A stretch of 64,000 nt of DNA, from contig CM119373.1 in the NCBI GenBank assembly GCA_051294905.1, positions 5,520,001-5,584,000 on the forward strand, given 5' to 3'. The DNA is from Botryllus schlosseri. Its lineage: Eukaryota. The notes beneath the pieces were generated by a model that was not told the DNA's origin, did not search any database, and was given only the letters and a program-made list of their open reading frames with translations. The position numbers and the translations under genes were made by a program. Shown piece by piece: positions 1 through 64,000 of this stretch (within the stretch, counting starts at the first letter, position 1; each line of letters begins with the position of its first letter).

Positions 1-9
1 TATATCACG

Positions 10-856
10 ATGACAGCTACTGAAGCTGATCTGAAAGATGCCACAAGGAAGCTTACCTCCAAGATTGAGGCGATGCGAGTCTCGTGTCATGAAAAAAGCG
101 TTGTCAATGAAGCAGTCAGCCAAGTACTGGCACAGCTATTGAAAGATAGTGATTTTAAAGACCTAATTGCCAAATCCACACAGATGGATACGAAAATTGA
201 TTATATTATTGACCAAAACAAGAAAAGAGACAAATAACTTCAAGAAATCAAGGCATCTCAAGACTTCATCAGTTCCGCCTTCGAAGCCCAAAAACAACAA
301 TTCAAGGACCTCGAAGCACAGTATTGCATTCCTCCAGATGGAAAATAAGAAATTGCAACAAGCTATCTCAAATAAAGAAAGACAAATTGACGACCTCGAC
401 CAAATCCAACGGAGCGATACCCTGGAACTCCATGGCGTACCTGTTAAAGAAAATGAAAGATTTGACGAAGAAGTCACTAAAATTGGTGCAGCTCTTGGTA
501 TCTCACTAACATCAGATGACTTGAACTCTGTCTTCAGGCTTCGATCTCAAAATGCAGCTATGAGTGATCGTCCACCTTTGATAATTGCAACATTCCACCT
601 CTTAAAGACCAGGGGACTTTTTCTCGAGAAGCGTGGAGATCTTCGGAAAGTCACGAAACATCCTGAATACAAAAATATATACATCAATGAAAACCTGACA
701 AAATTCCGCAGGATCCTATATGCAAAAGCACGACAAGCTGCTAAAACGTTAACGTACGACTTCTGCTGGACTGCAAATGGGAAAGTATTTATGAAGCGAG
801 ACAATAATACACGCACAATCCTCATTGATTCTCTAGAAAAGCTGAACCAGCTGTGA
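10..856 (+). pseudogene. LINE ORF1 (coiled-coil + RRM/CTD-like), disrupted
   Basis: Frame of ORF 10..237 hits TAA at 235-237 but continues as LQEIKASQDFISSAFEAQ, then shifts near 320 into the 167..856 frame (SIAFLQMENKKL...LNQL). Confidence 0.8.
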
Positions 857-906
857 AAGGCCTGGTGATCATCTCGACTATGTAAGTCACTTTGTCATTG
901 CTCAAA

Positions 907-3900
907 ATGGCTTCCAGCGAAGACCATACAAATGCATATGTGAAAAATTCTGAGCTGCTTTACAACAATATTGAGATTTGCGAAAGTGTTACTTTGGATA
1001 ATTTATCCTACAACTTATCTACCGCTTTTCAAGACTTTGTTATCTGCCACTTCAATATTAGATCTTGGCAAAAACACTATTTATCCCTTCATCAAATTAT
1101 TAGAGACATGAATATTGCTCCCAGTGTAATAGCTTTGTCTGAAACTGCCCTGCGTGACGACCCCTTATTGAATATCAATTTACATGGTTATACGTTCATC
1201 CTCACCACCACAGATACCAAATGTGGCGGAGTTGGTATGTATATGAGAGATGACATTCCCTATTCCCTTGTTGATAAGTATTGCCTGAATCTGGATACAA
1301 TTGAAGAAAAATGGGTAGAGGTTCAAGTTGGCATAGCCAGTGTACCTTCCATTATTGTCGGTGTTATCTACAGACACCCCGTGCCAAACACCTCTGACTT
1401 CAGCTCTGAGCTATCCCACGCCATTGTTGAAATATCTAACTCGAAGTTACCATTTTTCGTGGTCGGAGACATCAATATTGACATGGCATCCAAGAAAAGC
1501 AAAAATACATCAAGTCATCTTGAGAATATCACGGCTACTGGTGCAACACAAATCATTACTAATCCCACCAGATACTGTGACACCACTGCAACCATTATTG
1601 CCCATTGCTACACTAATATAGCACAAGGTTCAATAAAACCATATGTCCTGATTGATGACACTACTGATCATTACCCAATAATAGTTCAATTCAGGCGCCG
1701 TATGCATAAAAACCTTTGGCTTATACGACACTCTCCAGGAATCTGACTCCAGAAAGCATGACTAATATCTACATTTCTACAATCACGTCTGGGACTATTT
1801 TGAAAAGTATGAACCAATGCCTCTGACTGAATTGAATTTTAATCAGCGATTCAACATGTTTATCAATTCAATATTAGAAATAGTTAATGTATACTCACCA
1901 TTGACAGGTTTATCTCGCAAACAGCGTAAATTGAAACGTAAGCCATGGTTAATTCCATCTATCCTCCAATCCATTCGTATAAAGAATAAGATGTATCGTA
2001 CATTATTCCTAAAGGGGAGCCTTGAAGACAAAATAGTCTATAAATCATATGCAAGCAACCTTTCGCGAACTATCACTAAAGCTAAGCAAACATACTACAT
2101 GTCCCTCTTCACACGGTTCAAGGGTGACCCAAAATCTGCCTGGAAGGCAATAAATGGTATAATAAATAGGGGCGATACTTCAGCAACCTATCCAACTCAG
2201 ATTCGTCTCAGTGACGGTAGTTTGACCTCTGACCCCGCCAAGATATCCAACTGCTTTAATAATTACTTCACTTCAATTGGTTCCGTACTAGCTGCAAAGC
2301 TCCCATCTCCTATTATCAATCCAACGACACAAAGTTCCTATACCTTCTCCTGTCCCAACTCTATCTTTTTAGAAGATTGCAATGAGTCAGAAATGATGTG
2401 TAGTATTAGGCTTACCATATTTTGGAAATCAAAAAAGAGGACACTTTATCAGAAATTTGCAACTTGCAAAACCGGAGTAAAATTCTCAAAAACTGGTTAC
2501 TTTTCCTCACCTTGTGATCGGTTGACTCAAAAAAAATAAAATAAAAAAAAAGGTCATCACTTCTGCTCAGAGCTCAAAATAACGTTTTTTACTGCACATT
2601 GCCAGGTGGATGACTAAAAAAAAAAAAAAGGTCATCTTTTCGCTCAGAGCTAAATTCACCGATTTTCACTCCGAAATACCCGCCGGAGCGTCACTTCTGT
2701 GCTAATTTGCGGCATATCACTCGCAATTTGATCTAAATCTGACCTAAATTTTCAAAAAAGAGGACAAATTCTCAAAAAAGAGGACAAAAGGGCGTCCTCC
2801 GAGGACACTTTCAAAATAGTCAAAAAAGAGGACAAATCCTCTTAAAAGAGGACGTATGGTAAGCCTATGTAGTATACACTCGCTTAAAAACGGCAAATCC
2901 TCTGGCGTTGATACGATCCCGGCAAAACTGCTCAAATTCATTGCACCTGCTATTGCCAGACATCTATGCACATTTTTCAACTTTTCAAGCAATCATGGGA
3001 TATTTCCAGACCATCGCAAGCAAGCCAAGGTTGTACCAGTTTACAAAAAGAATGACAGGCTAGAAATTGGAAACTACAGACCAATTTCAGTTTTGAACTC
3101 AATTGCCATTACATTTGAAAGACTACTCTACCGTAGAATCATTGACTTTGTTATGAAAAATTCACTATTATCCGATGAGCAATTCGGTTTTTTAGCCAAT
3201 AGAAGCACTACGCAGGCCCTAGCCGACATGACATCCAGACACTTCATGTCACTTGATAACAGAAAACCAACATGCTGTGTTTTCTTCGATATCAGCAAAG
3301 CATTTGACTCTGTTAGCCACCAGATACTGATTAGAAAACTTGTTCAGTTTGGCATACGTGGTATTGCCTCGAAACTTATATCTGACTACTTGAAAAACCG
3401 ACGACAATGTGTGTATGTCAATAGTACTATCTCAGCTCCATCAACTATAACTTGTGGCGTCGCTCAGGGGTCTGTATTGGGGCCTTTATTATTTCTTATA
3501 TATATCAATGCTGTTAGCAAGGTCTCCTCTCTGAAAACCGTACTATTCGCTGATGATGCCTGTTTCTCAGCATCCTCAACATCCTTGCAGACCTTGCAAG
3601 ACTTGACATCTGATGAAATGACAAAGATCTGTAATTGGATGAGAAGTAATCAACTTTCCATCAACCCCAGCAAACCCAACTTCTCTTATTTAATAATTCC
3701 AATTCACAAAAATACAATCCATTTTCTGTAAGAATCAATCAAACTATCATTAACCCAGCTGATCACGTTCGCTATCTGGGAATTCTTGTCGATTCGAAAT
3801 TGTCATGGAAATCTCGGATCGACTCAGTCACCTCGAAATTGTCAAGGGCTACGGGCATGCTACAACGATTGATATATCTAATGCCACAAAAAGTACTGTG

Positions 3901-4375
3901 CGCAGTGTATTTTGCTATTTTTCAATCTCAGCTTCAATATGCAATAAATATATCGGGACATACAAATGTAACAAACCTTACAAAAATCAAAACTCTCCAG
4001 AACCAGGCTCTTCGTGTCATTAGTAAATTACCTCCCAGGCAACGAATTCTCCCGGAAAATCGAAGTCATGGTATACTCAGAGTTGCCGACCTAATTCAGT
4101 ACGAGACGGCAAAGATGATGCACACCATCTTCCACACAAACAGGGCATACTTTAATTCGCATTTTACAACTTTTGCGAAAACTCATGGTTATGAAACTAG
4201 GCAGGTATCGAGAAACTCTATTTCGCTGCCTCTCCTGTCCCGATCTTCATCCCGCAATAGTTTACAATTTGTCGGTGCGAAAACTTGGAATGATCTCCCT
4301 GCAGAGCTGATACCAATACCGCCATGGCAGTTTAAAAATATATGTATAAATTATCTACTCCAAACGTACTGTTGA
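907..4375 (+). pseudogene. LINE ORF2: apurinic-like endonuclease + reverse transcriptase, broken by frameshifts and a MITE
   Basis: Four ORF pieces (892-1746, 1817-2406, 2876-3731, 3800-4375) are collinear with APE-linker-RT-C-terminal order (HGYETR, KTWNDLP). Conserved residues are decayed (IIAH for IDH, YINA for YIND). Confidence 0.9.
2407..2867. mobile_element. hAT-type MITE inserted in LINE ORF2
   Basis: 13-bp perfect TIR taggcttaccata/tatggtaagccta; 8-bp TSD tgtagtat (2399-2406, 2868-2875); subterminal aaaagaggac repeats. Removing the element and one TSD rejoins EMMCSI-HSLKNGKSSG in frame. Confidence 0.95.
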
Positions 4376-5468
4376 TTTTTTTTCTTTTATACAATGCTTG
4401 TTCTAATGTTATCCTTTATTACACCTTTATTAAAGCTTAATATCGTATCGTTAGTCGTATATTTACTGAATGTTGACTCTACATATGTGTGTGTGATTTA
4501 ATATATAGCCTATGTTTCACGTAATTATTTATGCATCAAACAATCCAAACGGGTGGCGACTGATTCTGAAGGCCTAACGGCCCCTCGTCGTCTCCCAGTC
4601 TATACCGCAATATTTGTTTCGTATACTTCTTTATTTATTGATGTGACGAATAAAAGACTATCTATCTATCTATATCTTCATCAATAGCATGGATAATGGA
4701 CATGCGCTATCAGATTTGCTCAGTAACTGAGTACTTCTACTTTTTCAAAGTAGACAGGTAGTTTCCCACTACTTGAAGTAATTCATCATGTAAATGTAAT
4801 TTACCGCTATATCTAATTCGTAATAATTTGTTATTTACTTACTTTTTTCGGGTAAAAGTGCTATATTCCTCAAATTAGAGCTAAAGACCGAGGAATTATA
4901 GGGCTGGCTTAATGTTGTACCAAGAAGAATTTAATTCACACAACAGCAACTAAACCCAGATTATTTTTTCGCGCCTCGCGCAAAAATTGATACGCAGTGA
5001 CGATCATGTTTTCACACGGTATTTGGTAAATAATTTACGTAGCGGGTTGCGTGGTTCCGTTCACAGCGCATTGTCACCCATATGGCATGATTCAACACAT
5101 CAAATATGGCTCATCACAACGTTTGAAACTGCCGTTTCGCAATCTAGCATCTATTTATCGTAGCATATTCTAGCAGCACTAAGCGTGTCCTGATCTGGAA
5201 TAGTGGTATCTAACTTTTTAAGCGTAAGTCTCAACATTGGTCTGTTTTAGCTTTGAAGCTTTCTGAAAAAAGACATGAAATATGGTGGTGATCCGCAATT
5301 AGGCAATAATTTATTTAATCTGATTAGTTCCGTTGTACAGTATATTGTCTCGTTATCGTTACCTTGTTATTCCATTCTCTTCTGCTCTGCTGCCAGATAT
5401 CTTGCTTATAGCCACATTGGTTACCTTAACTTTAATAAACGTTTAGTCATGTTACGACGACGCAATAG

Positions 5469-5754
5469 AACAGTGACGAGACAGCGCAGTGGTATAATCC
5501 GCGCCTGCAACACCAGTGGGTGCAGGTTCGAGTCCGACCGAGGTCGACTTCCGAATTCCGATACCTAGGTGCTGGAGGTTTATCTTGGCTCCTCCTCGCC
5601 ACCTCATCCGCGACAGCGGTATCGTACAAAAGCCTAGATGTGAGCCGTGCTATAAGTCGGCAGTTACGGAAAAATAAGAATAATATCGGCCTGGTGTAAA
5701 TGACCATAGTAGTCGTCAAACACCATGAATAACCCAAAACAAACATACAAACAT
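5469..5754 (+). mobile_element. tRNA-derived SINE, full length (about 286 bp)
   Basis: Pol III A-box-like agcgcagtggtataa, B-box ggttcgagtcc, caaacata-repeat tail, 8-bp TSD cgcaatag (5461-5468, 5755-5762). Absent at the paralogous site near 48383-48390. Confidence 0.88.
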
Positions 5755-6040
5755 CGCAATAGTCAGTTTTCGACACTAACTGTGGTGCCTGTTTCAAGTT
5801 GGAACATGCAACACAATAAATACATCACTCACGCAGGCCTATCTATGAGAATGCGCAATGCAACTACCTCGAATATACACTGTAGAAAAACAGTAGCTGG
5901 TTGGGTATCAGCAGAAATCCGCAATTTACAATCCTCTTTTAAATACTGCGATACATGATACGTTTTTTCATTTCATCGAATGGCTTAACCAGCGAGACAA
6001 GCAAAATATATCCAAACTGAGAATACATCTGAAACAAATT

Positions 6041-9000
6041 CTAAATCGCGTCTCCATGACAGATGACATTCCTATCAACGATTACGCCACTGGTGGCGTA
6101 CGAATTAGAACTATTGAGAGTGAAAATTACGTCAATTGCGCAATTGCATTGACCGGCTCCGTACAAATGTTCAATTTCAGTTGCGTCCAAAGCTTTATTC
6201 CAAAGTTGAAATCCGGTCATCTCACCAAGGAAGCCATGCGAGCGTTCGGACGATGGGTGATTTTGACCAACAACCAGCACGCCACCTCCTCGTATGCTTT
6301 TCATGCCCGTAAGGTCACGAGTTTTGAGTGTTCCATTAACGTATGACGTAGTCCAAGATGGGTTCATTGAAATGCACATATGAGTTTCATAAATGATTCT
6401 AGGAAGAATGAAAAACATTGGTCGCTGTTCCGGAACTACAACACGCAATGTATTTCCAACCAAATAGACCGTCATGTCGCTATAGCTCTGATTTCCGTTT
6501 ATCCGGTAGCTAAATAGAAAACCATAAACCGGATTGCGATCATGAACCTTCCTCAGCCAAACGCATACAGTAAGTGACGTAATGTTAGGCAATGTATCCG
6601 CGTATTGGACGTAATCCAAATGTCCGGTTCCCGGGAATAGGACTTGAGAGACATTGCATCCTGCAATATTTGCAACAAAATGTTCAAATCGGCTAAATTC
6701 GATTTATTCGTCTAAGTCTTGAAACCAAAATAAATATTATATTTATTTATTTTTCTTCCAAATAATTTCGCTATAACGCCTGCAAGGGAAGGCTGAGGTA
6801 TTGATTGAAATGACGTGTTGTAACAGCTTCTATCTCAAAACGAACTGATGCTGCCGGTGAGAAAGACTAACATAATGGATGTGAACAAAAATTACTTTTA
6901 CGAATGAACACAGGGCAGCAATGTGTTTTAAACGAAATGATATGTTGGATCGATGGCCATGTGTATTAGGGACCACGAGTCCTGCGCATCTGTCAAACGA
7001 CATACATCTCATCACCTGCGACGTTACAATCATTGTCAATAAACCTTTAATTAGTCGTGATCGTATCATTTTGAACCATTTCACATCGAATGGGTTTTGA
7101 TGAAACAAATTGTTTATGCCACCATTGGATATAGATGGCTTTTGGTCTGTTAAACATGAGTAAATTTGTTTCCTGGATATAGTATTGATAAGCTGGAAGT
7201 AGGAATTTTGGACGTTACAAAATTATAAACGCTAATTCAAAATCAGAATTTAATTTCCATCACATATGACTGAAATTACTCCTTCGTTGCAGTTGTAAAG
7301 GTATGTCATGGTAACAAAAAATAAAGAAAAGATGTTGATATCGCAGAAATGATGTCTGCGAACTTTCACGGTGCGCTAACGAGTCGTAACCAGAGTCGCG
7401 AGTCGGATCGTTTTAGCCATTAGAAGTTAGAGTCGCACTTCTCATCCAGTCTCAATTTTGTTACTGAACGAGTTTTGGTACGGATACGGAGTAGCTAGTT
7501 AAAAACTCAACAATTCGTGAATCAGAGCAAAGTCGTGAAGTTCAATTCTGCAGTGTAGGGAGCAGGGTCGGGGTAGCAATTCGAAATCTAACGTGATATC
7601 GGAATCAAGTTACATAGAGATAGATATCTCGAGAATATTAGTGGTTTTAATGGAAGAGACAACATAATTCAATTAGAATGAGATCCGTCAAACTTATCAG
7701 CATCATTATGACCTGAGATCGTAATCCATACTTTTTCCGGGTTTGAGCTTTTTTACTAGAATACCAAATTGCTGCCTAGTTCACAACTCAATCTCCCGAA
7801 CTCAATGTTTGAGGATAATATTTTGTATCACTTCTGGCCTTGTCATACAGTCACTATTTGGATAGCTTACCTGTATGCTCGTAAGCTTTCGAAGTTGTCA
7901 TTGCGTGACTCTTTAATGATGTAGTTTTTGCCACTGTTGTAGTCGTTCTCGTTGTTGTTGTGGGTAATGTTGCTTTTGTTGCTTTTGTTGTGTTTGTTAC
8001 GGGCGTATGTCTTGTTGTTGGTAGTGCAGTTGTTATTGTGCTAGTAGGATTCGCATCTAAATCCCGGATTGTTGTACCCCCTTCTTTATTCGTCACGCGA
8101 GTTTAAACTGACGCTATATTTCCTCCTGCCATTTCAAATACTCTTTCCAGCGCTTGCAAATCCACCGCATCTGCTTAAAATTTTAATCTATTTGAATGAT
8201 TTGATCAATCGATTTTAATCATAATAATAGTATGAGCAATACTCTACGTCCGATCAATAACGGAAAGTTAAGAATTGGTTGAGAAGCAAAAATGAATCAT
8301 TAATATTTATTTAAATTAATCAGGGAGAAATAAACTTAACCAGAAATTAAATATGATTATGTAAGAAACTGACTCACCTGAAATTTCCTGTCAAAAGAAA
8401 ATATAACAACTCACAATACAATTTTAGCGAAAAAGTGAGTATTACCACTTACCACCCCCAATGGGGGTACAAGAAATCGTAACTTACTTCACCACTAGGT
8501 TATATGATTGTGCACAAGGTCAGTTCCGACAAATGGATATGGATGGAGGCAAGATTTCGGGGCCGAACTTGTTAGCCTGATATTCACCCTACGCTATGCT
8601 GGAAATAGGTGCTAAGTGATGTTACTAATGTAGACAACAAGTAAATATATCTTCAATTCTCAAGTTTCTTCAAGTCATTGCTAATTTTTACAAGTCATGT
8701 CACTCGATTTTTAAGGAAAACGAGTAGAGCTAAGTCGAATTTTTATAATACAAGACATTGTAGAAGCAATGAAACCGGATATTACTCAAGCCATTACATT
8801 TGGAAAGAATACTGGCGCTCTTCAGAGGTACTCCTGAGCAACTAGCATAGAAGTGAAAATAATATTGTTTGTCAACAATCGTGTCACCAAACATGACGTC
8901 ACCGCCATGAAATTCAAATATTCGACTATACTTTAGTCCTGTCATTCAGTAAATATAAATAATACCTTCCATGGTGCAAAACTATTGGCAGTATATTCGA

Positions 9001-10443
9001 TATGCCGCTTATAAATAGTATCGATATTACCTAAGATTCGACCTCGACAACTTACTATGGTCATTTGCCTTGTTCCACAGGTAGAAGTTGATACAACGCG
9101 GTCTGTAGAATACTACTCAAATAAGCATTGCTAAATTGAAGAAATCAACGGTATCAAGTAAATTATGTACAATATAATAGGGGTCCAAGAGAGACATCAC
9201 GAAATGGCAGTGAAGTGATTTGTATAACATAACCCCATGAGACTCATTCCTATTACTTTAACGCTGGAGCATACTTTGTTATCCATACTCACAGTATTCA
9301 TTTTATTATTGTAGATACGGAATTTGCTCCATAAAGCGGAAGGTAGATCAATTCCTAACAATTCCTACCTATGATTTGAGTTACTAGCATGACTATACCA
9401 TAGATCAAGCTGTCAAACATACGCCCCGCGGGCCGCATACGGCTTGCCAGACTATTTCATCCGGCCCAGGAAGCACTTTCGAGTAATGAAATATGCTTTT
9501 CTTATTCAGCACATTTCTATCAAAAGTTGATATTTGAATGCGAATGGTCAAACCGATGCATAACGTCTGATGCAAAATATTCACGGCCTCCTTAGAAACC
9601 CGAATGAACCTTAAATAATAATGCAACAAGTCCCACCGTCCGCATTTAGAACCTTGCCTTGCTAGCAAAATATACAAGGAGCGAACCCCACACCACGACT
9701 AAAACAAAGGGAGCATATAAATATATCAACTTATTTCTGCGTCATACGCCGGTTGGCGACACTGTTTCTGCGGTTTATGGCTGTAACTAATCAGTCTCCC
9801 ATCGTAATATTTACAATTTCGTTTTGTGCGACTAAAGTTGTTGCCAGAATAGAGCCCATATTATCCGCAATATAATGTACAATGCATTGGCTTGATAGTT
9901 TATCATTCCCCTGAAAACAAAGGAATGGATTCCGAAGAAAAACTTGGTAATCATTTAACTGATTCGACCCGCCATCAATGAAATGATTTGAATGAGTCCC
10001 GCGATCCAAATTGTGTTTGACACCCCCGACACCAACAGGTTAATTTGAAAGGAAGCACCTTTCAAATATATCCTCTCTCGAGGGAACTTTCACCGCAGTG
10101 CGATTCCATGTAATGAAATTTAGTTGATCAGCTGAATGGAAATCGAGTAACGAATACTCTGACGGTGCGACGATGAAGGATTCCAAATTAACATGTTACA
10201 ATTGGAATTGCGACTGATGATATTATAATGTGAGACGGAAAATGACGATAGGATCAATTGGGTTCTGTCCTATTCCTGTCCATCGGGCGTGATCAGTGAT
10301 AAGAAATTAAACTGTTGGTGTGAAATTATATGCGAATCGTAAGACCATATTAGGCACATAACCTAATATCTATGCAGATCTCACTTACCTCCTAGCCGAA
10401 GTATCAAAAGAGCTAATAACAACTCCGAATGCATGCCTTTCAT
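6041..10443 (-). pseudogene. Pentraxin-domain gene A1 (signal peptide + Thr-rich stalk + PTX) with in-frame nonsense codon
   Basis: Exons 10443-10389 (MKGMHSELLLALLILRLG), 9102-9056, 8387-8378, 8170-7871, 6660-6041. All introns are GT-AG with phases 1,0,1,1. PTX motifs: SLTVCVW, HMCIS, YVNG, GGGVLVVGQ, FQLWNKAL. TAA at 8105-8103 where A2 has GAA. Confidence 0.8.
9406..10028. mobile_element. Old hAT/Charlie-like non-autonomous element in intron 1 of A1 (paralogous copy about 53006-53568)
   Basis: Degenerate TIR caagctgtcaaaca / tgtttgacacccccg with the gcccgcgggcc subterminal motif; no clean TSD. Confidence 0.55.
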
Positions 10444-10506
10444 TTGCAGATTCGAATTGATGGGATAACACGCATCCTTCCAATTTAAAGCGTTCGAATA
10501 TAACGT

Positions 10507-10581
10507 AAGCCTGGATGCCACACGCATGATATTCTCAAAGTTAATTCCGGACGGAAGCCCTCATTTCCTACGATCAATCAT
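10507..10581 (-). promoter_or_regulatory. Conserved upstream blocks shared by A- and B-type pentraxin genes
   Basis: aagcctggatgc, attccgga and tcatttcctacgatca.tcat occur upstream of both A1 and B1 (17524-17600). The first block starts 64 nt from the ATG in both. Confidence 0.55.
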
Positions 10582-10999
10582 AATCTTGCTATGTAATTCG
10601 GAACTATATTAAGGGATATAGTTACTGCGACCTTCATGGATAATTTTCGGGTTGGGATTGAGATGACGTGAATATCAACCACGCACGGTAGATATTAGCA
10701 CGGATTTTTAATAACGGGTTGGAAAGTTGCGGTGATGTGATGCTGTTGATTTTCAGGGGGAATTACCACAATTCAATCCAATGTCACTCTTTCCTAGTCC
10801 CCAAAGACCTTGAGAAAGCGACTTGAGAAAAGCTTGTGTATCCAATGTACACCCAAATCTTTTAACAAATAATTATCCTAGATAAGGGGTTGCCAACCTT
10901 TTTGTTATTCACGGCAGCATTTCGATGAGTTATGTAGCCTGCGGCCGCATTCCAGGACATGGTTCGTAATGAAGAAACTGGACGCCATATACCTATTTT

Positions 11000-11517
11000 T
11001 AGGGCTGGGCAAAATCGAGTACCTGAGTGATTCGATTCTGAATCACGTAATATGCTTCGAGTCGAGTAATCGAATATCACTCATTGTGACGTCATAACAG
11101 AATGGAATACGTCAAAGTTCAAATATGTACCCGTAATGTTTATGCCATCACAGAGGATATAATGCCTGTTATCAATCTCATAAATGATACTTTGGTATTT
11201 TTTCGACCATACCAATTTCATTCCACTTGGTGACAATGTTGTGGGATGATCATGACTTCGGAAATTTGCTACGCCCAGTAACCTTCGTACCTTTGTACTA
11301 TTTTTTTCGTATGCTACGGTACCGCCAATCAAAATTTCAAAGCTTCAACAGTGAAAATTAGTAGCGGAACTATAATTCTCGTTGATAAATTAACTTTTAG
11401 TGGCGAGAACCGTATAATTTCAGTACTCGAAAAAATCATCTTTTACTACTCGACTCGAATCATTAAAATTAATACTCGATTCAGATTCGAGTAGTCGAAT
11501 CATTGTGTCCTGCCCTA
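11000..11517. mobile_element. hAT-type MITE (copy at 54598-55115)
   Basis: TIR tagggctgggca / tgtcctgcccta; 8-bp TSD cctatttt (10992-10999, 11518-11525); tcgagta/tcgaat subterminal repeats. Confidence 0.85.
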
Positions 11518-12404
11518 CCTATTTTACACTGTCCCTGTCCATTTTCGGTGAGCTCCAAACTGATTTCTTTATTCATATCAGCTTTCCATACGAACCAAAA
11601 TCGCTAGTGGTCATGTTATGAAGAGATTCTTGGTTACGTCTTGGTTTAAAATTTTTCAGATTCACGAATTAATTTCGTCGTGAATATTTGTATTTGCACA
11701 TATTCCTTTCAAACATTTATCGTTTCTCAGCTCATGTGATCAGATCCCCCGCGTAGAGTTGATAGAGGGTGGGGGGTGTTTAAAAATACTTTTTTTCCCA
11801 ATTTAATCGGCTTGGTTGTCAAATCGTCCGATTTCCTAAAATAACGTTGCACATCAAATTTGACTCGATTCCAACCACTGGAAGCCGAGGTCAGTCAAAT
11901 TGAAATTTCAGTCATTTTTGAAATAATAGTATTTACGGTGACCAATTTCGTCATACCGACATGACCAAAAATCGTGTTGCATGTATGTCCGAAGAGGCAG
12001 GGATGTCTTTTCGACTTTTTTGAACTTTACAAGGGCCTATGGTGGTGTTTGGATGGAGACATCGCCAGTAAACGAAAAAAAGATATGACACGGATTAGCA
12101 GGAAATTAGTCCACTTCATTGAAATAGACACGGGATAATTTCCCCATAGAGTACTTTACACACCGAAATTACCGACTACGACAAGGAAATGAACTGATAA
12201 TTAGCACGAAAAATACGGTTAAATATATTTCTCAAGTGATAGTCATATCTAGAAGTATTTTCTGTCAGGTCAATTTAGACTTCATGAAATCTTTCCCATT
12301 TATGCAGGGCATTCCGATGTCTCTCTGCCCACTGCCTTACTGCCTTTGTCAATTGCCTATGCCTCCAATCCCCACACACTTCAGCTGGTCAAGAAAGAGT
12401 TGCG

Positions 12405-12670
12405 AGATGGTGCGATGATATATTCTTCAGATGTCACGCCCATGGGTTGCGAGTAAGAGTATGACCGAGCTCGATTCTTAAATACCTACACATATGTAGT
12501 TTATCTAAGCTCCTCCTCGCAATCTGATCCACGTGAAAGGTGTCTTACAAAAGCCGAGAACAAAAGTGGACCGTGTTATCAGTGAGAATAATAATAATCG
12601 GGAAAACCATGCATGAATCACACTATACATTATCAGTTTCGTGTAATGCAGTACCACAACCAAAACATCA
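12405..12670 (+). mobile_element. Diverged copy of the tRNA-derived SINE just downstream of gene B1 (copy about 56005-56270)
   Basis: Shares gggttgcg..gaccgag.tcgatt, tttatct..gctcctcctcgc and tacaaaagcc with 5469-5754. Boundaries approximate. Confidence 0.65.
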
Positions 12671-12701
12671 ATTTTTACACCCTTCAATTTAAATCAGCGT
12701 A

Positions 12702-15700
12702 TCAATGACAACGGTAAATCTCGTGTTCAATCACATCAACTTTCACAATAGAATTAGAATCGTGGAAAGTCATAATCGAGTCACGGACGCAATGACATTC
12801 ACCAGCTGCGAATAAACCCTCGATTTCTTTGAGAGATAGCGCTCTATTCCAAACATGAAATCCTTGCATCTCGCCAAAAAAGCCCTGGTAGCGATTTTTG
12901 GTATTTGGTGGTCCCGGATTGGATCCGTTTATTTTCAAATCCTGATCTTGACCGAAAATGAGCACACCACCTCCATTTATTTGTCCGGATCCCTCCTTCG
13001 TATATTGCCGATCTCCTTTTTGCGTACCATTGACGTAAAACATAGCCGAATGGGAATTCAATACGAGGCAAAAATGCGTCGAATGCGTGATTACCGGTAA
13101 ATCGCTTTCAAACGTAGAAGATCCCATTTCGGAATTCACAACCAGACTTGCCGAGTATAGGGAGACCGTTGCGGCGTTGCAGCCTTTCGAACCTTCGGCG
13201 CAGTAGCTCATGAATGTACCTTTCACGGGGTGCTCATGATCTGGAGATCGAAGCCACATGCATGCAGTCAGTGACGTCATGCGTGGTAGAGTGCCACGAT
13301 ATTGAACGTAATCAAGATGATCTTTCTCCGGAAATGTGAATTGAGAGATAGAGCATCCTGAAATATCAATGGTACATTTCTATTACAGGAATGCGTGCCC
13401 TAGTTTAACTATTAGTGATGTGGGTGTAAATTGCTCCTTTTATACGCTGAACGAAGTTATAAGGTATATGTAAGCTAAATATTTAAGCTTAGATAGGCCA
13501 CCACAGCGAGAACAGTTGAATATGAGAATGAGAATGTTTAACGATTTATAGTTCGCTGCTTTTCCTAAGTTGATCAGTTGATCACGGTAAAAGTTTGCAA
13601 TGTGTCAGGGAGGGTCATTATTTACTAGGAGGCGTAACTGTTGTTGGTTTGTACAAAATTGTAAATTATAATTCTTAGGCTACATGTTACATGTTCGCTT
13701 TACGATACTGCAAATGCTTCAATGACGGTGAGGCTGATAACGGCAGAAGATTGCATATTTTTGAGATCTTTACTCCGCCTTTAGAGATAATGATCAGGTG
13801 ACGGAAAGAGCGTATAAAATTAACATGTACCATTGTACCTTTTACTATTCTAAGATACTCGAAAATAGATATTTTGACAATGTGATAAACGGCTCACCGC
13901 CTCTGTCGCTACAGTCCGGATCAACCAGTCGAGATAAATTGGGTGAGATGACTGGATGTGACGTGACCTATATAAGGTATTTACAATGTATCTTGGTTAT
14001 GAATGTGTTTTCGATATGCTGCAAAGAATTGTTATTTACACAATCCTCCTAGTATAAATATGGGAATGGTTGGGGAACTACCTGCTTATACCTTATGATC
14101 CACACTTCTGGTCCAATACTTATTCCTCTAGTCTCGCTAATGTTGCTTCACTGCATTCACGGCGATACGACACCGTTTAGGCATGGTGAGGCAACTTAAT
14201 TCGACCATCTGCCGACCCTCAGATCGCGGCAGGAAAACACAAGTGCTGGCGTGTGCAGTAGGCCCTATGTCCAGGCTATCCTCAAAAGCTCATGTGCGGT
14301 TGTTAACGTTAAGTCTCGGGGCTTAGCCCAACAGAGTAATCTTTGTTTTCCGCCAAGTCACGTGAATAGTCATTACATGAAGAACATTTAGACAAGCACA
14401 TTTCATTTCATGATAGCTGGTTATAGTACTTTGATCGGTGATACGACTCACCCATTATTAGCTGAGTTGAAGAGTTAAACACTGCCGAATAAAAAACACA
14501 GAGTAAATGTAGGTATTGCAGATTGCCTCGGTGCATACACGGATTATAGCGTCATCAGATTATGGCAGGGCCGGCCAACTCGTGGCCCGCGAGGAGGTTT
14601 TGAGTGGCCCGCGAGGAGATTTTCGATATTAGGTACATTATCAAAAATGGATTGCCCAGATTGTGAACTTGCAAGGCCAGCCAAAAATTAGATTAGCCTG
14701 TCCGCAACACTTGTGTTGATGACTAAAATATCAGTTCCGACGCATTGGCAGATCCATGGGCCGGTCACAATTTTGGTAGATCTTCGTATATTACAACAGG
14801 GTAGACGGTTTTGCCGTAGATTTATCTAAAGTAAAATTTTCTTCGCGCTTGGCGCAATATGAAGTCACTCGATTTCTTGCTTTTAATACTGTTACGTAGC
14901 CTATTCCCTCCTGAAGATGGAAAAACGCCCAATGTACCAGATTCAGTCTACAACTATATTCGATGTACGAGAGAAAGTATCGTCCAACATGCGACGTTGC
15001 GTTTGCGCTCGCAGAAAGACAGTCAACGATGAAACCTAGGCACAAAATGTTTGACGCAAGTTGGCCGAAGTTTTCGGTATCGATATGTCCAGACGCCGAG
15101 CAGTCATGTCCTTGCAAACGGAGCCCAGCGATTAACAGCAGACCCGCAATCTACCGAAGTAACAATATTATTGATCCATGTACTTTGAAATTTTTTCGCG
15201 CGCGGCGCGGCTAGTGGCCCGCGCAATGTTTCGACAATAGTATGTGGCCCTTTGGCCGAAAAGGTTAGCCACCCCTGGATTATGGCAACCGGCGTACTCT
15301 GATTACACAGCGCATTTGTTCGTTAAAAGGTAAATACGGTATTTTAACTTTTCTGATAATCACTACTGCCACTGCTAGACGTCATAATGAGCGATATTCG
15401 AATGCCCATAATCGATTCGAAACCATACGATTTAAATACTCGATTTTGCTCAATCCAATGTTACAATTTTATATCAATCTGCTCTTAGCTTTTGGTTACA
15501 CATCAGCAGTTCGATAAAGGCAGTAACATACACTACCCTATACTTGTATTTTGATATAATTCGGTAGTATTCACACTATAACCTTTTGGGACTGCAGCCG
15601 CGGGTGGTATCGACTTTGCTGCTATAGTTTTGGTTGATGAAGAGATGAGTGAGCGACTGTCGTTTTCCTTTATGGTAGTTTCAATAGCAATGATATTTTC

Positions 15701-17460
15701 AGCTTCCCTTCCGAGTGTTCTCTCCAGTGCCTGCAAACCAGCCGCGTCTGTAGATCACAGAACTTTAGTTGAGATAAAATATGGTAGCCACGGATTGAGG
15801 TGGATAACGCGATTCAAATGTGGTGGTCGCCCGAAAAATACTTTACTCTGACCTTGTTACAGCACGCAATTAGATTTGCGCTTGTGATTTCATAATATCC
15901 TAGCCGTCTTCATCGCGCACAAGATACGACATGCAGGACATTTATGTAAACGTCAAATGCCCCATAAGTCACGCAACAAGGAGAAATAATCTTCAACCCG
16001 AAAGTAATGTCGACAAGGTATCATATTGACTCACTTGAAATATCCTGTCAAAACAATAGATACGAAGATCGAATGTCATTATCGCTATAAAGAAACCAAA
16101 GCTGAGCAAATGCTGATATGGTAAATTATTTACACTCTTTTAAGTCAATATATAATAAATGCATCGTAATAAACTCCCTTATCAACCGTTATGATTTGAT
16201 ATTCCCGACTTACTATTGTGATTTCCCTTTGCCCACAAGTAGAAGTTGATCGAGTGCGGTCTAAAGAATGTGATTAAAATGTTGATTAGATTTTGCTTTG
16301 GCGACAACAAATAATTAGCTGGGTATTTATACATAATTCAATTTGCAGAGTCATAGTGATCATGGTCGGCTCCGTTCGGTTAACGTATGAACAAGTCTTA
16401 GCGCTTGAGGCTGATCGGTCAGACGTTATTACCAGGGTTGTTATGTCTCGAGTCATGTTTCGACACGAGTCGCATTATTTCGTTGACTGTAATTGACTCG
16501 AGTAATTTTTGCTGGCAAAATGAGTAGTGTATTGACTCGACTGGTGCTCAAGTCATTGCATATAGTCCGACCAAGTCATCTGACATGACAATTTCTAAAT
16601 GGCTTATTCAAGACTCATATAGCAGGACCAACAATTGAAAAATAGGCTCAGAAACTGTATATTTTATCTGAATGATTATACAATGTATAATATAAATGCT
16701 TAGAGTGGAAGAAATGAGAAAATTTTGTTATTACACAAACGTTTCACAGAAATGAGAAGAGTCAGGCTTGAACTCGCTATAAAAAGTACACAATAAAACT
16801 TGGACTCGAACTCGAGTCTGAACACTAAGACTCGGACTCGACTCGCTGCTGCCTGACTTGGACTAGGTCTTGACTCGGTGCTAAATTGAAAATGACACGA
16901 CTTGACTCAATTCAAAACTATGACAGTCAAATTGACTTGTGACTTGATTAAAACCCTGATGGGCACATAATTCGCATCAGAGAGAATTTCATAAAAGCCT
17001 TGAGCTATGGTCTATATGCCGGTAGACGCAGAGTAAGCAACGAACGTACACGGGTTGCGACGTAAGGTGAACATAAATGGCGAAACCACGTTTTATCAAA
17101 ACAACATCAACAATAGTGACGTGAAGTAATCATAGGAATGCGCGGACATGAACGAATTACATTTAAAGAGTGTATCCGTCGCGAGACGCGACACTCGTTT
17201 CTATATGTCCATCGGCATCACGGCATCTCTTCTACTTGTTATATTGACTCGCATATAAAGAAGGCAATATGAATAAATTCCTTCTGTACTACTGAAGCTC
17301 CGAAGCGACAATCCGGCGTGGCTCGTTAACCACACGGCCCGTCTCATCAAGTGCGATGCCACAAACTTCTTTTTACCAAATATGTCACACAAACTTATTA
17401 TTTACCTCCGAGATGGAGCATGAAACATGCGCACAACGCTACCACTTTAAAGTCTGTCAT
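12702..17460 (-). CDS. Secreted pentraxin-domain protein B1 (about 323 aa; signal peptide, Ser/Thr-rich linker, PTX)
   Basis: Exons 17460-17406 (MTDFKVVALCACFMLHLG), 16260-16214, 16044-16035, 15747-15544, 13357-12702; open after splicing. PTX motifs SLTACMW, HFCLV, FYVNG, GGGVLIFGQDQD, QGFFGEM, HVWNRAL. The exon-4 donor (A|gtatag) is weak and was placed by alignment to A and C. Confidence 0.85.
14566..15277. mobile_element. hAT/Charlie-like MITE in last intron of B1 (copy at 58170-58882)
   Basis: TIR cagggccggccaac / gttagccacccctg; 8-bp TSD gattatgg (14558-14565, 15278-15285). Confidence 0.9.
16433..16958. mobile_element. Old MITE of the gactcgagtc/gacttgactc-repeat family in intron 1 of B1
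   Basis: Ends cagggtt / aaccctg; internal gactcg/gacttg repeats resemble 45972-46944; no TSD retained. Confidence 0.6.
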
Positions 17461-17897
17461 TGACCGATTTGAGCACACAAGATAACTTGCAACTTTACAA
17501 TTTATTGCATTCTGATGGCATACAAGCCTGGATGCACCACTAATGGTACTAAAGTAACGTTTATTCCGGAAGAAAGCGATCATTTCCTACGATCAGTCAT
17601 TGCATAGGCTACTTGACTGACGATCATATTTACGGAGGTAACCACAGCGACCTGCAGCCGCTTGATTCCTAACATGATGATTCCCATTCTGTAAGTGAAA
17701 TGGTTACTGCGACACTGTACTTGAATTCGCCGTTTCAAGGTCGACAATCGAGGCAATCAATGGCACCTTAATTCAATACTTGATGGCTTTATACATACCG
17801 TAGTATTAAAGGTTCGTCTATAAGCTCCTCCTCGCCATCCGCTTCGCGTAAGATATATCTTACAAAGCCTGGAATAAACGTAGGGCATCCTTTAAGT

Positions 17898-18435
17898 CAG
17901 TGGTTCGAAACCGGGGGGAATCACCACTGATAGGGAATTCAATGGATTATGGTGGAGAATAGAGGCATTAGTTAAAAAGTATATGCAGGATAGCCTAATC
18001 ATGGGGACACCTGCGCGATGTCCTTTACCAGTTAACTGCTCTGGAATGTATGTATCGAAAATTATAATTAAAAGTGAGCCTTAGAGAACACCTAAATGTC
18101 CTCCTTTTGGGGTATCTGTCCTCCTTTTGTCTGAAAAGGATTTAAATTCCACGACAACTGCGACTACGACGCGGCGAAAATCAGAGTTCTGTGAAAAATC
18201 CGGAGCCGAGTCAAAGTAATTACGTTTTATTAAGTCAACATAATACTATCAGTCGAAACAATTTCAAAATCACCAGTTTTTTTTAGCTTCCAGAATTTAT
18301 ATAAAGTCTCCTCTTTTTAGATTTCAAAATATGGTATAACCCTACTTAAAGGGTATATAGGAGAGGGCAGTGGGGAATGAAGACTCTGAATAAATCTGAA
18401 GTAGGGAATGAAGACAATAAGGTTGGGAACCACTG
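17898..18435. mobile_element. hAT MITE inserted into a SINE copy (SINE pieces about 17800-17897 and 18436-18530); copy at 61507-62044
   Basis: TIR cagtggttc.aaacc / ggttgggaaccactg; TSD ctttaagt (17890-17897, 18436-18443). Flanks match the SINE body (gctcctcctcgcc; aatatcagcctgg). Confidence 0.85.
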
Positions 18436-19306
18436 CTTTAAGTCGACAGATCAGGAATCACCGAATGAATATCAGCCTGGAGTAACATTTCATTCATGTC
18501 GAATCACCGTGATTACAACCACCACCACAATAATAAAAACAACTTTTTGTTTTAATATTTCTTCCGCGACGTCTTTCTTCCTATCATCAAACATTGAACT
18601 CAGAGGCAATGTTCATAGTAGCAGCACAGAGGACGAGCCAATATGTTGATACAGGTGTTTTGACAGATATATGACCCTACTCCCAAATTGCGCATAAATA
18701 ACTTCAACATGCTTCAATAACAATCCTACAACAAAACTTCTATGGCTACACTGGATACGTATGTTCCATTGCAAACCAAAATAAAAACATGATTTTCAAA
18801 ATTTTCACTGCCGTCATAGACAGGATTCGGCCAATAGAGAGATGCGTGCAAACTAAGGTCGTAAAATATTTTTATTCATCAATGTCATCATTATAATGGT
18901 GTTAAGAGTTCCCACGCTTTATTGGCCGAATGACGTTATTATTCTCATGATATCGCTGTCTGATGCATGGTTGAATGAATGTCAAAAGCTCCTAAAACAC
19001 TGAACCAATCAAACATCTGACGTACAGCTAAATGGCGTTAGACTCTAGTTTCAAAACCAGATTATTAGGAACTGAATGTTGCATAATACATAATGTATTT
19101 TCGGTTTGTAGATGTACCAATCATTTTGGTATATTTTATTGCAGTACAGCTCTTCGAAAGATCCGCAAAATAATTATTTGAAATAAGAAATAGCATTTTC
19201 ATCAATCGTGTTCGGGAACATCTATTTGTAAAAGGTGCAAAAACTCCACAACTTCAATAATCAACATCAAACTAGGGTAATTAATAACGTCCAAATTTAT
19301 CTATAT

Positions 19307-19790
19307 CAGGGGTGGCCAACCTTTTCCGCCAAAGGGTCACATGAGATTTACGAACCATTGCGCCGGCAGCTTGAATGTTGATAAACTTTTGATAGTCGTC
19401 CGATAGAAACGAACCGAATGAATTCGATCAATAAATATGTTGCTTGCATATATTTGGGGTAGCCTCTGTATACCTTCGGGATCATTTTGCAAGGACATAA
19501 TTATTAGGCGTTAAGACATAGCAATATCGAAGGTTTCGATTAACACGCCTCTATCATTTTGCGCAAATGTTTCATCGCCGACAATCTCGCTGCGAGCGCA
19601 CAAGCGATGTCGCATGTTGGACGGCAGACTATCTCCTAATTACGAAAATAGTTAGACTCAATTCTGTAAATAACATGTATTTACAATATACAGGAGGGGT
19701 TCCAATACTAAATGCAAGAAATCGAGTGACAATAAATCATGCGAAGTGCGGAGAAAAATTTCAAGTCAAATATATCTGATACGAAATATT
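19307..19790. mobile_element. Truncated MITE of the same family as 14566-15277, opposite orientation
   Basis: Starts caggggtggccaaccttttccgccaaaggg; body is reverse-complement similar to about 14800-15277. Confidence 0.65.
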
Positions 19791-19810
19791 CTAGTTGATG
19801 GTCGTATAAT

Positions 19811-19868
19811 CAGGGCTGTGGAGTCGGAGTTGGAGTCCGTGGTTATATTTACTGACTCCACAGCCCTG
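19811..19868. mobile_element. 58-bp miniature inverted-repeat element (copy about 63412-63469)
   Basis: cagggctgtggagtc ... gactccacagccctg perfect 15-bp TIR around a short ggagtc-repeat spacer; no TSD visible. Confidence 0.6.
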
Positions 19869-20762
19869 CCTCTGTCACAAATTCTTAAATATGCTAATTA
19901 CTCCTTTTGCGTACAGAGACCATCTCCGTATTTAATCACTGTACTTTTTGGCCTATGCCATTCACCTTTCACGGACCTTCGAAGGATCACGGACCCTAAT
20001 TTAAGAATTATGCTTTAACCGCTTGTTTTGTGGCTTCATACAAACTCCTGTCAATTCTTTTTGACAGTTTTATAAGAAAAACTCATAAAAATCTATATTT
20101 TCAAAACACCATGTTTTTAGCATTATAAAATTTTTATGTTTGGTACCCGAAATGCCAAAAATAACACGGCCTGCTTACGGACGAGAAATTGCAATAGTCA
20201 ACTGTCCAGGAGGGGAACTAAAGGTGTGAAAATGAGAATTGTTAGGTGATTCTAAAGTGCACAGAACTTAGTGTACCTTGCAACATGATTGCCGGCGGAA
20301 AACGAGCGAGACTTACACAAATCTTGTTAGTTGACGGTCAACTACAAATCCTGTTCCTCTAATTGAGCGCTGGCGTTGGCGATTTTGAAGGGGCGGGAAC
20401 GCTCATTGTTTGGGGGGGGGGCACTGACGGAAAATGGCTTCGCAGTAGATTATGATGTAGTAGTAATAGATATCCTTAATGAGTATTCAGAGCAAAGTAA
20501 CATTCCTCAGAACATATCAAATCTCGAAATTTTTTGGTCGCGCTACGCGTCGACGTATGCTACGTATCTTTTCATAAATGTAGTGGTTTATTATAGTTCA
20601 TATGAAATGGATTGCACGTACTTTTAGATCGCCAATTTTCCGTTAAAACACTACCGTCACGCTTGCGAGGGTTATTTTCAACAAAATGTATCGAACTAGG
20701 TATTATATCCTGCAGCGCACAGCGTCTAGATATCGAAGGAGACACAATATATCACTTTTAAA

Positions 20763-22231
20763 CAGAGGTCTCAAACTCAAATGTGCTCGCGGGCCAATTT
20801 CATACTTTTGATGACGCCGCGGGCCGCACCACCCATAATAGGGATATTCAACGCAGAATTTACTATTTACCTATTGTGTTATTCACGCTTGACACGGAAA
20901 AAATCATATTTTCAAATATTTGAATAAATTGTTTTTATGCCGGGCAATATTTGTTCAAATAATGAGTTATAGAAATCATGCGAGAGGATTAATAATGATC
21001 ATGACATCGTCTAACTGTCGGGTTTTAATATTGCAGCTAGTGGACCTCGGACGTGCCACAGTTGTATGTAGAATATTTTAAAATCTATACTGAAGATTGA
21101 TCTGATAGCAGAGCATTTAAGCGGTGTAGCCTAATCCGGGTTATGATACAGTCGTGATAAGGAGGCTATTGTTACTATGTCACTGCCAAAGTCAAATTAA
21201 ATCAGCGTCATATTTTGCCTTCGATTATTATAGGAACATATCAATAAGAACTTGAATATAATCATTATTGAGCCATAGTAATAGCATTGTTTCTTAACCT
21301 TAGCGATCGTACCCCTCGTGCTTCCAATAAGATTTCTCGTAGCACCTGGACATTTTTAACACAATTTCCGATTGTACCTTTATTAAAATTAGAAAGCCCA
21401 TACACGTAAAATGGCGCGTAGCGTGAAGACCATTTTCCAGTTGAATAAATTGGTCAGGAAAATATTCCACAGCATATAGGCCTAATTCCACAATGCATCT
21501 CGTACCCCCCGATGTGGTGCTCCGTACCCCGAAGGGGTCTGCGGACCCTGGTTAAGAACTCATGGAATAAAAAATGTCCAATCGCTGATGAATTCATTGG
21601 TGTTACAGCTGTGGAGCGTACTACTATCTTACTCGCCACCAATAATAACGTGGATAATGAGATCGGACAACACCCAGCATGTAACCAACTATACGTCGCG
21701 GGGGTCACATAATGCCGGTGGTTGCCATACTGACCTGATTAGATAGCTATATATTCCCTACCCAATGTAAGCTACGACCTTTTGATACATTACCATTCTC
21801 CATGACAGTTTCATAGATTGTTGCATCCGTAGGATTGCCAAGTCACCGTTCCCAGTCACAAGTCCTTCTCCGATTTTAACGTTTGACTCGACTCAACTCG
21901 AGTAATTTTCATTTAATCACCCAGTCAATCCGAAATCGAGTAATTTTACGAAAGATCGCACAAAACCAAATCACAATTTTCAGTCACGAATCATCAACGG
22001 GTCATGTTTTATCATCAGGAACTACAAATGTGACGTATAATAGATGATCTGCTACCGCATGGTAGCTCTTAAAAGTGATGTGATAGTGTAATTTGTTGAA
22101 ATTTCAGTGTTTTATAGCAGTTTCAGGGTGAACTTCAAGTTCTTATATCTAAAAAAAGATATGCGGCACTGGAATATATTGTCGAATACTTGAAATTTCA
22201 AAATGTCGCGGCCGCGTGTTTGAGACCTCTG
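20763..22231. mobile_element. Composite hAT non-autonomous element (about 1.47 kb)
   Basis: TIR cagaggtctcaaac / gtttgagacctctg; TSD cttttaaa (20755-20762, 22232-22239). An inverted relative lies at 34660-39447. Confidence 0.9.
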
Positions 22232-23082
22232 CTTTTAAAAGTGAGAGCCCCTGGTACATAAAATATGCGTTGAAGCTTTGTGCACGAAAGAAATAACTAA
22301 ATATTCTTGTATTTGAGAGCTACAAAATTAAATCGTTAGAATATTTCTTCATCGCATCATACAGGAAGACACTATTGAGTGTTGTGGTCCACAACTTCAC
22401 ATTGACGTTAAATATTATGAGTTGATTGGTTTGGAATACATTCATCATAAAATTATTACCTGGACACAGTACTAGATTCAATGTCATCAGATATATGCAT
22501 TCCATTCTCAGTTAACTTACTTAGTCACACAAAGCACTGAAACAAAATCTAATACCATTAATTTCCCCTTAATATACATACAATTACTATATGGTTTATT
22601 ATTGTCGATTTGGCCTCGAGCGCGACCTCTTACGAGGACCGAAACAGCTGCAACTCAAACCCAATATCGCGATGGGGAAGCTCGAAGGGTGCCATAAATT
22701 ATATCGGTGAATGAACATAAATTACACTTCATCTCTAGACGACTCCCCCTCGAAAAAATACGCATAATTATAGAAAATTGAAATAGGCCCTTCGGCGTTT
22801 GTCATTACCGCGCCACCTATACATAATATTTGTATATCACGATATTTGAAGGCGGAGAACTAACGAAATTTGATGTCGTAAGGTAGCTAATTTTAAACTG
22901 TCGTAACTTGTTATCGTTATTATGTCATATAACACTGTTCCAAGTATCAAAGCTATCACTGACGAGGTTGTCCAATGAATATCGTTAGTGAAGATGATCA
23001 AACAGAACGAATATGAGCTTAGCATAACATATATTGGTATTTGACAGACTTTAAACATAGCGAAAAGTAATTATGTGAGTGA

Positions 23083-23946
23083 TAAAATGTGAAAAAGTTT
23101 ACAAGTAGAATTATTATTATGTCTTGAATAAGTAGTTTTCAATCTACTTTACACCTTTTTTCGTGATTTTTTACATTTTATTTTTCATTAAAATTAGTAT
23201 TCATTTTACAAAAACGTCGTGTAAAGGTAAAGTACTTGTACATTTCGGAGTACTCAAGTATAAGTTTTGCCCGCTTGCCCTATACTATCGAAAACATGAG
23301 TTAACTAACATCATCTCGACTCATGTGGATCAATAATTTTTGAAACTCAGATATAGCGTATCAGGACTTTGTGAATTTTTTCGATTAGTTTATACTCCGA
23401 ATTTTATTTAAAGCTGAAACTGTTAAGTACTACTAGAAGTGTTTTAAAATGTGAAAAAAGTGTGCAAGTAACAATACTATTATGTCATGAATAAGTAGTT
23501 TTCTATCTACTTCACATATTTTTTTCGCGCTTTCTTACTTTTTATTTTTCATTAAAATTAGTATTCATTTTGCAAAAACGTCTTGTAAAAGTAAAGTACT
23601 TGTACATTTCGGAGTAGTCAAGTATAAGTTTTGGTCAGCTTATTATATGCTCAGTATATTACATGTCAAGAATTGTATAGCATTTTATGTGGGTGGTCTG
23701 CGAGTGCTCTTCATTGAATGTCCGTGGTCGACGATAAGTTTAATTCCGACAAATCAGGCCGGTCGCCAACATAGTGTTACATGGAATAATGGAATAGGAC
23801 CTCAGTTGTATTTTGTTGGTTTACGGAAGCGACCTAATGATTAATACCTAAAAATGATTTACTTAACTACATCTCGACTCATGTGGATTAATAATTTTTA
23901 AAAATTAAAATATAGTGTATCGGAACTTCGTGAATTTTTCGATTAG
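23083..23946. repeat. Imperfect AT-rich direct repeat (about 300-bp unit; second copy interrupted by about 200 bp)
   Basis: aaaatgtgaaaaa...aagtataagttttg at about 23083-23270 and 23446-23635; catctcgactcatgtggat...ttcgattag at about 23310-23388 and 23870-23946. Confidence 0.75.
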
Positions 23947-25492
23947 CTTTACTTTTCACCTAACTTGTTGTCTGTCGTTATATTCATCAGACTCACTTTC
24001 ATGCGGCTAATTTGTCTCTATCGTTATAACGTTGGGGATCGCGTACCTGCAGCGAAAGTGTTTGTTTAATTATAGCGCCGAGAATCGCGCGCCTGCGGCT
24101 ATTCCGTCGGCATTTTAGTACTGATTTAATTACCCTTATACTCGGCATGCAAAAATTATGCAGGCATAATGAAGTCCTATTCAGTTATACTGCGAGATGA
24201 TAATAAGTCAAAATCGCATTTTATATTAATTAATTAGTGATGATGATGTTGCTGCCCAATCACTATGATATATCATCATAAAAACCATCCCTACTTCAAC
24301 GTTGATGAGTGTTATCTGAGAGCTCATATTATCCGCGAAGATACAAGTCCTAAATACACAAAATAGAATATCAAGAAAATATAGTCTTGCATATAGACAT
24401 CATAGTTTTCGAAATATATGTATAATCTGAATGTTATTTATTTGTCGAAAGCAAGTTATTATCAAGTATCGGAATTTAATCACTTTTACAAAATGTACCC
24501 TTAGGGCATGAAAATAGGCGTGGCAATTGGATGAGTATTAGTCCTAAATACACATAATAGAATATCTAGGTAAGTATCGATAGTATAGCGGCGAGCGATG
24601 CTCATACACATGACAATAGTCTTGCGGTGAGCGATGAACGTAAATAGCCTGACGGGCGGTAACAATAGCGGATACCGCTACTATTATAGTGGCATATATA
24701 GAGTCACAATGTAAAAGTCGAAAATGGGGGGGGGGGCGGCGGCTTTTGTCCTCCGGCTATGACAACTTACTGCTTAACAGCAACGAAAATAATTCGGACT
24801 ATATAATAACTGGAAGTTAATGCTGAACAAACCAAGTATTCCGGCAGGGTCATAAGTTGTATTCCGTTGAAAAGAGTGTGCATTAAACTTGAACTGAAGT
24901 GTATTTGATGTGGATCAACGGTACTTCGGCATATTGCATTATTGAAACATAAAAATAGCCCGAGTTGCAATTTAAAATCGATTAAGAACTTCATGTAGAA
25001 GTAGGTATATCACGTAACTGCAAGCTAACATGAAGTATAGAGAATGTTGTTTGGATATTTATTGAACTTTGGCAAATTTTCCTCGCGCTTGCCACGATTT
25101 GTTGTTGTTGTGTATCATGATATTAATATGGGTGCTACTCCGCCAAGAAAAAAAATCGCATAGGCCTACTTTATAGAGATAAGCACTTCGGTGTCTGCCG
25201 AAACGTTGACAGCGACGTTTCGGCGAACATGTGACTCAGCACTCATCGAAGTGTGCTGCCAAATGACATATTCGACAAAACTCCTGAGCTAATCCATCAC
25301 ATAACCCTTTGTTGGCGAATCAAAGAGAGAACAGTACTAGAACTAGTTTTATTACATGTTTTTTTGATCACTCCTTTATATTTTGAGCAATACTTGATAA
25401 AAGTCGCAGTAGGAAGTTGCAGGAAAAAATAGTAAAAGTTGCAACAAGTTGCAATATAAGAATTTCAAACAGCTTAAAATATCGCACTACAT

Positions 25493-25824
25493 TAGGGTTG
25501 CCATACGTCCGGAATTTCGCGGACATGTAGGGAATTTCACTGCTAAAACTGTGTCCGGAGGAATTTCTAAAATATGCCTTAATGTCCGGAATTTTGAAGG
25601 CTTGGAGTAAGCTCATAATTTGTCCTAAATCAACATAAACAATATTATTTTTGGGAAATTTTATGCTACATGATATTTTTCTTCGCGCTGCGCGCGATCT
25701 AGTGTCACACGTGTTGGTTTTAGTATGGGGATTACCACCCTCGTAAAAACTGCGACCAAAAGAAATAAAAACAACATTCATTTGCAGACATAAGTCTAAT
25801 TGTAATCGCAATATGGTAACCCTA
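25493..25824. mobile_element. hAT-type MITE
   Basis: TIR tagggttgccata / tatggtaacccta; near-perfect 8-bp TSD cactacat / cacgacat; tgtccgga subterminal motifs. Confidence 0.85.
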
Positions 25825-26446
25825 CACGACATGCATTCTGAGTATTTAGGAAGCTTCGGAAAACTGTAACCAAAGTTGCGAAAACTTGCACTATTCATCA
25901 CGTCTTACAGTAAATGTACCTGTGAATGGTATCAGATCACCTATATCCAATACATAGGTTATAGACATAATGCATTCAATAACTTTGAAGGATAAAAGCT
26001 CCGTTTCCTGATCAACCGCGTTCGCGATTCACATACGATTACAGTACTGAGTTCGTCACTAAAGGTTATGCGTGTATAATGAAATGTATGCATAATGTGC
26101 TGCACTTGACGTTCTTGGAGGCTCTGGCCCAAACAATCGTCTTCCTTGAACTCAACAAATATATGCCCCCCCAAACCAATCTTTTTTCTGGTTACGCCAC
26201 TTCCTCATATAGTAAATTATTTCACACGACTATACGAAGTGCGGTTGACTCACAGTACAGATACGAACGTAATTGACAGCGATGTGTTTATGGTTCTCAA
26301 TTTCGAAAAGAGGACACCAAATGCTAGTCAACGTATGACCTCGAAGCCATCCATTTAAAAAACCATTAGCTTCAGGGTCGATTTCCTCATTCTAATTTAG
26401 TCTCGAGCGAGCTATCATTTGTGAAAGCTGAACTTTACTGATCACG

Positions 26447-29400
26447 ATGGCCGCGTTTCCACTGCTCTCTGCAACTTTGAAATTGACTGCCTTGATTACG
26501 ACAGTTACCTGTTCTTCTGGTGAGTAGATGACCCAGATTCATTTTCTATTATTTCTCTGCTATAGTCATAGGGACTCTTGGATGTACAATACGTCAGTAT
26601 ACTATTGAACATATATATTTATTTCATTTTGAAGGTAAGTGGGATATTATCGGCAGGCATTCGTCAGAGGTAATCGTCAGCAATTATAATAGTGAATTTA
26701 CAAGAAAATTGTATATCAACAATATTATGACCAAAGATGAAGTCACCTACATTACATTTTGAGAAATGGAGGCCGAAGCTCCATATACTATTTGTTATTA
26801 TGCGTATACATGAACTCCTTTTGTTTGCACAAATCAGAATTTTCATAACAGTCGTCTCCAAGGTCCACAAATGCGAGATTGAACGTCATCTTGCTACTAC
26901 GGGAAAAGTGTCGTCTGTGTGATTTTCTGTACAAATTGGTTTATCGATTAAATGTTTGACAACTGCAGAATTCACAACGTTACCCTGTTCGGATTCAAGT
27001 TATGCACGCACATGCATGAAGCTGCAACGTGCAATATAATTGGGATTGCTTTCGCACGGATGATGGAATAGGAATCGGAAGTAGGCAGTCAAATTCCATC
27101 CATTTTGGTGGAAACAGCGTTTAAAAAACTACCCTTTCGTATATCAGTGTGCGACTTACCGTGGCACCTTTGTCCTCCACAACGTCAATTTTTCATCTAA
27201 TGATAATAGTTTTGATGTTGCTGAAATAATGTATTTAGAAATACATTTCTGGCATATTTTCACGTGTGAGATCCTACGAAAGGCACCAAGATTACTCAGT
27301 AGGGTGGTTCAAAAATATCTTTGTTCTCCGGATTCGCCGATGAAATTGGCTTAATTGTGCTCTCATATATATTTTATCTAATTCATGAACGTTATCGCAG
27401 GTTTTTTCCAGACTAAAAAAAACGCATCGAGAAACCCTCATCCTCCCTTCAGACATGCCTTGAATACGATGTTTGGTCTTGTCGAAGTTAAGAAATTTGT
27501 CACAGGAAATACTATTATTTCGAAAAATTGTCAAAATTTCAATTGGCTGTGACTCGGCTCCTGCTGGTTGGATTTGAGCCAAACTTGGTGCGCAGCCTTT
27601 TGTTATGCAACCTTGAAATTTAATGTGTGAATCCCAGAAATCTAGAAAAAACTATTTCTGAACAACTCAAGTACTCTATATAGATTGGATGCCACGATAT
27701 AGGCCTGCTTTATTGATATGTAGAACAGAAACTATGGTGGTCAGAGCGCGGAATTTTGCTATTTAATAGAATTACTATCAAACTCGACGTTGAAATTATG
27801 AAAACCATAATCCGGAATCCAAGCTGGGACAAGGCAATATGGATCAAATCTAACGAAAGCTACTTAAACCAATGCAGGTGGGGAGAGTCAACAGAGCAAT
27901 TCTCTCCTCCAGTTTTGATTTTAGATTAATTCATTGTTACGCCATCATCAAATCTCTGAACGTCACAATAACACAGGAGGGTTGTGGCATATTAGAAACC
28001 TACTCTGTACATTATGGAAATGTAGTCAGTAGAGTTAGTAGCTTGATTAAAATATCGTGTTCAGACGAATCCGAACCTTATGAAGTTTTGAATTATTCCA
28101 AATAACTATGTATACACCAGCATAAAGTAACGAAGATGATCCACAGTAGGCTATGATATAGAAATGACCACACACTACATTATATGCATTAGTTCTACAA
28201 TATATTTACACATTTCAAATAGCAAAATCATGTCTTTCCAGACATCATTTACTCAACGTCTACATGCGGAACAAAGGATATCAACATAGTAAGTTGATTA
28301 CATCGAATCTTGACAGTTATCATTATTGTTTTTAAACTGAAAAAATGTAGTTCCCGTTTCTCCACTCCATTAAGTTGATATTATATTAAATCATAATATT
28401 TCCAGCCCACACATGCCAGTGGTAATTATCAGCAACTAGCAAAGAGTTTCATGTTCTGTTTATGGTTTCTCAACAACGTCACTGTACCCATTGAGGTTGG
28501 TGAATATGAGCTCAAATATCGATTTATATGGATGTAGCCAATCAACTATTGGTAGAGTATGTTCTGTTTGCGTGAAACACCCTTTAGGATACTAATACAC
28601 CATATTCGCCAAATGTTCAACTATGAATTTCTGTACTTATTTTGACAGGACATTTCAAGTGAGTCAATTTTCTACTTCATCGGTACTAATTTCCGTTGGA
28701 AGTTATTTTCTCTTAAGTTCATGGCTAATTTAATAATGTTGGTCGCACCTAAAGCATGTCTCAAACGACGATCATTAATATAGTCAGTTACTCACTTCTG
28801 ACAGCAGCAATTGTTCGAACAGACGCTGAGAGTTTGCAATTACTGGAAAGAGCATTTACGGGGGCTGGTGGAAATATCGTTTCCGTTCAAACTCGCATAG
28901 CGAAAAAAGAGGAAGAGTCATCAATCCCCGTTCCCTTTACCCTAATTACCAAAACACAGTCGATTACGACCGAGACAACATCACCTGCAACAACAGTAGC
29001 AAGAGAATCAAGAATAACAACAACGACAGCAAGAGGAAGTGAGCCGGTGATAACTTCAAAAGCACAACAGCATAAAGGTAGGCGAGAAAATAGGTAGGCG
29101 AACATGTGAAGATACATAACGATCGCTCGTCATTACCTGAAGACCAATTACATGTCACCGATTAAATTTAGACAAAACATAGGCCTGCATGTGTATAGCC
29201 AGCGTAAGAAAATTTTAGTGCTATTTCGGCCTTTTTCTCAGTCCATTCGACTTCATCTCAATAATACCACCATACCATTTTAATTTAGAGACACATATTG
29301 CATTACTCTTCCCTTGAAATCGGCACTTTTCTGCCGATCACCTGAATTTTCCCTGAGAGCCGCACACCCAGACGTAAAACAGACACAAAATCGACGTTAC

Positions 29401-32400
29401 AGACAGTGGCAGAATAGATGGAGCTCGTCATTACCTAGCCCTGATGAAATTCCACTTAGACTGTATGATGTTGATACTGACGCTTTCTTAACTTCGCTTA
29501 AACGCCGATTGCCATTGAGTATGGTTGGTACAGCTATCCGTCACCGGGCAACCACTTCCTTACATCCCTATATATACTTACATTATGTTTGCCAAGCTGT
29601 AGTTTGTAGTTACCATACTCGTACACTCAATGCCGTAGCTGCCGCACCCCAAAACCCTTCATTTGGGGGGTGAGCTCGAAGGGGGGCCAAAATTATTTCG
29701 TGAATAGACATATATAATTGAGTATTTGTTTGGAATTTTATGCAATTTTATCAAAAAAGATTCGCCTCATTTATTGCCTTATTTCTTGAATATTGGATAT
29801 TCTTCCCCTGAGAAAGAATACGCATGATTTATAAAAATGGGCAATGTCACTGCGCCATGACGCACCAATGCATATTAGGTTGACGGCCATGTAACATGGG
29901 ACTCCAACAAGTGTGACAGAACGATCGGCAGCGAGAGAACCTTGACCGAAAAGGACTTCTCTTATGGCAGGGATGGCCAACCTTTTCGACCGAAGTGCCA
30001 TATACAACCGACGCCCCATAGCGCGAACCACTATCCGCGCGAAGCGCGAAAATTCTTGAGAGTATTTAGTTCAACAATAGGGCAACAATATTGTTACTTG
30101 AGTATATTGCGGGCCTGCTGTATATCGCTGGACTCGGTGCCACAGGGACTAGACCAGGGGTTCTCAAAGGGTGGGCCATGGCCCACTGGTGGGCCACAGG
30201 AGCATTTGAGGTGGGCCACAGAGTTATTTCGGAAATTTTAGAAATAATGTAAGTGTAGTAATATTTGTTGTGTTAATCGCTAAAAAACCTATTCATATTA
30301 GTTGATTATACGTAGGCTACATAAAGCTTTTCATCCGACTCTGATGAGACGTATAGTGGTACGTATGGAGTCAGCATTTAAAGTCGAAAATGGGAGGCAG
30401 AAACGGCGGCTTTTTCAACAGGCTATGACTACCTATGGCTAACAGCAACTAAAATAATTTCGCGTATTTAATACCTGGAAGGTAATGCTGAAGTAACCAA
30501 GTGTTCCGGCAGGGTCATAATGTCGTATGCCGTTGAAAGGTGTGTGCAATAAAATCGGAATGAATTGTAATTGATGCATAGATTTACTGTACTTCGGCAG
30601 GTCGTATTATTGTAAGTTAAAAATGGCCATAATTGCAAATTATTAGCAACTTCTGGTGGAGGTATACTGCACCACCGCAACGAATAGTAATTGATTGAGG
30701 ATTCAGCGGAGCGCATTAATACTTGGAGTCTGTTTTAAATGTCATGCCTGAAAATCAATGTACGTAATGTAAGAATCACATGGATTGAATATTCCGACAT
30801 CGCAACTTCAGTTGGTTCAGTACGTGACATTGTACATTGTACAACATGCATAATAAGAAAATCTTCCTCCACTCCTCTGTAGTACCCCATTCACCAATGG
30901 AATGTTTGAAGCTGGCCCCGAGTGATTACACTATTCCCCTCAATTGTGGAGCTAAAATCCCAATCACACAGTGTATGCGGGAATTCGATCATTGTGTTTC
31001 GCGAAGCGCATGGAGAAGCGGACGATCATAAAATACTTTAGCATATGATCTACCAGAGCCGTAACTGCCGCACCCAAACCCCCAATTGGGGGAGCTAGAA
31101 GGGGCCCAGCAAAATTATTTCGTTGGTCGTTTGTTAGAAGATATTAATTCAACTTGAAAATTTCCGTCGCGCCACGCGCGACTTCATGCCACGAAATGTT
31201 TATATTTTAATGTCACAAGTATATTAGGCGAAAAATTCTCAATTTTAGAGGAATAGGAATATCGGTGCCGTCGGTTACCACGCATTGAACAGGATTATTA
31301 TTTTGAGATTAGAGGTGGGCCACAGCACATTTTCAAACCGGAAAATGGGCCACGGCCGAGAAAGGGCTGAGAAACCCTGGACTAGACTATTCGGCGTCTG
31401 GACGTATCGATATCGAAAGCTTAGGCCAACATGCGTGAATCATTTTGTGCCTAGATTTCACCGTTGACGGTCTTTCTGCGAGCGCAATCGCAAGGTCGCA
31501 TGTTGGACGACGCTTTCTCTCGTAATTGCGAATATAGATATACTCAATGTGGTACATAAGGCGTTCTTTCATTTTCAGGAGGGTGTAGCAATATTAGAAG
31601 CAAGAAATCCAGTGACAACATATTGCGGGAAGCGTGACGAAAAAAAATACCTTAGGGATATCTGCTGGAGAATATTATGCTTTATTGTAATGAACGAATA
31701 TCTAACAAAAATCTGACTGATATTCCAGTCGTCACATCCCAAGTGTTGCGGCTAGACTAATCAAATTTTTTGTTGGGCTTGCAACTTCAAAATCTGGGCA
31801 ATCCATTTTTGATAATAATACTAATTTCGAAAATAACCTCGTGGGCCACTCAAAACCTTCTTGCGGGCCACGGGTTGACCGGCCCTGCCTTATGCTGACC
31901 GAAAAGTTCGATATATATACATATATGCTTAATTCCCCTAAATGGCTGGCGAAAAAACTTCCTGTACCGTCAATCTGGACCCCACAAGACAAATGCCATC
32001 CTGCAGGAAAGAATTATTTGCCAGTGACGAAATACTAATTTAAAACCATGTGCTTCTTTTAGTATAGTACGTTTTGACATAGCAGACAGGATGTCACGAA
32101 ATAACATCATGTAACGAAGTCATTATACCAACTGGTCAACCCAAAGATGTTTAATCATTATTTACGGGCCCTATAATTAATATCCAAGACACCTCACTCA
32201 TCTCTACCGGTAAATCTGATTACGTGAGCAGACATAGGGAAAATTGATAGCATGAGGCAATTCCCGATCATAATAACCGATTAAATCATAAATTATGTAA
32301 AATATTCGCGCTTGGCGCTTTTAGCCCGAATAATCCGACTCGTTAAACAGTACTACAATTCTCGCTGACAAGTAGCGGATAAAACATATAGCGTGATGGG

Positions 32401-33179
32401 GGTCCAGGGGGTCCGTGACCAACATTATTATTTTTTGAGGGGAGGGAGTACTGACGAAGTGCTGTTTCGGTCCTGTGTACACTTATATGTAATGACGCAA
32501 TTCGAGTCACGGCATACCATACGTCATTTATAAAATCTCAATTTCAGCTTGCAACGTTTCTTTCTTTACATTTACCGCACACACGCACAATGATTACGTG
32601 TTGTACGATGGCAGTTTACCTGAGATGTCATCACTCACCGTATGCGCCTGGATAAAGCCTGCCAGCGGAACAGCCTCCGTGAAAGGGTCGCTTATAAGTT
32701 ACTGCGTTAAAGGCGCTAGCTATTGCAACACCTTCTGGGTGCTTCTGCTCTCAAATAGACAATTCATGTACGTGTTTGTTAACTCGGTAGTCCATAATTT
32801 CTCGAGCGTCCCCTATATTGAGACACGTTCACATTTATGCGTGGTGGTGCAGCCAAACGACGTGGGTTTCTACATCAACGGCGATGAGCCAATGAATAAG
32901 ATCGACCGTGCAGACTCAAAAAATATTCCAGCGGGCGGCGTACTGATCTTGGGACAGGATCAAGACGGTGAGATAAAGGGTCGGTCACCAGGCAAACCGG
33001 AAAATCCGGCACAGGGTCTCCGTGGTGAAATAGAAGGGCTGCGTCTGTGGAAAAGAGGTTTGAGCACTGAAGAGATTGCGGAGGTGTACAATGAGGAATG
33101 TCACTGCTCGACATTTGACGAATCAAATTCGATCTTGCATGGACACGTGACTGCACACTACGACATTTGCAATGGTTGA
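26447..33179 (+). CDS. Secreted pentraxin-domain protein C (about 338-361 aa)
   Basis: Exons 26447-26519 (MAAFPLLSATLKLTALITTVTCSS), possible 26566-26634 (69 nt, symmetric phase 1), 28242-28288, 28649-28658, 28823-29077 (Thr-rich), 32548-33179. GT-AG, open frame. PTX motifs SLTVCAW, HLCVVV, FYING, GGVLILGQDQD, QGLRGEI, LWKRGL. Confidence 0.82.
27300..27669. mobile_element. Degenerate MITE related to the foldback at 40144-40651
   Basis: Starts tagggtggttcaaaaata..tccggattcgcc; ends ttctgaacaactc; contains gagccaaacttggtgcgcagcc similar to 40555-40575. Confidence 0.45.
29968..31887. mobile_element. hAT MITE (14566-family) enlarged by nested insertions, in last intron of C
   Basis: TIR cagggatggccaacc / ggttgaccggccctg; degenerate TSD tcttatgg / ccttatgc. 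Confidence 0.8.
30155..31379. mobile_element. hAT MITE nested in 29968-31887, itself holding further repeats
   Basis: TIR caggggttctca / tgagaaaccctg; perfect TSD gactagac (30147-30154, 31380-31387). Internal 30353-30630 matches 24686-24970, and 31054-31120 matches about 29630-29700. Confidence 0.88.
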
Positions 33180-34289
33180 AAAGACTACTCATCTGTTTAT
33201 ATGTAAGAAAAAATGGACATTCACCGAATAGTGAGTCCACGCTCTTGGCCATCGTTTGCTAAGACACGTGATCAAGACTGAGGAATTCGCAGTTATTTCA
33301 TTTCGGATGATAATTGTATATACAGTATTTTACATTCCAAATCACCATAATCGTGGGTGCGTATCAACAATGAACAACAAAAGAGTCCAAACAACTGTTA
33401 GGAGGATTGCTCATAGATATATTACACTGTTTTTTTTTTCGCCAGGACTTCCTAGTGCTCCATCACACCACGTATTCAGATAATATATATGTCGATTATT
33501 ACTACTTTTCGGGGTAATCAACAAGATGTTGCCTAGATTTTTGTCATGTTTCAAGGTCTCTTTCACTTCTACCTGAGCAGTACTTTGGAATACTTATTGA
33601 CTTTTGCAATTAGGATTTCAAAAAGTCGGGAGTAGTCTAGGGATAAGATTCCACCATTCTCCTCATTTAAACTGTCATTAGAATTGCGTGAAATAGACCC
33701 TGAATTACGGTAACTGAATGTGTGTCTTCGAAGATTCTATCAAAGTAGGGTAGTATGTAATTATAGTCGTTTTGCGTTATCCCAGACCCCGTAACCAAAT
33801 ATACTTAGATAAACACTGACGTCTCATACGTCTCAAATTGAATGACAAAGCTTCAGAAGTGACGAGTGCCTGATTTACCTTTGATTGTTATCGACGTAAT
33901 TTAATGAAAAAATCACTTCAACAATCAAACTATATCGACTTAGTTCGTTACTGACCCCGTCTTGTTTGTAGGCACGAATAGGCACGAATAGGCTCTTTCC
34001 TGAACCGCGAAATACGGATTTAAACTAGTTGACTGATAAGATATGTATATTTGACGAAATGAGTGAAATGAAATATATGTTCGGCGTACGTACAATTTGT
34101 CATGCTTGCACACGCGAAGCTTTCAACTGAACCCCATCTGAAGTTGTTTTTTTAACACGACGAGGAATGTCAAAAGAAAACCCCTGGATCTCCGGTGGAA
34201 GGCTGACATTGTCTCTCGTTGTCTTTTACGAGTCTTCTCAGACATATATCCAACCAATCACATACCTATTTTGCATATCTTGTTTGTTT

Positions 34290-34545
34290 GTGGGATTTAT
34301 GATGTTTGTCGACAAATATGTGGTTATTTATACGAGACAAATTTTCTTCATTTTGATTCCGTAGCTGTCGGCTTGTAGCCCGGCCCAAATCTATGCTTTG
34401 ATAGAACACCGCTTACACGGATGAGATGGCAAGGAGGAGCATAGATAAACCTTCAACACGTAGGTAGTAATTCTGGAGTCGACATCAGTTAGACCGGAAC
34501 CCGCAACCCATTAATGTTGCAGCTGTGGATTATAACACTGCGCTG
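34290..34545 (-). mobile_element. tRNA-derived SINE copy
   Basis: Reverse complement reads agcgcagtgttataatccacagctgcaac..gggttgcgggttccggt..gtcgactccagaatt..ggtttatctatgctcctccttgcc. Confidence 0.75.
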
Positions 34546-34875
34546 CGCCAATATTTTGCATCAATAAGATGTATGTGAATAGTCCTATAGCCTACATGTT
34601 AATTGTCGAGAGTAGGATATTTAAACTGCCGTACCTTTTGTGCAAAACATGCTATCGATCTGAGGTCTAAAACACGCGGCACGCGAGAACAGTTTGTGCC
34701 GTCCGCGACGTCTGTTTTAATTTTCAAGCATTCAACAATATATTCAACTGCAACATATCTTTCTTAGGTGTGAAAACACAAAGTTTACCCTAGAACTATT
34801 CCAAATAGCTGGTTCGTGGTACAGAACTTGAATATAGCTTTCAATACAACATCCATTGTAGCAGTAAATTTATTA

Positions 34876-34912
34876 AACTCGAAGACTTTTCGGGTGCCTC
34901 TTTTCAAGAGTT
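34876..34912 (-). ncRNA. Second, identical hammerhead-like motif in the inverted pLTR
   Basis: Exact reverse complement of 35458-35494. Confidence 0.58.
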
Positions 34913-35457
34913 ATCGGCACACTGAAGGGATTGTTTGAGCGTATTAAGCAGCATATCCCAAAATTGATTCGGTCAAAAACATGCGCAAATGATCGCACGG
35001 AGCTCGCACGTCAATGCAAATTGGCTGCAAAAACAGACTGCTATGATGATTACCAAGCATATGCTTCGTCAATCGGTCAGCATCTGAGCGAAAACCTTGC
35101 CTGTGCACAGCACTATGATGACAATATGTTCACTGTCATTGCGCGTGGTAGGTCTGTGTTTCATTTAAAAGTGTTGGAGTCCACTATTATTCAGTTGAGC
35201 AAACCTATTTTATGAAGACAAAAAGATTTCCTCTATAACCTACAAATTTCTCATTAGTGCGTGTTGTTCCGTGCGTGTAATTGTTTATTTACAAATTGTG
35301 CTGCTACTATAGTACCGTATGTCCGTATACTTCGTAGTTTGTTATTGTTGCCATTGATACAATGCGAATTTCATGGTCTGTGATTTTGATTGTTGCGTCA
35401 TACTTTGCCTTTTTGGTTTTGCTTTTAAACCTGTTTAAATCCCTTCAGTGTGCCGAT

Positions 35458-35494
35458 AACTCTTGAAAAGAGGCACCCGAAAAGTCTTCGAGTT
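35458..35494 (+). ncRNA. Putative minimal type I hammerhead ribozyme motif, U3-A8 core variant, in the Penelope pLTR
   Basis: aactc-TTGAAAA-gaggcaccc-GAAA-agtct-TC-gagtt: helix I aactc/gagtt, core UUGAAAA, short helix II, GAAA, vestigial helix III, UC cleavage site. Confidence 0.6.
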
Positions 35495-36621
35495 TAATAA
35501 ATTTACTGCTACAATGGATGTTGTATTGAAAGCTATAGAACTATTCCAAAAACGTGAAATGTCATCAAACGTCACTATCACAACACTGTCAAAAGCTATC
35601 ATGCGGTGGAAGATCAGCTATTATTTCACATTTCTAGTTCATAATGATAAAACATGGCCCGTTGATGATTCGTGACTGAAAATTGTGATTTGGACTTGGG
35701 CACGACCGTCCGTAAAATTATTCGAATTCGAACTCAATGGGTAATAAAATAAAAATGTTAAATCGCAGGACTTGTTACTCGGAACGCCATGACCCGGTAC
35801 GGCCACTGACGCAACAGACCATCAAACTGTGTTAGGGAATAGTAATGTATCAACAGTTAGTAGCTTTCGTTGTGTGTAGCGTATCTAATCAGGACAGCAT
35901 GGAAGCCACTGGAATTCTGTTGCCCCATGATATATATAGTTAGTGACATCCTGTGTGATATTTGATCTCTATATCCATATTATTATCGTCGGTGGCAAGT
36001 AAGAGTGGTGCGATTCACAGCTGTAACACCAATGAATTAGGCTGTAATCGGACATTTCTATTCGAGGGATTCTTAACCACGGGTACGTAAACCCCTTCGA
36101 GGTACAAAGCATTAGTGGGTACGAGATACATTGTGGAAATAGTCCTGTATGCTATCTAGAGCTTGAAATTATTTTGCAAACCGACAAAAGGCGTATTATT
36201 TTCTTGACTAACTTATTCACCCGAAAAAAATTCTTCGCGCGATGCGCGATTTTATTTGAATAGGCTTTTTCATTTTGATATAGTTGCAATCAGTTGTGTC
36301 GAAAATGGACAGGGGTACGATCGCTAGAAATGTTAAGAAACACTGATATCGCTATCACTCAATAATAATCATTATATATAAGTAAGTTGTTTTTGATCAG
36401 TTCCAATTGCTGATTTAATTTGACCTTGGCAATGAAATGAACATTAGCCTAGTTATCGGGACTATACCAGAAATCCGGATTGGGCTTCACTGCTCAAATG
36501 CTCTGATATTAGATCAATACTTGGTGAATTCCAAAATATTCTACTGGGGTCTACGATACGCATCGTAGGCCCCGATTCCACCTATAATTGTGGAACGTCA
36601 AATGCCCGCTTGCTATAATAA

Positions 36622-39122
36622 CACTGGTCAACACAGTTTTTGTTGACTTTGATCAGGCAATTGATTCTGACTAACTTTTGGGCGCTGAATTCAAAAATAA
36701 CTTCCGTTTTTTCTCTATCACGTCAAGTTTGTAGGTTAGGCACCCCCAACATTGCCTCAAAACCCACATAATAGCACTACTTTTAATACTTTGTGTTTAT
36801 TGCATAAAGCGTTTCAAAAACTACAACCAGTCGAAAGTAAATCATTAGACTTCAAATAAACATTTGCACTGCTTTATTTGGTTGATTTAAACTGATATTG
36901 CTTGCACAGGACAAATAAAGTGCGAGTTTCAGGGTCCAAATTCACGCTAATAACCCATAATTATGTAGGTTGTCTAGTTTGATACTCGAGCAATAGTCAA
37001 CTAACATATATAAGCTCCAATCTACTCTGGTATCTTATCCCCATCATCTTCAGATGTTGGGGACGTTTTCTCCTTGGCCACCTCTGACTATGTGAAGGTT
37101 TTCAGGGAAATTATTAAGATATTTTAATTTTTTTTTAATGTCTGCTGTCCGATATAAACATACGGCAGTGGCACATGTGTATCATGGCTGCATGTGCTCT
37201 GCATCCTCATAGTCTGAAAAACAAAGAAAACACAATATTTCAAAGCTGACACATATGATCCAATCGTGCTCATGATATTGCAACAATTCTATGTTTCTGT
37301 ATTGTTCTCAAGGTGTCTGTATTTGTTCAAGAAGACTTACATAGTGTGCAATTGTTACTGCACCCAAGACGTAGCCATTTTAGAGAATGTCACACTTTAG
37401 GATCCTTTTTGAGCTACCTATAGGCATTTGTCATTCACTTGAGTTCTATATGGAGATTCCTAACTCCTCCAGTAATCCATGGTAACAGTATAATGCCAAT
37501 ACCAGTATCAAGGCAATACCAAAATGCTACCGAAAGTAGGCCGGCGAATAAAAGGTTGATTCTCCTGATCGAAAGTGAGATACCTTCTCTACTTTGCCAA
37601 GTAATCTTTTCCCACTTCGTAAGGATGTTAAAAGTTCCGAAAATTTCTATTCCAAGTCCCAAAGCCTATGCCAGATCAATAACTTGTGTTGATTGACTAC
37701 TCTACATTCTGAATCATCTTCAATTTCAAAATCTACATCATTAGGCCTGCCATTCCTAAGATCTTCATCTTGATCCAAATTATCGAGCATATAGCAGTTT
37801 AAAGTTACACTGAATAAGCTGAATGGGGCATTGGAACTATATCTGATAGTAAATGGAATGTTTATATTTCTTGCCATATCCTGCAGTTTGCATCATATAT
37901 GTGTGTGAAATATCCTCGGATGGTTGCTTCCTCTAATCAAAAATGGGAGAAGCATCGGCCTAGATCAGGGGCGGGCAACTTCTTCAGTCGGCGGGCCGGA
38001 TATAGGAAAATTAAGTACTTGGCGCGCCGGATTGCTGAATCGATACATTATTCGCACATTTACCCAGTTATACAAAGAAAAAAAATCGTATTTAATGAAT
38101 GTATTTAACCGAGAGCAATGTCACGTCAAAGTCCTTTCTCGCCGATATTGACGAAGACAATGTGGATTTGAGAACAGCATCGTCATGAATATGAAGCCGC
38201 CATCTCTGATCAATCAACACAAGGTGCAATCCTTAATTAAGATTTCAAGGCGTCTGATAAGCCCGGTACCTCAAATTTACCAAGATATCAATTCATTCGG
38301 GTTGAGTAGGTGACGAGATTGCGTCGTTGTTCAACTATGTGGCTTATTTTATCTCGATATTGAATTCATGCGGCCCGCGGCCTCTACGAAATTTAAGAAG
38401 TGGCCTGCGACCCGTTTTTGAGTTGGCGACCCCTGACATAAGCGGTATCCTACAAAAGCTTAGAAGTGTGCCGTGCTACAAGTCGGCGGTTGCGGAATCA
38501 AAAATATGAAATATCGGCCTGGTGCAAATAACCATTGTAATCGACAAACACCATGATTACCACAAACGACATTACGGTTGAGTATATCCCGTAAATGCCG
38601 ATAATGCAGGTTTTCCCGCTTGTCGAACTTGAGCGTAAGCTCCACTCTCGCAAGCTGCGCATGCGCATACACATATATAATAACGTACAGTCACTAAAAT
38701 TTGACGCAGTAAGCAAGTAGTGGGGAATCTCGACAGACTGGGGCCGCAAGCCACAGTATCATGTAAGACGGAAAACTGTCCGCGGGCCAGACAAAATCCC
38801 TTCGCGGGCCAGATTCGGCCCTCGGGCCGTATGTTGCCCGCCCCTGGCCTAGATCGATACCGCTTCATTTATTCTTAATAATGCAATTGAACCCATGGCT
38901 AGATAAATTATTATATGGTAAAAGTGTGGATTTTTATATGGTATGGAAAACCAATATGGCTACATTTTGCAATTTGCATACTTTGGGTATATGTCGTAGA
39001 GCAAAAACCTGACGTGATAGAAGAAAACCACTGGCATTTCTGGAATCAACACGCCAAAATTAGCCGAAATCAAGTGCAAAATCTAAATCAACAAATTTTT
39101 TGTTCAAAATTGTTGCCCAGTG
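36622..39122. mobile_element. Decayed CMC-superfamily (Chapaev3-like) DNA transposon
   Basis: TIR cactggtcaaca / tgttgcccagtg, 3-bp TSD taa (36619-36621, 39123-39125); degraded coding-like remnants on the minus strand at about 37100-37880. Family assignment rests on CACTG ends plus a TWA TSD. Confidence 0.6.
37966..38846. mobile_element. hAT/Charlie-like MITE nested in the CACTG element; carries a SINE 3' fragment (about 38440-38570)
   Basis: TIR caggggcgggcaac / gttgcccgcccctg; perfect TSD gcctagat (37958-37965, 38847-38854). Confidence 0.9.
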
Positions 39123-39864
39123 TAATATAAAGCGACAGCATTTACGATGTCGTGATGCATTCGTCCTCTCGCATGGTGTCTATAACTGATTATTTAATTA
39201 CTATTGTACAATTCAGACCCAGAACAAAAACAATTTTATTCAAATATTTGAAAATATAATTCTTTTCTTCTTAGTACAATAGTAAATTACATTTTCACGA
39301 TGTTTGTGGAATGCCAGTCTGCAAGGTCCCGTCAAATAACGCCTACTTGGAAAATATACATTGAAGACCCAAATTGATGCTGTGACCCGCGGCGCTATCA
39401 AAAACTGTGGAATTGGCCCGCCAACACATCTGAGTTTGAGACCTCTGCTATAGATAGATAATTACAATATGGGAGTAGGTAGCATCATATTACTCAATAC
39501 CAGCATGATTTTAATTTGCTCATATTTGAACAGGTCACGGTGTCACTATAATGTGAGTCTCGTAAATTTGTTATGATTGATGATAATAGTTAAACAAAAG
39601 TTAAATTTCGAGCGTTCGCACGCGGAAATGGATTGCATTATGAATGATCTCGCGCATCGCAACCTATACAAGGCATAAAAAGATATTCAATTTATTTCAA
39701 CACACAAATACAATTTAGATTGCAGCATGAGGAAATACCATTTAAGCCATTGACTGACGACGAACCCTTTGTAGTTATGATACAAAGGTAATACCGCTTA
39801 TATGTGTTGCTTATATCGAAAAGCGTTCAAATCAAGCCGAAATACGACGCAGGAAGTCGGAGCA

Positions 39865-42800
39865 ATGGCCTTGTATTCAATACTCTTTGCGGGATTGACC
39901 TGGACCGCGTTGCTTGTAGATGTATGCTACTCTTCGGGTATGTATTAACCAGCGACCTGTGTGATTATGGACAATGTTTATTAGTGATGGTGCGAAACCC
40001 CGGAAGGTTCAGTTTCGTGTGAACGCGAACCTTTTTGAAAGTTTCTGTGTGAGCGTGAACCTATGACGTCACGTATTGTCATACCGCTACTTCCAACACT
40101 ACATTTCTATGAAGTGATTTATTAATGTACATTGTACGTACACTGGGGCTGTTCAAAAATAACTGTTTTCCTCGGATTCCAGCCATTCACGGATTAAATT
40201 GTCAGGTTACCCAAACAATGGCTGCACACCAAATTTGGTTCAATTCTAACAAGTATAAGACTCCGCAGATCCAATTAAAATTTTAATTTATTGGGCAAAA
40301 TCAAGAAGAGAAATTTTCACATTTTTTTGTCAACCCCATGAAATTGTTGAGCTACCTTCAAAGACGATGCAAAACAAATTAGACTCAATTCTAACTAGTA
40401 GAAGCGGAGTTATTTGAGTTTTTCGTTGATAATTCTCGGATTATCCTTGGTCGGTGGATAATGGGGTTGACAGGAAAATTTGATTTTTTTTTAATTTTCC
40501 CAAATAAATTAAATATTTTAATTGGATTCGCGGAGTCATATATTTGTTAGAATTGAACCAAATTTTGTGTGCAGCGTTTTTTTAGGGTAACCTGACAATT
40601 TAATCAGTGAATGGCTGGAATCCGGAAATAAGTTATCTTTGAACAGCCCTAACGTACACGATACTTGGCGACAACTCAGGCCACATTATGTCACAATGCT
40701 GAAATACATGTTGACTTTTTAAACGTGGACAAATTTATCAACTGTTACAATCAAATGATATAATAATCCCATAAAATCCATGTCACCGTCGCTTTGCCAA
40801 CAACTTCGACGAGAACTTGCAAGGGAATATAAGCTTGAGATTAAACGGTCTGGGTCACACCATCCCTGATATTTACATAGTTGCCCACTATTGAAATTCC
40901 ACTTTCGCTAGCGAAACGATATGAAAAGCATGATCCACGGAATGCGTGAGCTCTGACATTGTGCTCGATCTTGCTCGGTGCAATCTTGAGTCACGCATGA
41001 ATGTCAAAAATAAATTTTAAAGTTGTATTTCCATCTGACTGGACGTATATCAGTGAGGAATGCATATACTTTCGGACTCGAATCTGACCAAAACGTATCA
41101 ATTTTGTGGCTGGTTCTGTATTGTGAGCAAATAGTTGCAGAGCTTCGTTTCGCTTTCATAGTTGGAATATAATTGAATATGAATTTGATCCAGTATCGGT
41201 TTACAATCTTGATGCAACCATTTATAAAGTCATCTACTTCCGCAAAGTCTAATTCAAGTCAACCTCTTAATATTTATTCAGATGGCTTTTGCAATAGAAA
41301 CTACATCAACGGACATTGGACCTCAGCAGGGAATTGTGAGGTCAGTATCAACTACGTTTCGTAGTTTTTTCATCAATAGTGCATAAAATAGCAATTTCTC
41401 GTGAGCTTCAGACTACCCAATTTCCAGTAATACAATCTCGCATATTGTACTATGATTTTTGCAGTGCATCATTCTAAACCAATAGACTGCTATCATTCGT
41501 GACTGACGCATTGTAAACGAACATTGCGTATTGTTCACGGATCCCACCGTCCCATGAGCTGTCAATAGAGTCATCAGCACGACATCTGGTACCAAATTTC
41601 GCTGTCACACTATTTTGAGTCTATGTGAAAAAGTAAATGCCCGATTTCGAATGGAGATGTATCCGATTGGTAAGAAGGCGCAAACGTGGTAACGTATAAA
41701 GATTCTACTACAACCTGGTATATATCTGGATATCAAATTGTGCATTTGGATGATTTACATTTCACCAATTGAAACTGGAATACGCAATGGCATGACGTTT
41801 TTGTCGCCATGTATGAAATTTTAAACTCCTACTGCTGTGCTCATCACTACCATTCCTCCAGGGCGGAACAGCGCTTGAAAATATTATGGCCAATTTGAAA
41901 ACGCTATCGGAAGAAGAAACTGCTTACACCACGCATTCCGGTAATTTCGCTATTTCTTCGGTTATCATATATTGAGGATACTAGCGAAGTACCACTTCCA
42001 TCACGCTTTGCCTCATAAACGTATGTCAAAGGTGGAAAAAGCTATTTTCGATACCTTTTTTTATGAAAGTTGCCAGTTTGAACCCATTTCCATTCCTTTA
42101 TCGTTTGACATCTCCAACGGGGTTGAAACAGCGGACGAACACCCCAAGTAGCACCTTGTAACGTGGACTTTGAATAACGAGATACTTATTGTTCAGAACG
42201 ATATACGGAACGATGGGGTCAATCGGGCAAGGTGGATATGGAAGAAGTTTCGACAACGACAACTCTTGTTGGGATTCCTTCAGGCAAGTCGTGTCAATCA
42301 ACTAGCACAAGAGTGGGAATCCTCTGGCCGCCTATAAATTATTGTCCGGCCGTCTACGCATAATTGAATTAGCAAGTGTTGGCGGCAGCAATTTCAATAT
42401 ACGAATATACTCCCAAATTTGTGAGATTTACGATGACGCGAGTTACGGTGACTTGATTTGTCTGTGCAAATATAGCAATATCCTTGTGATATGAGTACCG
42501 CCTTACAAATGCGAGACGCGGAGGAAATTGATGCGCCCGTGAAGAAATACCAATTTGGAGTCGTGAACGTCTCATGAAGGTTTTCGTGGTATACCTTTGA
42601 GCTTTGTTGGTATATCGTTTGACCAAACCAAAAATCTTTACGGGAGTTTAAAAAAACAGCATGAAACAAAGTGATTGAAAACAACTCACAGATTCATCAC
42701 CATTACATATGTGCCAAAAATTGTCGAAGAGAACCCCTGTTGGTGCAGGGTGGACCAACAAATTCTCTGGTCCGACTCCTATTCGACGACTACTTAGTCA

Positions 42801-45069
42801 TATACTTGAAGCTGGCGAGGTAGCGTGGTGGTATGATCCCCAGCTGCAACAGCAATGGGTTGCGGGTGCGAGTGCGACCGAGGTCGACTCCAGAATTCCT
42901 ACCTATATAAGTGTTAAAGGTTTATCTAGACTCTTCCTCACGATCTTATCCGGTCAGGTCATGTTGTGCGGCCGTGATGTGATTTTAGATTTCGCCAGAA
43001 CATTAAGAAAAGCATTTTTAAATGGTGAAATTGATTTCAGTTGCAAAAAATCGCGAAAATTGCTCTAATCACAGCACAGGTTTTGTGGCCACAAGAGCTT
43101 GTCTGCGAGTACTTATTGGATGACATAAACATGATTGTAATATGTAATAATGGCGGTGTGGGACAATTTCTGATTGCATTTAAGTTGAATTTTCCTGTTT
43201 TTAGAGCAACCGATTGAAAGCAGAATAGCTGTTACTACAGTTGGACGTGAAGTGGTTTCGACCGTCACCATCGCAGGCGACAATAGTACAAGTGAGTGCA
43301 GTGATATACCTATCGGCGGAGTGTATTCTATGCGTAATAACGGAAATCACATATCAGCTATCAACCACACCAGCTTGAATACCATAATATTGTTTATCAT
43401 ACCTATGGACCAGTATTTCTCAACCTTTTTACCGGTGGTATCCCTTGAATTGCCATGAAATTTTTCTGGTACCCCCTATCCAGGATTGAAAAGCAGATTT
43501 TGAAGCACCCCCCATAAAACGTTGGTCGTTGGCCTCCGTATAGGGTTTTCAACACAACTTCTGTGGATTTGTGGAACAGGAGAAGTAGCAGCGGCTGAAG
43601 ATGTTAATGTCAAAGGTTTCACCTTCGTGCTGCGTTTTAGGGTCCTAATGTTTATCGCAGCCTTGGGTCTTGGGTCTTGGTCTTTCTGGTGCGGAAGTTA
43701 CGACGAGCGCCGAAATGCCTGAGTGTGATAGTCCCGCACCAACAGGTTTCACACCACTGGAATAAAGCACCCAAATAGTCAGAAGTCACCATTCTCTAGT
43801 AAATGCGAAAAATACTAGACTCATTTCTGTAACTTAAGTTATATTTTTATTATTAGCCCACTCTGATCTTGTCGTAGGGGATGGCACAACCAAATTGAAA
43901 GCAAAAACTCTCCTGAAAGAAAATCGCGCGAAGCGCGATGAAAATATTCAAGTTGAAGAAATTCAGCGGATAAAATCTCACTTTTATGTTTATTTGCAAA
44001 ATAATTGATATCATTAAATAGCGGATGATTTCACACTGCATCCCTAATTCCTACCTTGGTGCCTCGCACCCCATGTGGACCATGGAGTTTTGAAAAGTTT
44101 TGAAATTTGAATTGAGTGCAATATTAATCCATTAAAGTACTCACATATGACATATTCGACCTGCGAAATAAATTGAAAGAATTGGTAAAGTATTAATTAT
44201 CCACATTGAACGAGATGTAGGTTGTCCGATTTCAATAATCGATGTACAACCATATTCTTCATCGACAGGCGTCGTAGTATGTTGATACAGACGCTTCCTT
44301 CAGCTGGCTTATACGAAATATGTGTTCGCCCTACGAATGTACTGATTATATCCAAATACAAAAAACACTTACTGAAATACTGTTTTTTAAATTTGGGCAA
44401 CCATCATCAATAAAACATGGCATCTCCATTTCAGCTTGCAACGAATCAGTCTTCACATTCACCGAGGAGAACCACATTGATTACGTGCTATACGATGGTA
44501 CTTTACCTGAGATGTCATCACTCACAGTATGTGCCCGGGTTAAGCCTGACAAGAACAAGGAGTTTGTGAAAGGATCGCTCATCAGTTACTGCGAACCGCA
44601 CGGAAGCGATTGCAACACATTTTTCGTGTTGCTGCACTCAAATGGATCACGCCTCTTGCTCGTTTATGTCAACTCACAATCCTATCGGTTCTCGGGGGCT
44701 CCGTTCATAACGACTCCTTCGCATTTGTACGTAGTGGTGCAGCCATACGAAGTTGGCTACTACATTAACGGTACTGAGCCAATCGATAGAATCGACCGAG
44801 AAAACGATACGAATATACCTACTGGCGGAGTGCTGATTTTAGGACAGGATCAAGACGGCAAAATAATCGGAAGGTCGCCAGGACAGCCTAAAACTCCTCA
44901 TCAGGGATTTCGAGGTGAAATTAAAGGACTGCATCTGTGGAAAAGAGCTTTGAGTACAGCTGAGATTGTGGATCTGCACCGAGCGAGATGTAACTGCGCT
45001 ACCTTCAACGAATCCAATTCGATCGTACTTGGGCACGTGACTTCTCACTACGATATTTGCAAAGGTTGA
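39865..45069 (+). CDS. Secreted pentraxin-domain protein D (about 310 aa) with a distinct N-terminal region
   Basis: Exons 39865-39937 (MALYSILFAGLTWTALLVDVCYSS), 41282-41340 (DGFCNRNYINGHWTSAGNCE), 41862-41940, 43205-43291, 44435-45069. GT-AG, phases 1,0,1,1, open frame. The PTX exon is closest to C (GGVLILGQDQD, QGFRGEI, LWKRAL). Confidence 0.78.
40144..40651. mobile_element. Foldback-type MITE with about 200-bp inverted arms, intron 1 of D
   Basis: t(g/a)gggctgttcaaa ends; arms include ggattccagccattcac.gattaaattgtcaggttaccc and its reverse complement; perfect TSD acgtacac (40136-40143, 40652-40659). Confidence 0.9.
42820..42952 (+). mobile_element. SINE 5' half in intron 3 of D
   Basis: gtagcgtggtggtatgatccccagctgcaac..gggttgcgggtgcgagtgcgaccgaggtcgactccagaattcc aligns to 5480-5610. 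Confidence 0.72.
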
Positions 45070-45446
45070 GACGGCTGCTTTTATGTTGCGATTTGAATTC
45101 TTCTTTGCTATTCATGGACATTTTAAATTTTGATAGTGTCTAAGCAAGCTTCAATATTTACTGTGCACATACATAAGATTTGATGCGTCATTACATCTTC
45201 GTCTTTGCGAAGACACGTGACCAAAATTAAATAATTCGCTCTAAATAATTTCGAATGAGTATGAGTACCACCATACCAACATATTTGGTAACATAACCCA
45301 TAGAAAGAATTTTCATGTCTTTCTTATCCAATAATTATACTTCCAATCGTTTTGATCCGTCCTATAAATCGCTATAAGTCTCTTGGAATCGTGGATTTAG
45401 TTTATGTTTATTTACTTTAACCTCAAATTCTGAGTCAAGTCTGTTA

Positions 45447-47397
45447 CAGAGCTGCGCAATGTGCGGCCCGTAACGAGATTTTGAGTTGCCTGCGAAAAGT
45501 TACCTGGAATTCATAACCTAAAACCTACTTTTGAATGTTATTCCGTGGACTAATATCGTATGCTGTGTAAACTAAACCGTATACTCGCTCATTATGAAGC
45601 CTGTTCATTGATGTGCCGTAATTGCGTAGCCTGCGTTCGTCATACGGGAAATTATGATTCAAAATGAGCCAATGTGCCGTAACAATTAAGGTCCCAAAAC
45701 GTTACTGTTTCCATTTAGCTTAGTTCAAACCTTATTTGTTGGCATTGTCACATTTACAACTCTCTGTGGTTCCAAAGCCCTTATTCGAAAAACAGGTCAA
45801 TCAGTGCTCGTGATTAAACGATTAACGGCCGGGCATGCATGTCAACAAGAATGGTGAAAATTCCAAGAACATTCGGAGCACAAATATTTGTTTACTTGAG
45901 TCAGGGGTGTACCAGTTCCTTAATTTGTGGCGAGCAGGTTGTCGTGGAGTAGATTTTGAGTCGGTAGAATGCAGTGTTGGGATGACTCGAGTCATGACTT
46001 GACTCGAGTCAGACTCGAGTCACCTCTTTCGTATGACTTGACTTGACTCGAGTTACTTTGCTCAAAGGACTTGACTTGACTTGACTCGGCGTATCAGAAA
46101 TGTGGATTGACTCGTGACTCGGAGCAAAATTCACGAGTCAATTTCAAGTCATAAAGTAAAAATCACCTTATCTTGCAAATGTTCAGATTGTTCTCCAAAC
46201 ACTTGTGTAACCCACGAGAGAGACCGATCATTCAATGACCATGCGTTTTACTGAGCCTCCAATATTCTCTCACAAATATATTGACCACAAACGAAGTGAT
46301 CGAAGCTACATCTTACGTTGTCGTTAACTAGTAGTAAAGTAATTTAATAGCAAAATATCTATTTCTGTTGTCTGTTCTTACCTCAACCGAACCTCTTGTT
46401 TTATTGAAATTGAAATCGAATATAGTTTATATACTCCCCAACCATTGGCGCAGACTCGAATTGTATCATATCAATACGTATAAATGGGTACTGTATTACA
46501 TTTTATCAATTCATTTCTCGATTCTCTATCTAGGCTGGTAACTATAAAATGAGGCTATGCAATTACTTACGTAGTTTAACAGTTCTACGTATATGTGAGC
46601 GATACAGCCTCTTATTGCAAGTATTTTTAACTCTATATTCGTTCATCTGTTCAGAATCAATGACCAATCAATCTGTTATTCAAACACGTAGCGAAATGCA
46701 ATGACGTAATCATGCTTCATACTTCAAAAAGGCAACTTGACTTGAATTTTGACTTGACTCGTGACTTGACTTGACTTGACTTGACTTGACTCGACTTGAC
46801 TCGAGTCACCTCCAAAAATCGAGTGACTTGATTTGACTCGAGTCACCTTCGAAAATCGATTGACTTGACTTGACTCGAGTCAAAATGTGCAATGACTCGA
46901 AATGACTCGTGACTCGAAGGTATAGTGACTTTATCCCAACACTGGTAGAATGACAAAAAAGATGAAGACAGACACTCGGCTAAGGGAAGGTGAATTCCGG
47001 AAACACTGCTACATCGACAACAAAGCAATTCAGCAAGCTGCACGCTGCTCGGGAGGCAGCGACCACGACAAGCCTTGTATTATCCTGAATACATTTTTAT
47101 GTCTTGATAAAGAAAAACGTGTTTGGAGGTTCAAGAAGAGTTTCAAATGTATCATGTTTACCATCGTTATGAATTATGACGGCGAATAAATTTTTTTTTT
47201 GATAAATTAATTGTGATTTTCTCATTGCCTAATATCAGTGCCTCCATGAGCGGCATGTATAAACAATGTATTTCCTTGCTTTAAATGTAGAAATACAATT
47301 AATACGCCGCAGAATATAGTTAAAACTTTTGACTTGGCCTACAATGTAATATCTGCTTTTAATATGGCCCTAAGATGGAAGATAATTGGAAACCCTT
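45447..47397 (+). mobile_element. hAT-Charlie/SPIN-like deletion derivative with transposase N-terminal remnant
   Basis: About 45858-45945 translates FQEHSEHKYLFT*VRGVPV../LICGEQVVV, resembling the GTF2IRD2/SPIN transposase zinc-finger start. Degenerate ends cagagctgcgcaa / ttggaaaccctt; boundaries approximate. Confidence 0.5.
45972..46944. mobile_element. hAT MITE (973 bp) with gacttgactc(gagtc) subterminal arrays
   Basis: TIR cagtgttgggat / atcccaacactg; perfect TSD gtagaatg (45964-45971, 46945-46952). Confidence 0.93.
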
Positions 47398-48698
47398 AGT
47401 CCCTAAGGAAGTTTCGAATAAGTGGCTATGTCTTCGACTGGATTAAGCGATGACTACGCGACGTTGCTCCTTCTCGTTGCCTGTGGCAGTGTGAATCACG
47501 GTAATGCTATCATTCCAATAAAAGCGTAAATAATCGATACTGCAGCTACACTACTACGCAAGTGATCGTGCCTGAACAGTTCTCATAATCGCTTTCATCA
47601 ATAGCATGGATAATGGACATGCGCTATCAGAGGCGCTCAGTAACAGAGTACTTCTACTTTTTCAAAGTACACAGGTAGTTTCCCACTACTTGCAGTGATT
47701 CATCATGTAAATGTAAGTTTCCGCTATATCGAATTCGTAATAATTTGTTATTTACTTACTATTCTCGGGTAAAAGTGCTATATTCCTCAAATTAGAGATA
47801 AAGACTGAGGAATTATAGGGCTGATTTTATGTTGTACCAAGAAGAATTTAATTCACACAACAGCAACTAAACCCAGATTTTTTTTCGCGCCTCGCGCAAA
47901 GATGATGTGCAGTGACGATCATGTTTTCACATGATATTAGGTAAATATTAATTTACATAGCGGGTTGCGTGGTTCCGTTCACAGCGCATTGTCCCCCATA
48001 TGGCATGATTCGTCACATCAAATATGGCTCATCACAGCGTTTGAAACTGCCGTTTCGCAATCTAGCATCTACTTATCGTAGCCTATTTTAGCAGCACTTG
48101 GCGTGTCCTGATCTGGAATAGTGGTATCTGACTTTTTTAAGCGCTAAGTCCCAACATTGGTATGTTTTAGCTTTGAAGCTATCCGGAAAAAAAGACATGA
48201 AATATGGTGGTGATCCGCAATTAGGCAATAATTTCTTTAATCTGATTAGTTCCGCTGTACAGCATATTGTCTCGTTATCGATACCTTGTCATTCCATTCC
48301 CTTCTGCTCTGCTGCCAGACATCTTGCTTAAAGCCACATTGGTTATCTTAACTTTAATAAACCTTAAGTCATGTTACGACAACGCAATAGTCCGTTTTCG
48401 ACACTAACTGTGGTGCCTGTTTCAAGTTGGAACATTCAACACAATACATCAGTTACGTAGGCCTATCTATGAGAATGCGCAATGCAACTAGCTCGAATAT
48501 GGACTGTAGAAAAACAGTAGCTGGTTGTGTATCAGCAGAAATCCGCAATTTACAATCCTCTTGTAATACTGCGATACATGATACGTTTTTTACGTTTTTT
48601 AATTCCATCGAAAGGCTTGACCAGCGAGATAAGCAAAATATATTACAACCGAGAATACATTTGAAACGAATTCTAAATCGCGGTCGTTTCAAGATCCA

Positions 48699-51600
48699 TC
48701 AGCCTCCATGACAGATGACATTCCTATCAACGATTACGCCACTGGTGGCGTACGAATTAGAACTATTGAGAGTGAAAATTGCGTCATCTGCGCAATTGCA
48801 TTGACCGGCTCCGTACAAATGTTCAATTTCCGTTGCGTCCAAAGCTTTATTCCAAAGTTGAAATCCGGTCATCTCACCAAGGAAGCCATGCGAGCGTTCG
48901 GACGATGGGTGATTTTGACCAACAACCAGCACGCCACCTCCTCGTATGCTTTTCATGCCCGTAAGGTCACGAGTTGTGAGTGTTCCATTAACGTATGACG
49001 TAGTCCAAGATTGGCTCATTGAAATGCACATATGAGTTTCATAAATGATTTCAGGTAGAATTAAAAACATTGGTCGCTGTCCCGGGACTGCCACACGCAA
49101 TGTCCTTCCAACCAAATAGATCGTCATGTCGCTATAGCTATGATGTCTGTTTATCCGGTAGCTAACTAGGAAACCATAAACCGGATTGCGATCATGGACC
49201 TTCCTCAGCCAAACGCATACAGTAAGTGACGTAATGTTAGGCAATGTATCTGCGTATTGGACGTAATCCAAATGTCCGGTTCTCGGGAATAGGATTTGAG
49301 AAACGTTGCATCCTGGAATATTTGCAACATATTATTCGAATCGGCTATATTTAGATTCTATCATCATAGTCTTAACACCGAAATAAATAGTAAATTATTA
49401 TCATTATTTTCAGCCAAATAATGTCACTACAATGTCTGCAAAGGGATACTATGGTGGGGATTGATTGAATTCACGTGTTTAACGTCGCAATGTTATTTCC
49501 TTCTCGCACTTCGTTCTCGAAACAAGCTGATGTTTTCAGAGAAACTGTAATTATTGACGTGACAAATGAGTGCTTTTACGAATAAACACAGAGAAGAAAA
49601 GTGTTTGAAACGTAATGATATGTTGTATCGATTGCCAAGTTTATCAGGGCCATGGGTCCGTCACTTTTGTCAAACGACAGGCATCTCATCAACGGCGACG
49701 ATACAATCATTGACAATAAACCTTAAATTCATCGCGATCGCGGCATTTTGACCCACTTCTCTTCAAATTGGTTTTGATGAAACAATTTGTCTATGCCATT
49801 GTTAGATAAATATGGCTTTTGTTTTGTTAAACATGAGTAAATTCGTTTCCAGGATTTCGTATTGCTAAGCTGGTAGTAGAATTTTGGACGGGACAAAATA
49901 CAAACATTAATTCAAAATGAGATTTTACCCACATATGGCTGACAGTAGGCCTACTCCTTCGTTGCAGCTGTAAAGGTATGTCATTATAACGAAAAATACA
50001 GTAACTATGTTCATATCGCAGAAATGATGACTGCAAACTTTTATGTTGCACCAACGCGTCGTAGCCAGAGTAGCGAGTCGGATCATTTTAGTCATTAAAA
50101 GTTAGAGTCGCACTTTTCATCGAGTCTCAATTTTCTTGCGGTACAAGACTGGGTGCGGATAGGGAGTAGCTACTTGAAAACTCACTAATTCGTGAGTCAG
50201 AGTAGAGTCGTGAATTTCAAATCTGCGGTGTCGGGAGCAGAGTCGGGAAAACGATTTGAAATCTAAGAGGATATCGGATCAAGTCACATACAAATAGGCC
50301 TATATATCTCTAGAATATTAGTGGTGTTAATGAAAGAACCGGCATAATTGAATCAGAATGAGATCTGTCAAGCTCATCAGCATCATTATGACCTGAGATC
50401 GTAATTCGGAATTTTCCTGGGTTTGAGCTCTTTTACTAGGATACCAAACCAACTCAATCTCCCGAACTCAACGGTTGAGGAAAATCTAATTTAGCTTTGC
50501 TAGTCTTGTCAGACAGTCACTATTTGGATGGCTTACCTGTAAGCTTGTAAGCTTTCGAAGTTGTCGCTGCGTGACTTTTTAATACCGTCGTTGTTGCCAC
50601 TGTAATAATCGTCATCGTCGTTGCTGTTGGTAATGTTGATGCTTTTGTTGTGGGTGTGGTTGTTACGGATGTATGTCTTGTTGTTGGTAGTGCAGTTGTT
50701 ATTGTGCTAGTAGGATTCGCATCTAAATCCCGGACTGTTGTATCCCCTTCTCTATTCGTCACGCGAGTTTCAACTGACGCTATATTTCCTCCTGCCATTT
50801 CAAATACTCTTTCCAGCGCTTGCAAATCCACCGCATCTGCTTAGAAATATTCTCTATATGAATGATTTGAACAATCGATTCTAATCATAATAATAGCATG
50901 AGCAATACTGTACTTCCAATCAATAATGAAAAGTTATGAATTGATCGAGGAGAAGAAATGAATGATTATTATTTATTTAAATATATTAAGAAGAAATCAA
51001 TTTACCCAGAAATTAAAGATGATTATGTAGGAAACTGACTTACCTAAAATTTCCTGTCAAAAGAAAAGATAACAACTGACAATACAATTTAGGCGAAAAA
51101 GTGAGTATTACCAGTTACTACCACCAATGGGGATACGAGAAATCGTAATATACTTCACCACTAGGTTATATGAGTGTGCACGCGGGTCAGTTCCGACATA
51201 TGGAATATGCATGAAGGCAAGATTTCGGGGCCGAACTTGTTAGCCTGATATTCACCCTATCCTATGCTGAAAATAGGTGCTAAGTGATGTTACTAATATA
51301 GACAACAAGTAAATATATCTTAAATTCTCAAGTTTTTTCAAGTCATTGTATATTTTTGCAAGTCCTGTCACTTGATTTTTAAGTAAAACGAGTAGAGCTA
51401 AGTCGAATGTTTATAACACAAGACATTATAGAATCGATAAAACCAGATATTACTCAAGCCATTACATTTGGACAGAATACTGGCGCTCTTCAGAGGTACT
51501 CCTAAGCAACTAGCATAGAAGTGAAAATGATATTGTTTGTCAACAATCGTGTCACCAAGCATGACGTCACCGCCATGAAATTCAAATATTCGATTTCATT

Positions 51601-54041
51601 TAGTCCTGTCATTGAGGAAATACAGATAAAACCTTTCATGGTACGGAACTATTTGCAGTATATTCGATATCCAGCTTATAAATAGTATCGATATAACCTA
51701 AGATTCGACCTCGACAACTTACTATGGTCATTTGCATTGTTCCACAGGTAGAAGTTGATACAACGCGGTCTGTAGAATATTACTCAAATAAGCATTGCTA
51801 AACTGAAGAATTCTACGGTATCAAGAAAATTATGTATAATATAATAGGGGTCCAAGAGAGACATCACGAAATGGCAGTGAAGTGATTTGTATAACACAGT
51901 GTCGGGATGACTCGAGTCATGACTTGACTCGAGTCAGATTCGAGTCACCTTTTTCGAATGACTTGACTTGACTAGAGTCACTTTGCTAAAATGACTTGAC
52001 TTGACTTGACTCGACGCATCAAAAATGTGGATTGACTCGTGACTCGGAGTTATATTCACGATTCAATTTCAAGTCATCAACTAATCGGTGTCGATACAAA
52101 TCATTGTATCTTGCATACGGTCGTATTGTTCGCGATACGCCCGTGTAACCCGTGAGAGCGACTAATTCAATGATCGGGCGTTTCACTGTGCCTCCATTGT
52201 TCTTTCACAAATAAATTGACCGCAAACTAAGTCATCGAAACTTATAGCGTACGATGTCTAAACTAGTATAGTAAAGTAATTTATTAGAAAAATGAATATA
52301 TCTGTTTTCTGTTTTTACCTTTACCAGACCTCTTGTTTTATTGAAATTGAATTCGAATATGGTAATTTTTAAATGGGTAATGTATTGCATCTTATCAATT
52401 CGTTTGTCTATTCTCTGTTTTGGCTGGAAACTATAAACTGAGGCTATGTAATTACTTACGTAGCTTAACAGTTCAACGTATATGTGAGCGATACAGCGCC
52501 TTCTTGCGTGTATATTTAACCGTATATTCGTTCATTGGCTCAGAATCAATGACCACTCAATCTGTATTTAAGACAGCTAGCAAAATGCAATGACGTAACC
52601 ATGCCTCATACTTCGAAAAGGCAACTTGACTCGAATTGTTACTTGACTCGTGATTTGACTTGAGTTGACTCGACTTGACTCGAGTCACCTCCAAAAATCG
52701 AGTGACTTGACTTGACTCGATTCACCTTCGAAAATCGATTGACTTGACTTGACTCGAGTCAAAATGTGCAATGACTCGAAATGATTCGTGACTCGAAGGT
52801 AGTGATTTGATCCCAACACTGGTATAACATAGCCCCATGAGACTCATTCCTATTACTTCAACGCTGGAGCATACTTTGTTATCCATACTCACAGTATTCA
52901 TTTTATTATTGTGGATACGGATTTCGCTCCATAAAGCGAAATGTAGATCAATTCCTAACAATTCCTACCTATGAGTTGAGTTAATAGCATGACTATACCA
53001 TAGATCGGGCTGTCAAACATACACCCCGCGGGCCGCATATGGCTTGCCAGACCATTTCATCCAGCCCGGGAAGCACTTTCGAGTAATGAAATATGCTTTT
53101 CTTATTCAGCACATTTCTATCAAAAGTTGATATTTGAATGCGAATGGTCAAACCGATGCGTAACGTCATATGAAAATATTCACGGCCTCCTTAGAAACCC
53201 GAATGAGCATTAAATAATAATGCCACAAGTCCCACCGTCCGCATTTAGAACCTTGCCTTGCTAGCAAAATATACAAAGAGCCAACCCCACACCACGACTA
53301 AAACAAAGGGAGCATGTAAATATATCAACTTATTTCTGCGTCATACGCCGGTTGGCGACACTGTTTCTGCGGTTTATGGCTGTAACTAATCAGTCTTCCA
53401 TCGTAATATTTACAATTTCGTTTTGTGCGGCTAAAGTTGTTGCCAGAACAGAGCCCATATTATCTGCAATATAATGTACAATGCATGGGCTTGATAGTTT
53501 ATCATTCCCTTGAAAACAAAGGCATGGATTCCGAAGAAAAACTTGGCAATCATTTAACTGGTTCGGACCACCATCAATGAAAAGATTTGAATCAGACCCG
53601 CGATCCAAATTATATTTGACACCCCCAACACCAACAGGTTATTTTGAAATGAAGCACCTTTCAAATAAATCCTCTCTCGAGAGAACTTTCACCGCAGTGC
53701 GATTTCATGAAATGAAATTTAGTTGCTCAGCCGAATAGAGATCGGGTAACGAATACTCTGACAGTGCGACGATGAAAGGATTCCAAACAAACCTCTTACA
53801 ATCGGAATTACGACTGATGATGGTATAATGTGAGACGGATAATGACGATAGGATCAATTGGGTTCTGTCCTATTCCTGTCCAACGGGCGCAGTGATAAGA
53901 AATTAAGCTGTTGGTGTGAACTTATATGCGAATCGTAAGACCATATTAGGCACATATAACCTAATATCTATGCAGATCTCACTTACCTCCTAGCCGAAGT
54001 ATCAAAAGAGCTAATAACAACTCCGAATTCATGCCTTTCAT
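48699..54041 (-). CDS. Secreted pentraxin-domain protein A2 (about 341 aa), intact paralog of A1
   Basis: Exons 54041-53987, 51769-51723, 51053-51044, 50836-50537, 49312-48699; GT-AG, open frame; 300-nt Thr-rich exon. Confidence 0.85.
51897..52821. mobile_element. hAT MITE (same family as 45972-46944) in intron 1 of A2
   Basis: TIR cagtgtcgggat / atcccaacactg; perfect TSD gtataaca (51889-51896, 52822-52829). Empty site with a single gtataaca at 9222-9229 in copy 1. Confidence 0.95.
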
Positions 54042-56302
54042 TTGCAGATTCGAATTGATGGGATAACACGCATCCTTCCAATTTAAAGCGTTCGAATATA
54101 ACGTAAGCCTGGATGCCACACGCATGATATTCTCAAAGTTAATTCCGGACGGAAGCCCTCATTTCCTACGATCAATCATAATCATGCTATGTAATTCGGA
54201 ACTATATTAAGGGATATAGTTACTGCGACCTTCATGGATAATTTTCGGGTTGGGATTGAGATGACGTGAATATCAACAACGCACGGTAGATATTAGCATG
54301 GATTTTTAATAACGGGTTGGAAAGTTGCGGTGATATGATGCTGTTGATTTTCAGGGGGAATTACCACAATTCAATCCAATGTCACTCTTTCCTAGTCCCC
54401 AAAGACCTTGAGAAAGCGACTTGGGAAAAGCTTGTGTATCCAATGTACACCCAAATCTTTTAACAAATAATTATCCTACATAAGGGGTGGCCAACCTTTT
54501 TGTTATTCACGGCAGCATTTCGATGAGTTATGTAGCCTCCGGCCGCATTCCAGGACATGGTTCGTAATGAAGAAACTGGACGCCATATACCTATATTTAG
54601 GGCTGGGCAAAATCGAGTACCTGTGTGATTCGATTCTGAATCACGTAATATGCTTCGAGTCGAGTAATCGAATATCACTCATTGTGACGTCATAACAGAA
54701 TGGAATACGTCAAAGTTCAAATATGTACCCGTGCCGTTTATGCCAGCACAGAGGATATAATGCCTGTTATCAATCTCATAAATGATACTTTGGTATTTTT
54801 TCGACCATACCAATTTCATTCCACTTGGTGACACTGTTGTGGGATGATCATGATTTCGGAAATTTGCTACGTCCAGTAACCTTCGTACCTTTGTACTATT
54901 TGTTTCGTATGCTGCGATACCGCCAATCAAAATTTCAAAGCTTCAACAGTGAAAATTAGTAGCGGAACTATGATTCTCGTTGATAAATTAACTTTTAGTG
55001 GCGAGAAGGGCATAATTTCATTACTCGAAAAAATCGTCTTCTACTACTCGACTCGAATCATTAAAATTAATACTCGATTCAGATTCGAGTACTCGAATCA
55101 TTGTGTCCAGCCCTACCTATTTAACACTGTCCCTGTCCATTTTCGGTGAGCTCCAAACTGATTTCTTTATTCATATCAGCTTTCCATACGAACCAAAATC
55201 GCTAGTGGTCATGTGATGAAGAGATTCTTGGTTATGTGCTGGTCAAAAATTTTTCAGATTCACGAATGAATTTCGTCAATAATATTTGTATTTTCACATA
55301 TTCCTATCAAACCTTTATCCTTTCTCAGCCCATGTGTTCAGATTCTCCGCATAGAGTTAATAGAGGGAGGGGTGTCCAAAATATACTTTTTCCCAAATTT
55401 ATTCGGCATGGCTGTCAAATCGTCAGGCTACCTAAAATAACGTTGTACATCAAATTTGACTCGATTCCAACCACTGGAAGCCGATGTCAGTCAAATTAAG
55501 ATTTCAGTCATTTTTGAAATAATAGTATTTACGGTGACCAAGTTCGTCAAACCGACATGAGCCAAAAATCGTGTTGCCTGTATGCCCGATGAGGCAGGGA
55601 TGTCTTTTCGACTTGTTTCGATCTTTACAAGGGCCTATGGTGGTGTTTGGATGAAGACATCGCCAGTAAACGATTAAAAGATATGACACGGATTAGCAGG
55701 AAATTAGTCCACTTCATTGAAATAGACACGAGATAATTTCCCCATAGAGTACTTTACACACTGAAATTACCGACTACGACAAGGAAATGAACTGATAATT
55801 AGCACGCAAAATACGGTTAATTATATTTCTCAAGTGATAGTCATATCTAGAAGTATTTTTTGTCCGGTCAATTTGGACTTCATGAAATCTTTCCCATTTA
55901 TGCAGGGCATTCCGATGTCTCTCTGCCCACTGCATTTCTGCCGTTGTCAATTGCTTATGCCTCCAATCCCCACACACTTCAGCTGGTCGAGAAAAAGTTG
56001 CGAGATGGTGCGATGATATATTCTTCAGATGTCACGCCCATGGGTTGCGAGTAAGAGTACGACCGAGCTCGATTCCTAAATGCCTACACATATGTAGTTT
56101 ATCTAAGCTCCTCCTCGCGATCTGATCCACGTAGAAGGTGTCTTACAAAAGCCGAGAACAGAAGTGGAACGTGTTATCAGTGATAATAATAATCGGGAAG
56201 GCCATGCATGAATCACAATAAACATTACAAGTTTTGTATAATGACCACGCAGTACTATAACCAAAACATCAATTTGAACATCTTTCAATGTGTATCAGCG
56301 TA

Positions 56303-59300
56303 TCAATGACAATGGTAAATTACGTGTTCAATGACATCAACTTTCACAATAGAATTAGATTCGTTGAAAGTCATAGTCGAATCAGGGACGCAGTGACATT
56401 CACCAACTGCGTATAACCGTCTTATTTTATTGAGGGATAGTTCTCTATTCCAGACATGAAATCCTTGCATCTCACCAAAAAAGCCCTGGTGGCGATTTTT
56501 GGTATTTGGTGGTCCCGGACTTGATCCGTTTATTTTCGAATCTTGATCTTGACCGAAAATGAGCACACCGCCTCCATTTATTTGTCCGGATCCCTCCTTC
56601 GTATATTGCCGATCTCCTTTTTGCGTACCATTGACGTAAAACATAGCCGAATGGGAATTCAATACGAGGCAAAAATGCGTCGAATACGTGATTACCGGTA
56701 AATCGCTTTCAAACGTAGTAGATCCCATTTCGGAGTTCACAACCAGACTTGCCGAGTATAGGGAGACCGTTGCGGCGTTGCAGCCTTTCGAACCTTCGGC
56801 GCAGTAGCTCATGAATGTACCTTTCACGGGGTGCTCATGATCTGGAGATCGAAGCCACATGCATGCAGTCAGTGACGTCATGCGTGGTAGAGTGCCACGA
56901 TATTGAACGTAATCAAGATGATCTTTCTCCGGAAATGTGAATTGAGAGATAGAGCATCCTGAAATATCAATGGTACATTTCTATTACAGGAATGCGTGCC
57001 CCAGTTTAACTATTAGTGAGGTGGGTGTAAATTGCCCCTTTTATACGCTGAACGAAGTTATAAGGTATATGTAAGCTGAATATTTAAGCTTAGATAGGCC
57101 ACCACAGCTAAAACAGTTGAATATGAGAATGAGAATGTTTACCGATTTATAGTTCGCTGCTTTTCCTAAGTTGATCAGTTGATCACGGTAAAAGTTCGCA
57201 ATGTGTCAGGGAGGGTCATTATTTACTTGAAACGAGAAACGTGACGAGGAGGCGTAACTGTTGTTGGTTTGTACAAAATTGTAAATTATAATTCTTAGGT
57301 ACATGTTACATGTTCGCTTTACGATACTGCAAATGCTTTAATGACGGTGAGGCTGATAACGGCAGAAGATTGCATATTTTTGAGATCCTTACTCCGCCTT
57401 TAGAGATAATGATCATGTGACGGAAAGAGCGTATAAAATTAACATGTACCTTTTACAATTCTAAGATACTCGAAAATAGATATTTTGACAATGTGATAAA
57501 CGGCTCACCGCCTCTGTCGCTACAGTCCGGATCAACCAGTCGAGATAAATTGGGTGAAATGACTGGATGTGACGTGACCTATATTAGGTATTTAAAATGT
57601 ATCTTGGTTATGAATGTGTTTTCGATATGCTGCAAAGAATTGTTATTTACACAATCCTCCTAGTATAAATATGGCAATGGTTGGGGAGCTACCTGCTTAT
57701 ACCTTATGATCCACACTTCTGGTCCAATACTATTCCTCTAGTCACGCTAATGTTGCGTCACTGCTTTCACGGTGATACGACACCATTTAAGCATGGTGAG
57801 GTAACGTAATTCGACCATCTGCCGACCCTCAAATCGCGGCAGGAAAGCACAAGTGCTGGCGTGTGCAGTATGTCCAGGCTATCCTCAAAAGCTCATGTAT
57901 GGTTGTTAACGTTAAGTCTCGGGGCTCAGCCCAACAAAGTCATCTTTGTTTTCCGCCAAGTCACATGAATAGTCATTACATGAAGAACATTTAGACAAGC
58001 ACATTTCTATTTCATGATAGCTGGCTATAGTACTTTGATCGGTGATACGACTCACCCATTATTAGCTGAGTTGAAGAGTTAAACACTGCCGAATAAAAAA
58101 CACAGAGTAAATTTAGGTATTGCAGATTGCCTCGGTGCAAACACGGATTATAGCGTCATTAGATTATGGCAGGGCTGGCCAACTCGTGGCCCGCGAGGAG
58201 GTTTTGAGTGGCCCGCGAGGTGATTTTCGATATTAGGTACATTATCAAAAATGGATTGCCCAGATTGTGAACTTGCAAGGCCAGCCAAAAAATAGATTAA
58301 CCTGTCCGCAACACTTGTGTTGATGACTAAAATATCAGTTCCGACGCATTGGCAGATCCATGGGCCGGTCACAATTTTGGTAGATCTTCGTATATTACAA
58401 CAAGGTAGACGGTTTTGCCGTAGATTTATCTAAAGTAAAATTTTCTTCACGCTTGGCGCAATATGAAGTCACTCGATTTCTTGCTTTTAATACTGTTACG
58501 TAGCCTATCCCCTCCTGAAGATGGAAAAACGCCCAATGTACCAGATTCAGTCTACAACTATATTCGTAATTACGAGAGAAAGTATCGTCCAACATTCGAC
58601 GTTGCGTTTGCGCTCGCAGAAAGACAGTCCACGATGAAACCTAGGCACAAAATGTTAGACGCAAGTTGGCCGAAGTTTTCGGTATCGATATGTCCAGACG
58701 CCGAGCAGTCATGTCATTGCAAACGGAGCCCAGCGATTAACAGCAGACCCGCAATCTACCCAAGTAACAATATTATTGATCCATGTACTTTGAAATTTTT
58801 TCGCGCGCGGCGCGGCTAGTGGCCCGCACAATGTTTCGACAATAGTATGTGGCCCTTTGGCCGAAAAGGTTGGCCACCCCTGGATTATGGCAACCGGGGT
58901 ACTCTGAGTACACAGCGCATTTGTTCGTTAAAAGGTAAATACGGTATTTTAACTTTTCTGATAATCACTACTGCCACTGCTAGACGTCATAATGAGCGAT
59001 ATTCGAATGCCCATAATCGATTCGGAACCATACGATTTAAATGCTCGATTTTGCTCAATCCAATGTTACAATTTTATATCAATCTGCTCTTAGCTTTTGG
59101 TTACACATCAGCAGTTCGATAAAGGCAGTAACATACACTACCCTATACTTGTATTTTGATATAATTCGGTAGTATTCACACTATAACCTTTTGGGACTGC
59201 AGCCGCGGGTGGTATCGACTTTGCTGCTATAGTTTTGGTTGATGAAGAGATGAGTGAGCGACTGTCGTTTTCCTTTATGGTAGTTTCAATAGCAATGATA

Positions 59301-61069
59301 TTTTCAGCTTCCCTTCCGAGTGTTCTCTCCAGTGCCTGCAAACCAGCCGCGTCTGTAGATCACAGAACTTTAGTTGAGATAAAATATGGTAGCCACGGAT
59401 TGAGGTGGATAACGCGATTCAAATGTGGTGGTCGCCCGAAAAATACTTTACTCTGACCTTGTTACAGCACGCAATTAGATTTGCGCTTGTGATTTCATAA
59501 TATCCTAGCCGTCTTCATCGCGCACAAGATACGACATGCAGGACATTTATGTAAACGTCAAATGCCCCATAAGTCACGCAACAAGGAGAAATAATCTTCA
59601 ACCCGAAAGTAATGTCGACAAGGTATCATATTGACTCACTTGAAATATCCTGTCAAAACAATAGATACGAAGATCGAATGTCATTATCGCTATGAAGAAA
59701 CCAAAGCTGAGCAAATGCTGATATGGTAAATTATTTACACTCTTTTAAGTCAATATATAATAAATGTATCGTAATAAACTCCCTTATCAACCGTTATGAT
59801 TTGATATTCCCGACTTACTATTGTGATTTCCCTTTGCCCACAAGTAGAAGTTGATCGAGTGCGGTCTAAAGAATGTGATTAAAATGTTGATTAGATTTTG
59901 CTTTGGCGACAACAAATAATTAGCTGGGTATTTATACATAATTCAATTTGCAGAGTCATAGTGATCATGGTCGGTTACGTTCGGTTAACGTATGAACAAG
60001 TCTTAGCGCTTGAGGCTGATCGGTCAGACGTTATTACCAGGGTTGTTATGTCTCGAGTCATGTTTCGACACGAGTCGCATTATTTCGTTGACTGTAATTG
60101 ACTCGAGTAATTTTTGCTGGCAAAATGAGTAGTGTATTGACTCGACTGGTGCTCAAGTCATTGCATATAGTCCGACCAAGTCATCTGACATGACAATTTC
60201 TAAATGGCTTATTCAAGACTCATATAGCAGGACCAACAATTGAAAAAAAGGCTCAGAAACTGTATGTTTTATCTGAATGATTATACAATGTATAATATAA
60301 ATGCTTAGAGTGAAAGAAATGAGAAAATTTTGTTATTGCACAAACGTTTCACAGAAATGAGAAGAGTCAGGCTTGAACTCGCTATAAAAAGTACACAATA
60401 AAACTTGGACTCGAACTCGAGTCTGAACACTAAGACTCGGACTCGACTCGCTGCTGCCTGACTTGGACTAGGTCTTGACTCGGTGCTAAATTGAAAATGA
60501 CACGACTTGACTCAATTCAAAACTATGACAGTCAAATTGACTTGTGACTTGATTAAAACCCTGATGGGCACATAATTCGCATCAGAGAGAATTTCATAAA
60601 AGCCTTGCTTGAGCTATGGTCTATATGCCGGTAGACGCAGAGTAAGCAACGAACGTACACGGGTATCGACGTAAGGTGAACATAAATGGCGAAACCACGT
60701 TTTATCAAAACCACATCAACAATAGTGACGTGACGGTAATCATAGGAATGCGCGGACATGAACGAATTACATTTAAAGACTGTATCCGTCGCGAGACGCG
60801 ACACTCGTTTCTATACGTCCATCGGCATCACGGCATCTCTTCTACTTGTTATATTGACTCGCATATAAAGAAGGCAATATGATAAATTCATTATGCACTA
60901 CTGAAGCTCCGAAGCGACAATCCGGCGTGGCTCGTTAACCACACGGCCCTTCTCATCAAGTGCGATGCCACAAACTTCTTTCAACCAAATATGTCACACA
61001 AACTTATTATTTACCTCCGAGATGGAGCATGAAACATGCGCACAACGCTACCACTTTAAAGTCTGTCAT
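56303..61069 (-). CDS. Secreted pentraxin-domain protein B2 (about 323 aa)
   Basis: Exons 61069-61015, 59865-59819, 59649-59640, 59352-59149, 56958-56303; same structure as B1, open frame. Confidence 0.85.
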
Positions 61070-64000
61070 TGACCGATTTGAGCACACAAGATAACTTGCA
61101 ACTTTACAATTTGATGCATTCTGATGGCATACAAGCCTGGATGCACCACTAATGATACTAAAGTAACGTTTATTCCGGAAGAAAGCGATCATTTCCTACG
61201 ATCAGTCATTGCATAGGCTACTTAACTGACGATCATATTTACGGAGGTAACCACAGCGACCTGCAGGCGCTTGATTCCTAACATGATGATTCCCATTCTG
61301 TAAATAAAATGGTTACTGCGACACTGTACTTGAATTGGCCGTTTCAAGGTCGACAATCGAGGCAATCATTGGCACCTTAATTCAATACTTGATGGCTTTA
61401 TACATACCGTAGTATTAAAGGTTCGTCTATAAGCTCCTCCTCGCCATCCGCTTCGCGTAAGATATATCTTACAAAGCCTGGAATAAACGTAGGGCATCCT
61501 TTAAGTCAGTGGTTCCAAACCGGGGGGAATCGCCACTGATAGGGAATTCAATGGTTTATGGTGGAGAATAGAGGCATTAGTTAAAAAGTATATCCAGGAT
61601 AGTCTAATCATGGGGACACCTGCGCGATTTCCTTTACCAGTTAACAGCTCTGGAATGTATGTATCGAAAATTATAAATTAAAAGTGAGCCTCAGAGAACA
61701 CCTAAATGTCCTCCTTTGGGGTATCTGTTCTCCTTTTGTCTAAAAAGGATTTAAATTCCACGACAACTGCGACTACGACGCGGCGAAAATCAGAGTCTCG
61801 TGACAAATCCGGAGCCGAGTCAAAGTAATCACCTTTTATTAAGTCAACATAATACTATCGGTCGAAACATTTTCAAAATCACCAGTTTTTTTAGCTTCCA
61901 GAATGTATATACAGTCTCATCTTTTTAGAATTTCAAAATATGGTATAACCCTACTTAAAGGGTATATAGGAGAGGGCCGTGGGGAATGAAGACTCGGAAT
62001 AAATCTGAAGTAGAGAATGAAGACAATAAGGTTGGGAACCACTGCTCTAAGTCGACAGATCAGGAATCACCGAATGAATATCAGCCTGGTGTAACATTTC
62101 ATTCACGTCGAATCACCGTGATTACAACCACCACCACAATAATAAAAACAACTTTTTGTTTTAATATTTCTTCCGCGACGTCTTTCTGCCTATCATCAAA
62201 CATTGAACTCAGAGGTAATGTTCATTGTAGCAGCACAGAGGACGAGCCAATATGTTGATACAGGTGTTTTGACAGATATATGAACCTACTCCCAAATTGC
62301 GCATAAATAACTTCAACATGCTTCAATAACAATCCTACAACAAAACTTCTGTGGCTACACTGGATACGTATGTTCCATTGCAAACCAAAATAAAAACATG
62401 GTTTTTCAAAATTTTCACTGCCGTCATAGACAGGATTCGGCCAATAGAGAGATGCGCGCAAACTAAGGTCGTAAAATATTTTTATTCAGCAATGTCATCA
62501 TTATAATGGTGTTAAGACTTCCCACGCTTTATTGGCCGAATGACGTTATTATTCTCATGATATCGCTGTCTGATGCATGGTTGAATGGATGTCAAAAGCT
62601 CCTAAAACACTGAACCAATCAAACATCTGACGTACAGCTAAATGGCGTTAGACTCTAGTTTCAAAACCAGATTAATAGGAACTGAATGTTGCATAATACA
62701 TAATGTATTTTCGGTTTGTAGATGTACCAATCGTTTTGGTATATTTTATTGCAGTACAGCTCTTCGAAAGATCCGCAAAATGAATATTTGAAATAAGAAA
62801 TAGCATTTTCTGCAATCGTGTTCGGGAACATCTATATGTAAAAGGTGCAGAAACTCCACAACTTCAAAAATCAACATCAAACTAGGGTAATTAATAACGT
62901 CCAATTTTATCTATATCACGGGTGGCCAACCTTTTCCGCCAAAGGGATTTACGAACCATTGCGCCGGCAGCTTGAATGTTGATAAACTTTTGATAGTCGT
63001 CCGATAGAAACGAACCGAATGAATTCGATCAATAAATATGTTGCTTGCATATATTTAGGGTAGCCTCTGTATACCTTCGGGATCATTTTGCAAGGACATA
63101 ATTATTAGGCGTTAAGACATAGCAATATCGAAGGTTTCGATTAACACGCCTCTATCATTTTGCGCAAATGTTTCATCGCCGACAATCTCGCTGCGAGCGC
63201 ACAAGCGAAGTCGCATGTTGGACGGCAGACTATCTCCTAATTACGAAAATAGGTAGACTCAATTCTGTAAATAACATGTATTTACAATATACAGGAGGGG
63301 TTCCAATACTAAATGCAAGAAATCGAGTGACAATAAATCATGCGAAGTGGGGAGAAAAATTTCAAGTCAAATATATCTGATACGAAATATTCTAGTTGAT
63401 GGTCGTATAATCAGGGCTGTGGAGTCGGAGTTGGAGTCCGTGGTTATATTTACTGACTCCACAGCCCTGCCTCTGTCACAAATTCTTAAATATGCTAATT
63501 ACTCCTTTTGCGTACAGAGACCATCTACTTCCTAATCGCTGGATATCATCTATTTCCTAGTCGCTGGATTGATCAATTCGCAGATTGGCCGTGAATCCGT
63601 ATTTAATCACTGTACTTTTTGGCCTATGCCATTCACCTTTCATGGATCTTCGAAGGATCACGGACCCTAATTTAAGAATTATGCTCTACCCGCTTGTTTT
63701 GTGGCTTCATACAAACTCCTGTCAATTCTCTTTGACAGTTTTATAAAAAAAAAACTCATAAAAATCTATATTTTTAAAAAACCATATTTTTGGCATTATA
63801 AAATTTTTATGTTTGGTACCCGAAATGCCAAAAATAACACGGCCTGCTTACGGACGAGAAATTATAATAGTCAACTGTCCAGGAGGGGAACTAAAGGTGT
63901 GAAGATGAGAATTGTTAGGTGATTCTAAAGTGCACAGAACTTAGTGTACCTTGCAACATGATTGCCGGCGGAAAACGAGCGAGACTTATACAAATCTTGT

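Follow-up and report, generated by a model that had tools for sequence, protein, structure and literature searches.

Genes of the window and the surrounding array

The window, by which we mean the whole 64,000-nt stretch of Botryllus schlosseri DNA analysed, holds six pentraxin exons, and all six score above the cut-offs of both Pfam PF00354 (31-45 bits, cut-off 25) and PF13385. The pentraxin domain of each gene is a single exon, and amino-acid identity (A1/A2 91%, B1/B2 92%, C/D 64%, A or B against C 30-42%) sorts the six domains into four types, A, B, C and D, just as the initial annotation had proposed.

These genes are a small part of a tunicate pentraxin array. A genome search placed 48 of 108 matches within 1.8 Mb around the window; merging three split pairs reduces these to 45 loci, the minimum size that we give to the array. 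A four-gene block is present about three times, and three A and four B copies stand in tandem. Within the window, 9222..19925 (forward strand) is 96% identical to 52822-63526, and 4677-9229 matches 47594-51896 at 86-93% identity. Values of dS among array pairs run from 0.014 to 0.84, as expected of duplicates of many ages, and the pentraxin exon is broken in at least 10 of 55 loci examined. The array subfamily forms one clade (support 98/99) containing none of the 13 named proteins sampled for this test. The claim of a lineage-specific expansion by birth and death is therefore supported, on a larger scale than first thought.

Types A, B and C share one layout, read from the reverse strand in A and B and from the forward strand in C. 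In the order A1, A2, B1, B2 and C, a signal-peptide-like exon 1 (10389..10443, 53987..54041, 17406..17460, 61015..61069 and 26447..26519) is followed by a 47-nt exon encoding STSTCG, phase 1 to 0 (9056..9102, 51723..51769, 16214..16260, 59819..59865 and 28242..28288), a 10-nt micro-exon, phase 0 to 1 (8378..8387, 51044..51053, 16035..16044, 59640..59649 and 28649..28658), an exon encoding an LQALER-like helix with a stalk or spacer (7871..8170, 50537..50836, 15583..15747, 59188..59352 and 28823..29077), and the pentraxin exon (6041..6660, 48699..49312, 12702..13357, 56303..56958 and 32548..33179). Exon 1 of C is 73 nt long and resembles those of D and of the paralogue L045. The donor of the B helix exon is uncertain (in B1 either 15583 or 15544, both weak), and a possible extra 30-nt exon, phase 1-1, lies at 14452..14481 in B1; its acceptor is kept in all four B copies and its GTGAG donor in three.

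Gene D, on the forward strand, has a 73-nt signal-peptide-like exon (39865..39937) and lacks both STSTCG and LQALER. It carries instead a 59-nt two-Cys hairpin exon, phase 1 to 0 (41282..41340), and a 79-nt predicted helix exon, phase 0 to 1 (41862..41940), both conserved in two upstream paralogues, then a short Thr/Ser spacer, phase 1 to 1 (43205..43291), and its pentraxin exon (44435..45069). The LQALER-like helix first ascribed to all six genes thus occurs in five of them and does not extend to D, and STSTCG is present in every A, B and C gene as claimed.

The end of the STSTCG exon is in phase 0 but the start of the helix exon is in phase 1, which leaves the 10-nt micro-exon, with its AG/GT borders, as the only way to join them. 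The exon order as first spliced had missed it and had to be corrected; when it is omitted from the A, B and C models, the frame reaches a stop at residue 53-66. A tight micro-exon pattern has eight matches in the genome, all within the array, and its reversed control has none. Splicing of the cassette gave an open frame in all 18 paralogues tried, exon phases are compatible in all six window genes, and the five-exon frames are open in five, giving modelled chains of 310-341 aa. The six signal peptides of the initial annotation remain as six signal-like first exons, judged by hydrophobicity only, and beyond them the spliced models contain no hydrophobic 19-mer above 1.2 that could serve as a membrane anchor. 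Thr/Ser-rich stalks were likewise described for all six genes; the label suits A (99 aa, T+S 0.34) and C (84 aa, T+S 0.30), both mucin-like, but neither the B spacer exon (54-67 aa, T+S 0.20-0.22), which is not mucin-like, nor that of D, at only 28 aa.

In the RNA junction check no read confirmed a predicted junction in the bulk or single-cell data sampled. In four of four bulk runs (6-13% of each sampled) the coding exons of C and of D had no reads; in one single-cell run B1 and C had almost none, and the predicted junctions were absent among the splice joints listed for it (105 further joints lay outside that listing). In runs of unspecified tissue, this lack of reads neither shows nor excludes expression. 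We therefore infer all of the splicing. Two of the six genes look damaged: an in-frame TAA at 8105-8103 makes A1, whose premature stop falls in the helix and stalk exon (the A2 exon is open), a probable pseudogene, and D has Tyr at the canonical second pentraxin Cys (Cys97-equivalent), the sole such copy of 46.

Front exons of 10, 47 and 59 nt beside a large pentraxin exon are easily overlooked, and annotation probably misses these genes. Public collections yielded six related proteins, every one an unnamed fragment without a front end, and the spliced front end is absent from all fetched proteins.

Pentraxin heads, calcium site and pocket

The predicted monomers of C (pLDDT 94) and A2 (pLDDT 88.6) bear out the assignment, both having the pentraxin beta-sandwich fold with the same strand order. 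The C model is closest to NPTX1 (Foldseek TM 0.78) and aligns with 6ype over 195 residues (Z 24.5, rmsd 2.6). The canonical Cys pair is nearly invariant (Cys32 and Cys97 each in 45 of 46 copies, His95 of the HxC signature in 37); the xS/TW tail, which we take to follow HxC in the pentraxin signature, is absent from the aligned copies. The extra cysteines that the initial annotation singled out (N-terminal Cys, CxC and terminal Cys) are present in all six window genes, but they are not special to the locus, since other pentraxin groups of the same genome and proteins of Styela have them too. PTX3 combines a coil with a Cys179-Cys357 staple that is absent from short pentraxins (PMC9388099). The first Cys of the C model aligns at PTX3 residue 178-179 and its CxC lies near Cys357, and these candidate residues are widely kept (Cys1 43/46, Cys184 42/46, Cys186 39/46). 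We suggest from these models that the heads probably carry a staple of the PTX3 type.

The calcium ligands of CRP are Asp60, Asn61, Glu138, Gln139, Asp140, Glu147 and Gln150 (PMC6503050); we mapped their equivalents by way of the NPTX1 alignment and the usual CRP numbering. On this mapping 42 of 46 copies have Cys at the place of Asp60, and 41 have a partner Cys seven residues earlier. Equivalents of all four of Asn61, Glu138, Asp140 and Gln150 survive in 13 of the 46 copies, including all eight of types B, C and D, whose site reads Asn, Asp replacing Glu, Gln, Asp and Gln. Type A has lost most of the ligands, including every acidic one, as well as the calcium loop; in A1 the loop is missing along with the GQDQD motif and the 52/59 Cys pair, and the A2 model has the loop shortened. 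The array heads depart from the seven-ligand set of CRP. CRP is defined by calcium-dependent phosphocholine binding, a cyclic oligomer and 20-30 kDa subunits, as set out in PMC6503050. At the equivalents of Phe66, Thr76 and Glu81 the 46 copies show 13-16 different residues, and we accordingly do not predict that the heads bind phosphocholine.

The 31 pairs that are more than 60% identical all have pairwise dN/dS values of 0.23-0.81, which places the domain under purifying selection; it reaches 0.7-0.8 in several of the youngest pairs and lies below 1, often significantly, in older ones. Seven pocket-facing positions have a pN/pS of 1.15, against 0.55 overall and 0.50 for their eight inward neighbours, a value reached by 4 of 5000 random seven-site sets and by none of 5000 strand-only sets. 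Predicted pocket sites thus evolve at roughly twice the average rate of the domain, for a set of sites picked after the alignment was seen; exposed sites are in any case more variable than buried ones. The fastest positions in site models lie at or beside the pocket face (58, 65, 69, 76, 81, 83, 85 and 153), together with 113 and 121. The M8 against M8a comparison gave p = 0.007 with 42 sequences and 0.0008 with 34, but p was 0.084 once near-duplicates were removed, and 0.14 and 0.09 in two halves. These models used our own code, in which relative branch lengths were fixed, and results of this kind can be inflated by recombination. Positive selection (omega above 1) in the heads is not robust and only suggestive.

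Proposed cassette exchange and function

In the pentraxin tree C, of the micro-exon type, is sister to D, of the hairpin type (100/100). This tree rejects the grouping of all hairpin genes in one clade (p-AU 5e-44, or 0.001 when the doubtful L047 is left out), and likewise an A+B+C clade excluding D (p 0.0013); with D removed, the tree does not reject A+B+C (p 0.158). The cassette tree in turn rejects C beside its pentraxin kin (0.003 for protein, 0.0001 for DNA). Genes with the two cassette types lie intermixed on the pentraxin tree, which points to swapping of front ends among copies, though an ancestor that had both cassettes, followed by differential loss, may instead account for the pattern.

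We propose, with a probability of roughly 0.6, that the window genes encode secreted, multivalent pattern-recognition proteins with copy-specific predicted pockets. Each gene model joins a signal-like exon to a phase-1-to-phase-1 cassette, a spacer and a pentraxin exon and has no membrane anchor, and the product would be secreted. The Thr/Ser spacer would be O-glycosylated and keep the head at a distance from the N-terminal module. That module, which in A, B and C consists of a single unpaired Cys, an amphipathic helix and a strand and in D of a two-Cys hairpin with a helix, could connect the chains with one another or with a partner protein. In B, C and D the heads would bind ligand in a calcium-dependent way on the CRP face, the site being rebuilt around a new disulfide, and A heads would work free of calcium. 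Different heads are predicted to bind different ligands, as their predicted pockets vary among copies. Such a repertoire would grow by block duplication, lose pseudogenes, vary its pocket and exchange front-end cassettes. We infer an immune role for the array.

The products could instead be proteins of a secreted matrix, mucus, tunic, gamete surface or contact and wound barrier rather than microbe sensors, which we regard as unlikely although it is the strongest competitor. Thr/Ser spacers and an unpaired Cys would suit mucus or matrix, the nearest solved heads are neuronal pentraxins and not CRP, and type A is without a calcium site, as is PTX3, which lost its own (PMC9388099). A SAP-like lectin is also reported in fibres between rejecting Botrylloides colonies (PMC2275902). 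High copy number, pseudogenes and variation focused on the pocket nevertheless fit recognition of varied foreign ligands better than a structural role.

Less probable still is that duplication in a repeat-rich region left many silent or redundant copies, the fast pocket reflecting relaxed constraint. The missing exon reads in the RNA sampled, the broken loci, the A1 stop, the D Cys loss, the high dN/dS of several youngest pairs and an omega above 1 that fades with pruning all agree with this, but the dN/dS below 1 of older pairs, often significantly so, does not, nor does a Cys frame kept, together with splice phases and the 10-nt exon, across paralogues 27-50% identical to C. That upstream exons join pentraxin exons otherwise, or that near-identical blocks are unmerged haplotypes, is very improbable: no junction read was seen in the RNA sampled, the B donor is weak and the A1-B1 and A2-B2 blocks are 96% identical, yet the phases fit in six of six genes, Styela models share the overall order of parts, and the tandem A and B copies exceed two haplotypes.

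Beyond the recognition function that we favour, we can envisage a combinatorial germline-encoded soluble recognition system in the vertebrates' sister group, in which at least 45 heads with diversified pockets, some calcium-free, would carry interchangeable, phase-compatible cassettes that are reshuffled between paralogues. The cassette would decide how the chains oligomerise or which effector they meet, and the system would serve to tell apart microbes or foreign colonies; this we put forward as a doubtful extension. An array of at least 45 copies with a fast-changing pocket would be a pentraxin counterpart of other diversified invertebrate lectin families, and a panel for how one fold changes ligand and drops calcium. 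Its value is moderate until expression and ligand are demonstrated.

Comparison with known pentraxins

The closest parallels in overall layout are two auto-annotated RefSeq models of Styela clava, XP_039249362.1 ('serum amyloid P-component-like') and XP_039271740.1 ('C-reactive protein-like isoform X1'), whose names are automatic labels. Like the window genes, both have a signal, a Cys front end, a helix-like segment, a Thr/Ser stalk and a pentraxin domain with CxC and terminal Cys. Unlike the array, they lack the 52/59 Cys pair, which among 177 fetched proteins occurs in six, none of them named, and the helix of their front end has no detectable match to the array cassette (prob 0.2%). The general architecture is therefore already present in Styela models, which goes part of the way to refuting the initial annotation by its own standard; the Styela proteins lie outside the clade of the array. 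Halocynthia roretzi BAF49232.1 (C-reactive protein c) and Ciona XP_002121231.2 also have an N-terminal extension and the same extra head Cys as the array, and the Halocynthia protein has, by eye, a TCG motif after its signal as in type B; these two differ in having a short collagen-like stretch, no Thr/Ser stalk and a position outside the array clade.

Among vertebrate proteins the best sequence and fold matches of the array head are NPTX1, NPTX2 and PTX3, at about 20-26% identity; we take these to be single-copy genes, against at least 45 copies here. Vertebrate long pentraxins have a long coiled coil, whereas the array front end has a short amphipathic helix of 14 residues followed by a disordered Thr/Ser/Pro spacer, the long coil being absent. 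The term 'long pentraxin' of the initial annotation thus fits loosely, through the kinship of the head and the probable staple. CRP and SAP share the fold of the C model (Z 21.7-22.5), and B, C and D retain several of the calcium ligands; unlike the array, these short pentraxins and the multigene CRP sets of zebrafish and Limulus are without an N-terminal extension.

Pentraxins are usually few and conserved. Multigene CRP comprises seven genes in zebrafish and three subunit genes in Limulus, and the multigene pentraxin sets in the literature consulted reach up to seven members (PMC6503050), against the at least 45 of the array. The present analysis adds the Cys pair that replaces the Asp60-equivalent ligand, the loss of the calcium loop in type A, the fast pocket and the interleaving of cassettes.

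A lineage-specific pentraxin array

The C3 array is a real, lineage-specific pentraxin subfamily. Six long ORFs of the window lie above the Pfam cut-offs for both Pentaxin and Laminin_G_3 and sort into types A, B, C and D, which bears out the six pentraxin exons of four types recognized in the initial annotation. Duplication at a spacing of 43 kb gave rise to the pairs A1/A2 and B1/B2. When the 124 kb before the window and the 70 kb after it are included, the C-D-A-B block is present about three times, with three copies of A, four of B, two of C and three of D, one D being interrupted by an insertion. A C exon query returned 108 matches in the 496-Mb genome, 48 of them at C3 4.07-5.85 Mb, which become 45 loci (a lower bound) once split pairs are merged; the pentraxin exon is broken in at least 10 of the 55 loci examined. 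Nineteen sampled array members cluster with six unnamed public fragments in a single clade (support 98/99, in a tree whose bootstrap had not fully settled), and ten other pentraxins of the same genome and 13 named proteins fall outside it. The earlier claim of a lineage-specific family shaped by duplication and loss is thus upheld by the number of loci, the broken copies and a clade free of the named proteins sampled. Word-based homologue searches matched the subfamily to unnamed fragments only, plus distant pentraxins; multi-domain proteins predominated in a profile search of representative proteins (20 sources looked up), and matches in the ESM Atlas were pentraxin clusters only. The nearest named relatives of the genome's pentraxins come from Styela, Halocynthia and Ciona.

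The other pentraxin groups of this genome (on C5, C7, C9, C11 and C14) have the N-terminal Cys, the CxC and the terminal Cys, and lack the 52/59 Cys pair. Their calcium site is more canonical and their clade is separate from the C3 array; they comprise a second array of about 20 copies at G000:C5:8.42-8.71 Mb (L062-L075) and smaller groups on the remaining four contigs. Within C3, the D-type paralogue L008 (G000:C3:5508603-5511630) has about 2.4 kb splitting its pentraxin exon and a degenerate hairpin-exon donor.

Elements of other kinds accompany these genes. A LINE-like non-LTR retrotransposon copy occupies window 167-4372 (+) in several frames with stops and frameshifts, its ORF1 matching Baculo_FP_2nd and being accompanied by endonuclease and reverse transcriptase domains. 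The element at 34833-35537, probably a recent MITE, has 100-bp perfect terminal inverted repeats, is missing from the paralogous upstream block and, in two RNA runs, attracts more reads than any other part of the window. A GACTT-rich tandem repeat element of about 1 kb has two copies that are 80% alike (45964-46950 and 51889-52827), one of which sits in the first intron of A2. Elsewhere in the genome, a cellulose-synthase-like exon at L021:1291-2175 (-) scores above its Pfam cut-off, which together with the Styela, Halocynthia and Ciona relatives places the animal among tunicates, probably ascidians.

Two front-end cassettes and their probable exchange

The front end of Cys exon and LQALER-like helix first attributed to all types holds in the gene models of A, B and C, but D has another. 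In the former, a signal-like exon (phase 1) precedes a 47-nt STSTCG exon, whose end is in phase 0, and the helix-plus-stalk exon begins in phase 1. The two are joined by a 10-nt exon that has clean AG/GT borders, and without it the frame hits a stop at residue 53-66. The tight micro-exon pattern occurs eight times in the genome, against none for the reversed pattern. Of the 54 family members examined, 23 have a looser pattern upstream and 22 have a matching helix exon there, 11 of these 22 being seeds. D has a different cassette, in which a 59-nt exon with two Cys is followed by a 79-nt helix exon and a spacer of 28 residues; two paralogues retain all three. The hairpin exon is found upstream of 7 of the 54 members, and that of gene L047 has decayed splice sites. 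Five of the six gene models are open, encode 310-341 aa and contain no membrane segment, and the A1 model has a stop at residue 60. The Thr/Ser-rich stalk survives scrutiny in A (99 aa, Thr plus Ser 0.34) and C (84 aa, 0.30), but is short in D (28 aa, 0.29) and in B (54 aa, 0.20), where the donor of the stalk exon is weak. A signal-like antisense frame in the B intron (14095-14185) was dropped, being absent from the further B copy B3. A 69-nt candidate exon lies 3' of C exon 1 at 26566-26634.

RNA reads mapped to the predicted junctions, a check proposed with the initial annotation, confirmed no joint among the runs read. In each of four bulk RNA runs, the bins that hold coding exons of C and D had zero depth, except for the D exon 1 bin, which overlaps a repeat, and exon cover was near zero in one single-cell run. 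Contig sets X1 and X24 cover introns as in DNA, with no splice joint among the joints listed.

The helix-strand part of the cassette had no match among PDB sequences (best E 0.66) or in Pfam, where hits at E 0.03-0.09 each came from 1 of 14 members; a genome search with a single helix-strand protein found five places, all inside the C3 array. A presumed resemblance between this part and small oligomeric strand-helix-strand folds was dropped.

Each front end forms a phase-1-to-phase-1 unit, and the distribution of the two, which conflicts with the history of the heads, suggests exchange between paralogues. With upstream exons assigned to heads by position, the pentraxin tree, built on 24 typed genes, has five cassette-label changes, three of them forced by starred branches, a count not lower than with shuffled labels; about 24 of the 54 upstream regions, with neither cassette within 9.5 kb, were excluded from these tests. 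The heads of C and D pair as sisters (100/100), yet their cassettes differ: C has a signal exon like those of the hairpin genes D and L045 and a cassette like that of A and B. The head tree rejects the hairpin genes as a single clade (p-AU 5e-44; 0.001 without L047) and an A+B+C grouping that excludes D (p 0.0013), and the cassette tree rejects a grouping of C with the relatives of its head (0.003 for protein and 0.0001 for DNA). When D is omitted, A+B+C is not rejected on the head tree (0.158). Loss from an ancestor that carried both cassettes could also account for the conflict, but no gene with both was seen among the 54 members examined. That the array constitutes a combinatorial head-and-cassette repertoire is a reading we consider unlikely, at roughly one chance in five.

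The pentraxin head and its pocket

The predicted C head (pLDDT 94) most closely matches NPTX1 (TM 0.78; Z 24.5), and CRP residues were mapped onto the heads through the NPTX1 alignment and CRP numbering. One CRP source gives the calcium ligands as Asp60, Asn61, Glu138, Gln139, Asp140, Glu147 and Gln150 and phosphocholine contacts at Phe66, Thr76 and Glu81 (PMC6503050); another adds Leu64 as a contact (PMC13698038). Among 46 intact or near-intact copies, 42 have Cys at the Asp60 equivalent, and 41 carry a further Cys seven residues earlier. Equivalents of Asn61, Glu138, Asp140 and Gln150 are all retained in 13 of the 46, including every B, C and D copy. Neither the Cys pair nor the acidic motif survives in type A, whose loop is also mostly gone, yet this type is still predicted to fold. 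PTX3 is likewise without a calcium site, and its Cys179-Cys357 staple is missing from short pentraxins (PMC9388099); in sequence and model alignments, the first Cys and the CxC of array heads align to these two positions.

The pocket face is reliably the fastest-changing part of the head. Overall dN/dS is 0.23-0.81 in all 31 pairs above 60% identity. At seven pocket-facing positions, picked after the alignment had been seen (four of them from papers), pN/pS is 1.15, versus 0.55 overall and 0.50 at inward neighbours (16 independent pairs), a value reached by 4 of 5000 random site sets. Codon site models, in our own implementation and with 4, 12 and 21 of 46 rows omitted in the 42-sequence, 34-sequence and pruned runs, favour a class with omega 1.3-2.0 (M8 versus M8a p 0.007 for 42 sequences, 0.0008 for 34), and four of the seven pocket sites are among the top 13 of 185 (p 0.0005). 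Because the M8/M8a signal fades when near-duplicates are removed (p 0.084; M1a versus M2a 0.031) or the two halves are taken separately (0.14 and 0.09; M1a versus M2a 0.17 and 0.009), the sequences are only suggestive of positive selection at the pocket. B1 and B2 differ by 0.4-1.2% in the front exons and by 6-7% across the greater part of the pentraxin exon; the front-exon tract (window 15249-17248 versus a copy near 58850-60860, with flanks 2-8% different) is a possible gene-conversion tract. Such uneven divergence fits conversion inside genes and calls for caution over the selection results.

A proposed architecture and known systems

We propose that the chains would be secreted, with an unpaired Cys together with a short amphipathic helix linking those of A, B and C, and the hairpin-helix docking those of D. 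Flexible, probably O-glycosylated spacers would hold out the pentraxin heads, whose ligand and calcium need may differ between paralogues, and the resulting oligomers may serve in immunity.

No published description of a tunicate pentraxin array was found in a search of largely open-access papers, and PMC13746493 (in which the word pentraxin is absent) and PMC9953650 (on SVEP1) added nothing relevant to it. Pentraxins have been identified in Ciona and Didemnum, with C1q as a possible partner, according to a review (PMC5465252), and a SAP-like lectin is reported at Botrylloides rejection sites (PMC2275902). Collagen-like front ends occur in CRP c of Halocynthia and in a protein from Ciona. The architecture itself is partly anticipated: signal, Cys, helix, Thr/Ser stalk and pentraxin are already present in the automatically named Styela models XP_039249362.1 and XP_039271740.1, but the array heads form a separate clade.
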